64,000 bases of DNA from Acidobacteriota bacterium (GCA_020851565.1 JADZCN010000075.1:19070-83069); one strand, 5' to 3'. Numbered from the stretch's first letter, positions 1-64,000 are shown. Numbers and translations: made by a program. Notes: generated by a model not told the origin, from the sequence alone.

Positions 1-169
1 TGCCTTCCAGGCTGTACACGGTGCCGTTCTGGCTGACGTTCACGGTGACCACGTTGCAGTACGGCTGCAGCTGCCAGCGGAACGCTCCGATGGGCTGTGC
101 CCACGCCGCGGCCGGCGCGAGGACAGACAGCAGGATCAGCGATACCCGGCCCAGGATCGTGGTGCCCAT
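1..169 (-). CDS. Secreted fibre-family protein, third paralog (5' part only; runs off window)
   Basis: Not in ORF track. ATG at 169 overlaps the upstream TGA. Reads MGTTILGRVSLILLSVLAPAAAWAQPIGAFRWQLQPYCNVVTVNVSQNGTVYSLEG, the same signal peptide and FRWxxxPYCNVV domain as the two neighbours. Confidence 0.85.
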   Translation of the reverse strand, partial: MGTTILGRVSLILLSVLAPAAAWAQPIGAFRWQLQPYCNVVTVNVSQNGTVYSLEG

Positions 170-1572
170 CACCGCCTCCCCTTCAGCTCGGCGCGGATCT
201 GCGCCAGATCGCGCTCGAGCGCTTCCACGCGCGACGTGAGGGTGTCGCGCTCACGCTCGAGGCGCTGCACTTCCGACACCAATAGCGTCGGCAGCACGTG
301 GTACATCACGGTCTCCGGCTTCCCTTCGGTGTCGTAGGCGACGAGCGCGGGGAGGACCTTCTCCACCTCCTCCGCGATCAGCCCGTACTGGACGGGCCGC
401 GCCCCGTTGGCGAAGGGTGCGGTGTAGCGGAACCGCACCGGCCGCAGACCCTGGATTCCGCGGGCGACCTCGCCGAGGTCCGCGATGTCCTCCTTGAATC
501 GGCGCGAGGAAGAGACGGTGCCCAGCTGTCCGGCGGAGTCGATGACGACCGGGACGGCGTTGGCCACGGCGGTCGTCCTCCCGCGGATGCCGGCGATGAA
601 TGTCCGGCTGCCGGGGTCGTTGTACCCGATGCGGACCGTGTAGTTGTCGAGGTTGGCACCGGTGCTGCCCAGATAGGTGTTGTACGAGCCCGCGATCAGG
701 TGGAATCCCGCCTGCTGCCCGATCGCGATGTTGTTGCGGCCCAGCTCGAGTCGGAAGAGCGCGCCGCTGCCCAGGGCCGTGTTGCCGCTGTTGATCACGC
801 TGCGCTCCAGCGCGCTCACACCCACGGCGGTGTTGTCCTCGCCGTCGATGTTGGCGCGCAGGGCAAAGCCCCCGACGGCGACGTTGCCCCGGCCTGTCGT
901 GTTGCCACGGAGGGCTCCATCGCCCAGCGCGGTGTTGAAGTCGCCCGTGCTCGTGGATTGCAGCGCACCGTTACCGACGGCCGTGTTGGCGTACGCGTCG
1001 GTGCCCGCCTCCGCCAGGGCCCGATCGCCAAGCCCGAGGCCGCCGGACAACGATTGACGTAAGCCGATCGCAGACTTGACCGCGTCGAGATCGACGCCCA
1101 CCGAGACGTCTCCAGGACTGCCACTCTGCGACAAACCGAATCCGAGCGAGACGCCGCTCAAGCCGAGCGTCGTGGCGGGGCGTGGATCGCCGGGCGCGGC
1201 CGCGCCGGGCGTCGGGACGAACGCACCCCCGTGGCCCGCGCTGTCGCGCCACGTTCCGCTCAACGTGGAGAGCTGGATCGTCGCCCCGATGTGCACCGGC
1301 GACCCGTTCGGGGCGGGCACGATGGTCAGGCCGAACCCGACGGACGCGTCGGGATTCACGAACGCCGTGCCGACAGCCGACGCCGCCGAGCCGGCGCCGC
1401 AGAGGTCGTCAGTGCCCTCGAGGCGGTACACCCCACCCTCCCGGGTCACGTTCACGGTCACCACGTTGCAATACGGCTGCAGCTGCCAGCGAAAGGCCCC
1501 GAGGGACTGGGCGCCCGCCACCGCGGGCGCCAGGATGCCGAGTACGAGGACTGAAACACGCACGAAGCGCAT
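169..1572 (-). CDS. Secreted tail-fibre-like protein with NTAxGxxAL beta-solenoid repeats and C-terminal peptidase S74 (intramolecular chaperone) domain
   Basis: Signal peptide ending AGA-Q; repeated NTA(V/L)GxxAL 14-mers; SSSRRFKEDI...LRPVRFRY...YGLIAEEV motif; terminal coiled coil. Confidence 0.85.
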   Translation of the reverse strand: MRFVRVSVLVLGILAPAVAGAQSLGAFRWQLQPYCNVVTVNVTREGGVYRLEGTDDLCGAGSAASAVGTAFVNPDASVGFGLTIVPAPNGSPVHIGATIQLSTLSGTWRDSAGHGGAFVPTPGAAAPGDPRPATTLGLSGVSLGFGLSQSGSPGDVSVGVDLDAVKSAIGLRQSLSGGLGLGDRALAEAGTDAYANTAVGNGALQSTSTGDFNTALGDGALRGNTTGRGNVAVGGFALRANIDGEDNTAVGVSALERSVINSGNTALGSGALFRLELGRNNIAIGQQAGFHLIAGSYNTYLGSTGANLDNYTVRIGYNDPGSRTFIAGIRGRTTAVANAVPVVIDSAGQLGTVSSSRRFKEDIADLGEVARGIQGLRPVRFRYTAPFANGARPVQYGLIAEEVEKVLPALVAYDTEGKPETVMYHVLPTLLVSEVQRLERERDTLTSRVEALERDLAQIRAELKGRR

Positions 1573-1605
1573 GACACACTCCTGAAGACTGACGAGGGAC
1601 GCAGT

Positions 1606-2265
1606 TCAGCGCTGCCCGACTGGCGCCGGCAGGCCGCACCGGCTCGCGACGCGGTTGCTCTCGTGTGGCTCGAGCGTGAATCGCTCGAGGCCGGGCTGGA
1701 CGACATCGGCCGGACGAAAGCGGCCGCGCATCAGCCCGCGCGGCGCGTGGTCCTCGGATTCGAGCAGGATGTGCCCGATCTCGTGGGCGATGACGCGCGC
1801 CAGCATCCGCGCGTGCAGCGAAGCCACGACGGCCGACGCCCGCGGCTCGTTCGAGCTCTTGCGGACCAGGCGCATCACGGCGGCGGGCGACACGAAAACC
1901 ACGCGCCGGTACATCCCACCCACGCGGTAGACGATGCCCAGGGGCCGCCGATTGGGCGCGGGCTTGATGCCCGGCTCATCGTCGGTGAACACCACCTTCA
2001 CGGCCAGGCAGGCTCCGGCGTCGCTCTCAGAGGCATCGGGCGCCGCGACGGTGATCCCGTAAGGAGACCACAGCCCCTCGAGCTCGGCGCGGATCCGGCC
2101 CTCGAACCCCGCGCCCGCTGCCGTCTCGGCCATCTCGAGGACGATGACCGGCGTGCGCGGCGTCGGTACGCCGGGCTCCTGGCCTGCCACGCCTGCGCTC
2201 GCCGAGATCAGCAGGCCGGCGACCACGGAAGCGGTCAGGAGGTGCGAACCGCGCACGGAGCTCAC
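1606..2265 (-). CDS. Secreted HExxH (zincin-like) hypothetical protein
   Basis: GTG at 2265 overlaps upstream TGA (GTGA); signal-like N-terminus; ARVIAHEIGHILL...H...GLM motif. Confidence 0.7.
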   Translation of the reverse strand: MSSVRGSHLLTASVVAGLLISASAGVAGQEPGVPTPRTPVIVLEMAETAAGAGFEGRIRAELEGLWSPYGITVAAPDASESDAGACLAVKVVFTDDEPGIKPAPNRRPLGIVYRVGGMYRRVVFVSPAAVMRLVRKSSNEPRASAVVASLHARMLARVIAHEIGHILLESEDHAPRGLMRGRFRPADVVQPGLERFTLEPHESNRVASRCGLPAPVGQR

Positions 2266-3464
2266 CGCCTGCTCCCCGCCGCTGCGGCCATCTCGGCGAT
2301 CTGCTGCTCGAGCGCCTTGATACGGGCCTCGTACTCGTGCGTGCGCGCTTCGAGTGCCTGGATGGCACGCAGCGCGATGCCATCGGCGTCGATGGTGTTG
2401 ATGCCGAGCGGGTCGTCGCCGAGGCCGAACGCCGCCCGGAAATCCTGCGCGGTCGGTCCGACGTGACGGATGGTTCCGCCCTGGGCCTTGTAGCTCCACT
2501 CGCGCACGGGCATTCGGGCGAGCTTTCCGAGGACGTCCTCGCCATCCAGATCCTCGAAGAGCTCTTTCTGGTTGACGTCGGACAAGGACACCCACGATCC
2601 GCCGTTGGGCGCGAGGGAGACACCGGTGCTCATCGACGGGTTCGAGAAGAACCGCGTGCCGCCGGCGGCGCGCACCCAGAACACGTTCGCGCCGGGAGCC
2701 GTCAGGTTGGACACCGTGGACCGATCGCCGAAGACGAAGGCGCCCTCCGCGAACGCGGGCGTGACCGCGAACGAGCCCAGGGCGACGCTGGAGGCGCCGT
2801 GCGCCGCAAGGCTGGACCCGGCGGCAAATGACGCGGGCCCGCTGGCGAGCACGCCCGCGCCGAACGCCGAGCTCGCGACGCCGACCGAGTTGTCGTCCCA
2901 CTCGGCGCCGAAGGCCTCCCCTGAGCGGAACGCGGCCTTGGCCTGGTGCCACATCATCCGGCGGCCAGGGCCCGTCGCGGGAATGGCACTCGGCTGGTTC
3001 GTGTCGCCGATGGCGGCAAACCCGCCCTGCGGCTGGAGTACGAAGGAGCTGGGGATCGGCGCCGGCGGGACGGGTCCCGGGCGTGGGCCTGCCCCGCCGG
3101 TGGACGCCGGGTTGAAGGCGAAGTCGCCGGAGTTGCCGGCGCTGTCGCGCCAGGTGCCGCTCAGCGACGAGGGGCTGATGCCGGCCTCGATGGACACGGG
3201 CGTGGCGCCGGGGAGCGTCACGACGTCGAAGCCGAGCGTGATGCTCCCGTTGGCCTGCAGGACCGCGATGCCGTGCACCGGCTGGCGCGGGTTACCGCCG
3301 CACTGCTCGTCGAAGCCGTCCAGGGTGTAGACGCCGTCGGTCTGCGTGACCGTGGCGATGACGACGTTGCAGTAGGGCTCGGTGCGCCAGCGGAACGTGC
3401 CGAGCGACTGGGCGCCGGCCACGGCGGGTACGAGACAGATCAGGGCCAACAGTGCGGTGCGCAT
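2262..3464 (-). CDS. Secreted tail-fibre-like protein with S74 chaperone domain
   Basis: GGAGGA RBS then ATG 3464 (MRTALLALICLVPAVAGA-Q); shared FRWRTEPYCNVV...CG domain; AxGxxSxAxG repeats; LSDVNQKE...W.YK...HVGPTAQDF S74 motif. Confidence 0.85.
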   Translation of the reverse strand: MRTALLALICLVPAVAGAQSLGTFRWRTEPYCNVVIATVTQTDGVYTLDGFDEQCGGNPRQPVHGIAVLQANGSITLGFDVVTLPGATPVSIEAGISPSSLSGTWRDSAGNSGDFAFNPASTGGAGPRPGPVPPAPIPSSFVLQPQGGFAAIGDTNQPSAIPATGPGRRMMWHQAKAAFRSGEAFGAEWDDNSVGVASSAFGAGVLASGPASFAAGSSLAAHGASSVALGSFAVTPAFAEGAFVFGDRSTVSNLTAPGANVFWVRAAGGTRFFSNPSMSTGVSLAPNGGSWVSLSDVNQKELFEDLDGEDVLGKLARMPVREWSYKAQGGTIRHVGPTAQDFRAAFGLGDDPLGINTIDADGIALRAIQALEARTHEYEARIKALEQQIAEMAAAAGSRR

Positions 3465-3602
3465 CTCGAATGTCCTCCAGGGCGCTCCGCGCATGCGGAA
3501 TCGCCTCTACTGGGGAAATCGAGAACGCGTGGGGACAGCCGCCACCGTGACCGAATTCTTACGGATGGGTGCCGCACACAGACGATTGGGGATCGAGGAA
3601 AC

Positions 3603-3678
3603 TGGCGCGCCCGGGCAGAATTGAACTGCCGACCCCCCGCTTAGGAGGCGGGTGCTCTATCCCCTGAGCTACGGGCGC
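3603..3678 (-). tRNA. tRNA-Arg (anticodon CCT)
   Basis: 76-nt cloverleaf GCGCCCG...CCCGC-CTCCTAA-GCGGG...TTCAATT...CGGGCGC-GCCA with encoded CCA. Confidence 0.96.
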
Positions 3679-3737
3679 GAATAGGAAGATCTTAAGGCAA
3701 AAGGCCGCTCCTGCCGTGTGCCTTCTCGCTTCCGCCT

Positions 3738-4253
3738 TCAGTACTGCAGCACCGAGTAGACCGTCTCCCCCGGCAGGCGATCACGCCCCTTCAGGACGTT
3801 CAGCTCGATGAGGAACGCGAGGGCGCGCAGGTCGCCGCCGATCTGTTTCACCAGGCGCGCAGCAGCTTCCGCGGTCCCGCCCGTCGCCAGCACGTCGTCC
3901 ACGATGAGCACGCGACTGCCCGGCGCGACCGCGTCATCGTGCATCTCGAGGCTGTCGGCGCCGTACTCCAGCGAGTAGCTCGCCTTGACGGTCCGGGACG
4001 GCAGCTTCCCCGGCTTGCGGATGGGCACGAAGCCGCAGCCCAGGGCGTTGGCGACAGCCGCGCCGAGGATGAACCCCCGGCTCTCGATGCCCACCACCGC
4101 GTCGATGTCCTCGCCCATGTAAGGCGCGGCCAACGCGTCCACCGTGTCCCGGAATCCGCGGGCGTCGCCGAGGAGCGTGGTGATGTCGTAGAAGAGAATC
4201 CCCGGCTTCGGGAAGTCGGGGACGTGACGGATCTTGGCCTTCAGGTGGTCCAT
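3738..4253 (-). CDS. apt: Adenine phosphoribosyltransferase
   Basis: PDFPKPGILFYDIT, ESRGF, RKPGKLP, VLIVDDVLATGGT PRPP-binding motif. Confidence 0.97.
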   Translation of the reverse strand: MDHLKAKIRHVPDFPKPGILFYDITTLLGDARGFRDTVDALAAPYMGEDIDAVVGIESRGFILGAAVANALGCGFVPIRKPGKLPSRTVKASYSLEYGADSLEMHDDAVAPGSRVLIVDDVLATGGTAEAAARLVKQIGGDLRALAFLIELNVLKGRDRLPGETVYSVLQY

Positions 4254-4344
4254 AGGGATCAGGGATCGGGGATCAGGGATCAGGGATCAGGGAACAGGGA
4301 TCGGGGATCAGGGAACAGGGATCGGGGATCAGGGATCAGGGATC
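4254..4344. repeat. Heptamer tandem repeat (A/G)GGGA(T/A)C x13
   Basis: 13 consecutive 7-bp units counted; the array abuts the apt start codon. Confidence 0.95.
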
Positions 4345-4354
4345 AGGCGGCGAC

Positions 4355-4627
4355 TCAATCGATGAAGAAGGTGGGCGATGTCGCCAGGGGCTCGATGTCT
4401 TCGACGCGGACGTGTTCGACACGGGCGCGGGACGGGCCCCGGCGCAGGGCACGCTCGAAGCGGTCCATCGACTCGGCCTCCCCTTGTGCCAAGGCTTCCA
4501 CCGTGCCGTCCTCCATGTTGTGCACGGCGCCGGACAGCCCCTCGCGCCGCGCCGCATCGGCGGCGAAATAGCGGAAGCCCACGCCCTGCACGCGTCCGCT
4601 CACCACGAACCGCCGGGCCACGCGCAT
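4355..4627 (-). CDS. acyP: Acylphosphatase
   Basis: VSGRVQGVGFR and GxVxNxxDGTVE signatures. Confidence 0.95.
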   Translation of the reverse strand: MRVARRFVVSGRVQGVGFRYFAADAARREGLSGAVHNMEDGTVEALAQGEAESMDRFERALRRGPSRARVEHVRVEDIEPLATSPTFFID

Positions 4628-4636
4628 CCCGCTATC

Positions 4637-5869
4637 TTAGCGCGACGCCTCGGGGCCGTCGAGCGGCGCGGGCTCGTGGTGGCGGCGGAGGTACACGCTG
4701 ACGGTCGCGCCCTTCCCCACCTGGCTCTCGATGAGCACGTATCCGTGATTCTGCTTCACGATCCCGAAGACCGACGCGAGGCCGATGCCCGTTCCCTGGC
4801 CCTTCGGCTTGGTCGTGAAGAACGGCACAAAGGCGTGTTTCACCACGTCCGGCTCCATGCCGACGCCGGTGTCGCGCACGCGGAGACACACGTAGTCGCC
4901 GGGAACGGCGCCGGTGTGCGCCTGGCAGAACTCCTGCGTCAGCTCCACGTTGCACACGGTGATCTCGCAGAGGCCGCCCGAGGGCATCGCATCGCGGGCG
5001 TTGGTCACCAGGTTCAGGACGATCTGGTCCACCTGCGAGGGATCGATGTACACCGGCCACGGAGACGGGTCGAGCATCACCTGGAGGTCGACGCGGTCGC
5101 CCGCCGCGTGGCGCAGCATCGCGTCGAGCGCCGACAGGTGGGCCGACAGCGACAGGGACTCGGGCTCCACCTCCTGGCTGCGACTGAAGCCGAGCAGCTG
5201 GCCTACAAGCCGCGCGGCGCGCTGCGCCGAGGCGTCGATCTCCTTCAGGTCGGCGGCCGCGGGATGGTCGTTGCCCAACTGGTACTGGACAGCCTCGGAC
5301 AGCCCGAGGATCACGGTGAGGATGTTGTTGAAGTCGTGCGCGATGCCGGCTGCGAGGCGGCCGAGCGCCTCGCCGCGCTCGGCATTCTTCAGCGCCTCGA
5401 CGGCGCGTCGCCGCTGCTCCTCGTGTTCCACCCGCTCGGTGATGTCCCGCGCGATCCCCTGGTAGCCGACGACGCGGCCGGCCGCATCCAGCGTGGGCAC
5501 GACGCGATCCTCGATGTGCCGGTACTGTCCCTCGCTGTCGCGGAGCCGGTAGGTCCGCGTGCCCTCCTGTCCAGACGCCAGGATCGCCAGCGTCTGCCGC
5601 ATCATCTCCGCCGCATCATCGGGATGCACCCGTTCGATCCAGCGGTTCGGGCTCGTCTTGAACGCTTCGGGTGAATAGCCGGTCAGCCGCTGGCACTGCG
5701 GGCTCACGAACGTCACGACACCGCGGAACGGGTCGTTGTCGACGTGCACCCGATAAAAGATCTCGCTCGCCCTCTCGACGAACATCGCGAGGACGTCAGG
5801 TGGGACGGTCTGAGACACGTGCCGTAGGGTAACCGCACCGGAGGCCTCCTGGGATGCCCGGTTGCACAC
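4637..5869 (-). CDS. PAS sensor histidine kinase without receiver domain; true start probably 50-90 bp inside the ORF
   Basis: PAS/PAC (VHPDD, YQGIARDITER), H-box AHDFNNIL, N-box NARDAM, G-boxes DTGVGM, FFTTK, GTGIGL. Confidence 0.9.
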   Translation of the reverse strand: MCNRASQEASGAVTLRHVSQTVPPDVLAMFVERASEIFYRVHVDNDPFRGVVTFVSPQCQRLTGYSPEAFKTSPNRWIERVHPDDAAEMMRQTLAILASGQEGTRTYRLRDSEGQYRHIEDRVVPTLDAAGRVVGYQGIARDITERVEHEEQRRRAVEALKNAERGEALGRLAAGIAHDFNNILTVILGLSEAVQYQLGNDHPAAADLKEIDASAQRAARLVGQLLGFSRSQEVEPESLSLSAHLSALDAMLRHAAGDRVDLQVMLDPSPWPVYIDPSQVDQIVLNLVTNARDAMPSGGLCEITVCNVELTQEFCQAHTGAVPGDYVCLRVRDTGVGMEPDVVKHAFVPFFTTKPKGQGTGIGLASVFGIVKQNHGYVLIESQVGKGATVSVYLRRHHEPAPLDGPEASR

Positions 5870-5970
5870 AGAATTGCACGGGGGGCCGGATCACGATCTT
5901 GGCAATTGCCTCACGCAGCCCGAGAGGCGATGCTAGTGGCCGCTCCGCTCGCCCCGCTTACCGGAGACCG

Positions 5971-6948
5971 ATGACCGAGCCGCTGAGACGATCCGCCATC
6001 CTCATCGCCCATCACGATTCCGCCATCGGACGGCACCTCGAGCAGACGCTGGCCTCTGATGGCCACGAGGTCACGTTCGTGTCCGACCCTGGCAGCGCCC
6101 TGCACCACGCGCGAACGAACGTTCCAGACGTCCTGCTGGTGAGCGTGGCGCTGGCCGGGCGCGAGGACCTCGTGTTCTGCCGCCAGTGGCGCCTCGAGGC
6201 GCAGACGCGGCTCGTGCCGCTGGTCCTGGTGAGCGATCACGCCGATCGCGAGAGCCGGGTACGCGGACTCGACTCGGGTGCGGATGACTTCCTGGGCACG
6301 CCCGTCGATCGGGCCGAACTGCTGGCGCGCGTGCGGTCGCTGGTGCGTCTCAAGCGATCCACCGACGAGATGGACTCTGCGGCAGCGATCATCACGACGC
6401 TTGCGGTGATGATCGAGGCGCGCGACGGGTACTCGGAAGGGCATTGCCATCGCATGGCGAACTACGCGACGGCGCTGGGGCGCGCCCTCGGCCTGGGCGA
6501 CGCGGATCTCCAGGCGCTACGTCGCGGCGGCTTCCTGCACGACATCGGGATGCTGGCCATCCCCGACTCGGTGCTGCGTACGAAGGGGCCGCTGACGACG
6601 GAAGAGTACCGGCTCGTGCAGTCGCACACCGTCATCGGCGACGAGCTGTGCGGCAACCTCCGCTCGCTGCAGGCGATCCGCCCCATCGTGCGCAGCCACC
6701 ACGAGCGGCTCGACGGGTCGGGCTACCCGGATGGGCTTCGCGGCGACGGGATACCCCTGCTGGCGCAGATCATCGGCATCGTGGACGTCTTCGACGCCAT
6801 CACCTCGCGCCGCGCCTATCACGACGAGCAGCCCGCCTCGCAGGCGCTGGACGTGCTGCGCCGCCAGGTGGACCTGGGCTGGCGCCGGGCCGACATGGTG
6901 CGGGCGTTCGCCGGCCTCGTGCAGGAGGGCAAGCTGGGCGGGGTGTGA
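5971..6948 (+). CDS. Receiver-HD-GYP c-di-GMP phosphodiesterase (RpfG-like)
   Basis: Degenerate REC domain, then HCHR, LHDIG and HHERLDGSGYPDGL; GGAGA RBS before ATG 5971. Confidence 0.9.
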   Translation: MTEPLRRSAILIAHHDSAIGRHLEQTLASDGHEVTFVSDPGSALHHARTNVPDVLLVSVALAGREDLVFCRQWRLEAQTRLVPLVLVSDHADRESRVRGLDSGADDFLGTPVDRAELLARVRSLVRLKRSTDEMDSAAAIITTLAVMIEARDGYSEGHCHRMANYATALGRALGLGDADLQALRRGGFLHDIGMLAIPDSVLRTKGPLTTEEYRLVQSHTVIGDELCGNLRSLQAIRPIVRSHHERLDGSGYPDGLRGDGIPLLAQIIGIVDVFDAITSRRAYHDEQPASQALDVLRRQVDLGWRRADMVRAFAGLVQEGKLGGV

Positions 6949-7021
6949 TCGGCGTGTGCCTGCCGGGCCGGAAGGTGATCCGGACCGGCAGGCGCAGCAC
7001 CGCGCGCCATGGCGCTCCGGC

Positions 7022-10000
7022 CTACGGCCGGCGCGGCTGGGGTGTCTGGGGCGGCACGGGCACGTCCGTGCTCACCGCCTCGATCTTCTCGCGCTGGAAC
7101 GCGGCGTTCAGGCGGGGCAGATCCGTCTTGATCGTGGCGTCCTTCTTCTGCAGCTCGGCGTCCAGCGCCTTCGACAGCTCGTCGAACACCTCGTACGTCT
7201 GCTGCGTCGGCCGGTGGTCGGCGCTCTCGATGATGCCCATCAGCGCGGCGATCTTGTTGTTCAACTTGATCGGGTAGTTGAGCGGATCCTGGCCGCTCTG
7301 GTTCCGCACCTGGTAGACCTCCTGCTCCACCGCGGCGAGCGAGTTCAGCACGCTGTCGGCGAGCTTCTGGATCTCGGCCTTCCGCCGCGGGCCCACCTTC
7401 TCGAGCCGCTGGTTGATCTGCTCCCGGATGCCCCGAATCTGGATGACCGCCAAGTTCGCGGCGGTCACCTTGTCGCGGACCTGCTGCGAGAGCTTGAACT
7501 GCTCGTGCAGGTAGGCCTCCGTGACGCCGTCGGCCACCAGGCGCGGGTCGATGCCGAGCGTGAAGTCGCGTGTCTTCGTCTCGCCGTTGGCGGTGACGCG
7601 CACCGTGTACTTCCCGGGCGGGGCCGCGGGCCCGCGCTGCGGCTGCGCGGCCCACATGATCATGCCCGGGAAGACGACGGCGCCCTCGTAGCGCATGTCC
7701 CAGGTGAAGCGGTTCATGCCCTTCGCCACGCCCACGCGCGCCGGCGCCATGCCGAAGAAGGCCGCCATCTCCGGATCGACGCCCTCGGGCAGCCCCGTGC
7801 CGGTCGGCTTGGGGGTGCCCGTGAACGACCGCAGCACGGTTCCCTGCGCGTCCAGGAACTCGATCTTCACCTCGTCCGCATCCTTGCCCAGGTAGTAGTC
7901 GAACGTGACGTTGCGGTCGCGCCCGCGCATCGGGTTGAACGTCTCGAAGACGAAGAGGTTGCTGGCCGTGAGCTCCGGCGTCGCCTGGCGCAGCACGCCG
8001 ATGTTGTCGAGGATGTAGAAGCCGCGGCCGTGCGTGCCGATTACCAGGTCCCGTTCCTCGACGACGATGCCGTGCACAGGCGTGGTCGGGAGGTTCAGCC
8101 TGAGGGACTGCCACGAAGCGCCGTCGTTGAACGACACGTAGATGCCGTGCTCGGTGCCCACGTAAAGCTGCCCGCGCTTCTTCGGATCCTCGCGGATCAC
8201 GCGCGGGAAGTCGTTCTCCGGGATGCCGTTCACGATCTTCGTCCAGGTCTTGCCGAAGTCCGCCGTCTTGTAGATGTACGGGCGGCGGTCGCCGAGCTGG
8301 TACCGGTTGCCGGCGAGATAGGCCACGCCGTTCTGGTGGGGCGACGCCTCGATGAGGCTGATGCGCGTGAAGTCCGGAAGGTCCGGCGGCGTCACCCGCT
8401 CCCAGTTCTTGCCGCCGTCACGCGTCACGTGCACCCAGCCGTCGTCCGAACCGGTCCAGAGCGTGTTGCCGTCCTGCCACGACGCGGCGATGGTGAAGAT
8501 GACCGCGTAGGTCTCGACGCCCGTCTGGTCCCTCGTGATCGGGCCGCCGGAGGCCTGCATCGTCTTCGGATCCGAGCGGGTGAGGTTGGGGCTGATCTTC
8601 TCCCAGCTCTGGCCGCCATTGGTGGTCCGCCACAGGTGCTGTGACGAGGCGTAGAGGGTCTTCCCGTCCACGGGCGAGAAGACGATCGGATAGGTCCACT
8701 GGAAGCGCTCCTTGATGTCGATCGCGGAGTACCCCATCGGGTTGTTCGGGTAGATGTTCACGGCCCGCTGCTGCCCCGTCTCGCGATCCAGGCGGCTCAG
8801 GAAGCCGCCGTAGCTGCCCGCGTAGAAGACGTTCACGTCGTTCGGGTCGGGCGCGATGTAGCCGCTCTCGCCCCCGCCCGCCGCGTAGAAGATGGGTGGG
8901 AGGCTCCCCTCGCCCGCCCCGGCCTGGGCCTGGCTGCCGACGCACGCGGTGGAGTTGTCCTGCTGCGCGCCGCACACGTGATAGGGCACGTGCTTCGTCG
9001 TGAACACGTTGTAGAACTGGCCAGTGGCGAAGTCCTGGCTGGTCCACGTGCGGCCGCCGTTCACCGTGACGTTGCCTCCGCCGTCGTTGGACTGCACCAT
9101 GCGCTGGTTGTCGGTGGCCGAGATCCACAGGTCGTGGTTGTCCCCGTGCGGCACGCGGATGGTGGAGGTCGTCTTGCCGCCGTCGGTGGACTTGTGGAAC
9201 TGGACGTTCAGGACGTAGACCGTGTCCTTCTCCTGCGTGTCGGCCACGACGCGCGTGTAGTAGAACGCGCGCTGCCGCAGGTTGCGGTTCTCGTTCACCA
9301 GCTTCCAGCTGGCGCCCGCGTCGTCCGAGACGAACAGGCCACCCTTCTCGTTCTCGATGATCGCGTAGACGCGGTTGCCGTCCGCGGGCGAGACCGAGAC
9401 GCCGACCTTGCCCCACAGGCCCGTGGGCAGGCCCGGATTCTTGGTGATCTCCGTCCAGGTGTCCCCGCCGTCGGTGGACTTGAAGAGCCCGCTCCCAGGG
9501 CCGCCGCTTGACATGCCCCAGGGGCTCCGGAACGCCTCCCAGAGTCCGGCGTAGATCACACTGGGGTTCTTCGGGTCGATCGAGACGTCCACGCCCGCGG
9601 TCTTCTCGTCGCGGTACAGGGTCTTGCGGAACGTCTGCCCGCCGTCGGTGGACTTGAAGATGCCGCGCTCGGGATGGTCGTTGTAGACCTGGCCGAAGAC
9701 CGCCGCGTAGACGATGTCGCAGTTGGTGGGGTGCAGGCGGATGCGGGCGATGGCCTGCGACTCGCGCAGCTGCGGCAGGTGGGTCCACGTCCGGCCGCCG
9801 TCGGTGGTCTTGTAGAGGCCGTCGCCCTGGATGATGTTGCCGCGGAACTGCGTCTCTCCCCCGCCGATGTACACGATGTCGGGGTTCGTCTGGCAGACGG
9901 CGAGCGAACCGATCGACGAGGCGGTGATCTTGCCGTCGGTCATCGGCTCCCAGTTGTTGCCGCCGTCGGTGGTCTTCCACGCGCCGCCGCCCGTGGCGCC

Positions 10001-10216
10001 GAACCAGTACTCGTTGGGCCGCGCCTCGCTGCCGCCGACGGCAATCGACCGGCCGCCGCGCAGCGGCCCGATGCTGCGCCACCGCATGCCGCTGTAGAGG
10101 CTCTCGTCGACGACGGGCGCGGTCTGCGCCGCCGTCACCGGCGCCAATGGTGTCCAGGATGACAGCGCGATCGCAGCCGCACCTGCCAGCAGGATGAGCT
10201 TCCTAGGGGTGGTCAT
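7022..10216 (-). CDS. Secreted VPS10/BNR-repeat beta-propeller protein (glycosyl hydrolase-like)
   Basis: Signal peptide; WRSIGPLRGGRS; many (K/R)(S/T)xDGGxTW Asp-box repeats; C-terminal helical region. Confidence 0.9.
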   Translation of the reverse strand: MTTPRKLILLAGAAAIALSSWTPLAPVTAAQTAPVVDESLYSGMRWRSIGPLRGGRSIAVGGSEARPNEYWFGATGGGAWKTTDGGNNWEPMTDGKITASSIGSLAVCQTNPDIVYIGGGETQFRGNIIQGDGLYKTTDGGRTWTHLPQLRESQAIARIRLHPTNCDIVYAAVFGQVYNDHPERGIFKSTDGGQTFRKTLYRDEKTAGVDVSIDPKNPSVIYAGLWEAFRSPWGMSSGGPGSGLFKSTDGGDTWTEITKNPGLPTGLWGKVGVSVSPADGNRVYAIIENEKGGLFVSDDAGASWKLVNENRNLRQRAFYYTRVVADTQEKDTVYVLNVQFHKSTDGGKTTSTIRVPHGDNHDLWISATDNQRMVQSNDGGGNVTVNGGRTWTSQDFATGQFYNVFTTKHVPYHVCGAQQDNSTACVGSQAQAGAGEGSLPPIFYAAGGGESGYIAPDPNDVNVFYAGSYGGFLSRLDRETGQQRAVNIYPNNPMGYSAIDIKERFQWTYPIVFSPVDGKTLYASSQHLWRTTNGGQSWEKISPNLTRSDPKTMQASGGPITRDQTGVETYAVIFTIAASWQDGNTLWTGSDDGWVHVTRDGGKNWERVTPPDLPDFTRISLIEASPHQNGVAYLAGNRYQLGDRRPYIYKTADFGKTWTKIVNGIPENDFPRVIREDPKKRGQLYVGTEHGIYVSFNDGASWQSLRLNLPTTPVHGIVVEERDLVIGTHGRGFYILDNIGVLRQATPELTASNLFVFETFNPMRGRDRNVTFDYYLGKDADEVKIEFLDAQGTVLRSFTGTPKPTGTGLPEGVDPEMAAFFGMAPARVGVAKGMNRFTWDMRYEGAVVFPGMIMWAAQPQRGPAAPPGKYTVRVTANGETKTRDFTLGIDPRLVADGVTEAYLHEQFKLSQQVRDKVTAANLAVIQIRGIREQINQRLEKVGPRRKAEIQKLADSVLNSLAAVEQEVYQVRNQSGQDPLNYPIKLNNKIAALMGIIESADHRPTQQTYEVFDELSKALDAELQKKDATIKTDLPRLNAAFQREKIEAVSTDVPVPPQTPQPRRP

Positions 10217-10246
10217 GGTGCACTCCGTGAAGAACGACACATTCAG

Positions 10247-11254
10247 TCAGGGTTCGAGTGTAGCCTGATCCCGGGCGAGCAGCGCGACTCCGGCGGCGTT
10301 CAGCAGCAGGATGCGCACGCGCCGCACCAGCGCGAGCGTCACACCGGCGGGCGTGCCCAATCCCAGCAGCTGCGAGACGGATCCCGAGCCCATCTCGTCG
10401 ATGCCGAGCCGGTAGGGAATGAACTTGAAGGCGACCGTGATGAAGCGTCCAGTCGTCTCCATCAGGAACGCCTCGATGAGCGTGGTGCCCTCTCCTCCGG
10501 GGATCATGCGGAGGATCAGCCAGACCTCTGCTACGGCCGCCGCGTGGAACAGGACCTCCCAGGCGGCCACGTGCGCCAGCCGAGCGGTCGGCCAATGCAC
10601 CACATCGTAGATGCTCTGCTCGAGCGCCGTGAGCGCGTCGGGGGAGGCTGGGCGGCGGAGGAGCCGGCCCACCAGCGGCGCCAGCCGTGACAGCACCGCC
10701 GGCCGCGTCCGGAACACCCACAGGGCCACGAGACCCCCGACCAGCGCGGCGACGACAATGCCCTCCCCCATCCGCTCGAGGACCGGAGGGACATCGGCAC
10801 GCTGCAGCATCACCCAGACGCCGCCAAGCAGCATGGCGGCCACGGACGCCGTGTAGAAGCCGTTTTCGACGGCGACTGACGACACGCTCGCGGCGGTCGA
10901 CACGTGCCGCCGTCCCATCACTACCTTGGCGGGCTCGCTGGCCAGCAGGCCGAGCGGCGTGAGGTTGCCGAGCGCGTCGCCGGCCAGGATGGCGACCAGC
11001 GCCGCGCGGAACGGGATGCCCGTGTCGTGCTGCGCGCGCGAGCACAGCGTCCACGCGCGTGCGCGGACGGCCATACGTGCGGCGCCGAGGAGCACCACGA
11101 CGAGAATCCAGGGCCCGAGGCTGCGGAAGCTGTTGACGATGGTGTCCCAGCCGGCCTGCCGGACACTGATCACGAGCAGCGCCAGGCCCGCGGCGGCGAT
11201 GGCCAGGCTCACGATCGACCTGCGGTACCTGGGGAAGGGGCCGGAATCGGTCAC
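10247..11254 (-). CDS. Lysylphosphatidylglycerol synthase TM / flippase-like (YbhN) membrane protein
   Basis: Multi-TM; NLTPLGLLASEPAK and FIPYRLGIDE motifs; start estimated at GTG 11254. Confidence 0.75.
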   Translation of the reverse strand: MTDSGPFPRYRRSIVSLAIAAAGLALLVISVRQAGWDTIVNSFRSLGPWILVVVLLGAARMAVRARAWTLCSRAQHDTGIPFRAALVAILAGDALGNLTPLGLLASEPAKVVMGRRHVSTAASVSSVAVENGFYTASVAAMLLGGVWVMLQRADVPPVLERMGEGIVVAALVGGLVALWVFRTRPAVLSRLAPLVGRLLRRPASPDALTALEQSIYDVVHWPTARLAHVAAWEVLFHAAAVAEVWLILRMIPGGEGTTLIEAFLMETTGRFITVAFKFIPYRLGIDEMGSGSVSQLLGLGTPAGVTLALVRRVRILLLNAAGVALLARDQATLEP

Positions 11255-11262
11255 GGGGTCCC

Positions 11263-11296
11263 GAAAAGCACGAAGGCCCGCGGGACGCGCGGGCCT
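11263..11296 (-). terminator. Probable intrinsic terminator after tRNA-Pro
   Basis: 9-bp stem AGGCCCGCG/CGCGGGCCT followed on the minus strand by TCGTGCTTTT. Confidence 0.55.
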
Positions 11297-11309
11297 GTGC
11301 GGCGGATGG

Positions 11310-11386
<77 letters not shown>

Positions 11387-11483
11387 ACGGCAAGTGTGCA
11401 GTCTATCACAGCGAACGCGTCCCGTGCCCGGCTTTCTCGAGTTCCTTACGGTTCTTGTCACTCATGCGACAGTAAACGACAGA

Positions 11484-11504
11484 AGATGCCATTAAATGGC
11501 ATCT
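11484..11504. promoter_or_regulatory. Perfect palindrome AGATGCCATT-A-AATGGCATCT, candidate operator
   Basis: 10-bp arms with a 1-nt spacer, in the AT-richer gap between tRNA-Pro and the collagen-like gene. Confidence 0.45.
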
Positions 11505-11685
11505 AACGATGAGTCAAGGGGTGTCGTCACACGCAGTCGTGTGTATCTAGCGACATCTATGGGTTGGCCCGGAAGTTGCCCATCGACGCCGGCGAGAAGC
11601 CGTCATGTTGCTGTGGCTCGAAGGGAACCCCACCAAGGGGCATCGACGGCAGAGATCCTGGCACCTCCGCCGCTGGAGTCGCGTG

Positions 11686-12978
11686 ATGAAAACCGTCTTG
11701 AGAGCCGTGGTGAGTCGTTTGTTTCTGGTCCTGTGCATCCTGGCGACGAGCGCCCCGGCACAGGCGCAGTCGGTGCAGGCGCTGGTGGCGCAAGATGTCG
11801 TGCCGGCCGGCGAGGGGGTCATTGTGACCGTCATTGGGCCGCCGGGGCAGTTCTATGCAGTGGGCGGAAGTGCGACGGGCGCGGGCCTGACGCACGGAGG
11901 AGTCGCGCTTCCCCTTGGTCCCGACGCGGTCGTTCTCGCGATGGGTGTGATCGACGGGACCGGCCAGGTGGCGGTCCGGGTCACGCCGCCGTTTCGGGGG
12001 ACCGTGCTCGACCGCTATTACGTGGCCGCGGTCACATCGACGAACTCGTCGTTCGCGCCGGTGCTCGGCTCGGCGGGTCTGGTAATCCGAAACGGTGACT
12101 TGCTGGGAGGCGTTGTCGGCACCAGCGGTCCCGCGGGTCCGGCGGGACCGCAGGGTGAGCAGGGCCCGGCTGGGCCCGCCGGGCCGCAGGGTGAGCAGGG
12201 ACCGGCAGGCCCGGCTGGGCTGCAGGGTGGGCAGGGCCCGGCTGGGCCCGCTGGGCCGGCTGGCCCACAGGGGCTGGCAGGCCCACAGGGGGATGCGGGT
12301 CCTGCGGGTCCGGCAGGGCCGGCGGGTGTGGACGGCGCGCAGGGACCGGCGGGCCCGGCTGGGCCCGCCGGGCCGCAGGGTGAGCTTGGACCGGCGGGCC
12401 CCGCTGGGCTGCAGGGTGGGCTGGGGCCGGCTGGGCCCGCTGGGCCGGTTGGCCCGCAGGGGCTGGCTGGCCCACAGGGGGCTCCGGGTCCGGCGGGTCC
12501 GGCAGGGCCGGCGGGAGTGGACGGCGCGCAGGGGCCCGCGGGGCCGCAGGGCGAGCAGGGCCCGGCAGGTCCGGCTGGGCCGCAGGGGCCGGTGGGGCCA
12601 CAGGGAGATCCCGGGCCGGCGGGTGCAGACGGCGCGCAGGGGCCCGCGGGGCCACAGGGTGAGCAGGGCCCGGCAGGTCCGGCTGGGCCGATGGGTCCCC
12701 AAGGAGCGCAAGGAACCTCCGGTGTGAGCGGCTACGAGCAGACTGTGGTGGCCAGTCCCAACAACAACGTGACCGCGAAGACGATCACGGCGTCATGCCC
12801 GGCCGGCAAGGTCGTCCTGGGTGGCGGGTTCGTGGCGAGCGGGGCCACCACGACCGTGGTGCTGGCCAACGGCCCTTCGAGCGCCACCGACTGGACCGTG
12901 ATGGTCCGCGAGAACCAGGCTGGCGCGCCGACGTGGACCCTCACGGTCACGGCTGCGTGCGTGACTGCCCTGCCCTAG
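11686..12978 (+). CDS. Secreted collagen-like protein
   Basis: Signal peptide ending AQA; about 67 uninterrupted Gly-X-Y triplets (about 12118-12729); C-terminal [11 protein letters not shown]...AAC domain. Confidence 0.9.
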
Positions 12979-13031
12979 CAGCCCGTGGCTGCAGGCACCG
13001 GGAAAACAGGGCGCGTTCCAGCACGGGGCGC

Positions 13032-13769
13032 TCACCGGATCAGCGCGTCGAGCGCGGCCAGCGCTCCGTGGTCGGTCAGGTCGGCTTGGAGGGGCGTGAC
13101 CGACACGTACCCCTCCATGACCGCCTCGTAGTCGGACCGCCCGCCCTCGGGGTGCCAGTCGTCCAGCGCTTCCTCGATCCAGTAGTACGGCTGGCCACGC
13201 GGGTCGAGGCGGGAGTCGATCTTCGTCACGTGGTTCCGGCGCGCCTGGGTCGTCACACGGAAGCCCTTCGGCTGGCCGGTGTTGACGTTGATGTTCAGGA
13301 ACGTCCGCGCGGGCCACTGGCTCGCGAGGACCTGGCGGGCGACGCGGGCCGCCGCATCAGCTGCGTGCGAGAAGTCGAACATCGGCGTGCGCTTGAGCGA
13401 GACCGCGATGGCCGGGATGCCCAGCAGCGCGGCCTCCATCGCCCCGGCCACGGTCCCCGAATAGGTGACGTCGTCGCCGAGGTTCCAGCCCTTGTTGATG
13501 CCGGAGACGACGAGGTCGGGCCTGCGCTTCAGGACGATCTCGACGCCGAGGTTCACGCAGTCCGTGGGGGTGCCGTCCACCGCGTACACGCCGGGGCCGT
13601 GCTCCTCGAGGCGCAGCGGCCGGCGCAGCGTCAGCGCGTGGCCGATGGCCGACGCTTCCTGCGTGGGCGCCACGATCGTGATGTCGCCGAGCGGCCTGAG
13701 CGCGTCGGCCAGGGCATGGATGCCGGCAGACGACACGCCGTCATCGTTGGTCACGAGAATGGAAGGCAT
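13032..13769 (-). CDS. surE: 5'/3'-nucleotidase SurE
   Basis: ILVTNDDG, GTPTDCV, SGINKGWNLG, YSGTVAGA motifs. Confidence 0.97.
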   Translation of the reverse strand: MPSILVTNDDGVSSAGIHALADALRPLGDITIVAPTQEASAIGHALTLRRPLRLEEHGPGVYAVDGTPTDCVNLGVEIVLKRRPDLVVSGINKGWNLGDDVTYSGTVAGAMEAALLGIPAIAVSLKRTPMFDFSHAADAAARVARQVLASQWPARTFLNINVNTGQPKGFRVTTQARRNHVTKIDSRLDPRGQPYYWIEEALDDWHPEGGRSDYEAVMEGYVSVTPLQADLTDHGALAALDALIR

Positions 13770-13818
13770 TGGAACCATTGATCATACGCGAAGCGGGCGA
13801 AGCCCTATAATGCGCGGG

Positions 13819-14256
13819 ATGGACTGGTGGATGTGGATTGCCGGCGGCCTGGCCCTGCTGGTGCTGGAACTGGCCACGCCCAGCGGGTTCTTCATCATGT
13901 TCTTCGGCCTGGGCGCCCTCACGGTGGGCGTGCTCCAGCGCGTCGGGGCCGTCGAGGCCGGCTGGATGCAGTGGCTGCTGTTCACGGTCCTGTCGCTCGC
14001 CTACCTGCTGGTGTTCCGTGGGAAGCTGCAGGCGCGCTTCCAGGCGCCTCCCCCGCTCGACGTGGACTCGCTGGTCGGCGTGCTGGCGGTCCCGCAGGGC
14101 GCCATCGAGCCCGGTGACGTGGGTCGCGTCGAGGTTCGCGGTTCCACCTGGAGCGCGCGCAACATCGCGGCCGTTCCCGTCTACACGGGGCAGCGCTGCA
14201 CGGTCGTCACGGTGGACGGCCTGTTGCTCGGGGTCAGGCCCGAGCAGGCGGGATGA
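13819..14256 (+). CDS. NfeD-family membrane protein (short, OB-fold)
   Basis: WMWIAGGLALLVLE...GRVEVRGSTWSA; directly upstream of an SPFH gene. Confidence 0.9.
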   Translation: MDWWMWIAGGLALLVLELATPSGFFIMFFGLGALTVGVLQRVGAVEAGWMQWLLFTVLSLAYLLVFRGKLQARFQAPPPLDVDSLVGVLAVPQGAIEPGDVGRVEVRGSTWSARNIAAVPVYTGQRCTVVTVDGLLLGVRPEQAG

Positions 14257-14319
14257 CCCAATACCTGGCACGCTGCACCTGGCACCCCTGCACCTGCACC
14301 CTCCCTTAGGAGCGTCCCC

Positions 14320-15243
14320 ATGTTCGAAGGTGGCCTGTTCGTCATCATCCTGCTCGCAATCCTGGTGCTCATCGTCCTGGCAAAGACGGCCATCGTAGTG
14401 CCTCAGCAGAGCGCCTTCGTGGTGGAGCGCCTGGGCCGCTACTCGGGCACGCTCGACGCCGGCTTCCACATCCTCGTGCCGTTCATCGACGTCATCCGCT
14501 ACAAGCACTCGCTGAAGGAGTCGGCGGTGGACATCCCGGCGCAGGTCTGCATCACGCGCGACAACGTGCAGGTCGGCGTGGACGGTGTCCTCTACCTGAA
14601 GGTGCTGAACCCGGAGCGCGCCTCGTACGGCATCTCGGACTACCTCTTCGCCATCTCGCAGCTGGCCCAGACCACGCTGCGCAGCGAAGTGGGCAAGATC
14701 GACCTGGACCGGACCTTCGAGGAGCGCACCAACATCAACACGGCGGTGGTCGCCGAGCTCGACAAGGCAACGGAACCGTGGGGCGTCAAGGTGCTCCGCT
14801 ACGAGATCAAGAACATCACGCCGCCGTCGGACGTGCTGGCGGCGATGGAGAAGCAGATGCGCGCCGAGCGCGAGAAGCGCGCCGTGATCCTCACGTCCGA
14901 GGGCCAGCGCGACGCGGCCATCAACAATGCCGAGGGCGACAAGCAGCAGACCATCAAGGCCTCGGAAGCGCGCAAGACGCAGCAGATCAACGAGGCGGAA
15001 GGCCAGGCCGCAGCCATCCTGGCCGTGGCCACGGCCACGGCCGAAGGCATCCGGAGAGTGGCGGAGGCCACGCAACTGCCGGGCGGCGCGGAGGCGATTC
15101 AGCTGAAGGTGGCCGAGCAGTACATCGGCGAGTTCGGCAAGGTGATCAGCAACGCCGACACGATCATCCTGCCCTCGAACGTGGCCGACATTGCCTCGGT
15201 GATCACGACGGCGATGAACGTCGTCAACCAGGGCAAGAAATGA
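14320..15243 (+). CDS. SPFH/stomatin-like (QmcA/paraslipin) protein
   Basis: VVERLGRY, ITRDNV, QTTLRSEVG, MEKQMRAEREKRA. Confidence 0.95.
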   Translation: MFEGGLFVIILLAILVLIVLAKTAIVVPQQSAFVVERLGRYSGTLDAGFHILVPFIDVIRYKHSLKESAVDIPAQVCITRDNVQVGVDGVLYLKVLNPERASYGISDYLFAISQLAQTTLRSEVGKIDLDRTFEERTNINTAVVAELDKATEPWGVKVLRYEIKNITPPSDVLAAMEKQMRAEREKRAVILTSEGQRDAAINNAEGDKQQTIKASEARKTQQINEAEGQAAAILAVATATAEGIRRVAEATQLPGGAEAIQLKVAEQYIGEFGKVISNADTIILPSNVADIASVITTAMNVVNQGKK

Positions 15244-15253
15244 AGGCGACTAC

Positions 15254-15372
15254 GACGACCCGAAGAGCACGAGGGAAGCACGAAGCGAGGCGTCACGTCC
15301 TCGAGACTCCGGGGGCCTCGAGACTCAGATGCCTTCGTGCCGTCTTCGTGTCCTTCGTGCCATCGTGGTTTC
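15254..15372. repeat. Inverted CACGAAG-unit repeat between convergent genes
   Basis: CACGA(A/G)G units on the left and CTTCGTG units on the right; same family as 60892-61032. Confidence 0.7.
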
Positions 15373-15376
15373 TCTT

Positions 15377-15760
15377 TCAGGGCACGTAGGCGATGCAGTC
15401 GATCTCGACGCGGAGTCCTGCACCGGGGAGGCCTGCCGCCTGGATGGTGGTCCGCGCCGGGCGGTGATCGCCGAACACGCGCGCGTAGACCCCGTTCATC
15501 TGCTGGAACTCCTTCATGTCCAGCAGGAACACCCCGCACCGCAGCACGTGCTGCAGGTCCGAGCCCGCCGCCTGCAGGATCGCGCGGACGTTCTTCAGGC
15601 ACTGCTCGGTCTGCGTCTCCACGTCGGGCCCGGCCAGCTGGCCGGTGGCCGGGTCGGTGGCACCCTGTCCCGACACGAAGATGAGGCGCTCGAAGTTCAT
15701 CCCCGGCGAGTACGGGCCCACGGGCTTGGGAAGGTTGGCGGCGTGAACGGGTTTGTGCAT
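15377..15760 (-). CDS. RidA/YjgF family reactive-intermediate deaminase
   Basis: GPYSPG, FVSGQG, MNGVY...PARTT...VEIDCIA. Confidence 0.92.
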   Translation of the reverse strand: MHKPVHAANLPKPVGPYSPGMNFERLIFVSGQGATDPATGQLAGPDVETQTEQCLKNVRAILQAAGSDLQHVLRCGVFLLDMKEFQQMNGVYARVFGDHRPARTTIQAAGLPGAGLRVEIDCIAYVP

Positions 15761-15777
15761 GCCGGGATTGTACGATC

Positions 15778-15930
15778 GCGACGGGAGGGAGATACGACGG
15801 GAGGGGAACCCCGCCGGGAGAGAACGGCGACGGGAGGGAATCGCGACGGGAGTAGAACCAAGTCGGGAAAGACGAACGTCCACTCCCGACGAGGCCTCCC
15901 CTTCCCGACACGCGCCCGCCGCCTCCCGGC
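15778..15930. repeat. Degenerate CGACGGGAG repeat cluster; 26-bp core also present at 57793
   Basis: Several CG(A/C)CGGGAG units followed by TCCCG units; CGACGGGAGGGGAACCCCGCCGGGAG is identical at 15795-15820 and 57793-57818. Confidence 0.75.
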
Positions 15931-15945
15931 TATGATCATCCACCA

Positions 15946-16746
15946 ATGGCGCGCTACAGAGTGACCCTGGAATACGCCGGCACGCGCTACAGCGGCTGGC
16001 AGAAGCAGAAGAACGCGCGCACCGTGCAGGGCGAGATCGAGCGCGCCATTGCCGAGGCCACGGGCCAGCGGTCGTTCGAGTTCCAGGGCTCTGGCCGGAC
16101 CGATGCGGGCGTGCACGCGCTGCACCAGGTAGCGCACCTCGACATCAAGCTCCGGGTGCCGCCGGAGACGTTGCGGCGGCAGGTGAACGACGAACTGCCC
16201 GCGGACATCAACCTGCTCCGCATCGACCCGGCGCCCGCGCGGTTCCATGCCCGGCACGCGGCCGTTGCCCGCAGCTACCTCTACCAGGTGAGCCGGCGCC
16301 GATCAGCCTTTGCGAAGCCCTACGTGTGGTGGGTCAAGGATGGCATCGACGCCGACCGGATGCGCGCGGGCGCGGCCCGCTTTGCCGGCATGCACGACTT
16401 CCGCTCGTTCAGCGACGACGACCCCGAGGAGAAATCCACGGAGGTGCTCGTCGAGGAGGTCACCGTGGCCGAGGCGGGCGACCTGGTGCTCATCCGCGTG
16501 GGCGGGTCACACTTCATCTGGAAGATGGTCCGCCGGATGGTGGGCGTGCTGGTGGAAGTGGGATGCGGACGGCTCGAGCCCGAGGCGGTGGAGCGGCTCC
16601 TGCGCGAGGACACCGGGATGCCGGCGCGGCTCACCGCCCCGGCGTCCGGGCTGTTCCTTGAACGCGTCTTCTACCCGCGGGACGAGCGGCGGCTGCCCCT
16701 CGTCCCGGCGTTCGCGCTGGCTACTGGTTGGCCAGGGCGTCCATGA
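15946..16746 (+). CDS. truA: tRNA pseudouridine(38-40) synthase
   Basis: YxGxxYSGWQ, GRTDAGVHA, MVRRMVG, TAPASGLFL. Confidence 0.95.
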   Translation: MARYRVTLEYAGTRYSGWQKQKNARTVQGEIERAIAEATGQRSFEFQGSGRTDAGVHALHQVAHLDIKLRVPPETLRRQVNDELPADINLLRIDPAPARFHARHAAVARSYLYQVSRRRSAFAKPYVWWVKDGIDADRMRAGAARFAGMHDFRSFSDDDPEEKSTEVLVEEVTVAEAGDLVLIRVGGSHFIWKMVRRMVGVLVEVGCGRLEPEAVERLLREDTGMPARLTAPASGLFLERVFYPRDERRLPLVPAFALATGWPGRP

Positions 16747-17494
16747 GCGCCTCGGCGCGCTGCCGCGCACGATCCAGGCGCTCCTTCAGGTTGTCGAACA
16801 CGAACTCGTGGCCGGCGTTGGCAGCCTCGATGATGGGGACTTCGGCCTGGCGGTACTGATCCTCGAACTTGGCGCGGAGGCCCTTGTCCTTGATGCGGCG
16901 GATGATGCCCTGCGCCTGGTCCAGGCGCGCGCGCACCTCGCGGACGTCGGTCATCAGCATGCGGGCCTCGTCGGCCCGGCCCGTCCGTTCCTGTTCACGG
17001 CCGGGACCGTGGCAGGTGGAACACTGGCGCGAGAGCGAGGCCGGGGACAGCAGGTGTGCGCCCACTTCCCCATGGCAGGTGGAGCACGTCGGCCCGCGGT
17101 CGTCCCCGCTCAGGAGCAGCTTGTAGTGCTGGCTCTTCTGGAACGCGACGAACGGGCCCGTGTGGCACGTCCCGCACGTCTTCGGGAGGTTGACCCGGCT
17201 CACCGGGCTGGCCGGGCTCGACGCGGGCAGCATGTTCTGGTGGGCCTGGAACTTCTCGAACGTGTTGGGGTTGCCGCCGTGGCACTTCTCGCAGCCCACG
17301 TTGTTGCGCGAGTGGGGCGAGAAGTCCCAGTCCTGCAGGTGCCGGAGGGCAAACCCGCTCCAATTGGGGGCGGCCGACTGCTGGTTGGCAATGTGGCAGT
17401 CAGCACACCGACTCGACTGGGCCTGGACGGAGACCACCCACCCCGCGAGGATGACGAGGGCGAGCAGGATGGGGGCACGAAAGACGCTACGCAT
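16721..17494 (-). CDS. Periplasmic pentaheme cytochrome c with C-terminal helical domain
   Basis: Signal peptide; five CxxCH motifs (CADCH, CEKCH, CGTCH, CSTCH, CSTCH). Confidence 0.9.
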   Translation of the reverse strand: MRSVFRAPILLALVILAGWVVSVQAQSSRCADCHIANQQSAAPNWSGFALRHLQDWDFSPHSRNNVGCEKCHGGNPNTFEKFQAHQNMLPASSPASPVSRVNLPKTCGTCHTGPFVAFQKSQHYKLLLSGDDRGPTCSTCHGEVGAHLLSPASLSRQCSTCHGPGREQERTGRADEARMLMTDVREVRARLDQAQGIIRRIKDKGLRAKFEDQYRQAEVPIIEAANAGHEFVFDNLKERLDRARQRAEALMDALANQ

Positions 17495-17529
17495 ACCGGG
17501 AAAGTATACAAGCGCCGCGCCCGTGCCCA

Positions 17530-17775
17530 TCACGCGACGGCGGCACTTTTTTGCGCGGCCGGCGCGTACCGGGGCGGGAGCCCTGTCGGCGGCGCCGTCA
17601 ATGCGGCCGCCCTGAGGCGATCCGCGTGCTTCCGGTAACACTGAAAGCACAGCGTGTGATACCGATCCCACTTGACGATGCCCCGATAACGGAAGAGCGC
17701 GCGGCGGGACTCGCATTCGCGGCAGACATGCTTGACGGCCGGCGCCCGCCGGCCAAACCGAAGTCGCAGCACCAT
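17530..17775 (-). CDS. Small basic Zn-ribbon protein (CRECE...CFQC)
   Basis: Two CxxC pairs; TAGGCT -10 box 7 nt before the ATG; divergent from the WYL gene. Confidence 0.65.
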   Translation of the reverse strand: MVLRLRFGRRAPAVKHVCRECESRRALFRYRGIVKWDRYHTLCFQCYRKHADRLRAAALTAPPTGLPPRYAPAAQKSAAVA

Positions 17776-17782
17776 GTCGGCA

Positions 17783-17815
17783 AGCCTACCGGCCGCGTTG
17801 GACAGATGAGGTCAC
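17783..17815 (-). promoter_or_regulatory. PafBC-like WYL-activated promoter TGTCCA-N10-TAGGCT
   Basis: Same geometry as the mycobacterial PafBC motif TGTCGG-N10-TAnnnT, with 4/6 match in the upstream hexamer; preceded by TGACC-N5. Confidence 0.55.
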
Positions 17816-17816
17816 G

Positions 17817-18800
17817 ATGGAACGCCATGCCGAGATCGTGCGCCAGTGGCGCATCCTGCTGGCCCTCGAAGGCCGGGCCCGCGGGCTTTCGTTGGCCGAC
17901 CTGCAGGAGGTGGCCGGCGAGGGGGTCTCTGACCGCACCATCCGGCGCGACCTGGCGGCGCTGTCGCAGGCCGGCTTCCCCATCGAATCGTCGCGGGTGG
18001 ACGGCAGGACCCGGTACACGCTCAACCGCGAGGTCTTCGGCGGCCTGGCGTCAGCCGGGCTCTCGCTCTCCGAGCTGTGCGCGCTCTACTTGAGCCGCAC
18101 CCTGCTCTCGGCCCTCGCCGGGGACCCGTTCCGCGACAGCCTCACCTCGGCGTTCGACAAGCTGGCCGAGGCGCTGCCGCCCGCCCTGTGGCGCTTCATC
18201 GACCAGTTGCCCTCGGCCCTGGCGGCCAAGGCCCAGACCGCCCGCGTGCCCTCCGCGGCGCCGCGCCTCGTCGATGCGCTGATGGGCGCCATCCTCGCTC
18301 ACCGGCGCGCGCGCATGCGCTACCACTCGTTCGCCAGCCAGCAGGTGAAGGACTACCTCGTGGAGCCCTACCGGGTCGCCTACGCCCAGGGCACGCTGTA
18401 CCTCTTCGCCTTCGTGCCCCTCTACGGCGAGATGCGCACCTTTGCCGTGCAGCGGATCGAGTCGCTGGTCGTCCTGGAGGACACCTTCGATCCCAGGGAG
18501 GCCAGCGCCGCCGTCTTTCCCGATTCGCTGACCGTGTATTCCGGGACGCCCGAACGCGTGGTGATCGACTTCACGTCCGCCGAGTCGCCGTACATCCGCG
18601 AACGGGACTGGCACCCGAGCCAGGTGCTGGAAGACCGGGCCGACGGCGGCGTGCGCCTCACCCTCGACGTGGTCATCGACTGGGGCCTCGAGGCATGGGT
18701 GCTCGGTTTCGGTCCCGCGGCGAGGGTCGTTCACCCCCCGGCGCTCGTCGCGCGCATCGTCGAGCGACTGGATGCCGCACGGGCGAGGTACGGGGGCTGA
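17817..18800 (+). CDS. HTH-WYL-WCX transcriptional regulator (YafY/PafBC family)
   Basis: VSDRTIRRDLAAL HTH; VEPY...LYLFA...RTFAVQRI WYL; WVLGFG...PPAL WCX. Confidence 0.93.
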   Translation: MERHAEIVRQWRILLALEGRARGLSLADLQEVAGEGVSDRTIRRDLAALSQAGFPIESSRVDGRTRYTLNREVFGGLASAGLSLSELCALYLSRTLLSALAGDPFRDSLTSAFDKLAEALPPALWRFIDQLPSALAAKAQTARVPSAAPRLVDALMGAILAHRRARMRYHSFASQQVKDYLVEPYRVAYAQGTLYLFAFVPLYGEMRTFAVQRIESLVVLEDTFDPREASAAVFPDSLTVYSGTPERVVIDFTSAESPYIRERDWHPSQVLEDRADGGVRLTLDVVIDWGLEAWVLGFGPAARVVHPPALVARIVERLDAARARYGG

Positions 18801-18873
18801 TGGTGGCGAGGGAGAAGGAGACGGAAGAAGGCAGAAGGGATACGGGAGAAGTGCGTCGCAACAGAGGGCATCC

Positions 18874-20107
18874 CTACCTGGCGAGTCGCCGATCGAGGCG
18901 GATCAGTTCGCCGAGCGACCAGGCCTGGAACGGGCAGCCGCGAGGCGTATGCGGCGGCTCGGCGTCGGCGATCTCGGGCACGTGGCCCAGGCCCGCTTCG
19001 TCGAGATGAGCGATGACCGGCGTGACGAACCTGCGGCGCGCCTCGCGCTGCGCTTCCACCCCGCCTCCGCCAACGCGCACCCAGGCCTCCACGAATGGAC
19101 CGAGCCACCAGGGCCACGCGGTGCCCTGGTGGTAAACGGCGTCGCGCTCGGTGGGGCCCCCCTCGTAGCGGCCGGCATAGCTCGACGCCCGGTCGGTGGT
19201 CCACGTCCACGACATCCGGTAGCGTCGGCGTCGCGGCGTCGGCGAAGCGAGCGCCGAAGGAGTGGCGGGCGCGGCTCGTCCAGGGGCGCCACCGATGCGA
19301 GATGGCGCTGCCGGCGGCCAGCGCGTTGACCCACAGGGCCTGGACTTCGACGGGCTTGCCGATGCGAGGCGTGATCTCCCGCCCGTTCACCCGCGCGTCC
19401 ATCCAGGTGAGCTGCACGCCAGGCTCTCCTGCCCGTAGCGGCCCGTCGTCATCCGCGACGATGCCGTAGCGCGTGCCTTCGGCGTATCCCTCGAGGACGG
19501 CGACGATCGCATCCTCGCGCTTCTTCCTCGGCGTACAGGAACTGCCGGAACCATGCGGGATCGTCGCGCCACGTCTCGTTCGAGACGCACGCGGCAGCGG
19601 CGCCGCCATCGTAGAGCGGCCACTCCAGCCGTGCTCCGCGCGCGCAGGTTTGCAGCCGGGCCGCGCCGTTCTCGCGCTGAAGCGAATGGTAGTCGCGGGC
19701 TGCGAGGAGCGGACGCACGCGCAACGTCGCGGGGCCGATCGCTCTCGCGCTCCATCTGAGCCAGGTCCGGGCCGAGCCCGGCGCGACGAAGACCTCCGCT
19801 GTCACCTGGCCGCCATCGGGCAGGGTGAAGGTCCATGTCGGCCACGGGGCCCGCCCGAACCCCGCCAGCGCCGGCGTGATGTCGGGGTGCACGACGCCAG
19901 GCACGTAGCGCTGGCTGGTGAGCGGCGTGCGCCCCCACGCGCCTTCCACCCAGGCTTCGATCCGGGCACCAGCATGACCCGACCTGTCGGAGGTGTCAGC
20001 GCCGGGAGCAACAGCCCGTGATACCGCCGCGTGCGGAGGGTGCCCACCGTTCCCGAGACGAATCCACCCAATCCGTCTGCTTCAAGCCATTCAGCCGTGA
20101 GGTCCAT
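18874..20107 (-). pseudogene. Amylo-alpha-1,6-glucosidase (glycogen debranching enzyme), fragmented
   Basis: EWLEADGLGGF..GT...RRYHGLL, QLTWMDA...TPRIGKPVEVQALW and YHQGTAWPW...GCPFQAWS lie in different frames; only 1.23 kb; central conserved blocks are missing. Confidence 0.88.
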
Positions 20108-20113
20108 CGCGCT

Positions 20114-20142
20114 TTGGATGCCCGCGGCCCGCGGGCGTTACC
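20114..20142 (-). promoter_or_regulatory. ECF-type promoter GGTAAC-N16-CATCCAA (leaderless, debranching gene)
   Basis: Motif copy 1; ATG lies 6 nt downstream. Confidence 0.7.
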
Positions 20143-20185
20143 CGGGCGCCCGGCGCCCGGGATGAAGAGGTGGGAACGGGTCCTC

Positions 20186-20214
20186 TGAAACTTCTGTGCG
20201 CCACCCTCATCCAA
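20186..20214 (+). promoter_or_regulatory. ECF-type promoter TGAAAC-N16-CATCCAA
   Basis: Motif copy 2; ends 22 nt before ATG 20237. Confidence 0.75.
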
Positions 20215-20236
20215 TCCGCGGCTGCAAGGAGGACTC

Positions 20237-20452
20237 ATGCTCGCAGTGGCGGATGACAGGACCACGTTGATGCTCTACCGGATTCGTGGCGAGTTCCTCG
20301 AGATGCCGGGACTGCATCTCACTCTGGAACAGGCAGCGCGCTTGTGGCACATCGACGCGGCCACGTGCACGGCAGCGCTCGGTCGGCTGGTGGCCGAGCG
20401 CTTCCTCGTGCGCACGCGGACCGGCGCATACAAGCGGGCCGAGCAGGTCTAG
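20237..20452 (+). CDS. Small winged-helix-like hypothetical protein
   Basis: GGAGGA RBS; RIRGEFLEMPGLHLT..QAARLW...FLVRT..GAY pattern. Confidence 0.75.
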   Translation: MLAVADDRTTLMLYRIRGEFLEMPGLHLTLEQAARLWHIDAATCTAALGRLVAERFLVRTRTGAYKRAEQV

Positions 20453-20460
20453 GTCCAGCC

Positions 20461-21201
20461 GTGCACGCACAACCCGGCCGGCGCGCGCGAAAGGTCTGGC
20501 ACGCGGAGCCGGCCATCGAGGGCGCGCTACTCGCGGTGTTCATGATTTCGGCCATCGCGTTCACCGTGCTCCTGGAGCACCCCGATTCTCCGCTGGGCGG
20601 GATCGTCGCCTCGCCCGTCGCACGCCGGGGCGTGATCGGGCTGGGCATGGCCGCTACGGCGGTGGTCCTGATCTACTCGCCGTGGGGCAGGAGGTCGGGC
20701 GCGCACATGAACCCGGCAGCCACATTGGCGCTGGCGCGCCTGGGCCTGATGCCGGCGTGCTCCGTTCCCGCCTATATCGCCGCGCAGTTCCTGGGCGGCG
20801 CCCTGGGTGTGTGGGCGGCGTGGCAGGTGTTCGGGCCTGCCGTCGCGCATCCGTCGGTGCGATTCGCCGTCACGACACCGGGCCCCTGGGGCGCCGGCGC
20901 GGCCTTCACGGGGGAGTTCGCGATGACCGCGGTGCAGATGGGCGCAGTGTTGACCGCCTCGCGGGCGCGAGCGTGGCGCCCGCGGGCTGGCCTGCTCGCC
21001 GCGGGGCTGCTCGCTCTCTACATCACGGTCGAAGCGCCGGTCTCGGGCATGAGCCTCAACCCGGCGCGCACGCTCGGCTCCGCGGTGTGGGCCGGGGACT
21101 TCACGGCCATCTGGGTCTACTTCTCGGCACCGGTCCTGGGGATGCTGCTGGCCGCCGAAACCGTCCGACGTATGCGCCCCCGGGACGAGGTCATATCATG
21201 A
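20461..21201 (+). CDS. MIP/aquaporin family channel
   Basis: SGAHMNPA and SGMSLNPARTLG NPA boxes; start estimated at GTG 20461. Confidence 0.88.
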   Translation: MHAQPGRRARKVWHAEPAIEGALLAVFMISAIAFTVLLEHPDSPLGGIVASPVARRGVIGLGMAATAVVLIYSPWGRRSGAHMNPAATLALARLGLMPACSVPAYIAAQFLGGALGVWAAWQVFGPAVAHPSVRFAVTTPGPWGAGAAFTGEFAMTAVQMGAVLTASRARAWRPRAGLLAAGLLALYITVEAPVSGMSLNPARTLGSAVWAGDFTAIWVYFSAPVLGMLLAAETVRRMRPRDEVIS

Positions 21202-22769
21202 ACGGGCGCTACGACGTCATCATCATCGGCAGCGGGGCCGGCGGCGGCACCCTGGTCTGGCGGCTGGCCGGGTCCGGCAAGCGCATCCTGATCATCGAGC
21301 GCGGCGATTACGTGCCGCGCGAGAAGGCCAACTGGGACTCGCGCGCGGTCAACGTGGAGGCGCGGTACCACACCCGCGAGGTGTGGCGCGACCGCGACGG
21401 CAAGCCGCTGCACCCCCACACCAGTTACAGCGTCGGCGGCAACACCAAGTTCTACGGTGCCGCGCTCTTCCGGATGCGCGAGCGGGACTTCGGCGAGCTG
21501 GCGCACCACGAGGGGATCTCGCCGGCCTGGCCCATCGACTACGCCGACCTCGAGCCCTATTACACGGAAGCCGAGCGTCTGTACGCCGTGCACGGTGAGC
21601 GCGGGGCGGACCCGACCGAGCCGTGGGCCAGCTCGCCCTACCCCTTCCCTGCGGTCTCGCACGAGCCCCGGATTCAGCAGCTGAACGACGACCTGACACG
21701 CGCCGGCCTCCGGCCGTTCCCCGTGCCGCTTGGTGTACGGCTGGACGAGCACGACCCGCGGCGCAGCCCCTGCATCCGGTGCAGCACGTGCGACGGCTTC
21801 CCCTGCCTGGTGCACGCGAAGAGCGATGCACAGGTGATGTGCGTGGACCCGGCGCTCAGGCACCCGAATGTCTCGCTGATGACCAATGCGCAGGTGACGC
21901 GGCTCGAAACCAGCGCATCCGGACGGGAGGTCACCGGCGTCATCGTGCGCCGCGGTGGGAGCGAGGAGCTCCTGCGGGGCGACGTCGTGGTGGTCAGCGC
22001 GGGCGCCATCAACTCGGCCGCGCTGCTCCTGCGCTCGGCCAGCGACCGCCATCCGCAGGGACTGGCCAACGGCTCAGGTGTCGTGGGCCGTCACTACATG
22101 GGCCACGTCAACTCGGTGGTGCTGGCCATCTCGACCACCCCGAATCCCACCGTCTTCCAGAAGACGCTGGGGCTCAACGACTTCTATTTCGGGGACTCCG
22201 ACTTCCCGTACCCGATGGGGCACATCTCCTTCGTGGGCAAGCTGGACGCGGTCGCGCTCAGCGCCGGCGCGCCGCCGTTCGTGCCGGGCCTGACCCTGGA
22301 TCTGATGGCGAAGCACTCGCTGGATTTCTGGCTCACCTCGGAGGACCTGCCGGATCCGGAGAACCGTGTGACGCTGGACCGCGACGGGAACATCGTCCTG
22401 TCCTACGCGCCGAACAACGTGGAGGCCCACGGGCGGCTGGTGAAGAAGCTCGAGTACCTGCTGGAGCACATCGGCGCGCGGCACATCATCCGGAGGAACC
22501 TCTTCGTGGGCCAGCGCATCCCGCTCGCGGGCGTGGCACATCAGAACGGGACGGTGCGCTTCGGCAGCGACCCGAGGACGTCCGCCCTGGACGTGAACTG
22601 TAGAGCACACGAGGTGGACAATCTCTACGTCGTGGACGGCAGCTTCTTCCCGTCCAGCGCCGCGGTGAATCCCGCGTTGACGATCATGGCAAACGCGCTC
22701 AGGGTCGGAGACCATCTCCTGGACCGGCTGAGGACGACCGTGCAGGAGGTGGCCCATGTGGCGCGCTAG
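21198..22769 (+). CDS. GMC family flavoprotein oxidoreductase
   Basis: IIIGSGAGGG FAD motif, VGGNTKFYGA, Cys cluster CIRCSTCDGFPC, AHQNGT, VNPALTIMANALR. Confidence 0.93.
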   Translation: MNGRYDVIIIGSGAGGGTLVWRLAGSGKRILIIERGDYVPREKANWDSRAVNVEARYHTREVWRDRDGKPLHPHTSYSVGGNTKFYGAALFRMRERDFGELAHHEGISPAWPIDYADLEPYYTEAERLYAVHGERGADPTEPWASSPYPFPAVSHEPRIQQLNDDLTRAGLRPFPVPLGVRLDEHDPRRSPCIRCSTCDGFPCLVHAKSDAQVMCVDPALRHPNVSLMTNAQVTRLETSASGREVTGVIVRRGGSEELLRGDVVVVSAGAINSAALLLRSASDRHPQGLANGSGVVGRHYMGHVNSVVLAISTTPNPTVFQKTLGLNDFYFGDSDFPYPMGHISFVGKLDAVALSAGAPPFVPGLTLDLMAKHSLDFWLTSEDLPDPENRVTLDRDGNIVLSYAPNNVEAHGRLVKKLEYLLEHIGARHIIRRNLFVGQRIPLAGVAHQNGTVRFGSDPRTSALDVNCRAHEVDNLYVVDGSFFPSSAAVNPALTIMANALRVGDHLLDRLRTTVQEVAHVAR

Positions 22770-23766
22770 TGTGGGCGCGCTGGCCGCGCTCGTCCTGCTC
22801 TCCGTCCCCTCTGTCCCGCGCGCCTCCAGTCCCGCGGGGCCGGTAGCGGAGGCCGTGGAGGCGATCGGCCTCACGGTCTCGGACCTGGATCGGGGCGTCG
22901 CGTTCTTTCGCGACGTGCTGACGTTCGAGGTGACGGACCTTTGGGAGCAGTCCGGGCGAAGTACGGAACTGCTGACGGGCGTGTTCGGCGCGCGCACGCG
23001 CACGGCGCGCCTCAGGCTCGGCGCGCAGTTCGTCGAGCTGACCGAGTTCCTGGCCCCACGCGAACGTCCCTTCCCCGCCGACACGCGCGCCAACGATCAG
23101 TGGTTCCAGCACATCGCGATCGTCGTGTCCGACACGGATGCGGCCTACCGGCGCCTGCGGGATCATCGTGTGGCCCACGCCTCCACGGGCCCGCAGCGGC
23201 TGCCCGACTGGAATCCCGACGCAGGCGGGATCCAGGCCTTCTACTTCCGCGATCCCGACGGGCACTTCCTCGAGATCCTGCACTTCCCGCCCGGCAAGGG
23301 CGATCCGAACTGGCAGCGCCGCGATCGTCCCTTCCTCGGCATCGATCACACCGCGATCGTCTCGACCGACACCGAGCGCTCGCTCCGGTTCTACCGTGAC
23401 GGCCTCGGGATGAAGCCGGCGGGCGGCGCAGAGAACCACGGCGCCGAGCAGGAGCACCTCAACAACGTCTTCGGCGTGCGGCTGCGGATCACGACGCTGC
23501 GGGCGAAGGACGGTCCCGGTATCGAGCTGCTGGAATATCTCGCGCCGCGCACGGGCCGGCCGGCGCCGCTCGACCTGAGCGCCGCGGACCTCGCGCATTG
23601 GCACACCACCGTGGTCGCCCAGGGCGCCTCGCGCCTGCTGCGCACCGTCTTCGGAGGCTGGCTCGTATCGCCGGACGTCGTGGCGGCCGACCCGCGCTGG
23701 GGCTTCGCACGCGGGCTGCTGGTGCGCGATCCCGACGCGCACGGGATTCGCGTGGTCGAGCGCTGA
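22756..23766 (+). CDS. Secreted double VOC/glyoxalase-domain protein
   Basis: Signal-like N-terminus; FQHIAIVVSD, YFRDPDGHFLE, IDHTAI, RDPDAH. Confidence 0.88.
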   Translation: MWRASVGALAALVLLSVPSVPRASSPAGPVAEAVEAIGLTVSDLDRGVAFFRDVLTFEVTDLWEQSGRSTELLTGVFGARTRTARLRLGAQFVELTEFLAPRERPFPADTRANDQWFQHIAIVVSDTDAAYRRLRDHRVAHASTGPQRLPDWNPDAGGIQAFYFRDPDGHFLEILHFPPGKGDPNWQRRDRPFLGIDHTAIVSTDTERSLRFYRDGLGMKPAGGAENHGAEQEHLNNVFGVRLRITTLRAKDGPGIELLEYLAPRTGRPAPLDLSAADLAHWHTTVVAQGASRLLRTVFGGWLVSPDVVAADPRWGFARGLLVRDPDAHGIRVVER

Positions 23767-23792
23767 AACGTCTTCGGCGGCGCCCCATCCAA
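23764..23792 (+). promoter_or_regulatory. ECF-type promoter TGAAAC-N16-CATCCAA (internal)
   Basis: Motif copy 3; overlaps the VOC stop codon, upstream of 23849. Confidence 0.75.
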
Positions 23793-23848
23793 GCAGTGTT
23801 CGTTCGTCATCTCGTTCACTTCGTTGAGTCCAGAAGGAGCATTCGATC

Positions 23849-24244
23849 ATGAAGTTCGTATCCTCGATGGCGCTGGCCCTGGTGATCGCCCTCTCCCTCG
23901 CCGGCGGCGCGTTCGCGCAGAGCATGCACACGAGCGGGAAGTTCAGCGGCGCAAAGGTGAACGCCGGCACGGTGACCCACTCGATGCAGGCCGGCATGAA
24001 CGTCCTCACCCTCTCGTCCGAGTTCCAGGTGCCCGACACGCCGGAGCCGCACTGGCAGGTCGTGGACTCGAAGGGCACGGTGTACCTGCTGCAGCGCCTG
24101 GGCATCAAGGGCGACGAGGTGAACACCTCCATCACTTTGCCCGCCTACGTGAAGGACGTCGCCAAGGTGCAGATCTACTGCGCGTGGGCCGAGGCCGTGC
24201 TCGGCGAGGCGTCGTTCTCGGGCACGCTCACCCTCGTTCACTGA
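23849..24244 (+). CDS. Secreted DM13-like protein
   Basis: AGGAG RBS; signal peptide ending AFA; F.VPDTPEPHW and VQIYCAWAEAVLGEA (single Cys) resemble DM13. Confidence 0.65.
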   Translation: MKFVSSMALALVIALSLAGGAFAQSMHTSGKFSGAKVNAGTVTHSMQAGMNVLTLSSEFQVPDTPEPHWQVVDSKGTVYLLQRLGIKGDEVNTSITLPAYVKDVAKVQIYCAWAEAVLGEASFSGTLTLVH

Positions 24245-24257
24245 TTCCTGACGTCTT

Positions 24258-24292
24258 GCCGGTTGGCCGCGCGTATGTCGCGGCCAACCGGC
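24258..24292 (+). terminator. Strong 14-bp hairpin after the DM13-like gene
   Basis: GCCGGTTGGCCGCG-N7-CGCGGCCAACCGGC; no U tract, so it may be a stability element instead. Confidence 0.4.
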
Positions 24293-24305
24293 GGGAGATT
24301 TCATC

Positions 24306-25322
24306 ATGAAGATCGCCATCACGCTGCTCACTCTCAACGCTCCCAATCGCGTGGTGCTGACGCGCGAGGCCCGGCCCGGGCAGGCGTTCGACATCGCGGT
24401 GTTCGCGGCCAATGGCCCGCTGTCCGATCCGCCGGCCAACCACCTCTGGGTGCGATCGGCGGCCATCGACTTCTATCGGCCCCGTCCCGACGCGCGCCGG
24501 GTCCACGTGACGGTCGGCCAGCGCGATGCCCGCGCCAGCTGGTGCTCCCCGACGCGCCAGTGCTCGAACACCTCGCCAGTGGCTTCCAGTTCACCGAGGG
24601 CCCCGTCTGGAATCCGGCGGACCAATCGCTGCTCTTCTCGGATCCGAACGACAACACCATCTACCGGTGGAGGGACGAGGACGGCGTGTCGGCGTTCCGC
24701 GTGAAAAGCGGCTACACGGGGGCCGACATCGGCCTCCATCATCAGCCCGGGTCGAATGGCCTCGCACTGGATTCGCAAGGGCGGCTGGCCATCGCCGAGC
24801 ACGGCAACCGCCGTGACTCGGCTCGAGAAGAACGGCGCGCTGACGGTTCTGGCGGATCGCCACCAGGGGAAGCGCCTGAACAGCCCGAACGACCTCGTCT
24901 ACAAGTCGGACGGCGCCCTGTACTTCACGGACCCGCCCTTCGGCCTGCCGAAGGTGTTCGACGACCCGCGCAAGGAGCTGGCGTTCAGCGGCGTCTTCCG
25001 GTTGAGAGACGGCAGGCTGGACCTGGTCTCCACTGACCTCGAGGGACCGAACGGGCTGGCGTTCTCGCCGGACGAGCGATATCTCTACGTCACGAACTGG
25101 GACACACGCAGGAAGGTCGTCATGCGGTACGAGGTCCGGGCGGCGTCTGGATCCTTGCCCCTGACGGCACGCACCTCGGCACCGTGCGGCTTCCCGAGCT
25201 GGCCGCAAACATGGCGTGGGGCGACGACGGCCGGTCGCCGTACCCGACGGCACGCACGGGGCTGTATCGGCCCCGAACCCGCATCGGCCGTTCCGCGACT
25301 GGCACAGTCCTTCGGTGACTAC
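24306..25322 (+). pseudogene. SMP-30/gluconolactonase family, fragmented
   Basis: GFQFTEGPVW, GSNGLALDSQGRL, LNSPNDLV...YFTDPPFGL, GPNGLAFSPDE and GVWILAPDGTHLGT are in several frames; the N-terminal domain and DG.K.D segment appear deleted. Confidence 0.85.
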
Positions 25323-25966
25323 GGTAGGGAACCCGGGACGGCCCGGCCATCCGGTCGGGCCGTCTCTTCCTTCTTCAGCACCCAGGTGGTCATGGACCGC
25401 TGATCCTGGACCACCGTCGTTTTCAACGGATCGAGCAGGGTGCCGCCCAGCTCACGCGTCTTCGAGAGGAGGTGCTCGGCGGATACGAGGTAGCGCTCCG
25501 AGCCGTCCGGCAGCAGGAACCGATTCTGGCCAAGCGGACGCGCGCCCACGAGGCCGATGCTGGACGCGAGCCGGCAGAACAGCACCCCACCTGGCTTCAG
25601 GACCCTCCACATCGCGTCCACCATCCCGTCGAACTGGGCATCGTCCCTGGCAAAGTGGAGCACGGCGCTGCTGATGACCGCATCGAACGACGCCGGTGGG
25701 AAGGAGCACGCTTCGACGGCCTCGACGCGCAACTGCGTCGCCGGCAGGCGCGGCGACAGTTGTGCGGCAAGTTGCCGCACGTGGTCGACGGCGTCGGCGT
25801 TCGCGTCAGTGGCGCTGACGTCGAAGCCCTCGCGCAGCAGGTACACGAGGTTGCGTCCGCTGCCGCACCCGGCATCCAGCACGCGCATGCCCGGAGCGAG
25901 GCGGCCGCGCAGGAGCTGGTCGAAGAGGTAGATGTCGATGTGGCCGAACTGTTCGAAGAGTGTCAT
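25319..25966 (-). CDS. Class I SAM-dependent methyltransferase
   Basis: VLDAGCGSGRN, FDAVISSAVLH, LKPGG. Confidence 0.9.
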   Translation of the reverse strand: MTLFEQFGHIDIYLFDQLLRGRLAPGMRVLDAGCGSGRNLVYLLREGFDVSATDANADAVDHVRQLAAQLSPRLPATQLRVEAVEACSFPPASFDAVISSAVLHFARDDAQFDGMVDAMWRVLKPGGVLFCRLASSIGLVGARPLGQNRFLLPDGSERYLVSAEHLLSKTRELGGTLLDPLKTTVVQDQRSMTTWVLKKEETARPDGRAVPGSLP

Positions 25967-25978
25967 GCCGTTGCCATG

Positions 25979-26434
25979 TCAGCCGAGCGCCGCCACCAGC
26001 GAGTCGAGCAGTGGTGCCTGCGCGGGAAGAATGCGGCGATGGGCCTCGTCGAGCGTGAACCATGCGGCGCGATCCACCTCCGGAAACACCTGTGTCCTGC
26101 CCGATCCGCGGGGCCATTCGAGATCGAACGTGACGCTCGTGAGGCGGTCGGGATCGAAGTCTCCCGCGACGGCCCATGCCCGGACCACTTTGCCGCTCTT
26201 CATGCGGATGCTGCCGAGGGCCAGGGCCGGCCCCTCGGCCCGAGCGCCGGTTTCCTCGCGGAACTCCCGGCGCGCAGCGGCGAGCGGGTCCTCGCCTTCC
26301 TCCACTTCTCCTTTTGGAATGGACCACGCGCCGAAGTCCTTGCGACGCCAGAAAGGACCGCCCGGGTGGACGAGCAGCACCTGGAGCGCACCGTGGTGCT
26401 GGCGGTGCAGGAGGATTCCCGCGCTGTCGGGCAT
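25979..26434 (-). CDS. NUDIX hydrolase
   Basis: VHPGGPFW...WSIPKGEVEEGEDPLAAARREFREETG Nudix box. Confidence 0.92.
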   Translation of the reverse strand: MPDSAGILLHRQHHGALQVLLVHPGGPFWRRKDFGAWSIPKGEVEEGEDPLAAARREFREETGARAEGPALALGSIRMKSGKVVRAWAVAGDFDPDRLTSVTFDLEWPRGSGRTQVFPEVDRAAWFTLDEAHRRILPAQAPLLDSLVAALG

Positions 26435-26452
26435 GAGAGGCGGATGTGGCAG

Positions 26453-27919
26453 TCACTGCGGCGATTGCGCCGTGGCCTTGAAGAACAGCTCGACCGCCGC
26501 GGGATCGAAGTGCGTGCCAGCCTTCTGTCTGAGGAAGTCGTGCACGCGATCTTCCGGCCAGCTCTCGCGGTACGGCCGCTCGTAACGAAGGGCGTCGTAG
26601 ACGTCCGCCACGGCGAAGAGGTGGGCCGCGAGAGGGATGCTCTCCCCCTTCAGCCCGCGCGGGTAGCCGGAGCCGTCCCATTTCTCGTGGTGACAGTACG
26701 GGATGTCGAGTGCGGGCCTCAGGTGGGCCACCGGAAACAGCAGCTCGTAGGCGTAGGTGGGATGCTGCCGCATGCGCGACCATTCCTCGTCCGTCAGCGG
26801 ACCGGGCTTGAGCAGCACGGAGTCGGGAATGCCAATCTTGCCGATGTCGTGCAGCAGCGCTCCACGCTTGACGTGCACGAGCTGTTCCTCGCTCATGCCG
26901 GCGAGCCTGGCCATTGCGACGGTCGTCTCAGTCACGCGTCGCGTGTGCCCTTCGGTTTGATGGTCGCGCAGGTCGAGCGCCCGGGACCACCCTTCGATGG
27001 TGGCGTCATAGGCCAGCTGCAGGTCGAGATGCGCCCGCTGCAGGCTCACCACGGCGCGGCCGCTCTCGATCGCGATGGCTGTCTGCCCGGCAAGGGCCTC
27101 CAGGAAGTCGATCCAGTCCGCCGACGCCGTGAAGGGGGCCCGGTGCATCACGTTGAGCACGCCGATCACCGTCCCCCTCGCGATGAGCGGGACCGCGTGG
27201 ATGGCCTGGACGCCCTCGGCCCGCAGCGCTTCGCGGAGGGGCGCGTCGATGATGGACGAGCCGTCGAGGGTGGGGACGGCGACCGTGCGTCGTTCGAGCG
27301 CCGCCGTGCCGGACGCCCCCTCCCCAACCTTGATGGCGACCGAGAGCGGTGTCGAGCCCTCGTGGCCGGCAGCCGCCGCCGTCTCGAGCATGAGGGTGGT
27401 CGGATTCAGCAGCTTCAGGTTGACGATGTCCGCGCCCAACAGGGTCCTGGTCTCGTCGAGAATGGTCCGGAAGGCCAGATCGAGGTCGACGGTCCCGAGG
27501 ATGGCCCGGTCGATGGCTCGCAGCGCGCGGAGCCTCCGCAACTGCGTGTCGATGGTGGATTGGGCGGCCCTCTGCTCGGTGACGTCCCACGACAGGACGA
27601 AGATGCCTTCCGGCACGGGCTGGGCCCTCAAATCGAACCAGCGGCTCTGCCCGTCCGGGTAGACGAACTCGTTGGTCATCACCGCGGGCACCCGCCCTTC
27701 CATCACCCGCTGGAGCGTGGCGAACATCGGGGTCTGCTCGATGCCGGGGAACACGTCCATCATGCGGTGCCCGACCAGCGCGCCGCGATCTTTCCTGCTG
27801 TGGTGAACGACGGCGTCGTTCACGTAGAGATAACGCCAGTCGGGGCCGATGATCTGGCAACCCTCGAGCAGGTGGTCCAGGATCCCCCTGGAGTAGTCTT
27901 TCGAGCCTCTCGCCGACAT
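26453..27919 (-). CDS. PAS-GAF-HD-GYP phosphodiesterase
   Basis: PAS, GAF (VPLIARGTVIGVL), LHDIGK, HHEKWDGSGYPRGL; GGAG RBS before ATG 27919. Confidence 0.92.
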   Translation of the reverse strand: MSARGSKDYSRGILDHLLEGCQIIGPDWRYLYVNDAVVHHSRKDRGALVGHRMMDVFPGIEQTPMFATLQRVMEGRVPAVMTNEFVYPDGQSRWFDLRAQPVPEGIFVLSWDVTEQRAAQSTIDTQLRRLRALRAIDRAILGTVDLDLAFRTILDETRTLLGADIVNLKLLNPTTLMLETAAAAGHEGSTPLSVAIKVGEGASGTAALERRTVAVPTLDGSSIIDAPLREALRAEGVQAIHAVPLIARGTVIGVLNVMHRAPFTASADWIDFLEALAGQTAIAIESGRAVVSLQRAHLDLQLAYDATIEGWSRALDLRDHQTEGHTRRVTETTVAMARLAGMSEEQLVHVKRGALLHDIGKIGIPDSVLLKPGPLTDEEWSRMRQHPTYAYELLFPVAHLRPALDIPYCHHEKWDGSGYPRGLKGESIPLAAHLFAVADVYDALRYERPYRESWPEDRVHDFLRQKAGTHFDPAAVELFFKATAQSPQ

Positions 27920-28074
27920 CTGGCTCCTGTGCTTGAGCTCCGTGGCCACGTAGCAGCGTGGACGGAGGACGACAAAGGGGGACGAACCAGTACGGGGGAC
28001 AGCGTAACGCAGAACGCCCCGCCCGGCGTACGGCGCGTGACAAACCGTGCAGTCGTGAGGGCGTGTGCGGCTGA

Positions 28075-29160
28075 TCAGCTGGAGCCCGGGAAGCGACGTC
28101 GGTCCAGGACGTGGCCCAGGGCAAGCCGTGCCAGTCGAGCCGGGCTCGTGCCCGCGGCACCCCTTCGCCGATTGGCGGCGCCGATCTCGAAGACCAGGCG
28201 CCACTGCTCGAACAGTGCCCGGTAGGCGCTGGCGATGCGCCGATCGGGATCGTATACGTCCGTGGGCTCGGCGCTGACGCCGTTGAGCTCGATGATCGCG
28301 AGATCCTCCCCGGCTTTGAAGCGGGCGACGTCGCCGTATCGGACGTCGAAGCGCCCGATGCAGAAGCCGGGCACCCGGCGGGCGATGTCGTCGATTCTCG
28401 TGTCCAACTCGGGTGTCCAGAGGTGCGCGCCGCTTCGAAACAGGGTGCCCTGGCAGTGATTGCCAACCGAGCCCAGCGCGAAGCGCTCACCCCGCGGCAG
28501 CACCTGATTCAGGCTGGCGGCATGCCGCTGCAGGAAGACCGGCGCCTGGCGCGAGAAGCGCGAGTGCGACAAGATCAACGCCTCGAGCGTGCGAACACCG
28601 TCGCCTGCAATCACCGGGAACACCTTGTCGGTGATCGAGAGGATCTGCCCGCGCGCGGCGTCGGGATGGCGCCAGTAGAAGATGCCGGCCTCGAATGGGC
28701 CCGGATGCCAGGGCTGCACGACGACGGGATAGTCGGCCGCGCGGAGGTACGCCACCGCTTCGGCGAGGGTCGCCGCCCGCCTCACGCCACTTCCCCGCTG
28801 CCCGACGTCCGGCTTCAGGATGAGGGGAAAACCGTGACCGGGCTGCTCGGCGAACGCGGCGACCGCGCGCGTCCGCCCCGCCAGCGTCCCTCGATCTATG
28901 CGGGCGCTCGGGACGATCCACTCCGCCGGAAGCGATTCGAGGATGTCGTACTTCGACTCCCCGACCAGCCCGCCATCTCGCATGCCCGGATTTGCGGCGC
29001 CGATGGCGCGCCAGCCATGCCGCATCGCGAGCGCCAGGATCCACGGAACCAGCGGCGCGTATGTGGCCCAGACCGGCCAGAACTCGAACGGCGGGAGCCA
29101 GCCCGGGCGGCCCACGGGCGACGCGACAGGTCCTGTGGCGGTCCTCAGGGCGCCAGCCAT
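28075..29160 (-). CDS. ATP-grasp carboxylate-amine ligase-like protein
   Basis: FPLILKPDVGQRGSGV, GNHCQG, GRFDVRY, IIELNGVSAE; N-terminal EFWPxW segment. Confidence 0.85.
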   Translation of the reverse strand: MAGALRTATGPVASPVGRPGWLPPFEFWPVWATYAPLVPWILALAMRHGWRAIGAANPGMRDGGLVGESKYDILESLPAEWIVPSARIDRGTLAGRTRAVAAFAEQPGHGFPLILKPDVGQRGSGVRRAATLAEAVAYLRAADYPVVVQPWHPGPFEAGIFYWRHPDAARGQILSITDKVFPVIAGDGVRTLEALILSHSRFSRQAPVFLQRHAASLNQVLPRGERFALGSVGNHCQGTLFRSGAHLWTPELDTRIDDIARRVPGFCIGRFDVRYGDVARFKAGEDLAIIELNGVSAEPTDVYDPDRRIASAYRALFEQWRLVFEIGAANRRRGAAGTSPARLARLALGHVLDRRRFPGSS

Positions 29161-29579
29161 GTGAGCCCCACGACGATGGCAGTGGTCCACACCACCGCGG
29201 CAATACCCGTGCAGACCACGAACAGCGGCACGGAAATGCGAAGGAGACCCGCTGCCACGTAGAGTGCCACGCGGGTGCCCGGCAGCACCCGGCTCGCGAA
29301 GATCGCCGCGGGCGCTCTGCCCTCGAGTCGTTGCGCGAGGACCTCCAGATCGCCGGCCGGCCACTTGTGCCGCACCCAGCCGCTGACGGGCGCCCAGGTC
29401 CGTGCGAGTCGCCCCGCGGCAAAGAGTCCCACATCGCCGGCCCAGATGCCCAGGGCCACCGCGGCGACCGCGATCGGGGCGGGCAGGTGGCCCGTGCGCG
29501 CCAGGACACCGGCGCCGAGGGCGGCGGCATCTTCCGACACGAACGTGGATGCGGCGAGAGACAGGGCGACCCAGATCAC
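29145..29579 (-). CDS. DedA/VTT-domain membrane protein
   Basis: TFVSEDAA, GIWAGDVGLF, SRVLPGTR; GTGA-coupled to NRDE; overlaps the ATP-grasp start. Confidence 0.85.
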   Translation of the reverse strand: MIWVALSLAASTFVSEDAAALGAGVLARTGHLPAPIAVAAVALGIWAGDVGLFAAGRLARTWAPVSGWVRHKWPAGDLEVLAQRLEGRAPAAIFASRVLPGTRVALYVAAGLLRISVPLFVVCTGIAAVVWTTAIVVGLTWLAP

Positions 29580-30418
29580 CACACCCCTCGGCCCATTCCC
29601 ATCTGCGTCATCTGCGGCTTCTGCTGCTTCTGCGTCAGCTGCGGCTCTTGCAACTTCTGTGTCATCTGCGTGATCTGTGGCATCCGCGTCCTCTGCGGCC
29701 CCCGCCGCCTCTGCCTCATCTGCTCTGTCCGTGTCGAGATGGGCCACCCATCCACCACGGGCCGATAGTGCATCGTCACCCTTCCAGGCGCGAGGATGAT
29801 CTCGGTACAACTCACCGTGCAGGCGTCCGTGCGCGACATCATGACGCTCAGGTGCCGGCGGTCCGGCCACGCGTGATGGTGAAACCGCGCCTGGGCCATC
29901 CAGGGGTCGGGTGCTTCCCGCAGCAACTGGAGAAGCAGGCCGCGCCGCGGTCCCTCCACCAACGCGTCTCCCAGTGACGAGGAGCAGAACACCTGGGCGC
30001 GCCCGACTGGTGTGATGCTGGGCTCCAGGCAGCCGCGCGCGAACACGGCAATCTCCCGCGTCGAGACCGCGATGAGCCTGAACGGCGCGAAGCCGGTGGT
30101 GTCGATGGCACGCCACCCCGTCTCGAGCTCGGCGAGCGATGCGGCCCCGGCCAGCGCCGGTATGAGCGTGCCGCGGCTTGGCGAGCCCGGTCCCGTTCGA
30201 GGGCCGTCGGCGTTCAGGAGGGCAAAGGCCAGCCCGTGATCGCTGGCGGCGATCCAGGTGCCACCGCTGGCGGCATCCACCGGCCAGACGGTGGATACAC
30301 CGCGAACCCGGTGCCGCGCCAGGGGATGCGCGAGCGGCCGCAACCGGCGCTCGTCGCGATTGAAGAGCAGACGGATGGCCGAGAGGTCTGTCGATGTGAC
30401 GACGCTGAGCGTGCACAT
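29576..30418 (-). CDS. NRDE/TANGO2 family protein (Ntn-hydrolase fold)
   Basis: MCT N-terminus, NRDE motif, GGTWIA, SRGTLI; C-terminal tail made of a 9-bp repeat. Confidence 0.9.
   Translation of the reverse strand: MCTLSVVTSTDLSAIRLLFNRDERRLRPLAHPLARHRVRGVSTVWPVDAASGGTWIAASDHGLAFALLNADGPRTGPGSPSRGTLIPALAGAASLAELETGWRAIDTTGFAPFRLIAVSTREIAVFARGCLEPSITPVGRAQVFCSSSLGDALVEGPRRGLLLQLLREAPDPWMAQARFHHHAWPDRRHLSVMMSRTDACTVSCTEIILAPGRVTMHYRPVVDGWPISTRTEQMRQRRRGPQRTRMPQITQMTQKLQEPQLTQKQQKPQMTQMGMGRGVW
29600..29733. repeat. Degenerate 9-bp repeat (CATCTGCGT-like) inside the NRDE 3' end
   Basis: About 14 units such as CATCTGCGT/CTTCTGCTG/GATCTGTGG, read as xQx tripeptides. Confidence 0.8.
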
Positions 30419-30936
30419 CACGCGGCTCCCGCCAGGGACGGCGTCGTCGGGGCGAGCCCGAAACGCTCAGGAAGCCGCGAGGCTCCGACGCGGTGGCCCA
30501 GGAGCGCAATCTGCGCGGCGTGGTGGATGGTATGGCTGATGACGAAGGCCAGCTCACGGGCGACGCTCGACCGGCACTCCACGACCGGCCCGCCGCTGGC
30601 GAGCACGACGCGGACGACGAGGGGCTGTGTGAGCGCGGCATCGGTGTGCCGCGCAAGCCGCATGGCGGCCGACATCAGCGAGAGAACCCCCAGCTCGCGA
30701 TCGCTCTCGATCGCAGTCCGGCGCCGTCGTGCGTCGTAGTCGGCGACGCCGGTCTCGAGGCTGCGCTCGAAGGTCAACACGTGATCCAGGCAGTGGCGGA
30801 CGTGCCCGCCGATGCTGCCCGAGATGCCCTTCACTTCCGACCCGGTGTACTCAGCCGGTGTCAGCTGCGCGATGGCCCGAGCCGTGTCGGTGAGCAGTGA
30901 CGCCAGCGCGCCAAAGCTTCCCGCCGCCCCGGTCAC
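30418..30936 (-). CDS. DinB family protein
   Basis: SIGGHVRHCLDH, YDARRR, RELAFVISHTIHHAA His triad; coupled to DoxX (GTGA) and NRDE (TGATG). Confidence 0.88.
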   Translation of the reverse strand: MTGAAGSFGALASLLTDTARAIAQLTPAEYTGSEVKGISGSIGGHVRHCLDHVLTFERSLETGVADYDARRRRTAIESDRELGVLSLMSAAMRLARHTDAALTQPLVVRVVLASGGPVVECRSSVARELAFVISHTIHHAAQIALLGHRVGASRLPERFGLAPTTPSLAGAA

Positions 30937-31352
30937 GGCCGGCCCCCCGCCGGGCCGTGGCGCAGCCAGGGCCCGACGACCGGCATGGTGGCGCGGTACA
31001 GCCACGCCACGCCAGCCGAAGCCGCACAGACGATGAGCGCCAGCGCGAAGAGGAGGCCGCCGTCGTCCATGACCTCGAGGCCGAGGACAGTGAGGTGGCT
31101 CAGGATGGCACCGCTCATCACGCCGACGCCCAGCAGGCCGCCCAGTGCGGCCGTTGACGGCGCCAGCAGCAGGGCCGCGGTGATGAGCTCCGCGACGCCG
31201 GAACCGATCCGACCCCAGGGCTCGGCGCCGAGCGTCTCGAAGATGTAGACCGACTCTGCGGCGCCGGTGAACTTGAAGAACAGCGTCTGCAGCAGGATGG
31301 CTGCGGCCGTCAGGCGCAGCAGGAGCCCGACCGCTCGCGTCACGGGGTTCAT
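30933..31352 (-). CDS. DoxX family membrane protein
   Basis: ILLQTLFFKFTGAAESVYIF...EPWGRIGSG...MSGAILSHL. Confidence 0.88.
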   Translation of the reverse strand: MNPVTRAVGLLLRLTAAAILLQTLFFKFTGAAESVYIFETLGAEPWGRIGSGVAELITAALLLAPSTAALGGLLGVGVMSGAILSHLTVLGLEVMDDGGLLFALALIVCAASAGVAWLYRATMPVVGPWLRHGPAGGRP

Positions 31353-31361
31353 GGTGTGCTC

Positions 31362-31829
31362 CTATTTCAGTTCCGCCAGCACCTTCGGCCACTGCTGGCG
31401 AGCCTTCTGGATGTAGCCGGGCCGATCCTGGTTCCAGGTGCGTTGCACGCTCTTCGAGTAGTTCAGCTAGAGCGTGCCGTCCACGACCGCGAAGGCCTCC
31501 GGATCGATGTCCACCGCGTATCCCCGGCTGACGCCGTAGGCGCAGTAGCCGCCGAAGGCCGGGGCGTAGCGCTCGGGCTCGCGTGCGAAGGCGTCGCGAT
31601 GGGCTGCCGACGCGAACTGCCAGCGCACGCCGTTCCACGTGTGACTGAACTGTGCCTGGCCCGGGACCGCCTTGCTGTCGGTGAAGTAGGCGACGACGTC
31701 GTAGCCGTGCACGGCCACGCCGGTCTTCTGGTTGTAGGCGGCGCTCGGCGCCTGGCCTCGCACCGTCAGCGCCCCGCCAATTCCGAGGCTGACGAACATC
31801 AGGCAGATTCCATAGAGAAGTCGGTTCAT
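31362..31829 (-). pseudogene. Secreted YHS-domain protein with in-frame TAG at 31467-31469
   Basis: GYDVVAYF, F.S..HRDAF..EPERYAPAFGGYCAYG; the frame continues after TAG as LNYSKSVQRTW...ARQQWP to a stop at 31362. May be a base-call error. Confidence 0.75.
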
Positions 31830-31852
31830 CGGGTGTGCTCCTGTCGTGCTCC

Positions 31853-31911
31853 TGAGATGCCGCCGATCCGCGGCGGATACATGAAACCCGCGACGGAGGG
31901 GTGGCATCAGA
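31853..31911. promoter_or_regulatory. Back-to-back ECF-type promoters: minus TGTATC-N16-CATCTCA (31881-31853) and plus TGAAAC-N17-CATCAGA (31882-31911)
   Basis: Motif copies 4 and 5; the -35 hexamers are directly adjacent; they face the YHS operon and the GH63 operon. Confidence 0.65.
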
Positions 31912-31936
31912 GGCACGACACGGAGAAGGAGCGCGC

Positions 31937-34636
31937 ATGACCGCCGAGGAGCAACGCCTACAGGAAGACCGGGAGAGAACGCGTCACTGGAAACGCTGGG
32001 GCCCCTACCTGAGCGAGCGCGCCTGGGGAACGGTCCGCGAGGACTACAGCCCCCACGGCACTGCGTGGGACTACTTCCCGCACGACCATGCGCGGTCGCG
32101 GGCCTACCGGTGGAACGAGGACGGCATCGCGGGTATCTCGGATCGCCACCAGCACATCTGCTTTGCGCTGTCGCTCTGGAACGAGCAGGACCCCATCCTC
32201 AAGGAGCGGCTGTTCGGCCTCACCGGCAGCGAGGGCAACCACGGGGAGGACGTGAAGGAGTACTACTTCTATCTCGACTCCACGCCCACGCACAGCTTCA
32301 TGCGGTACCTCTACAAGTACCCGCAGCGCGCGTTCCCTTACGCCGATCTCGTGGAGGAGAACCGCCGTCGGGGCCGAGGCGCACCGGAGTACGAGCTGGC
32401 CGACACGGGCATCTTCGACGACGGCCGCTACTTCGACGTGTTCGTCGAGTACGCCAAAGGTGATCCTGACGATGTGCTGATCAGGGTGCGGGTGCACAAC
32501 CGGGGCCCCGAGGACGCCCAGGTGCGCGTGTTGCCCACGGTCTGGTTCCGGAACACCTGGTCCTGGGACACCGGCGGAGCGCGCCCGTGGCTCGCTCGTC
32601 TGGACGGGGCCGGCGAGGGATGCCAGGTCGTCGCCCTGGACGATCCTGCCTACGGCCAGCGATGGCTGTACTGCGAGGGTGCGCCCGAGCTGCTTTTCAC
32701 GGAGAACGAGACGAACACCGAGCGGCTGTACGGCGTGGGCGGCGGCGGCTTCTACAAGGACGGCATCAACGACGCCGTGGTGAGCGGGCGCTTCCAGGCC
32801 GTGAACGACGCTGGTGTCGGCACGAAGGCTGCCGCGCACTACCCGTTCCTGGTCCCCGCGGGTGGCGTCGTGGAGGTGCGACTCCGGCTCACGGACCGGG
32901 CCCCGAGCGCGTGGCGGGAAGGCCCCTTCAGCGGCGAGTTCGAGCGGACATGGGCCGCGCGCCAGTCCGAGGCGGACGAGTTCTACCGAACGGTGATTCC
33001 CGAGACGCTGTCACCGGACGCGCAGTCGGTGATGAGGCAGGCGCTGGCGGGAGTGCTGTGGTCGAAGCAGTATTACCATTACGTGCTGCGCGACTGGCTG
33101 GCCGGCGACGCGGCCCAGCCGCCGCCGCCGACCGCTCGGATCGGGGGGCGCAATCGCGAGTGGCCACACCTGTACAACGCCGACGTCATCTCGATGCCGG
33201 ACAAGTGGGAGTACCCCTGGTACGCCGCCTGGGACCTGGCGTTCCACTGCGTGCCGCTCGCGCTGGTGGATTCCGAGTTCGCGAAGCAGCAGCTGGTGCT
33301 CCTGCTGCGCGAGTGGTACATGCACCCGAACGGGCAGCTCCCAGCCTACGAGTGGGCGTTCGGCGACGTGAACCCGCCCGTCCACGCGTGGGCGGCCTGG
33401 CGCGTGTACAAGATCGAGAAGAAGCGCCGCGGCGTGGGCGATCGGGTGTTCCTCGAGAAGGTGTTCCAGAAGCTCCTCTTGAACTTCACGTGGTGGGTGA
33501 ACCGGAAGGATGCGGAAGGCAACAACGTGTTCCAGGGCGGGTTCCTCGGCCTGGACAACATCGGCGTCTTCGATCGATCGGCGCAGCTCCCGACCGGGGG
33601 ACACCTCGAGCAGTCCGACGGCACGAGCTGGATGGCGATGTACAGCCTGAACATGCTGGCCATCGCCCTGGAGCTCGCGCGGGAGAACCCCGCCTACGAG
33701 GACACGGCCAGCAAGTTCTGGGAGCACTTCCTCTACATCGCCCACGCCATGAACAATCGCGGCGAGGACGGCATCAGCCTCTGGGACGAGCAGGACGGTT
33801 TCTTCTACGACGTGCTGCACCTGCCGGACGGATCGCGCCGGCCGCTGAAGGTGCGATCGATGGTCGGCCTCGTCCCGCTCTTCGCGGTGGAGACCATCGA
33901 GCCGGAGATACTGGAACGGTTGTCGGGCTTCAAGCGGCGAATGGAGTGGTTCATCACCAACCGGCCGGATCTCACCCGGAACGTGGCGTGCATGCGGACA
34001 CCGGGCAATGGTGAGCGGCGGCTCCTGGCCGTCGTGTGGCCGGACCGCCTGAAGCGTGTGCTCGAGGTGATGCTGGACGAGACAGAGTTCCTGTCCGACT
34101 ACGGCGTCCGCGCCCTGTCCCGGCGTCATCTCGACAATCCCTTCACGCTGGTCGTGGACGGCCACGAACACCGGGTGTCGTATGAGCCCGGCGAGTCGTC
34201 CAGCGGGCTGTTCGGGGGCAACTCGAACTGGCGCGGACCGATCTGGTTCCCGGTGAACTACCTCCTGGTGGAATCGCTGCAGAAGTATCACCACTACCTG
34301 GGCGACGACTTTCGTGTCGCCTGTCCCACGGGCTCCGGGCGCGACGCCTCGCTCCGCGAGGTGGCGGCCGACGTCTCGCGGCGGCTGACACGCATCGTCC
34401 TTCGCGATCACCACGGCCGCCGGCCCGTTTTCGGCGGGCGGCCGCTCTTCAACGACGATCCGCACTGGCGGGAGATGGTGCCGTTTCATGAGTACTTCCA
34501 CGGGGACACCGGCGCCGGCATCGGCGCGAGCCACCAGACCGGCTGGACCGCCCTGGTGGCCAAGCTCCTCCAGCAGTCCGGCGAGCGCGAGCCCGCCGGC
34601 GCGGCCGACCGGGACCATGCCGCCGTCGCGCTGTGA
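31937..34636 (+). CDS. GH63/MGH1-like glucosidase
   Basis: [71 protein letters not shown]. Confidence 0.93.
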
Positions 34637-34649
34637 TAGCCTCCCGGCC

Positions 34650-35267
34650 ATGCAGGCGAGTGCCGGCCCGCCCGTCGCCAGCCTCGACGACGGGGCCCTC
34701 GTCGCCCGCCTTCGCGCCGGAGACGAGGAGGCGTTCGAGCTGGTCGTGCGGACGTACAGCGGGCGCCTCCTGGCGGTGACGAGGCGCATCCTCGGTTCGG
34801 ACGAGGACGCGCGCGACGCCGTGCAGGATGCTTTCCTGTCGGCGTTCCGGAGCCTCGAGCGGTTCGAGGGCGGTTCGCTCCTGTCCACGTGGCTGCACCG
34901 CATCGCGGTGAACGCGGCGTTGATGAAGCTGCGCACGCGCCGGCGCAAGCCCGAGGATCCCATCGAGCCCCTGCTGCCGGTTTACCAGGAGAACGGCCAT
35001 CACCAGGAGACCTTCTCCAGCTGGAACGAGCCGGTGGACGTGGCCATGTCCCGCGCCGAGAACCGCGCACGGGTGCGCGCGTGCATCGAGCAGCTGCCGG
35101 AGAGCTACCGAACCATCCTGCTGCTGCGCGACATCGAAGAACTGGATACGGACGAAGCGGCGCGCGCCCTGGGCATCTCGCCCAACGCCGTCAAGATTCG
35201 ACTTCATCGGGCACGCCAGGCGCTCCGCGGCTTGCTGGCCCCTCACTTCAGGAGTGCGCAGCCGTGA
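34650..35267 (+). CDS. ECF RNA polymerase sigma factor (copy 1)
   Basis: DARDAVQDAF, STWLHRIAVN region 2; NAVKIRLHRAR region 4. Confidence 0.95.
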   Translation: MQASAGPPVASLDDGALVARLRAGDEEAFELVVRTYSGRLLAVTRRILGSDEDARDAVQDAFLSAFRSLERFEGGSLLSTWLHRIAVNAALMKLRTRRRKPEDPIEPLLPVYQENGHHQETFSSWNEPVDVAMSRAENRARVRACIEQLPESYRTILLLRDIEELDTDEAARALGISPNAVKIRLHRARQALRGLLAPHFRSAQP

Positions 35268-35500
35268 CCTGCCGTGAATTCGCCGACTTCATGATGGACT
35301 ACCTCTCCGGGGAGCTCCCCGAGGAGTCGCGCGCCCCTTTCGAGCGCCACCTCTCGCGGTGCGCGAACTGCCACGAATACCTGGCGCAGTACAAGCACAC
35401 CATCGAAGCGGGCCGGCTGGCGTTCACCAACCCGGAGGAGGAAGTGCCCGCCGACGTGCCCGAGGACCTGGTGAAGGCGGTGCTCGCGGCCCGCAAGTAG
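35264..35500 (+). CDS. Soluble zinc-finger (ZAS, zf-HC2) anti-sigma factor
   Basis: GTGA-coupled; TCREF..DYLSGEL...HLSRCANC. Confidence 0.92.
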   Translation: MTCREFADFMMDYLSGELPEESRAPFERHLSRCANCHEYLAQYKHTIEAGRLAFTNPEEEVPADVPEDLVKAVLAARK

Positions 35501-35513
35501 ACGCCCGCTCGCA

Positions 35514-35844
35514 CCGGCGCTCCATTGAGCGATTGCCGATTGACGATTGAGCGATTCACTTCCGATCGGGCGATTGGGGCATTGAGCATTGGATTGGGCG
35601 ATTGGCGCATTGGGGCATTGGCGATTCGCCGCCTGACGCAGTAGCGACGTGACCTGCACTGGGCGCGGGCGATTCGAGTCTCGTCGCCGGCTGGCCGTGA
35701 CGACCCGAATCACTCAGTCACTGAATCGCCCAATCCCTCAATCGCCCGATCACCCAATCGCTCAATCCAACGCCCAATGCCCAATCGCTGAATCGCGCAA
35801 TGAATCGCCCAATCGTCAATCGGCAATCGCTCAATGGGCGCCGG
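35514..35844. repeat. About 330-bp MITE/REP-like element with long terminal inverted repeats made of CGATTG units
   Basis: 35522-35558 matches the reverse complement of 35801-35837 at 36/37 bases; lies between convergent genes. Confidence 0.8.
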
Positions 35845-35865
35845 ACCGCCGCGTAGCGGCGGCCC

Positions 35866-36633
35866 TCACTGCTCCTGGTAGTTCACGCTCAGCCCGCCAT
35901 CCACGACGAACGTGGAGCCCGTCACGTAGGCGGCCTCGTCTCCGGCGAGGAACACCGCGAGCCCGGCCACGTCCTCGGGCTGGCCGAGGCGGCTCAGGGG
36001 AATCTGGTTGAGCAGCGCGCCGAGCTTCCGCGGATCGTTGAGCAGCGCCGTGTTGATGGGGGTCTCGATGGCGCCGGGCGCGATGTTGTTGACCGCGATG
36101 CCCAGCGGGCCGAGCTCCACGGCCAGGTTGCGGGTGAGCATGCGGAGCGCCCCCTTGCTGGCGCAGTAGGCCGCGAAGTTGGGGAACGGCAGGTCCTCGT
36201 GGACCGAGCTGATGTTGATGATGCGGCCCGGGCGGCCGCCCGACCTCAGGTGGCGCACCATGGCCTGGGTGGCGAAGAACGCGCCCTTCAGGTTGATGTC
36301 GATCACCTTGTCGTAGTCCTGCTCGCTCACGTCCCAGAAGGGCGCGTGCTTCTCGATCCCGGCGTTGTTCACGAGGATGTCGAGCGGCCCGAGCGCGGCA
36401 GAGGCCTCATCGACGAGGCGGCGGACATCGTCCACCGAGCCGACGTCTGCCGGCAGGATCACGCCACGGACGCCGTGCGCCGTGACGGCCGCGAGGGTCT
36501 CCTCGGCCGCCCGCGCGGATCCCACGTAGTTGATCGCCACGTTCGCGCCTTCCTGCGCGAACCGGATCGCAATCCCCCGCCCGATGCCCCGGCTGCTGCC
36601 GGTTACGAGCGCATTCTTCCCCTTCAGCCTCAT
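35866..36633 (-). CDS. SDR oxidoreductase, glucose 1-dehydrogenase-like
   Basis: TGSSRGIG, NNAGIE, SSVHE..P.P, YCASK, PGAIETPIN. Confidence 0.9.
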   Translation of the reverse strand: MRLKGKNALVTGSSRGIGRGIAIRFAQEGANVAINYVGSARAAEETLAAVTAHGVRGVILPADVGSVDDVRRLVDEASAALGPLDILVNNAGIEKHAPFWDVSEQDYDKVIDINLKGAFFATQAMVRHLRSGGRPGRIINISSVHEDLPFPNFAAYCASKGALRMLTRNLAVELGPLGIAVNNIAPGAIETPINTALLNDPRKLGALLNQIPLSRLGQPEDVAGLAVFLAGDEAAYVTGSTFVVDGGLSVNYQEQ

Positions 36634-36757
36634 CGTGTTCCTCGCTTCATGCTGACGTCGTTGACGACGAGGCCGACGCCTCGGCACTCCGTGCGCGGAC
36701 AGCTCTGCGCCATGGCCCCCTGTGCAATTGCACCCCTGCACCCTGCACCCTGCACCC

Positions 36758-37498
36758 CTACTGAACATGCCTTCCCCCATCGACGCGAATCGTCTCGCCC
36801 GTGATGAAGTCCGACTCGACGAGGGCCAGCACGGCGCGGGCGATCTCGATCTCACCGCCCCACCTCCCCACCGGCGTCGCACGCGCGACCTCGGCACGCT
36901 CGTCCTCGCTCATGTCCGGCGGCGGCAGGATCGGACCGGGCGCCACGGCGTTGACCAGGATCTGGTCGTGCGCCAGTTCGAGCGCCAGGGTCTCGGTGAG
37001 CGCAATGACCCCGGCCTTGGCCGTGTAGTAAGCGACGAAGCCACGGTAGGCCGGCCGTCCGCTCCGCGCCAGCCAGTCGGCGAAGTTGACGATGCGGCCA
37101 CCGCCCTGGCGGCGCATGTGCGGCGCGGCTGACTGCGCGCACAGGAAGACCGACCGCAGGTTGATGTCGATGTTGCGCTGCCAGTCCTGCTCGGTGGTCT
37201 CCGCGAAATCCTTCGCGGCGTAGATGGACGCCATGTTGACGAGCACGTCGATTCGGCCCAGGCGGGCGACGACCTCGTCCACCAGCGCCTGGCAGTCGGC
37301 CGCGCGGCCGACATCGGCGGTGATGGCGGCGCCCCGGCGCCCGAGCGACTGGACCTCGGCCACCGTGGCCTCCGCTTCGTCTCTCGAGCCTCGATAGGAC
37401 ACAGCGATGTCGGCGCCCCTGGCGGCCAGTTCGCGCGCCACCACCTGGCCGATCCGTTTTCCGCCCGTGATGAGCACCACCCGATTCTTCAGAGTCAT
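36758..37498 (-). CDS. SDR oxidoreductase, pteridine reductase/FolM-like
   Basis: TGGKRIG, NMAS, YYTAK, VAPGPIL, VDGGRH. Confidence 0.85.
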   Translation of the reverse strand: MTLKNRVVLITGGKRIGQVVARELAARGADIAVSYRGSRDEAEATVAEVQSLGRRGAAITADVGRAADCQALVDEVVARLGRIDVLVNMASIYAAKDFAETTEQDWQRNIDINLRSVFLCAQSAAPHMRRQGGGRIVNFADWLARSGRPAYRGFVAYYTAKAGVIALTETLALELAHDQILVNAVAPGPILPPPDMSEDERAEVARATPVGRWGGEIEIARAVLALVESDFITGETIRVDGGRHVQ

Positions 37499-37503
37499 GC
37501 CCA

Positions 37504-37563
37504 TCAGATGAAGGCCGCGACAGGCGGTTTCACCTGTAACCGGTCCAGGGGCGCGGCATCCAA
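37504..37563. promoter_or_regulatory. Back-to-back ECF-type promoters: minus TGAAAC-N16-CATCTGA (37532-37504) and plus TGTAAC-N16-CATCCAA (37535-37563)
   Basis: Motif copies 6 and 7; they face the SDR operon and the ferric reductase-Rieske operon. Confidence 0.72.
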
Positions 37564-37582
37564 GCCTGGCAACCGGGACTCC

Positions 37583-37846
37583 ATGACCCATCCCATGGCC
37601 GCACTGCTCGTCGGGCTTGCCACCTCGTATGTCGTGATCGGTGCGTGCTTCGCGGTCGTCTTCGTGGCGCGTGGCATCGACACCATCGACCCCATGGCCC
37701 GCGGGGCCTCATGGGGGTTCCGCCTCCTGGTGCTGCCTGGATCGGTGATCTTCTGGCCGCTACTGCTCATCCGCTGGGCGGCGCGTTCCATGGCGCCGCC
37801 AGCGGAGCTGAACGCCCACCGCCGGCGCACGCGGAGGGCCGCATGA
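37583..37846 (+). CDS. Small two-TM membrane protein
   Basis: Y..IGACFAVVFV.RG...IDP.A.G.SWGFRLL.LPG....WPLL; first gene of a coupled operon. Confidence 0.75.
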   Translation: MTHPMAALLVGLATSYVVIGACFAVVFVARGIDTIDPMARGASWGFRLLVLPGSVIFWPLLLIRWAARSMAPPAELNAHRRRTRRAA

Positions 37847-37938
37847 TCCGCCCGCTCCGCCGCGCACACCGCTGGTTGACCGCCGGTTGGTGGCTGCTGC
37901 TGCCCATCGTGCTGGCAGCCCTGTGGGGACGGCCATGA
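37843..37938 (+). CDS. 31-aa membrane peptide MIRPLRRAHRWLTAGWWLLLPIVLAALWGRP
   Basis: ATGA overlap at both ends; basic N-terminus plus one TM. Confidence 0.6.
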   Translation: MIRPLRRAHRWLTAGWWLLLPIVLAALWGRP

Positions 37939-38971
37939 GCCACCAGTACCGCGCCATCGGCTGGAACCCGCACAAGCGTGCCTACGACGTCGTCGTCGTG
38001 GCCGTGGCGCTCACGCTGATGCTCGTGGTCGCCGCCGGTACGGCGTGGCGGAGCCCATCGGTGACGGCGGAGACCCTGTTGCTGCGTGCCACCGGCATCA
38101 CCGCGTTGCTGTTGCTGCACGCCATTCTCAGTATCGGGCCGCTGTGCCGGCTGGATCGGCGCCTGCTGCCGCTGCTCTACAACCGCCGCCACCTTGGCGT
38201 GCTCACGTTCCTGGTCGCCGCCACCCACGGCGTGCTGGCCATCGTCCAGTTCCACTCCGGCGGCGACCTTCATCCGCTCGTCAGCCTGCTCACGAGCAGC
38301 ACCGGCTGGTTCACGGTGCAGCGCTTCCCGTTTCACGTCCCTGGTGCCCTGGCCCTGACCATCCTGTTCGTCATGGCCGCCACGAGCCATGACTTCTGGC
38401 TCCGAACGCTGACAGCGCCGATCTGGAAGGCGCTCCACATGGGTGTCTATCTCGCCTACTTCTCTCTCGTGGTGCACGTCTCGTTCGGTGCGCTGCAGAG
38501 CGAGTCGCCCGCCTGGGTGGCCGGCATGGCCGCCGCGGGCGTGGTGTGGCTGGCGACGCTTCACCTGGCGGCTGGTCGCGTCGAGTCGTCCCTGGATCGG
38601 CCGGCACTCCAGGTGCCCGGAGCCCCGTGGGTCGATGCCGGCCCCGTGGACACCATCCCCAACCGGCGCGCCCGCATCGTGTGTGCGGCCGGAGAGCGGA
38701 TTGCCGTGTTCCGGTACGACGGCAAGGTGAGCGCCGTGTCGAATGTGTGCCAGCACCAGAACGGCCCGCTTGGAGAAGGGAAGATCGTCGGGGGCTGCAT
38801 TGTCTGCCCCTGGCACGGCTATGAGTACGCGCCCGACACAGGCGCGGCTCCCCCCCGTTCACGGAAGCCGTTCCCACCTTCCGCGTGGCCGTGATGGACC
38901 GCCGCGTCTACGTGGACCCGCGCCCGCTGCCGCCCGGCACGCGCGTGCCCCCCGCGGAGTGCTCGCGATGA
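37935..38971 (+). CDS. Ferric reductase/MsrQ-like TM domain fused to Rieske [2Fe-2S]; one frameshift at the C7 run 38850-38856
   Basis: NRRHLG, WKALH..Y..Y....H heme-ligand region; CQHQ...CPWH Rieske; adding one C restores APPPFTEAVPTF...VYVDPRP ending at an ATGA overlap. Confidence 0.85.
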
Positions 38972-39711
38972 TGCAGAGAGACGATGAGTTCTACATCGGC
39001 TACGAGGCGGCCATGCCGCCCGGCATGAGGCGCGTGGTGCGCACGTGGGTGGCGTGTGCGTCACTTCTGGCCCTCGTCATCGTGGCCGTTGTGACACTGG
39101 CCTCGCACCCGCTGGCCGTGTCGCGCTTCGTGTATGGCGAGACCAGGGCGTGGACGGGGTACCTCGTTCGCCTGCCGGCGCCGTCGTTGCTCGTCCCGGG
39201 CGAGCGCGGTTTCAGGCGCTATTGGCTCGTGTCGCGCGGCAAGCAAGGCGCGGACCGCGTACTCCGGGGCCTGGCGGACGGATGGGTGACGGTCCGTGGC
39301 TCGGAGATCGCGCGCGACCCCTGGCGCATGGTGGAGGTGGCCGAGGCTGCGTCATCGCGCGGGGCCGCTGCCCGACCTGCGCCTCCCGCCGCCGAACCGG
39401 GACCGGGAAGGCGCGTGTCCCTCCGCGGCGAGATCGTGGACAGCAAGTGCTTCCTCGGCGTCATGAACCCCGGCGAGCGGACGGTCCACCGCGACTGCGC
39501 GATCCGGTGCCTGAGCGGCGGCGTGACACCGATGCTGGCGTTCACGGACGAGGGCGGTGAGCACCAGCTGGCGGTCATCGTTGACGCCGCGGGCATCGTG
39601 CCGTTTCCCGCCATCCGCAACCGGGTCGGGCGGCCGGTCGAAGTGTCCGGACAATTGTTCACGGTGGACGACCTCCTGGTGTTGCGACTGGATTCGACGA
39701 CGGGAGCCTAG
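38968..39711 (+). CDS. Membrane-anchored hypothetical protein with three-Cys motif
   Basis: DEFYIGY, one TM, LRGEIVDSKCFLGVMNPG...HRDCAIRCLSGG. Confidence 0.75.
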   Translation: MMQRDDEFYIGYEAAMPPGMRRVVRTWVACASLLALVIVAVVTLASHPLAVSRFVYGETRAWTGYLVRLPAPSLLVPGERGFRRYWLVSRGKQGADRVLRGLADGWVTVRGSEIARDPWRMVEVAEAASSRGAAARPAPPAAEPGPGRRVSLRGEIVDSKCFLGVMNPGERTVHRDCAIRCLSGGVTPMLAFTDEGGEHQLAVIVDAAGIVPFPAIRNRVGRPVEVSGQLFTVDDLLVLRLDSTTGA

Positions 39712-39713
39712 CC

Positions 39714-41468
39714 ATGCCATGTCCAGGCTCCTCCGCTGGTCCGTTCACACTGGGACTGGGCACCGGGCTCGACGCGGTGCTGGGGCTCACGGCGCTGCAG
39801 CGGATGTACGAGACGCTTCCGCCCGGGGACTTCCCAGGGCGCGCGCTTGAACGGCTTGGTGTGCACGTCGAGGCTCGCGGTCTCGAGTGCGTGCCGGCGG
39901 ATGGCCCCACGGTGGTCGTCGTCAATCACCCGACCGGCGCGCTCGATGGCCTCGCGATGCTGGTCGCGCTGCGCCGCCGGCGACCGGACGTCCGGGTGGT
40001 CGCGAACCACCTGCTGACGCGGATTCCGGAGATGCGTGCCCGGGCGATTCCGGTGGACGCGTTCCGGCCGGGTGCGGCCGCAAGCTCGCGCGGCCTGCGC
40101 CAGGCCCGCCGGTGGCTCGAGCGAGGCGGTGCCCTCGTGCTCTTCCCGGCGGGTGCGGTGGCGCGCAGGGTTGATGGCGACGGGATGGCCGTTGACAGCC
40201 CCTGGCGAGAAGGCGTGCTCCGCCTGGTCGGCTGGACCGGCGCGGCCGTCGTGCCCGCGCACCTCGGTGGACGCCCGAGCCAGTGCTTCCGGGCCCTCAG
40301 CCGGATTCACCGGGCGCTAGGGACGCTCCTGTTGCCGCGCGAGTTGCTTCGGCAGACCGGCACGCGGGTCAGCGTGCGATTTGGTACGCGGGTCGAGAGC
40401 TCGCGGCTCGATGCCCTCCCATCGCCGGCCGCCCGCCTCGCGTACCTGCGGGCTCGTGTTCACGCGCTCTCGCCCGCGCCTCGCGCCGTGCGTGTCGAGG
40501 CGCCGCTGGCGCCCACGGTGATTCCGTCGCTGCTGAAGCGCGAGATCGAAGGGCTGCCCGACGAGTGCCGGCTGACGTCGATCCGCGACCTGGCCGTGTT
40601 TCACGCGAAGGCGGACCGGATTCCACACACCCTTCGCGAGATCGGCCGCCTCCGCGAGCGCACCTTCCGGGCCGCCGGTGAAGGTACCGGCCGGGCCATC
40701 GACCTCGACGCGTTCGACGAACGCTATACGCACCTGGTCCTCTGGAACCGCGCGAGGTCCGAGGTGGTCGGCGCGTACCGGATGGGCGTCGCGGGAGATC
40801 GACACGAGGCGCCGCCCCTCTACACCGAGACGCTGTTCGACTGGCGTCGTCGTCCTGGAGCGAGCCTCGGGCCGTCGATGGAGCTCGGCCGGTCGTTCGT
40901 GCGGGAGGAGTACCAGCGCGAGCCCGCGGCCCTGCTGATGCTGTGGAAGGGCATCGGCGCGATCGTGGCTCGGCGCCCCGGCGTTCGGCACCTGTTCGGC
41001 CCTGTGAGCATCAGCGCCGACTACCACTCGCTGACCCGCGAGCTGATCACGGCGTGGCTGTTGCGGCATGCTGCCGCGCCTGCCGCGGTGGCCGTGAAGC
41101 CGCGACACCCGGTGCGCTGCCGGCCCGAGGTGCGGATGCTGGTGGACTCAGGAGCCGTCACGACCCTCGGCGATCTGGACGAGGTGGTTCGGGAGCTCGA
41201 AGGCGGGCGCGGGCTGCCCGTTCTGCTGCGGCAGTACCTCCGCCTGAATGGCCGCGTGCTGGCGCTCAGCCGCGATCCCGACTTCGGGGATGTGATCGAT
41301 GCCCTTGTCGTGGTGGACATGCTCGAGATGCCGGCGGCCCATCTCGAGCGCTATTGTGGGGCGGAGGGCGCTGCCCGGATACGCGCAGCACACCGGCCCA
41401 GTGAGCCCAGCGAGGAACGGACGGCCGCGGGCGTGGCCCCTGTGCCTGCTATGGCCTCGTCGCGGTGA
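39714..41468 (+). CDS. PlsC-type O-acyltransferase fused to GNAT N-acyltransferase (OlsF-like amino-lipid synthase)
   Basis: NHPTGALDG and FPAGAV (PlsC); IGRLRERTFRAAGEGTG..DLDAFD..Y.HL, ELGRSFV, LLWKGI-like, QYLRLNG (OlsB-type GNAT). Confidence 0.88.
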   Translation: MPCPGSSAGPFTLGLGTGLDAVLGLTALQRMYETLPPGDFPGRALERLGVHVEARGLECVPADGPTVVVVNHPTGALDGLAMLVALRRRRPDVRVVANHLLTRIPEMRARAIPVDAFRPGAAASSRGLRQARRWLERGGALVLFPAGAVARRVDGDGMAVDSPWREGVLRLVGWTGAAVVPAHLGGRPSQCFRALSRIHRALGTLLLPRELLRQTGTRVSVRFGTRVESSRLDALPSPAARLAYLRARVHALSPAPRAVRVEAPLAPTVIPSLLKREIEGLPDECRLTSIRDLAVFHAKADRIPHTLREIGRLRERTFRAAGEGTGRAIDLDAFDERYTHLVLWNRARSEVVGAYRMGVAGDRHEAPPLYTETLFDWRRRPGASLGPSMELGRSFVREEYQREPAALLMLWKGIGAIVARRPGVRHLFGPVSISADYHSLTRELITAWLLRHAAAPAAVAVKPRHPVRCRPEVRMLVDSGAVTTLGDLDEVVRELEGGRGLPVLLRQYLRLNGRVLALSRDPDFGDVIDALVVVDMLEMPAAHLERYCGAEGAARIRAAHRPSEPSEERTAAGVAPVPAMASSR

Positions 41469-42252
41469 CGATGTGCGCCGTCACCGGGAACGTCACGGCA
41501 CCGGTCTCGTCCGCGTAGGCGCCGAGGGCCGACTCCGCTTCCTGGAGGATGCCGGCGATCTGCGTCTCGGTGAGTGCCACGCCCATGACGGGCAGCCAGC
41601 CGCGCAGGTCGGCTTCGACCATCGTGCGCACGGAAGGAAAGCGAGCGTTGCCCTGCTGAGTGGTGATGCGCAACGCTGCCACGCCGGCGCCGGTGAAGGT
41701 CGCGGCGAGCGTCTGGCGGTCGCCCAGCAGGAACGGCACGCGAACGGCATCGGCCGCCTGCTTCCCCGCCGTACGTTCCAGCAGGGCGACCTCGTCTCGA
41801 TAGCCCGGCGAGGATTCGAGCGGCCCCCACACCGCGACGGCCAGCCGCCCGCCCGGCGCCAGGACGCGAACCATCTCTGCCACGGCTGTGGCACGGTTGG
41901 CGAAGAACATCAGGCCGAACTGGCTGGCGACGACGTCGAACGACTGATCAGGGTACGGCAGCGCCTCGGCCACCCCCTGCTGCCAGGTGATGGCCGGCGC
42001 GCTCAGAGCGGCGACGGCCAGCATTCCCGGGTCTGGGTCCAGCCCGTCCACGACGCCCGACGTGCCGGCCCGTGCGAAGAGGGAGCGGGCCAGCACCCCG
42101 GTCCCGCACGCCACGTCCAGCGCGCGATCGCCCGGCCCGGTGTGCGCGGCCTCGGCCACCCGGGGCGCCCATGGCCCGAACAGCGCCGGGACGAACAGGG
42201 TGTCGTACGCGACGGCCGCATCGAGCTGCGGCTGCGAAGGGACTTCGCGCAT
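41449..42252 (-). CDS. Class I SAM-dependent methyltransferase
   Basis: ALDVACGTG, FDVVASQFGLMFF, LAPGG. Confidence 0.9.
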   Translation of the reverse strand: MREVPSQPQLDAAVAYDTLFVPALFGPWAPRVAEAAHTGPGDRALDVACGTGVLARSLFARAGTSGVVDGLDPDPGMLAVAALSAPAITWQQGVAEALPYPDQSFDVVASQFGLMFFANRATAVAEMVRVLAPGGRLAVAVWGPLESSPGYRDEVALLERTAGKQAADAVRVPFLLGDRQTLAATFTGAGVAALRITTQQGNARFPSVRTMVEADLRGWLPVMGVALTETQIAGILQEAESALGAYADETGAVTFPVTAHIVTATRP

Positions 42253-42277
42253 GCCGTCCTCCTCCCCAAGGGCTGCC

Positions 42278-43054
42278 TCACGGCAGGCGTTCGTATTCCG
42301 CGCGAACCACTTCGGGGGAGTAAATGCGTTCCAGGCGGCGCACCGTGAAGTGGCCGCGCGCCATGTCCTGGAAGTGATCGATGAACAGCACGTTGACGAC
42401 GCTGCCCCCGGCGGCCCCGATGATGGGAACGGCCTGGGCGGCCACCTTCTGCGAGACGTTGGCGCCGAAGCGCGACGCCAGCTGTGCGATCAACCGCAGG
42501 AGCGCGGGGGCGCCCTCCTCGGCGAGGCCCTTCTGCGCGACGTACTGCGCGGCCTGCGAGACCGAGCGGGCCAGCGCGGCTCTCACCACGAAGTAGGACG
42601 ATTCGCTCGCATCGTCCGCCGTCGTCCGGCCCCCCAGCGCGAAGACCTCCAGGCAGGCCAGCTTGGCGTCGGGCGCGGCCAGCACCTCGCCCTCGCTGCG
42701 CGCGATGTCCGCGATGGATCGGAGCATGATCGTCGTCGAAATCGGCAGCTCGATGGGCAGGCCCGCCAGGCCGAACGCGCCGCCGCCGGCGCCGGTGGCC
42801 GCGACGGCGAGCTTGTGCAGCCTCTCGCTGGCCCGCGAGCGGGGCTTGTCGTCCAGTGTGTTGAGGGCGACGTGCAGTGCCGTGTCGAGCGATTTCCTGG
42901 TGGCAATCGCAACGGCGTCGGACCAGCGCTCGGGCAGCATGGTCATCGCCTTCTCGAGCGGCATGCCGATGAGGTTCGTGAGCTTCGCGGCCAGCCCCGG
43001 GTTCTCGAGCAGGCGCTTCGCGTGGCGCAGGGCCTCGCGGTCCTCTGGCGTCAT
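42278..43054 (-). CDS. EcsC family protein
   Basis: GAGGGAFGLAGLPIELPIST..MLRSIADIA, QAVPIIGAAGG..N. Confidence 0.85.
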   Translation of the reverse strand: MTPEDREALRHAKRLLENPGLAAKLTNLIGMPLEKAMTMLPERWSDAVAIATRKSLDTALHVALNTLDDKPRSRASERLHKLAVAATGAGGGAFGLAGLPIELPISTTIMLRSIADIARSEGEVLAAPDAKLACLEVFALGGRTTADDASESSYFVVRAALARSVSQAAQYVAQKGLAEEGAPALLRLIAQLASRFGANVSQKVAAQAVPIIGAAGGSVVNVLFIDHFQDMARGHFTVRRLERIYSPEVVRAEYERLP

Positions 43055-43089
43055 CGAAACACCGCTCCACTCGCGCCGGTCAGCGTGTG

Positions 43090-43725
43090 TCACCATCCGA
43101 GCCTCGCCTGGAGGAGCGGCCTGGCCAGGTTCCACCGCATGTCTCCAAAGAATTGCTCGGGGCGTGCCGCCGAGCTGTATTCGTAGCTGGCCGGATCGCG
43201 ACTGGCGTGTATCGCGGCCTTGGGCAGCAGCTGGTGCGTGAACTCGTGTACCGCCCCGCGCCCGATGCCGCGCCCAATCGCCGTGATGAGGGTGTCCCGT
43301 GTCGCGCTCTCCGGCGCGTAGACCGTCGCGCCGCTGGCGAAGAACGAGAAGCTGACGGTGCCGATGCCACCGATGCCCGGGACCCCCCGCGACTGGCCGG
43401 CCACCTTCATGTCGCGCCGGGTTCGCGGGTCGCGGACCTCCTGGACCACCTGCACCCGGTACGGCGCCTGTCGCTTGTCCGTGACCGTGATGCCGAGCCC
43501 CTCGAAGGCCGCGACGAGCTCGGCCCGGGCGACGGCGGAGATGGTGTGGAGATCGGCTGGCGTCAGCGTTCCCCCGATGCGTGTCGAGGCGTAGGACACC
43601 GGCTCGAACCAGAAGCCCGCCTCGATCGTGCGCGGCCCGCGGCGTTCGGCGAGGATCAGCGCTGACGCCCCCGCAGCGACGAGCACCGTCACGAGCCCCA
43701 CGGTGTGTGGCGAAACCCGGGCCAT
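43090..43725 (-). CDS. Exported HExxH hypothetical protein
   Basis: N-terminal TM; GRGAVHEFTHQLL..H motif, similar to 1606-2265. Confidence 0.7.
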   Translation of the reverse strand: MARVSPHTVGLVTVLVAAGASALILAERRGPRTIEAGFWFEPVSYASTRIGGTLTPADLHTISAVARAELVAAFEGLGITVTDKRQAPYRVQVVQEVRDPRTRRDMKVAGQSRGVPGIGGIGTVSFSFFASGATVYAPESATRDTLITAIGRGIGRGAVHEFTHQLLPKAAIHASRDPASYEYSSAARPEQFFGDMRWNLARPLLQARLGW

Positions 43726-43797
43726 GCGCCCACTATGCACCCGGGATCGCGGTCGCGACAAGCCATTTGACGGCGGCCCGGGAACGCCGCCCGGCAC

Positions 43798-43977
43798 TCA
43801 GGGTTGCGGGACCTCTCCGATGAGGGCGCGCCAGATCCAGCCGAAGACGTAGGCGACGATGAACCAGGCCAGCAAAGCCACTCCGACTACCATGGCCACC
43901 GGGCTGGGCCGCCCCCCGCCACGCCGCGGCCCCAGTGCCAGGAGCGCGAAGATGGCGAGCAGGACGAGGAACTCCAT
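43798..43977 (-). CDS. Small two-TM membrane protein (59 aa)
   Basis: MEFLVLLAIFALLALG...; fills the gap after the GNAT gene. Confidence 0.5.
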   Translation of the reverse strand: MEFLVLLAIFALLALGPRRGGGRPSPVAMVVGVALLAWFIVAYVFGWIWRALIGEVPQP

Positions 43978-43982
43978 GGGAA

Positions 43983-44453
43983 TCACGTAGCCGTGCCGAT
44001 CCTGGTGGGCCTGGCCATGATCACGTAAGGCGCCGGGGTGAACCCGCATCGCTCGTAGGCGCGCAGCGCGCGCGCGTTGGCGCGATGCGCATACAGGCGG
44101 AGATCGAGCGCGCCGGCGGCGCGTGCCTCCGTCCACAGGCGATCCAGGAGCCGATCGACGAGGCCGTGCCCGCGATGCGCGGGCGCGATGTAGAGGCTCT
44201 GCACCCACCAGTAGTCGCCGCCGTGGAAGTTGCTCCATTCCGTCACGATCGAGGTGCTGGCGACGATGTGCCCCTCCGTGGACTCCGCCACCCAGTACGC
44301 AGCGCGGGGGTGTTCCCTGAAGGCGCCTTCCACGCCGCGACGGACGGCGGCGGCATCGAGATGGAGGCTCTCGGCTTCACGCGCTTCCTCGAGGGTCAGG
44401 GTCACGATCGCCTCGATGTCTTCCGGGACGGCGCGCCGGATGAACGGAGTCAT
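43983..44453 (-). CDS. GNAT N-acetyltransferase
   Basis: EWSNF..G.YWWVQSLYI.PAHRGHG, N.RA...Y...GF. Confidence 0.9.
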   Translation of the reverse strand: MTPFIRRAVPEDIEAIVTLTLEEAREAESLHLDAAAVRRGVEGAFREHPRAAYWVAESTEGHIVASTSIVTEWSNFHGGDYWWVQSLYIAPAHRGHGLVDRLLDRLWTEARAAGALDLRLYAHRANARALRAYERCGFTPAPYVIMARPTRIGTAT

Positions 44454-45085
44454 CGTGACAACGCGAGGGTGAACGGCGGGTAGTCGTCCACCATCAGCAG
44501 CATGTAGGCCTCGACGCGAAGGCGCCACTGGAGAGCTGCGATGCCGAAGCCGTAGAGCGCCTGTGGATACCGGCCCGTGAACACCACCGCAAACCAGGCA
44601 AGCATCGTCGTGAAGGCCCAGGCCACGAGGAGGAAGAACAGCACGATGAGGTGCGGAATGGCGAAGATGAACCGGAGCGCGACGGAGAGGCGATCGCGTC
44701 GACCGGGCGGATCGACGATCTCGATGCCCGCCGGATACGGTGCGTCTCCCAAGGGCGGATAGGCGTCGGCGAGGAGCATGAGGTAGGCCAGTGCCCGGAC
44801 ACGCCACCGCAGGTAGAACGCGGTGAACTGCCGGATACCGACGATGTGGGTGCCCGCGATCACGATGGTGAACCAGCTGACGATGGCCAGGACGATGGCA
44901 ACGGCCCCGAGCAGGCCACCTTCCCACCCGGCTGTCGTCCGCTGATCGTCCTGGCCCGCCATGCCGAGGCCCACGCCGCCGACGAGGATCAGGTGCGGAA
45001 TCGCCAGGATGAGCCGGAACGCCGTGGTCAGACGGTTCCTGTTCACGAGCGCCGGCTCCACGGCGACGGACACGGGATAGGCCAT
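44450..45085 (-). CDS. DUF4389-type membrane protein
   Basis: Two repeats of R.ILAIPH...RV.AY..L..D.YPP. Confidence 0.85.
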   Translation of the reverse strand: MAYPVSVAVEPALVNRNRLTTAFRLILAIPHLILVGGVGLGMAGQDDQRTTAGWEGGLLGAVAIVLAIVSWFTIVIAGTHIVGIRQFTAFYLRWRVRALAYLMLLADAYPPLGDAPYPAGIEIVDPPGRRDRLSVALRFIFAIPHLIVLFFLLVAWAFTTMLAWFAVVFTGRYPQALYGFGIAALQWRLRVEAYMLLMVDDYPPFTLALSR

Positions 45086-45188
45086 GGCCGAGCACTATAC
45101 AGGAGTCCCTCGTGCCGACCGCGTCGCGGCGTGCGAGTCCGGGCCGACTCCCGAGCCTGTCGGCCTCACGCCGGCCATCGAGCGCGCG

Positions 45189-46199
45189 TCACTGGTTGAG
45201 GCCGGGGTGCTCTCCGTAGAAGGCCTCGACGCAGCTCGGGCACAGCCCGTGGCTGAACTGGGCGAGGCTGTGCTCGCCAAAATGCGCCTCAACCGTTCGC
45301 CACTCCCCCTTTTCCTCGCAGATCTTCTTGCAGCCGGCGCAGATGCGAATGATCTCCTGCAGCCCCGACCAGCGTTGGTTGGTGAGATCCGTGTCCGTAC
45401 CCACCATGCGCACTGGCGCGCCCTCCGCGGTGCGCTCGACGACCCGGCCGCAGTCGAGGTTCCAGCGCCAGCTGCCATCTTTCCGGCGCAGGCGGTTCAC
45501 GCACTCGTAGGCAGGCGTGCGGCCCTCGAAGTGGTCGGCGAGGGTCGCGCGCACCCGGGGCATGTCGTCCGGGTGAATGAGGCTTTCCCAGAAGCCGGTG
45601 GTGGGAGGGACCTCCTCCGGCGAGTAGCCGAGCGACGCGATCCAGAAGGGGCTGAAGTACACCTCGCCCGTCTGCACGTTCCAGTCCCAGGCGCCGGCGC
45701 GCGTGGCCTGCAGGACCAGTCCCAGGCGCTCCTCGCTCCGCCGCAAGTCCTCCTGGGCACGCTTGACCGCGGTGATGTCTATCTGGACGACCACCCAGAT
45801 GGTCCCGTACGCCGCGTGATCCAGCGTCGTCACGTGAGCCTGGCACCAGAGACTGGAGCCGTCCTTCTTGCGGTTCTCGACCTCCCCCCGCCAGGCGGTC
45901 TCCGCGTTCAAGTGGGTGATGATGTCGCGCGCGATGTCTTCGGGCGACCGCTCACCGGGCGCATTGAGTAGCGACACGGGCCGGCCCTCGAGCTCACCGG
46001 CCGCGTAGCCGAACATGGCGGTGAAGCGGGGGTTCGCGTAAAGGATTGTCGCGTCCGAGGTCCGCACGAGCATGACACCGGCGAACATGTTGGCGACAAT
46101 CGCCGCCAGCAGGTGTTCGTCGGCTCCCGGAGGGATGGCGGGCAGCGCCCCGTCGGAGCGGGCCGGTAGTGGTGGCTCCTGGATCGACCCTTCGGACAT
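45189..46199 (-). CDS. PAS-PAS protein with C-terminal Cys/His (Zn-ribbon-like) domain
   Basis: Two PAS/PAC domains; ICAGCKKI...W..VE...FSHGLCPSC; no kinase or cyclase domain. Confidence 0.85.
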   Translation of the reverse strand: MSEGSIQEPPLPARSDGALPAIPPGADEHLLAAIVANMFAGVMLVRTSDATILYANPRFTAMFGYAAGELEGRPVSLLNAPGERSPEDIARDIITHLNAETAWRGEVENRKKDGSSLWCQAHVTTLDHAAYGTIWVVVQIDITAVKRAQEDLRRSEERLGLVLQATRAGAWDWNVQTGEVYFSPFWIASLGYSPEEVPPTTGFWESLIHPDDMPRVRATLADHFEGRTPAYECVNRLRRKDGSWRWNLDCGRVVERTAEGAPVRMVGTDTDLTNQRWSGLQEIIRICAGCKKICEEKGEWRTVEAHFGEHSLAQFSHGLCPSCVEAFYGEHPGLNQ

Positions 46200-46347
46200 C
46201 ACACCTCGCACAGACTCCGGCGGCAAGGTGGGGACGGCCCCGGACGCTGCCGTCAATCTTACATGGCCAACCCGCGCGTAGCCACCTGAGCGCCAGTCGC
46301 CGGGGCCGGGCGACGGATTGGCGGCAGAGGTCGTATGCTATTCGGCA

Positions 46348-46974
46348 GTGGCGTCCCCGACCGAGACCACCCCGACTCCCCCGTCCGCCTCGCCCGACCA
46401 GGCGCTGCTCGAGGCGCTTCGCTCCCGCGCGCCGGGAGCGTTCGAGCAACTCGTCCGCACGCACGGCGGTCGCCTGCTCGCCGTCGCCCGGCGCCTGCTC
46501 GGCAACGAGGAGGACGCGCGCGATGCCGTGCAGGAAACCTTCATGAACGCGTACCGCAGCATCGACCGCTTCGAAGGCGGGTCGCTGCTCTCGACCTGGC
46601 TGCACCGCATTGCGGTCAACGTCTCGTTGATGAAGCTGCGCACGCGGAAGCGCAAGCCTGAGGAGTCGCTGGACCACCTGCTGCCCGCCTTCAAGGACGA
46701 CGGGCACTTCGCCGAGCGGTTCGAGAGCGGCTCGGAGCCGGCGGACGTGCGCCTGTCCCGGATCGAGGAACAGGCGGCGGTCCGGGCGGCCATCGACCAG
46801 CTGCCCGGGCACTACCGAACCGTCCTGCTGCTCCGCGACATCGAAGGAATAGACACTCGCGACGTGGCCGAGCAGCTCGGCATCACGGCCAATGCCGTCA
46901 AGCTCCGGTTGCACCGGGCCCGGCAGGCGCTCCGGACGCTGCTCGCACCGCGCCTCGGGAGAACCGATCGATGA
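46348..46974 (+). CDS. ECF RNA polymerase sigma factor (copy 2)
   Basis: Close paralog of 34650-35267; RFEGGSLLSTWLHRIAVN is identical. Confidence 0.95.
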   Translation: MASPTETTPTPPSASPDQALLEALRSRAPGAFEQLVRTHGGRLLAVARRLLGNEEDARDAVQETFMNAYRSIDRFEGGSLLSTWLHRIAVNVSLMKLRTRKRKPEESLDHLLPAFKDDGHFAERFESGSEPADVRLSRIEEQAAVRAAIDQLPGHYRTVLLLRDIEGIDTRDVAEQLGITANAVKLRLHRARQALRTLLAPRLGRTDR

Positions 46975-47246
46975 GCAAGATGACCTGCCGAGCCTGCTCG
47001 GACTTTCTGGTGGACTACCTCGAGGGCCAGCTGGATCCCGAGGTCCGGGCCACGTTCGAGTTCCACCTGGACAAGTGTCGCAACTGCCGGACCTACCTGG
47101 AGCAGTACGCCGCGGTCATCAGGGCGGGCCAGTGTGCCTGCGAGCGCGAGAACGAGCAGGCTGCTGGAGCGTTACCCGAAGAGCTGGTCCGGGCCATCCT
47201 CGAGGCCCAGGGGGATGAGGGAAGTGGAAGAGGAAGTAAGAAGTGA
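46971..47246 (+). CDS. Soluble ZAS anti-sigma factor with extra cysteines
   Basis: CRAC...HLDKCRNC...CAC; ATGA-coupled to the sigma gene. Confidence 0.92.
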   Translation: MSKMTCRACSDFLVDYLEGQLDPEVRATFEFHLDKCRNCRTYLEQYAAVIRAGQCACERENEQAAGALPEELVRAILEAQGDEGSGRGSKK

Positions 47247-47317
47247 GAAGTTGGAAGTCAGGGAGGAGTCGCGGGTGAGACGTCGGAACTGAGTAGCTCG
47301 AAGAAGGGGCAGTTTCC

Positions 47318-48055
47318 TCACAGGGGCGCGGGGGTTTCTCGTTCGGTACCGGCCGTGACGTCATCCGGCACCGGGCCCTGCCGGCGGGCGTAGAGAAACG
47401 ACAGGCCGAAGATGACCACGATCAGCCCGAGCGACAGCCACTTCGGGATCTCGAAGTGGATCCATCCCAGCCCGTGGAAGTACTCGACCAGCAGCTTGAG
47501 GCCCACCCACGCGATGATGATGAACGCGCCATCCACCAGCGCCGGGTAGCGCCGCACGAGGGCCAGCAGCTGGCCAATCACCAGGCGCATGGCGATGATG
47601 CCCAGGATGCCGCCGGTGATGATCACCCACAGCTTGTTGGACATCGCCACGGCCACCAGGATGGAATCGATGGCGAAGACGATGTCGGTCAGCTCGACGC
47701 GGACCACCGTGGCCCAGAACGCGGTGAGGCCGAGCCACGGCTGGGCAGGCTTGAATTCGCGCCGGGTCTCGGAGTCGCCATGGCCGAAGAAGTGCTGGTA
47801 CGTGAGGTACAGCAGGTAGAGCCCACCGAGGAGGTGGACCCACAGCAGCTGGATCATGTAGGCGGCACCAGCCGTGGCAAGGGCCCGGAAGGCGAACGCG
47901 CCGAGGATGCCGTAACGGAGGGCCTTCTGCTGCTGAGATCGCGGCAGGCCCAGTACCAGCACGGCCAGGACCATCGCGTTGTCGGCGCTCAGCAGCCCCT
48001 CGAGGGCCACGAGCAGGGCGATGGTGATGAAGTCGGAAGCGTGAACGTCGAACAC
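47318..48055 (-). CDS. TerC family membrane protein
   Basis: LEGLLSADNAMV, DIVFAIDSILVA. Confidence 0.93.
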   Translation of the reverse strand: MFDVHASDFITIALLVALEGLLSADNAMVLAVLVLGLPRSQQQKALRYGILGAFAFRALATAGAAYMIQLLWVHLLGGLYLLYLTYQHFFGHGDSETRREFKPAQPWLGLTAFWATVVRVELTDIVFAIDSILVAVAMSNKLWVIITGGILGIIAMRLVIGQLLALVRRYPALVDGAFIIIAWVGLKLLVEYFHGLGWIHFEIPKWLSLGLIVVIFGLSFLYARRQGPVPDDVTAGTERETPAPL

Positions 48056-48118
48056 GTGCCCTGCCAGTATATCGCGCGCCGACGCCCGCCCTGGCCGAGG
48101 CTTCGGCCGGCAAGCTCC

Positions 48119-48162
48119 ACTCCCGACTGCCGACTCCCGAATCCCGCTCCCCGACTCCCGAC
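48119..48162. repeat. Heptamer tandem repeat (ACTCCCG-like) x6
   Basis: ACTCCCG ACTGCCG ACTCCCG AATCCCG CTCCCCG ACTCCCG. Confidence 0.8.
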
Positions 48163-48166
48163 ACCG

Positions 48167-49585
48167 TCAGAACTGGAAGTAGATGAAGTCAGCCGTCCCT
48201 GCGTACAGCGTGACGATGCCGTAGACCATGAACGCGGCCAGGACGGCGCGTGCCGCAGGGCCGGGCTCGTGCACCCACCCGCGCTCGCGCATCCAGGTGA
48301 AGACGTGCTGCGCGACCAGCGGCGCGAGGAACAGCAGGCCCACCCACTCCATCCGCCCCAGCGTCCAGCCTTCCAGCTCTCCGAAGTTGGCCAGGAACTG
48401 CGTGGCGTCGCCGAATCGGCGGCTGCGGAAGAAGACCCAGGCCGTCAGCACGAGGGCCTGGACCACCACGAACCATGTGGCCCGCACCACCCAGCGTCCT
48501 CGCCACCCGCGGTCGTCGTGCAGGCCCAGGAGCCGCTCGACCGCCAGGGCTCCGCCGTGCAGCGCGCCCCAGATGATGAAGGTGTAGGCGGCGCCGTGCC
48601 AGAGCCCGCCGAGCAGCATCACCAGTATCAGGTTCACGTAGGTGCGGACAGGGCCGCGCCGGTTGCCACCGAGCGAGATGTAGAGGTAGTCGCGCAGCCA
48701 GCGCGACAGCGTCATGTGCCAGCGCTCCCAGAAGTTCTTGAACGACGCCGCCAGGTACGGCGCATTGAAGTTGATCGGCAGGCGGTAGCCCAGCAGGTAG
48801 GCCGCCCCGCGCGCGATGTTCGAATAGCCCGCGAAGTCCGCGAAGATCTGTCCCGAGAACATCAGTGCCAGCCAGAGCGTGAAAGCGCTGCCGGCACCGG
48901 TCCGGATCCCGCGCTCCCAGTGCTCGTCCACGTACACCGCGAGGTTGTCGGCGCAGACCATCTTCAGGAAGAAACCCGAGATGATGAGCCACAGCCCTTC
49001 GTAGACGACCACACGCCGGATCCGGCGCGGGCGCGGCATCTGCGGCAGGAACTCCGCCGCGCGGACGATGGGCCCGGCCACCAGCTGCGGAAAGAAGCTG
49101 ATGAACAGGAAGAACGGCCAGAAGCGGCGAATGGGCGCCAGCACGCCGCGGTAGACGTCGATGGTGTACGACATCGACTGGAACGTGTAGAAGCTGATGC
49201 CCATCGGGAGCGCGAGGCCCAGCTCCGCCGGCAGCGCGCCGGCCCCCTCCCCCAGCACGTCCCGCGCCACGTCGAGGAAGAAGTCCGCGTACTTGAAGAA
49301 CGCCAGCAGGCCGAGATTGGTGGTGAGCGACAGCGCCAGCACCGCGCGGCGCCGCCCGAGCGCGGCCGGATCGAGGCGGGCCAGCGCGAGCCCGGCCCAG
49401 TAGTCGATCACCGAGCTCAGGACGAGGATGCCGATGTAGACCGGGATGTGCCACGCGTAGAAGGTCGCGCTCGCCACGATGAGCAGCGCCACATACGCCG
49501 GCTCGACCTTACGGCGGCCGATGGTGATGCGCGCGGCGAAGACCACCGCGAACAGGGCCACGAACGCCCACGACACGAAGTTCAC
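48167..49585 (-). CDS. MBOAT O-acyltransferase (AlgI/PatA-like)
   Basis: LPMGISFYTFQ, FFPQLVAGPI, DFAGYS, FWERWHMTLSRWLRDYLY, GLWHGA. Confidence 0.93.
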   Translation of the reverse strand: MNFVSWAFVALFAVVFAARITIGRRKVEPAYVALLIVASATFYAWHIPVYIGILVLSSVIDYWAGLALARLDPAALGRRRAVLALSLTTNLGLLAFFKYADFFLDVARDVLGEGAGALPAELGLALPMGISFYTFQSMSYTIDVYRGVLAPIRRFWPFFLFISFFPQLVAGPIVRAAEFLPQMPRPRRIRRVVVYEGLWLIISGFFLKMVCADNLAVYVDEHWERGIRTGAGSAFTLWLALMFSGQIFADFAGYSNIARGAAYLLGYRLPINFNAPYLAASFKNFWERWHMTLSRWLRDYLYISLGGNRRGPVRTYVNLILVMLLGGLWHGAAYTFIIWGALHGGALAVERLLGLHDDRGWRGRWVVRATWFVVVQALVLTAWVFFRSRRFGDATQFLANFGELEGWTLGRMEWVGLLFLAPLVAQHVFTWMRERGWVHEPGPAARAVLAAFMVYGIVTLYAGTADFIYFQF

Positions 49586-50580
49586 GGGACGACGCGCTCC
49601 AGCTCCCGGATGAACGCCTGGGACCACGCAACAGCCGATGGCTCGTCGAGATGGTCGTCGTCTTCGGTCCGAAGGCCCGGGGGCGTGGCCATGACGAAGG
49701 GCACGCCGAGCAGCTCGGCGAAGAGCGCCGGGCCTCCGCCGAGCGGGCGCGACGTGGGCACATAGGTCAGAACAAGTCGTGCCCCACGCCGGTCCATGGC
49801 GGCTTTGAACCGCCGCGCGGCCTCGACCTCGCGATTCGAGAGTGGCGGCTCGTGGAGTGGGCGGCTTTCCACCCGCCGGAGGCCTTCTGCCCACGGTGAG
49901 AGGTACCACGTGCCGTTGGTGCGCGAGCGGTAGATGACCAGTTCCTGGCGCCACGGGAAGCCGGGGCGGCCGAACAGGTCCACCCAGTTCGGCACGAGCT
50001 GATGGATCACCCGCCGAACCTCGTGCCCGATCTCCGATTCGGACTGGAGTTGCCGGGCCCCGATGGCCGTGTCGGACCGGACCGCACGCGCGAAGTCCGA
50101 GTAGGCGCCCGTGAAGAAGCCGTCGGCGTTGACGATGACGAGTCGCGGGCGGAGGTCGAATTTCTCGATGATGTCCAGCGGGAACCGGTCGCCCTCACGG
50201 AAGCCGAACCCGAGCACGTAGTATCGCTGCCCCCGCGCCTCGAAGAAGGGATCCAGCACGCGTCGGCGCGCGGCGAACATCAGGCGCGAATTGCCCAGGA
50301 GCAGCACGTCGGCCCGGCGGAGGTGCCCCAGAGCTTCGTCGTCGGTGCCGAAGTAGAGGACGTGGTGGTCCGCATGACCGGCGCGGTCGAGGGCCAGGTA
50401 GTAGTCGTCGGACGGCCGACCGGCCTTCGTGATGTTCGCGCCCTGCCCCATGTCCGGGCGGCTCGCCCAGAGGCCGGCGGTCACGGCGACCAGCAGGCCG
50501 AGGATGCAGGCGAACAGGAGCGCGGGATCGAGGGAAGGCGGGGCCTGGTGGCGTCGCGGCCGCGTCAAGATGCCTAGCAT
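49582..50580 (-). CDS. Membrane-anchored SGNH-like partner (AlgJ/PatB/DltD-like)
   Basis: One TM; LLGNSR and DDDHL motifs; GTGA-coupled to the MBOAT gene; start uncertain. Confidence 0.65.
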   Translation of the reverse strand: MLGILTRPRRHQAPPSLDPALLFACILGLLVAVTAGLWASRPDMGQGANITKAGRPSDDYYLALDRAGHADHHVLYFGTDDEALGHLRRADVLLLGNSRLMFAARRRVLDPFFEARGQRYYVLGFGFREGDRFPLDIIEKFDLRPRLVIVNADGFFTGAYSDFARAVRSDTAIGARQLQSESEIGHEVRRVIHQLVPNWVDLFGRPGFPWRQELVIYRSRTNGTWYLSPWAEGLRRVESRPLHEPPLSNREVEAARRFKAAMDRRGARLVLTYVPTSRPLGGGPALFAELLGVPFVMATPPGLRTEDDDHLDEPSAVAWSQAFIRELERVVP

Positions 50581-50624
50581 CTTAATCCACCGCGGCCGTG
50601 GTCGCCCATCCACGCCGGGTCAGC

Positions 50625-50654
50625 ATTGACACGACCCGTATCAAGCCCTACACT
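50625..50654 (+). promoter_or_regulatory. Sigma70 promoter TTGACA-N17-TACACT with overlapping HAIR-like operator
   Basis: ATTGACA-N7-TATCAAG (50625-50645) compared with the HAIR consensus CTTGAGT-N7-ACTCAAG; GTG start 6 nt after the -10. Confidence 0.75.
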
Positions 50655-50660
50655 CGAAAT

Positions 50661-51014
50661 GTGTCAAGTTCAGAGCTCATTTTCATCTCGATGGCGGCGC
50701 GGCTGCTCGACATGCACCCGCAGACCCTCCGGAAGTACGAGCGCCTGGGCCTGGTACGCCCGGCTCGGACGCTGGGCAGCATGCGCCTCTACTCCGCGGA
50801 GGAGATCGAGCGGCTGCGCTTCATCAAGCGCCTTGTCGAAGACGAGGGCGTGAACCTCGCAGGGGTGCAGCACCTGCTCTCGATCGCCGAGGTCATGCAG
50901 CGCATTCGCCCGCTGCTCGACGAGGCGCTCATCCAGCGCGACCCGTCTCGACGGCGCCGGCTCATGCGCGAGCTGGCCCAGCTCAACCACCGGCTCGGGC
51001 TGGACGAGGCCTGA
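50661..51014 (+). CDS. hspR: MerR-family heat-shock repressor HspR
   Basis: ISMAARLLDMHPQTLRKYERLGL.P.RT....RLYS, GVNLAGV; heads a chaperone operon. Confidence 0.85.
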   Translation: MSSSELIFISMAARLLDMHPQTLRKYERLGLVRPARTLGSMRLYSAEEIERLRFIKRLVEDEGVNLAGVQHLLSIAEVMQRIRPLLDEALIQRDPSRRRRLMRELAQLNHRLGLDEA

Positions 51015-51017
51015 GAC

Positions 51018-51995
51018 ATGGACTTCAAGGACTACTACTCCGTCCTCGGCGTCTCGAAGACCGCCAGCGAGAAGGAGATCAAGCAGGCCTTCCGGAAGCT
51101 CGCCCGCAAGTACCACCCCGACGTGAACCCCGGCGACAAGGGCGCCGAGGCGCGCTTCAAGGAGATCAACGAGGCCAACGAGGTGCTGAGCGATCCGGAG
51201 AAGCGCCGGAAGTACGACGAGCTGGGCGCGAACTGGCGCCAGTACGAGTCGGCCGCCGGGGCGGGCGGGCCCTTCGGCGGCGGGGCCGGCCAGTGGCAGT
51301 GGAACACCGGCGGCGGCGGGTTCCGCACGATGACCGAGGAGGAGATGTCGGAGATGTTCGGCGGAGGGGAGAGCCCCTTCTCGGACTTCTTCAACACGTT
51401 CTTCGGCGGTGGCGGCGATCGGCGCGGCGAGCGGCGGGGGCGGGGACGCGCCCGGCAGCAGAAGGGCCGGGACATCGAGCACGAGCTCGAGCTGGACCTC
51501 GAGTCGGCGGCCCAGGGCAGCGTGCAGCGGCTCCAGCTGAGGCACGACGGCGAGGCCCGTTCCGTGGAGGTGCGGATTCCCCCCGGCGTGGCCGACGGCT
51601 CGCGCGTTCGCGTGCCGGGCGAAGGCGGGCGCGGCGCGGGCGGCGCCGGCAGCGGCGACCTCTACCTGCGCGTCCGCCTCAGGCCGCACCCGGCGTTCCA
51701 GGTGAACGGCCGGGACCTGACGACGCGCGTGAGCGTGCCGGTGAGCACGGCGGTGCTGGGCGGCGAGGTGGGCGTGGTCACGCTGGGAGGCAAGACCGTG
51801 CGCGTCAAGGTGCCTGAGACGAGCCAGCCCGGCATGAAGCTGCGCCTTCGCGGCCTGGGGCTTCCGGCGCTCAGCCCGAAGGACGCCCCCGGGGATCTCT
51901 ACGTCGTCATCGACGTGGCCCTCCCCCGCTCGCTCACCGACGCGACGCGGAAGGCGTACGAGGAACTGGCCCGCCTCGAAAGCACGAGAACCTGA
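51018..51995 (+). CDS. cbpA: Class B J-domain co-chaperone (CbpA/DnaJ without Zn finger)
   Basis: DYYSVLG...YHPDVN J-domain, G/F region, C-terminal domain, no CxxCxGxG. Confidence 0.85.
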
Positions 51996-52017
51996 GAACC
52001 CGAGAACCTGAGAACCT
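51986..52017. repeat. Octamer repeat GAGAACC(T/C) x4
   Basis: Fills the cbpA-clpB gap up to 3 nt before the clpB ATG. Confidence 0.8.
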
Positions 52018-52020
52018 GCA

Positions 52021-54627
<2,607 letters not shown>

Positions 54628-54638
54628 GGAGTATCTGT

Positions 54639-56492
<1,854 letters not shown>

Positions 56493-56495
56493 CGC

Positions 56496-57689
56496 ATGCC
56501 GCACCCCGAACGCTGCTTTCGGATGCTCTCGTTCCTGACACTCGCGGCCGGCCTGCTCCTGCAGCCGGCCGCGGCCGTCGCCGGCCAGGCGACGCCGCCT
56601 CCTTCCCAACCGGCCCCTCTCTGTGCCGTCGCAGTTGAAGCGGATTATGCCCGCACGCCCGAGAACCCTGCGAGGGTCGGAGGCAGCCCGCTCTACGGCG
56701 CCGCTCGCCAGCGCCGGTACCTGGAATCGCTGCGCGGGCCGCAGGGGCAACCGGTGACCTTCAAGCGGCTGCCGGGGGTGGACTCGCCCGATGGCGAGAC
56801 CATCATCGACCGGTACGACGTGACCTACGAGGGACTCGAAAAGGCCGAGACGTTGTTCCTGGACTGGTATCACTACACCGACTTGCGCGCGCCGCGCGGG
56901 TTCGTGTGCGGGCAGGCGTTCAACCTCGGGCTGCCCCCGCCGGACCCCTTCATGGCGGCGGACCAGTTGCAGCGCCTCGCGCTGGCCGACGCGGCGGCCC
57001 CGGACTTCGCGCCCACGCCCATCGAGCTCGGCGGTGGCGCCGCCGGCGTCGCCTTCGATCACTACAGGCTGGTGGCCAGGGCCGCGCACGCGGCCCGGCA
57101 GGCCGGCGCCCCGTTCGTGGCGGGCGAGGTGCCCGAGGCGGTGTCGCGCCCTCACTCCGTCATCGTGGCGTTCCCCCGGGCGTGCGAGGGCGGCGCCCGG
57201 ACCGCCGGCGCCATCGTTCTCGAGGATCCACGCGGCCGGCAGATGCCGGCCGAGTCGCTGCACACGCGCGCCGAGGAGATAGCGCGGCTCGTGCCCGGTC
57301 TGCAGGCGCCGACGGGCAGCGTCGTTGGGCTGTTCCAGCTGGACGGCCCGCGTGCGGGTCTCACCGTGAAGGTGACCTACCCTGACGCCTGCTCGGGCAC
57401 CACCGAAGAGCGCAGCCTCGAGCTGACGTCTTCGGGAGCGAAGCTCCTCGAGTCGCCGATGCCGACGCGGCCAGCCGGCGACGCGGGCATCGGCGCGTGG
57501 GTTGCCGTGCAGGCGATCGTGGACCACACCGGCCGCTTCCGCGAAGCCACGGCACTCGGCGGCCCGCCCGAGCTCGCCCAGGCCGCCGTCGAGGTGCTGG
57601 CCCGATGGCGGGCCGAGCCCCCGCGGGTGAACGGCGCTCCCCTCGCATCGCCGGTCGTCCTGCGGCTGACCTTCGAGCGCGCCCCGTAG
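56496..57689 (+). CDS. Secreted hypothetical protein with C-terminal TonB-C-like region
   Basis: Signal peptide; YLESLRGPQGQPV...APRGF N-domain; AAVEVLARWRAEPPRVNGAP tail. Confidence 0.65.
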   Translation: MPHPERCFRMLSFLTLAAGLLLQPAAAVAGQATPPPSQPAPLCAVAVEADYARTPENPARVGGSPLYGAARQRRYLESLRGPQGQPVTFKRLPGVDSPDGETIIDRYDVTYEGLEKAETLFLDWYHYTDLRAPRGFVCGQAFNLGLPPPDPFMAADQLQRLALADAAAPDFAPTPIELGGGAAGVAFDHYRLVARAAHAARQAGAPFVAGEVPEAVSRPHSVIVAFPRACEGGARTAGAIVLEDPRGRQMPAESLHTRAEEIARLVPGLQAPTGSVVGLFQLDGPRAGLTVKVTYPDACSGTTEERSLELTSSGAKLLESPMPTRPAGDAGIGAWVAVQAIVDHTGRFREATALGGPPELAQAAVEVLARWRAEPPRVNGAPLASPVVLRLTFERAP

Positions 57690-57747
57690 GCCGGGCCGCG
57701 CGGTCCCTTTGAAGGAACCTTCTCCTCGCGCCCCACGTAGGGTATTT

Positions 57748-57764
57748 TGTCTGCATTGCAGACA
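57748..57764. promoter_or_regulatory. Palindrome TGTCTGCA-T-TGCAGACA, candidate PadR operator
   Basis: Perfect 8-bp arms overlapping TATTTT, about 95 bp upstream of padR. Confidence 0.55.
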
Positions 57765-57859
57765 TCTGCGATCGTGTCGGGACGGAACCACGCGACGGGA
57801 GGGGAACCCCGCCGGGAGGGCCATCGCGACAGGATCCCCCGACAACAACGGAGTCGCGA

Positions 57860-58195
57860 ATGCCGCCGAAGACACCCTACCTGGGGGAGTTCGAATACGC
57901 CGTATTGCTGGCAGTCGTCCGCCTGGGTGACGAGGCCTACGCGGTACCGATGCGCGAGCTGATCGAGGACCGCACCGGACGGCCCGTGGCGCGTGGCGCG
58001 CTCTATACCGCGCTCGAGCGGCTCGAGGCCAAGGGGTGCCTGCGATCCCGCATGGGCGACCCGACGCCGGAGCGTGGCGGGCGCGCCCGCCGCTACTTCT
58101 CGGTCACTCCGCTTGGCCTGCGCGCGTTGAAGAGCACGCACGCGGCCTTTGCCAGCCTGACCAAGGGCCTCGAGGCGGTCCTGGAGCAGCCATGA
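57860..58195 (+). CDS. PadR family transcriptional regulator
   Basis: LGEFEYAVLLA, GALYTALERLEAKG, ERGGRARRYF. Confidence 0.93.
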   Translation: MPPKTPYLGEFEYAVLLAVVRLGDEAYAVPMRELIEDRTGRPVARGALYTALERLEAKGCLRSRMGDPTPERGGRARRYFSVTPLGLRALKSTHAAFASLTKGLEAVLEQP

Positions 58196-60882
58196 GCGCG
58201 CCGCACCTGCCCCCCGCCTTCGCGGAGTCAATGCTCCGCCGGTCGATCGCGAATCCCGAGTGGCGTGATGCCGTCTCTGGTGACCTGCACGAGGAGTTCG
58301 TCGAGATGTCACGCCGGCACGGCGCAGCCGCGGCACGCCGGTGGTACTGGCGCCAGGCCTGCGGCCTCACGCTCCGCTTCTCCACCAGCCGGCTCATCCC
58401 GATGGCCGCGCCGCGGCGGCCGATGTCGGTGCCCGATCCCGACATGGACGGGCGCAGCGGGTGGACGTGGCTGAGCGACGGCCGGCATGCCCTCCGCGCG
58501 CTGGTCGCGCGCCCGGCGCTGTCGGGCGCGGTCATCCTGACGCTGGCGCTCGCCCTGGCGGCCAACGCCACGATCTTCAACCTGGCGGACGCGCTCTACC
58601 TGCGGCCCTTCCGCTTCGCCGGGGTCGATCGCCTGGTCGTCGTCGCGTCGGCCCCGGAGAACGATCCGCTCGCCGACCGCTCCTCGGTGGCGCCCGCGGA
58701 TTATCGCGAATGGGTGGACGCCAGCACGACCCTGACGGAGTTCGCGGCGGCGGACTTCTGGGATCCGAACCTCTCGGAGATCGACGAGCCGGAGCAGCTG
58801 GCCGGGTTCCGCGTCACCCCGGCGTTCTTCCGCGCCATCGGGGCCACACCAGCGCTGGGGCGGACGTTCCTCGACGAGGAGACCGTCCCGGGCGGTGACC
58901 GGCGCGTGATCCTCTCCCACGGGCTCTGGATGCGGCGGTTCGGCGGTGACCCCACGATAGTGGGCCGTCACATCCGCCTGAACGGCGAGCCGCACGAGGT
59001 GGTCGGGATCATGCAGCCGGGCCCGTCCATCCCTTACGGGGCCGAGGTGTGGGCTCCGCTGGCCTATACCGAAGAGGAATGGCAGGAGCGCCGGCGCGGC
59101 TGGTTGCTGGTGGTGGCCCGCCTGGGCGCCGGCCAGAGCGTGGGCACGGCGCGTGCCGAAATGGAGGCCATCGTCGCGCGGCAGCGGCAGGCGTTCCCGG
59201 AGACCCACGCGACGCGCGAGGTGTCGGTGACGGGCTTCATCCAGGGCATGCGCGATGCTGGCGCCGGCCCGTTCCTGGGCATCTGGCAGGCCGCGGCCCT
59301 GCTGCTGCTGCTGATCGCCTCGGCCAACATCGCGAACCTGCTGATGGCGCGCGGCACCGAACGGCAGCAGGAGTTCGCGGTGCGCCTCGCGCTCGGCGCA
59401 GGTCGCTGGCGGCTCGGGCTGCAGGTGATGTTCGAAGGCGCCTGGCTGGCGGTGCTCTCCATCGCGCTGGCGCTTCCGCTGGCCGCGCTCGGCGTCGAGG
59501 GCATGCGCCGCGGCCTGCCGCCGAGCGTGCTCCGCTGGGTGGCGGGCTACGAGTTCATGCACGTGGACTGGGCCGTGCTCGGCGTCACGGCGTTGCTGGG
59601 GGCCGCGGCGACGTTGTTCTTCTCCCTGATGCCGGCCGTGCAGGCCTCGAGAGCGGCGCTCTCCGACAGCCTGCGCCAGGGCGGGCGCACCACGACCGTC
59701 GGCCGCAGCCGGCGGTGGCTCGGCACGGCGCTCGCTGCCGGCCAGGTGGCGCTGACGCTCGCCCTCGTCGTCGGCTCGGTGCTGATCCTCGGCGCCGTGG
59801 ACGCCGCGGTCAACGGCGTGCTGGGCTTCGACAAGCAGCACGTCATGACGGCCAGCCTCACCCTGCCCGAGCGGCCCTATGCCGACCCGGAGGCCAGGCG
59901 CCAGTTCGTCGCGCGCGTGCTGGGCCGCCTGCGTGGCATGCCGGCGGTCGAGTCGCTGGGCGTCGTCAGCTTCCTGCCGTATGCCGGGACGAGCTCGTCA
60001 CGCCCCATCCACCCGGAGGGCGTGGAGCTCACGCCGGCCGAGGTTCGGCAGGCCGACTTCCAGCGGGCGACGCCCGCCTACTTCGAGGCGATGCGGATTC
60101 CCGTGCTCGAGGGGCGCGGCCTGACGGACGCGGACCGGGCGGAGAGCCGGCCGGTCGCGGTGGTCAGCCGGAGCTTCGCGGATCGCTACTGGCCCGGACA
60201 GCCCGCCATCGGCCGGCGGTTCCGGATTGCGCCCGAGGCGCCGTGGGTCGAGGTCGTAGGAGTGTCCGGGGACATCATGCACGACTGGTTCATGAACCAG
60301 CGCCGGCCGACGTTCTATCGGCCCTACGCGCAGGACCCGTCGCTGACGATGTCGATCGTGGTGCGAACGACGGGGGACCCGCTCCACGTCGCCGGCGAGC
60401 TGCGCCGCGCGGTGACCGCCGCCGATCCCGATCAGCCGGTCCTCCAGCTGCGATCCATGGAACGGGTGGTCGCCGACAAGGTCGGCGGGGTCAACTACCT
60501 GGCACGCGCGCTGGCGGCGATGGGGGGCATTGCGCTGCTGCTGGCGCTCATGGGCGTCTACAGCCTCATCGCCTACCTTGCCGCCCGCCGCACGCAGGAA
60601 ATCGGCGTGCGGATGGCGCTCGGCGCCACCCGGTGGCAGGTGATTGCGCTGAACATCCGCCAGGCGCTGGTCATCACGGGACTCGGGCTGGCCGTGGGCA
60701 CGGTCCTGGCCGTGGCGCTGGGGAAGCTGATGTCGTCGGCCCTGTTCGGCCTCGTGTCGCTCGAGCCCCTGCCCGTCGCCGTGATGGTGGTCGCCCTCGG
60801 CCTCACGGCCCTGGTGGCCGGCTACCTCCCCGCGCGCAAAGCCGCGGATCTGGATCCGACGACGGCGCTCAGAACCCCGTAG
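58192..60882 (+). CDS. ADOP-type duplicated MacB/FtsX ABC permease
   Basis: GDLHEEF prefix; two MacB-PCD/FtsX repeats (EFAVRLALGA, EIGVRMALGA); ATGA-coupled to padR. Confidence 0.92.
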   Translation: MSAPHLPPAFAESMLRRSIANPEWRDAVSGDLHEEFVEMSRRHGAAAARRWYWRQACGLTLRFSTSRLIPMAAPRRPMSVPDPDMDGRSGWTWLSDGRHALRALVARPALSGAVILTLALALAANATIFNLADALYLRPFRFAGVDRLVVVASAPENDPLADRSSVAPADYREWVDASTTLTEFAAADFWDPNLSEIDEPEQLAGFRVTPAFFRAIGATPALGRTFLDEETVPGGDRRVILSHGLWMRRFGGDPTIVGRHIRLNGEPHEVVGIMQPGPSIPYGAEVWAPLAYTEEEWQERRRGWLLVVARLGAGQSVGTARAEMEAIVARQRQAFPETHATREVSVTGFIQGMRDAGAGPFLGIWQAAALLLLLIASANIANLLMARGTERQQEFAVRLALGAGRWRLGLQVMFEGAWLAVLSIALALPLAALGVEGMRRGLPPSVLRWVAGYEFMHVDWAVLGVTALLGAAATLFFSLMPAVQASRAALSDSLRQGGRTTTVGRSRRWLGTALAAGQVALTLALVVGSVLILGAVDAAVNGVLGFDKQHVMTASLTLPERPYADPEARRQFVARVLGRLRGMPAVESLGVVSFLPYAGTSSSRPIHPEGVELTPAEVRQADFQRATPAYFEAMRIPVLEGRGLTDADRAESRPVAVVSRSFADRYWPGQPAIGRRFRIAPEAPWVEVVGVSGDIMHDWFMNQRRPTFYRPYAQDPSLTMSIVVRTTGDPLHVAGELRRAVTAADPDQPVLQLRSMERVVADKVGGVNYLARALAAMGGIALLLALMGVYSLIAYLAARRTQEIGVRMALGATRWQVIALNIRQALVITGLGLAVGTVLAVALGKLMSSALFGLVSLEPLPVAVMVVALGLTALVAGYLPARKAADLDPTTALRTP

Positions 60883-60891
60883 CGGAAAGAA

Positions 60892-61032
60892 ACCACGAAG
60901 ACACGAAGGGCATCACGAAGGACACGAGGAACTCCATTCAGAGAGAACACTCGGGCTCTCCCCGGGAAGCCCCGGTCCGCCTGATCGGTCAGGTCTTCGT
61001 GTGCTTCGTGATTCCCTTCGTGTCTTCGTGGT
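60892..61032. repeat. Inverted CACGAAG-unit repeat (arms of about 40 bp) between convergent genes
   Basis: ACCACGAAGACACGAAGGGCATCACGAAGGACACGA pairs with 60993-61032 with few mismatches. Confidence 0.85.
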
Positions 61033-61039
61033 CTCTTCT

Positions 61040-61264
61040 TCAGGGCGTGGGGGGCGCGTTCGGACCCGGGGCGGCCTCGTCGGCCTGGAAGTTGCACTCC
61101 TTGTGCGACGCATCGCAGAAGGGCTTCCGCTTGGAGTGCCCGCAGCGGCAGAGCGCGAAGGGCTTCTTGTTGAGGACGTACTCGTTGCCGTTCCAGTCGA
61201 CGAGGCGCACATCCTCGCCCTCGACCAGCAACGACCCGTTCTGACGCACCTTGATCGTGATCAT
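61040..61264 (-). CDS. CDGSH iron-sulfur domain protein
   Basis: ALCRCGHSKRKPFCDASH. Confidence 0.93.
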   Translation of the reverse strand: MITIKVRQNGSLLVEGEDVRLVDWNGNEYVLNKKPFALCRCGHSKRKPFCDASHKECNFQADEAAPGPNAPPTP

Positions 61265-61266
61265 CC

Positions 61267-62628
<1,362 letters not shown>

Positions 62629-62635
62629 AGATCGT

Positions 62636-62716
62636 GGTTCTCGGGTTCGGGGGTTCTCGGGTTCCGGGAGCTTGAGGTTCGGAGTTCGGAGGTTCTGAGG
62701 TTCTGAGGTTCGCGGG
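62636..62716. repeat. Degenerate octamer repeat (GGTTCTCG/GGTTCTGA) in the rho leader
   Basis: About 10 units; on the rho strand they read GAACC-type C-rich units like those at 51986. Confidence 0.75.
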
Positions 62717-62888
62717 TGCTGTGGCCCGTTCGGCTCTGTCGTTCGGAGATTTGTCTGGTCTAAGGCTTCAGGAGGTGCCGGGGTCGTGCGGCTCGAAAGG
62801 TCGAACCCCGCGCATGAACGACGAGGGAGGCGAATCGGTGACCGGGTGAGTATAGCAGAACTGTCCCCGGGGCTAGAATGGGGGTTCC

Positions 62889-64000
62889 GTGCGTGGGCTC
62901 ACCCTGCCATTGCTGCTCCTGGCCGCCCTCACCTTCCTGGTGGGCCTCGGACGCGGCGCCATCACCGATGCCGACGAGGCCTTCTACGCCGAAGCGGCCC
63001 GGGAAATGGTGGAGTCGGGCGACTGGGTGACCCCCTTCTACAACCACGAGACCCGGTTCCAGAAGCCCATCCTCTACTACTGGCTGACCGCGGCCACTTA
63101 TGCCATCACCGGGGGGCCCGGCGAGGCCGGCGCACGGCTGTGGGCGGCCCTCTCGGGCATCGGCCTGGTGCTCGTCACCGCGGCCTGCGCGCGGCGCTGG
63201 TTCGACGATGGCGTGGCATTGCTGGCGGGCGCGATTGCCGCCACGAGCTTCGGCTACTTCTTCATCGGCCGGATGGCACTGCCGGACCTGCCACTCACGT
63301 TCTTCATCACGTTGGCCATCTGGGCCGGATGGGTGGCCACCCTGGAGCAGGTCAGGCAGCCCCGGCGATGGGTCCTGCTGTCGGCCGCTGCCATGGCGCT
63401 CGGCTTCCTGACGAAGGGCCCGGTCGGGGTCGTCATCCCGGTCCTCGTCCTGGTGCCCGTCGTGCTGATGGAGCGCAGATCCCTGAACCTTCGCCTCGCG
63501 GACATCGTCGCAGGGGCCGTGCTGTTCGTCGTGTTGGCCCTGCCCTGGTACGCCGCCATGTGGCTGCGTCACGGCGACGCCTATCTCGAAGGGTTCTTTC
63601 TCGGCGACAACCTGGAGCGCTTTGCCACGGACCGCTTCAACGATCCGCGGCCGTGGTGGTACTACCTGCCGGTGATGCTCGGCGGTCTCCTGCCCTGGAC
63701 CCCGCTGATGCTGGTCTGGGTGCATCCGGTGTGGCGGTTCCTCACCCGGCGCAAGGACATCGGGACCATCGACCTGCGGCTGCTGCTGTGGGCGGCGCTG
63801 CCCCTTCTTTTCTACTCGCTGTCGGTGGGCAAGCAACCGCGCTACATCCTGCCCGTGCTGCCGCCCCTGGCCATCCTGCTCTCGGCGTCCATCCTTGAGC
63901 GGACGCGCGACTGGCGGAGCCTGGACGGCGCGCGCGTCCGCCTGCGCCGCCCGCTGACGATTGCGCTCGGCGCGCTCGGCGCCGGCGGCTTGCTCATGCT
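62889..64000 (+). CDS. ArnT/GT39-like membrane glycosyltransferase (runs off window)
   Basis: Not in ORF track. GTG 62889; [38 protein letters not shown]. Confidence 0.9.

Follow-up and report, generated by a model that had tools for sequence, protein, structure and literature searches.

Several described ECF sigma factor groups resemble the system analysed here. ECF29 (S. meliloti RpoE8) has a -10 element CATCCAA(T) and a -35 element GGGAAC(CT) with 16-nt spacing (PMC7826278, PMC6180224), and the lack of an anti-sigma factor is a criterion of that group. In ECF293 (Neisseria sigmaE-MseR, Haemophilus RpoE2-HrsE), a short soluble ZAS anti-sigma factor with the motif C-X25-H-X3-C-X2-C is encoded at +1, the -10 element is CGTCTAA, and transcription starts 6 nt after it (PMC2893595, PMC7907618); none of the oxidants tried induced the ZAS system of Neisseria. 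SigR-RsrA and SigH-RshA (ECF12) of Actinobacteria are soluble ZAS switches as well (PMC3177212). ECF16 (Caulobacter SigF-NrsF, S. meliloti RpoE7) has a -35 GTAAC, a -10 CGAA/CGTA and a six-helix membrane anti-sigma, and it controls bufferin/DoxX clusters, while B. subtilis SigW-RsiW (ECF245) joins a -35 TGAAAC and a -10 CGTAT to a ZAS-type anti-sigma. RsiW is membrane-bound, and the SigR promoter is GGAAT-N18-GTT.

The window, which means the whole 64,000-nt stretch of the genome of an uncultured acidobacterium that was analysed (GCA_020851565.1 JADZCN010000075.1:19070-83069), contains seven copies of one promoter motif (P1-P7). An earlier note on this DNA had reported them, and coordinates, strands, hexamers, spacers and -10 heptamers were all confirmed. 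The sites, with an eighth that was excluded from the regulon count, are as follows:

20114..20142, minus strand: P1, GGTAAC-N16-CATCCAA
20186..20214, plus strand: P2, TGAAAC-N16-CATCCAA
23764..23792, plus strand: P3, TGAAAC-N16-CATCCAA, unpaired
31853..31881, minus strand: P4, TGTATC-N16-CATCTCA
31882..31911, plus strand: P5, TGAAAC-N17-CATCAGA, its -35 box abutting that of P4
37504..37532, minus strand: P6, TGAAAC-N16-CATCTGA
37535..37563, plus strand: P7, TGTAAC-N16-CATCCAA
26440..26468, minus strand: eighth site, GCAATC-N16-CATCCGC, before a NUDIX gene

The spacer was 16 nt in six elements and 17 nt in one, and the -10 was CATCCAA in four of the seven. From P1 to P7, the end of the -10 heptamer lay 6, 22, 56, 23, 25, 5, and 19 nt from the start codon, so an ATG 5-6 nt downstream, as claimed for two copies, was indeed found at P1 (6 nt) and P6 (5 nt), and the P1 transcript is likely leaderless. 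The three divergent pairs formed by six of the copies were also real, with -35 boxes 43, 0, and 2 nt apart. A pattern covering P1-P7, fitted after the fact, had nine matches in the 6.06-Mb genome, seven of them inside the window, and, for the level due to chance, 300 first-order Markov simulations of the 22.7 kb gave a mean of 0.05 matches and a maximum of 1. With a matrix made from 25 sites of other genomes, P1-P7 ranked 1-6 and 9 among 143 genome matches above 11 bits, a ranking that is partly circular because the training sites were chosen with the window-derived pattern. The congener G108 keeps all seven sites, with 1 change in 91 box positions versus 24 in 113 spacer positions (p 5e-6); the boxes of P1 are identical there, and the -10 of P5 reads CATCCGA. 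We have very little doubt that P1-P7 are ECF-type promoters. The eighth site, present but scoring 2.1 bits versus 20-27 for P1-P7, found no support, yet its CATCCG core is retained in G108, which keeps it from being discarded. Two RNA runs contained parts of the region, among them the non-target HD-GYP gene, in contig form only, from which neither expression nor start sites can be read.

The ECF/ZAS pair claimed for 34650-35500 exists, and a paralogous pair lies further downstream:

34634..34642, plus strand: sigma70-like extended -10 element TG-A-TAGCCT, 7 nt before the sigA ATG
34650..35267, plus strand: ECF sigma factor sigA, 205 aa, Pfam sigma r2 and r4_2
35264..35500, plus strand: soluble ZAS anti-sigma factor zasA, 78 aa, Pfam zf-HC2 (E 1.9e-10)
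46348..46974, plus strand: paralogous ECF sigma factor sigB, 63% identical to sigA
46971..47246, plus strand: paralogous ZAS anti-sigma factor zasB, Pfam zf-HC2

sigA is an ECF (group 4) sigma factor by PF04542, PF08281, and TIGR02937 (96 bits, cut-off 42.9). The zasA motif, C3-X25-H29-X3-C33-X2-C36, fits the ZAS pattern C/H-X23-26-H-X3-C-X2-C with the gene at +1, and a hydrophobic helix was found in 0 of 81 anti-sigma homologs, which indicates the soluble type; zinc binding and sigma inhibition by zasA are predicted from family knowledge. In a quick tree, the sigA/sigB family formed one group (93 rows, support 91), which was not placeable relative to ECF29. An extended linker joining regions 2 and 4 is a criterion of ECF293; compared with RpoE/AlgU, the linker here has only about 4 more residues. 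The family has a conserved ExxIExLLPxFxxDGH..W and a nearly fixed Met84 at the RpoE Asn84 position, which is uninformative in published residue data. Searches of PDB and the ESM Atlas returned only generic ECF relatives of the sigma, and no plasmid homolog was found at E 1e-40. No motif was found upstream of sigB, which shares the -10-reading residues of sigA; sigA is somewhat the likelier main driver of the island, and cross-talk between the two is expected. In G108, the contigs with the island and with sigB both end at the junction point.

A feedback loop through P5 had also been suggested. Read-through from P5 into sigA is plausible, with a 13-nt gap, no terminator-like site and the same GH63-sigma gene order in seven other genomes, but P5 is probably not the only promoter of sigA. 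The TG-A-TAGCCT element is predicted to be a basal leaderless promoter, and such an extended -10 precedes the sigma ATG in 19 of 20 homologs with at least 68% identity; among all 78 homologs it was present in 26, while the reverse strand gave 1 of 78. A sigma70 scan of 31.8-38 kb found no promoter, because the scan requires a -35.

Compared with ECF29, the window sites share the -10 CATCCAA and the 16-nt spacer, and PRK11922, which is passed by the sigma factor on contig C116 of the same genome, is also the best NCBIfam model for sigA and sigB. However, the -35 is TGWAAC here and GGGAAC in ECF29, the C-terminal RCE/D extension of ECF29, present in the C116 sigma, is missing from sigA and sigB, both of these have ZAS partners, and PRK11922, taken as a proxy, gave them 179 and 166 bits versus a cut-off of 204 and 281 bits for C116. 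As CATCCAA is already in print as the -10 of ECF29, a reading of CATC as a new -10 element is not supported, and only its pairing with a TGWAAC-type -35 and a ZAS partner is new. In the residue code (Todor 2020 data), Lys171 of the sigma corresponds to C at -31 (0.98) and Ile172 to T at -34 (0.51), whereas Thr172 of ECF29 corresponds to G (0.74); against this code, A at -34 was commoner than T (58 versus 32 of 92 sites), and Thr172 occurs in 24 of 93 family members. ECF293 shares the short soluble ZAS at +1 with the same Cys/His spacing and, in some lineages, Msr targets, and its -10 differs from the CATCYAA found here at one key base. It differs in its -35, in the three region 4 Cys of most subgroups (sigA has a single Cys in total, at a column with Cys in 20 of 93 homologs), and in its listed phyla, which do not include the host phyla here; the sigma also scored weakly against TIGR02943, a model that we take to be linked to ECF13. 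The likeness to SigR-RsrA lies in the soluble ZAS switch and in the predicted trxA-trxB control, which would give the same feedback logic, but the RsrA model was not passed (29 versus 62.5 bits), the redox signature is missing, and many targets are gathered on one island here. ECF16 has a similar -35, and the sigA family also appears to control bufferin/DoxX clusters in Binatota, but the anti-sigma type and the -10 of ECF16 are different. SigW shares the -35 and the ZAS-type anti-sigma but not the -10, and its models were not passed (113 versus 209 bits).

Among 79 loci of sigA/sigB homologs, in Acidobacteriota, Binatota, Planctomycetota, and others, 38 have the motif (T/G/C)G(A/T)AAC-N16/17-CATCNNA nearby, and 41 have no such site; the compared relatives are kin, so the counts are not independent. 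In an unbiased word-pair count, AAAC-N16-CATC came third, with 19 sites across 16 loci where 1.9 were expected; the count was restricted to 787 upstream regions, as unmasked loci were swamped by shared sigma coding sequence. Matrix matches in the 79 loci numbered 82 at spacers of 16/17 nt (57 outside the training set) versus 41 across six control spacers. The site stands directly before the sigma gene in nine loci and before the anti-sigma gene in six, several scoring only 14-16 bits, and this position supports the sigA/sigB family as the reader, which we regard as highly probable from these comparisons. In G165, six exact matches lie no more than 21 kb from the sigma gene. Among 92 sigma-family-linked sites, the -10 was CATCCAA in 29, and the ATG offsets showed weak peaks at 6 and 9 nt; genes in the compared loci were called with a simple codon-usage caller, and some starts are off. 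Genomes without a detected sigma still had an excess of the exact pattern (97 versus 38 control matches in 155 genomes). Among the proteins that other lineages place under the motif are MsrP, an MsrPQ fusion, DoxX, AhpC/TSA, NDH-2-like, HbpS-like, and DM13 proteins, and in Binatota, the motif precedes small Cys-rich precursors heading a cluster labelled bufferin-like by its resemblance to PMC11626156.

About 23 genes in seven operons, spanning 22.6 kb, lie downstream of P1-P7. Besides sigA and zasA, the island contains:

18874..20107, minus strand: amylo-alpha-1,6-glucosidase (glycogen debranching) gene, Pfam GDE_N/GDE_C, four pieces with two gaps
20237..20452, plus strand: winged-helix-like protein, 71 aa, weak Pfam MarR_2 (E 1e-4)
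20461..21201, plus strand: MIP (aquaporin-family) channel, Pfam MIP
21198..22769, plus strand: GMC oxidoreductase, Pfam GMC_oxred_N/C
22756..23766, plus strand: two-domain VOC/glyoxalase protein, Pfam Glyoxalase
23849..24244, plus strand: 131-aa protein, signal-peptide-like N terminus, no Pfam match
24306..25306 (limits approximate), plus strand: SMP-30/gluconolactonase gene, broken, Pfam SGL over two frames
28075..29115, minus strand: 346-aa protein, no Pfam match
29145..29582, minus strand: DedA/VTT membrane protein, Pfam VTT_dom
29576..30421, minus strand: NRDE/TANGO2-family protein, Pfam TANGO2
30418..30936, minus strand: DinB-like protein, weak Pfam DinB (E 3e-4)
30933..31352, minus strand: DoxX-like membrane protein, weak Pfam DoxX_2 (E 0.0014)
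31362..31829, minus strand: YHS-domain (seleno)protein family gene, NF041384 above cut-off, in-frame TAG at 31467-31469
31937..34636, plus strand: GH63/MGH1-like glycoside hydrolase, Pfam
35866..36633, minus strand: SDR, glucose-1-dehydrogenase-like, NF005559 above cut-off
36758..37498, minus strand: SDR, pteridine-reductase-like, ATG 5 nt after P6
37583..37938, plus strand: two small membrane-type ORFs (87 aa and about 30 aa)
37935..38971, plus strand: ferric-reductase-like (MsrQ-like) membrane domain fused to a Rieske domain, Pfam Ferric_reduct and Rieske
38968..39711, plus strand: 247-aa protein, no Pfam match
39714..41468, plus strand: OlsF-like bifunctional acyltransferase (amino-acid lipid synthesis), NF052615 at 361 bits, below the 620 cut-off

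The motif also precedes homologs of the GH63 gene in seven other loci, of the 71-aa protein in three, and of the 131-aa protein, presumably DM13-like, in L057, L083, and L090. For the 87-aa ORF (no Pfam match) and for the 247-aa protein, homologs were present in 4 of 80 loci each. The host carries broken forms of three target genes, those of the debranching enzyme, the lactonase (SMP-30), and the YHS protein. Two breaks of the first are spanned without differences by independent-run contigs, that of the second by a 4.9-kb identical contig from an independent run, and the TAG of the third is also present in an independent contig; SMP-30 and YHS are intact in G108. An apparent frameshift near 38849 in the ferric-reductase/Rieske gene was traced to an error of the assembly, one extra base being present in four of four public runs.

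The regulon had been described as self-contained, which upstream sequences indicate it probably is not: at other places in the genome, trxA-trxB and pirin are preceded by a CATC box whose presence follows that of the sigma family. In the host's family, CATCNVA was found 14-62 nt upstream of trxA in 14 of 14 genomes with the sigma and in 0 of 5 without it (absence checked), and a CATC box preceded pirin in 14 of 19 cases with the sigma versus 0 of 6 without. On these upstream boxes, trxA-trxB quite probably belongs to the regulon. Outside the host's family, the trxA link did not hold (3 of 7 versus 2 of 4, start-codon matches dropped). Two further candidates in the host's family showed no association and were rejected, folE (7 of 14 versus 1 of 5) and brxA/B (3 of 13 versus 1 of 5); the folE site, GGGAACCT-N17-CATCCAA, looks ECF29-like, yet it is also present in genomes without a detected ECF29-like gene.

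Taken together, we think it probable that the conserved P1-P7 are promoters switched on by the sigA family around the ECF/ZAS pair, probably under oxidative or thiol stress. Co-control of about 20 genes by the pair had been claimed; about 23 genes do lie downstream, with the sigA family as the best candidate reader, but the 63%-identical paralog sigB competes for this role. A leaderless housekeeping promoter would supply basal sigma and anti-sigma, and the zinc-bound anti-sigma would keep the sigma inactive until its Cys3/His site is oxidized or its metal displaced. The released sigma would fire P1-P7, read-through from P5 would yield more sigma and more anti-sigma too, and trxA-trxB and pirin would be driven in addition, with thioredoxin resetting the anti-sigma as in SigR-RsrA. 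The island might then provide glucose release and oxidation (GH63, glucose dehydrogenase, and GMC, with debranching enzyme and lactonase broken), envelope redox proteins (DoxX and MsrQ-like/Rieske, with YHS broken), and lipid remodelling. More tentatively, this ECF/ZAS group with Met at the RpoE Asn84 position and TGWAAC-N16/17-CATCNNA, which does not appear in the portion of the classification text searched, may be the SigR-RsrA equivalent of a Vicinamibacterales branch, running thioredoxin from a fixed chromosomal slot beside hspR-dnaJ-clpB-ftsH. In Binatota, Planctomycetota, and Myxococcota, it may have been connected to modules for Msr, bufferins, and sugar oxidation, with a zinc switch that lacks the established redox signature.

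Oxidative or thiol stress is a reasonably likely signal. The same promoters and sigma family could instead answer metal (Cu/Zn) imbalance or general/envelope stress, with trxA read by another CATC-type ECF and the island largely local, which we consider unlikely but the most serious alternative. The lack of the RsrA-type redox signature (acidic residues before the first Cys; Leu and then Arg/Glu after the second) speaks for it, as zasA has S-R and H-E at these places and an acidic pair before the first Cys is missing from the 81-homolog anti-sigma profile. Bufferins are copper-induced (PMC11626156), and bufferin-like clusters stand under the motif in Binatota. Genes for sugar mobilisation and lipids are not of the classic kind for thiol repair, the -35 boxes of trxA deviate and are heterogeneous (TGACAC, CGTACC, AGGAAC, GGACGC), and a C30-type ECF is nearly co-distributed with the sigma in the host's family (12 of 13 versus 1 of 5). 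But the only two genomes that separate this ECF from the sigA family both favour the latter: G119 has the sigma and the trxA box with no C30-type found, and G073 has the C30-type but neither the sigma nor the box. Moreover, the C30 -35 TCCAAC was at none of the trxA sites, pirin has the full TGAAAC-N16-CATC in four relatives, and MsrP and AhpC/TSA are targets in other lineages.

It is improbable that P1-P7 are read by a different ECF, most plausibly the ECF29 sigma on contig C116 (RCD tail), with the ZAS pair as a mere neighbour. The shared -10 and spacing and the PRK11922 score of that sigma would fit, but the -35 GGGAAC occurred in none of the seven window sites and in 1 of 92 sigma-family-linked sites, a count lowered by the training of the matrix on non-GGG sites. 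An ECF29-like sigma was found in only 3 of 13 host-family relatives and 3 of 13 distant motif-bearing genomes (a C30-type ECF in 2 of these 13), and sites stand in front of the sigma and anti-sigma genes of the sigA family itself. That the elements are operators for a transcription factor dimer, with paired -35 boxes as inverted repeats, or relics of local duplication is very improbable: inverted hexamers lie 0 (P4/P5) and 2 nt (P6/P7) apart and a small winged-helix gene is within the island, but the gap between paired boxes varies (it is also 43 nt in the island and ranges over 0-23 nt in other loci), P3 has no partner, spacers differ among copies and evolve freely, and every site is aimed at a start codon and includes a second box at a constant distance of 16-17 nt.

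Activation of P1-P7 by the sigA family would give a soil/wastewater lineage that is abundant but barely studied a promoter, a regulator, and a regulon open to testing, and would suggest that ZAS-switched control of thioredoxin also arose outside Actinobacteria, via another sigma group. In itself, the combination of a local ECF regulon and a ZAS anti-sigma is a well-known design. The sigA family and ECF29 form a natural pair with the same -10 and different -35, useful for the ECF specificity code. One stress response would gather a dozen unknown proteins, among them YHS, DoxX, DinB, NRDE/TANGO2, DedA, the MsrQ-like/Rieske fusion, and GH63. The 346-aa protein, which we take to be ATP-grasp-like, is fused to the DedA part in L081.

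Direct inspection of the sequence confirmed all seven ECF-type −35/−10 elements (P1 to P7) that an earlier note had placed at 20114-37563. The pattern fitted to these sites had 9 matches in the 6.06-Mb assembly, 7 of them within 20.1-37.6 kb of the window, and Markov simulations of the site region (n = 300) gave a mean of 0.05 matches with a maximum of 1. This pattern was fitted post hoc, so the stronger test was evolutionary: the congeneric genome G108 retained 7/7 sites, with 1/91 box positions changed vs 24/113 spacer positions (Fisher p = 5e-6). The comparative evidence supports the island sites well, and on sequence grounds we regard them as real. A weaker eighth site, proposed before the NUDIX gene (26468, minus), was excluded from the regulon: it scored 2.1 bits vs 20-27 for the seven, its −35 fell within the last part of the preceding coding sequence, and the final A, found in 90/92 sigma-family sites, was missing from the heptamer; its CATCCG was conserved in G108. 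The seven sites head seven units with about 23 genes (18874-41468), as follows.

P1 unit: debranching enzyme
P2 unit: small winged helix, MIP channel, GMC oxidoreductase, VOC
P3 unit: secreted-type protein, gluconolactonase
P4 unit: YHS, DoxX-like, DinB-like, NRDE/TANGO2, DedA, enzyme of unassigned function
P5 unit: GH63 hydrolase, sigma, anti-sigma
P6 unit: two SDRs
P7 unit: two small ORFs, MsrQ-like/Rieske fusion, protein of unassigned function, OlsF-like

Methyltransferase, NUDIX and HD-GYP genes (25.3-28 kb) also lie inside the island and have no good site.

The motif was then analysed in homolog loci of the sigma, taking the best 80 of 140 confirmed from a scan of 35/64 parts of the genome collection. 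With spacers of 16 or 17 nt, the window-derived pattern matched 29 times, four of them in the near-identical locus L001, vs 7 times over nine other spacers. A pattern-independent word-pair count (787 upstream regions, 79 loci) ranked AAAC-N16-CATC third, with 19 sites in 16 loci vs 1.9 expected, and the two pairs above it resembled housekeeping or ortholog-shared words. A matrix scan of the 79 loci gave 82 sites at spacers 16/17, 57 of them outside the training set, vs 41 over six control spacers; 38/79 loci had sites and 41/79 had none. Over 92 sites from 43 loci, the consensus was (T/G/C)G(A/T)AAC-N16/17-CATCNNA. Sites stood upstream of homologs of window genes (GH63 in 7 loci, YHS in 6, DoxX in 4, winged helix in 3) and, among the 79 loci, directly 5′ of the sigma gene in 9 and of the anti-sigma gene in 6. 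Across 201 genomes of the order, with at most 15 sigma candidates scored per genome, the exact pattern had 58 matches vs 7 control in the 45 relatives with the sigma, and still 97 vs 38 in the 155 without a detected sigma; the latter excess may stem from the limited candidate scoring or from the similar boxes of other ECFs. Some loci showed variations. In the L021, L023 and L025 subclade, GAAAC is followed by AATC(T/A)CA just upstream of the sigma gene, a possible −10 variant. L058, L067, L068 and L095 have a second, more divergent family member 3 kb from the first, separated from it by a motif-carrying winged-helix/TPR regulator gene. In Binatota-type members (L033, L041, L047, L048, L051, L054, L062), a small STAS-like domain is fused to the sigma or just precedes it, and the anti-sigma gene is displaced or missing.

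The ECF/ZAS pair at 34650-35500 (sigA/zasA) had been named as the island reader. The link of the motif to this sigma family held across loci. The source genome encodes two family members, at 34650 and 46348 of the window, 63% identical. We favour sigA as the likelier reader, since it sits within the island and is more similar than sigB to the lone copy that many relatives carry (72% vs 63-65%); the paralog sigB, with the −10 residues in common, is also a candidate. Residues were mapped on E. coli RpoE numbering, and the code was taken from part of the Todor 2020 data (PMC7776599). In these data, sigA Lys171 corresponds to C at −31 (0.98) and Ile172 to T at −34 (0.51), ECF29 Thr172 corresponds to G at −34 (0.74), and sigB Leu172 is flat. 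Met84, present in 84/93 family members and 0/8 other ECFs of the source genome, is flat too. The code thus agrees in part with reading by the sigma family. Two other sigmas of the source genome could read CATC. The one on contig C116 (20568-21110, L126) is ECF29-like, with an RCD tail and its own GGGAACCT site upstream; the parts of PMC7826278 consulted describe ECF29 from Proteobacteria and Bacteroidetes only. The other, on contig C30, has TCCAAC-N17-CATCCAA before its own gene (73884-73912, L127), likely an autoregulatory leaderless promoter. Both were rejected as readers of the island motif: in 13 distant genomes with motif-bearing loci, ECF29-like genes were found in 3 and those of the C30 type in 2. 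A second site of the C30 type precedes a serine-hydrolase-like gene at C43:130133.

Contrary to the earlier note, the regulon is probably not self-contained, since a CATC box upstream of trxA and pirin, elsewhere in the genome, tracks the sigma in the host family. A fixed set of four genes (trxA, pirin, folE, brxA/B) was tested in 30 relatives and the source genome. In the host family, CATCNVA stood 14-62 nt upstream of trxA in 14/14 genomes with the sigma vs 0/5 without; sigma absence was rechecked with all candidates scored, and two of the contrasts (G061, G073) are intra-genus. For trxA, no association was seen in genomes outside the family (3/7 vs 2/4, start-codon matches dropped). The pirin box was found in 9/13 vs 0/5 inside and 5/6 vs 0/1 outside, and folE and brxA/B showed no association in this set. 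The −35 boxes at trxA are heterogeneous, and the source-genome trans sites have GGACGC or GGAACC at 17 nt, 1-2 bases off sigma-family variants. The C30-type sigma has almost the same distribution as the sigma family, and the only two genomes that separate these hypotheses both favour the sigma family. We consider it fairly probable from these comparisons that trxA, followed by trxB in the source genome, belongs to the regulon. Among 20 hand-picked sites in relatives, several uninformative, exact matches far from the sigma preceded pirin, thioredoxin and an RND adaptor, and also what we take to be bshC and dksA. In four members of genus g6 (L101, L105, L107, L108), exact TGAAAC-N16-CATCTGA stands upstream of an RND efflux adaptor gene, a further candidate target. 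The folE gene at C101:40190 (L124) has GGGAACCT-N17-CATCCAAT, a textbook ECF29-like promoter shape, which is kept in several relatives, including some where the ECF29-like gene was not found.

A sigma70-like extended −10 lies seven bases 5′ of the sigma ATG and is retained in 19/20 close homologs; basal synthesis of the pair would be leaderless. The anti-sigma is soluble, with C-X25-H-X3-C-X2-C, and would inhibit the sigma in its zinc-bound form until stress frees the sigma. The P5 unit has a 13-nt gap before the sigma gene with no terminator-like site, and GH63 is immediately 5′ of the sigma in 7 other genomes; read-through from P5 is plausible and would give positive feedback. Anti-sigma made alongside would damp the response, and thioredoxin would reset it. 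The −35 boxes of P4/P5 and of P6/P7 abut, so each pair should have room for only one polymerase at a time. The kind of stress was judged from target genes: thioredoxin and pirin in the source genome, and MsrP, MsrPQ, AhpC/TSA, DoxX, NDH-2-like, HbpS-like and bufferin-like clusters in other lineages. The anti-sigma has no flanking signature of redox-sensitive ZAS, and a Neisseria ZAS pair, in the portion of PMC2893595 consulted, showed no response to the oxidants applied, which counts against a simple RsrA-type switch. A Haemophilus pair is linked to hypochlorite in the portion of PMC7907618 consulted.

The system resembles SigR-RsrA and ECF293 in its mode of working, and its sites share the −10 with ECF29 and the −35 with SigW and ECF16. 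It departed from every group tested in at least one defining feature; groups were compared by descriptions and defining features, and the family may be a described ECF subgroup. In the parts consulted of Casas-Pastor 2021 (PMC7826278; main text and supplement), 'CATC' is given only for ECF18, ECF29 and ECF255. We see a variant of the known ECF/ZAS design, and we found no description of this regulon in the literature searched, mostly outside subscription journals; Todor 2020 datasets S1-S2 could contain the family.

The nearest named homologs are from Vicinamibacterales, and the DNA was found in wastewater and sludge metagenomes. Breaks interrupt three genes, those for the debranching enzyme, the lactonase and YHS (an in-frame TAG), and independent-run contigs crossed the breaks unchanged, except the large debranching-gene gap, which none of the contigs listed crossed. 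In G108, YHS and lactonase are intact and the debranching gene has one break. An apparent fourth break near 38849 (C run) was a one-base assembly deletion, as 4/4 public runs have one extra base. Island GC equals genome GC. The island is flanked by what we take to be a WYL-domain regulator (17817-18800) and an hspR-dnaJ-clpB-ftsH-like run (50598-56492). In relatives, this position likewise has a sigma/ZAS pair, truA-WYL-[variable]-sigma-zas-(TerC)-hspR-dnaJ-clpB-ftsH, so the neighbourhood looks old and variably eroded rather than recently imported. The stretch 35522-35837, where the anti-sigma and SDR genes converge, contains a large imperfect hairpin with 37-nt arms (97% complementary) and short GATTG/CAATC units, probably a REP-like genomic repeat; similar units lie downstream of trxB on contig C109. 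At 29591-29740, a repeat of 9-nt period lengthens the C terminus of the NRDE gene (TQMTQK-like), and units like it recur at other places in the genome.
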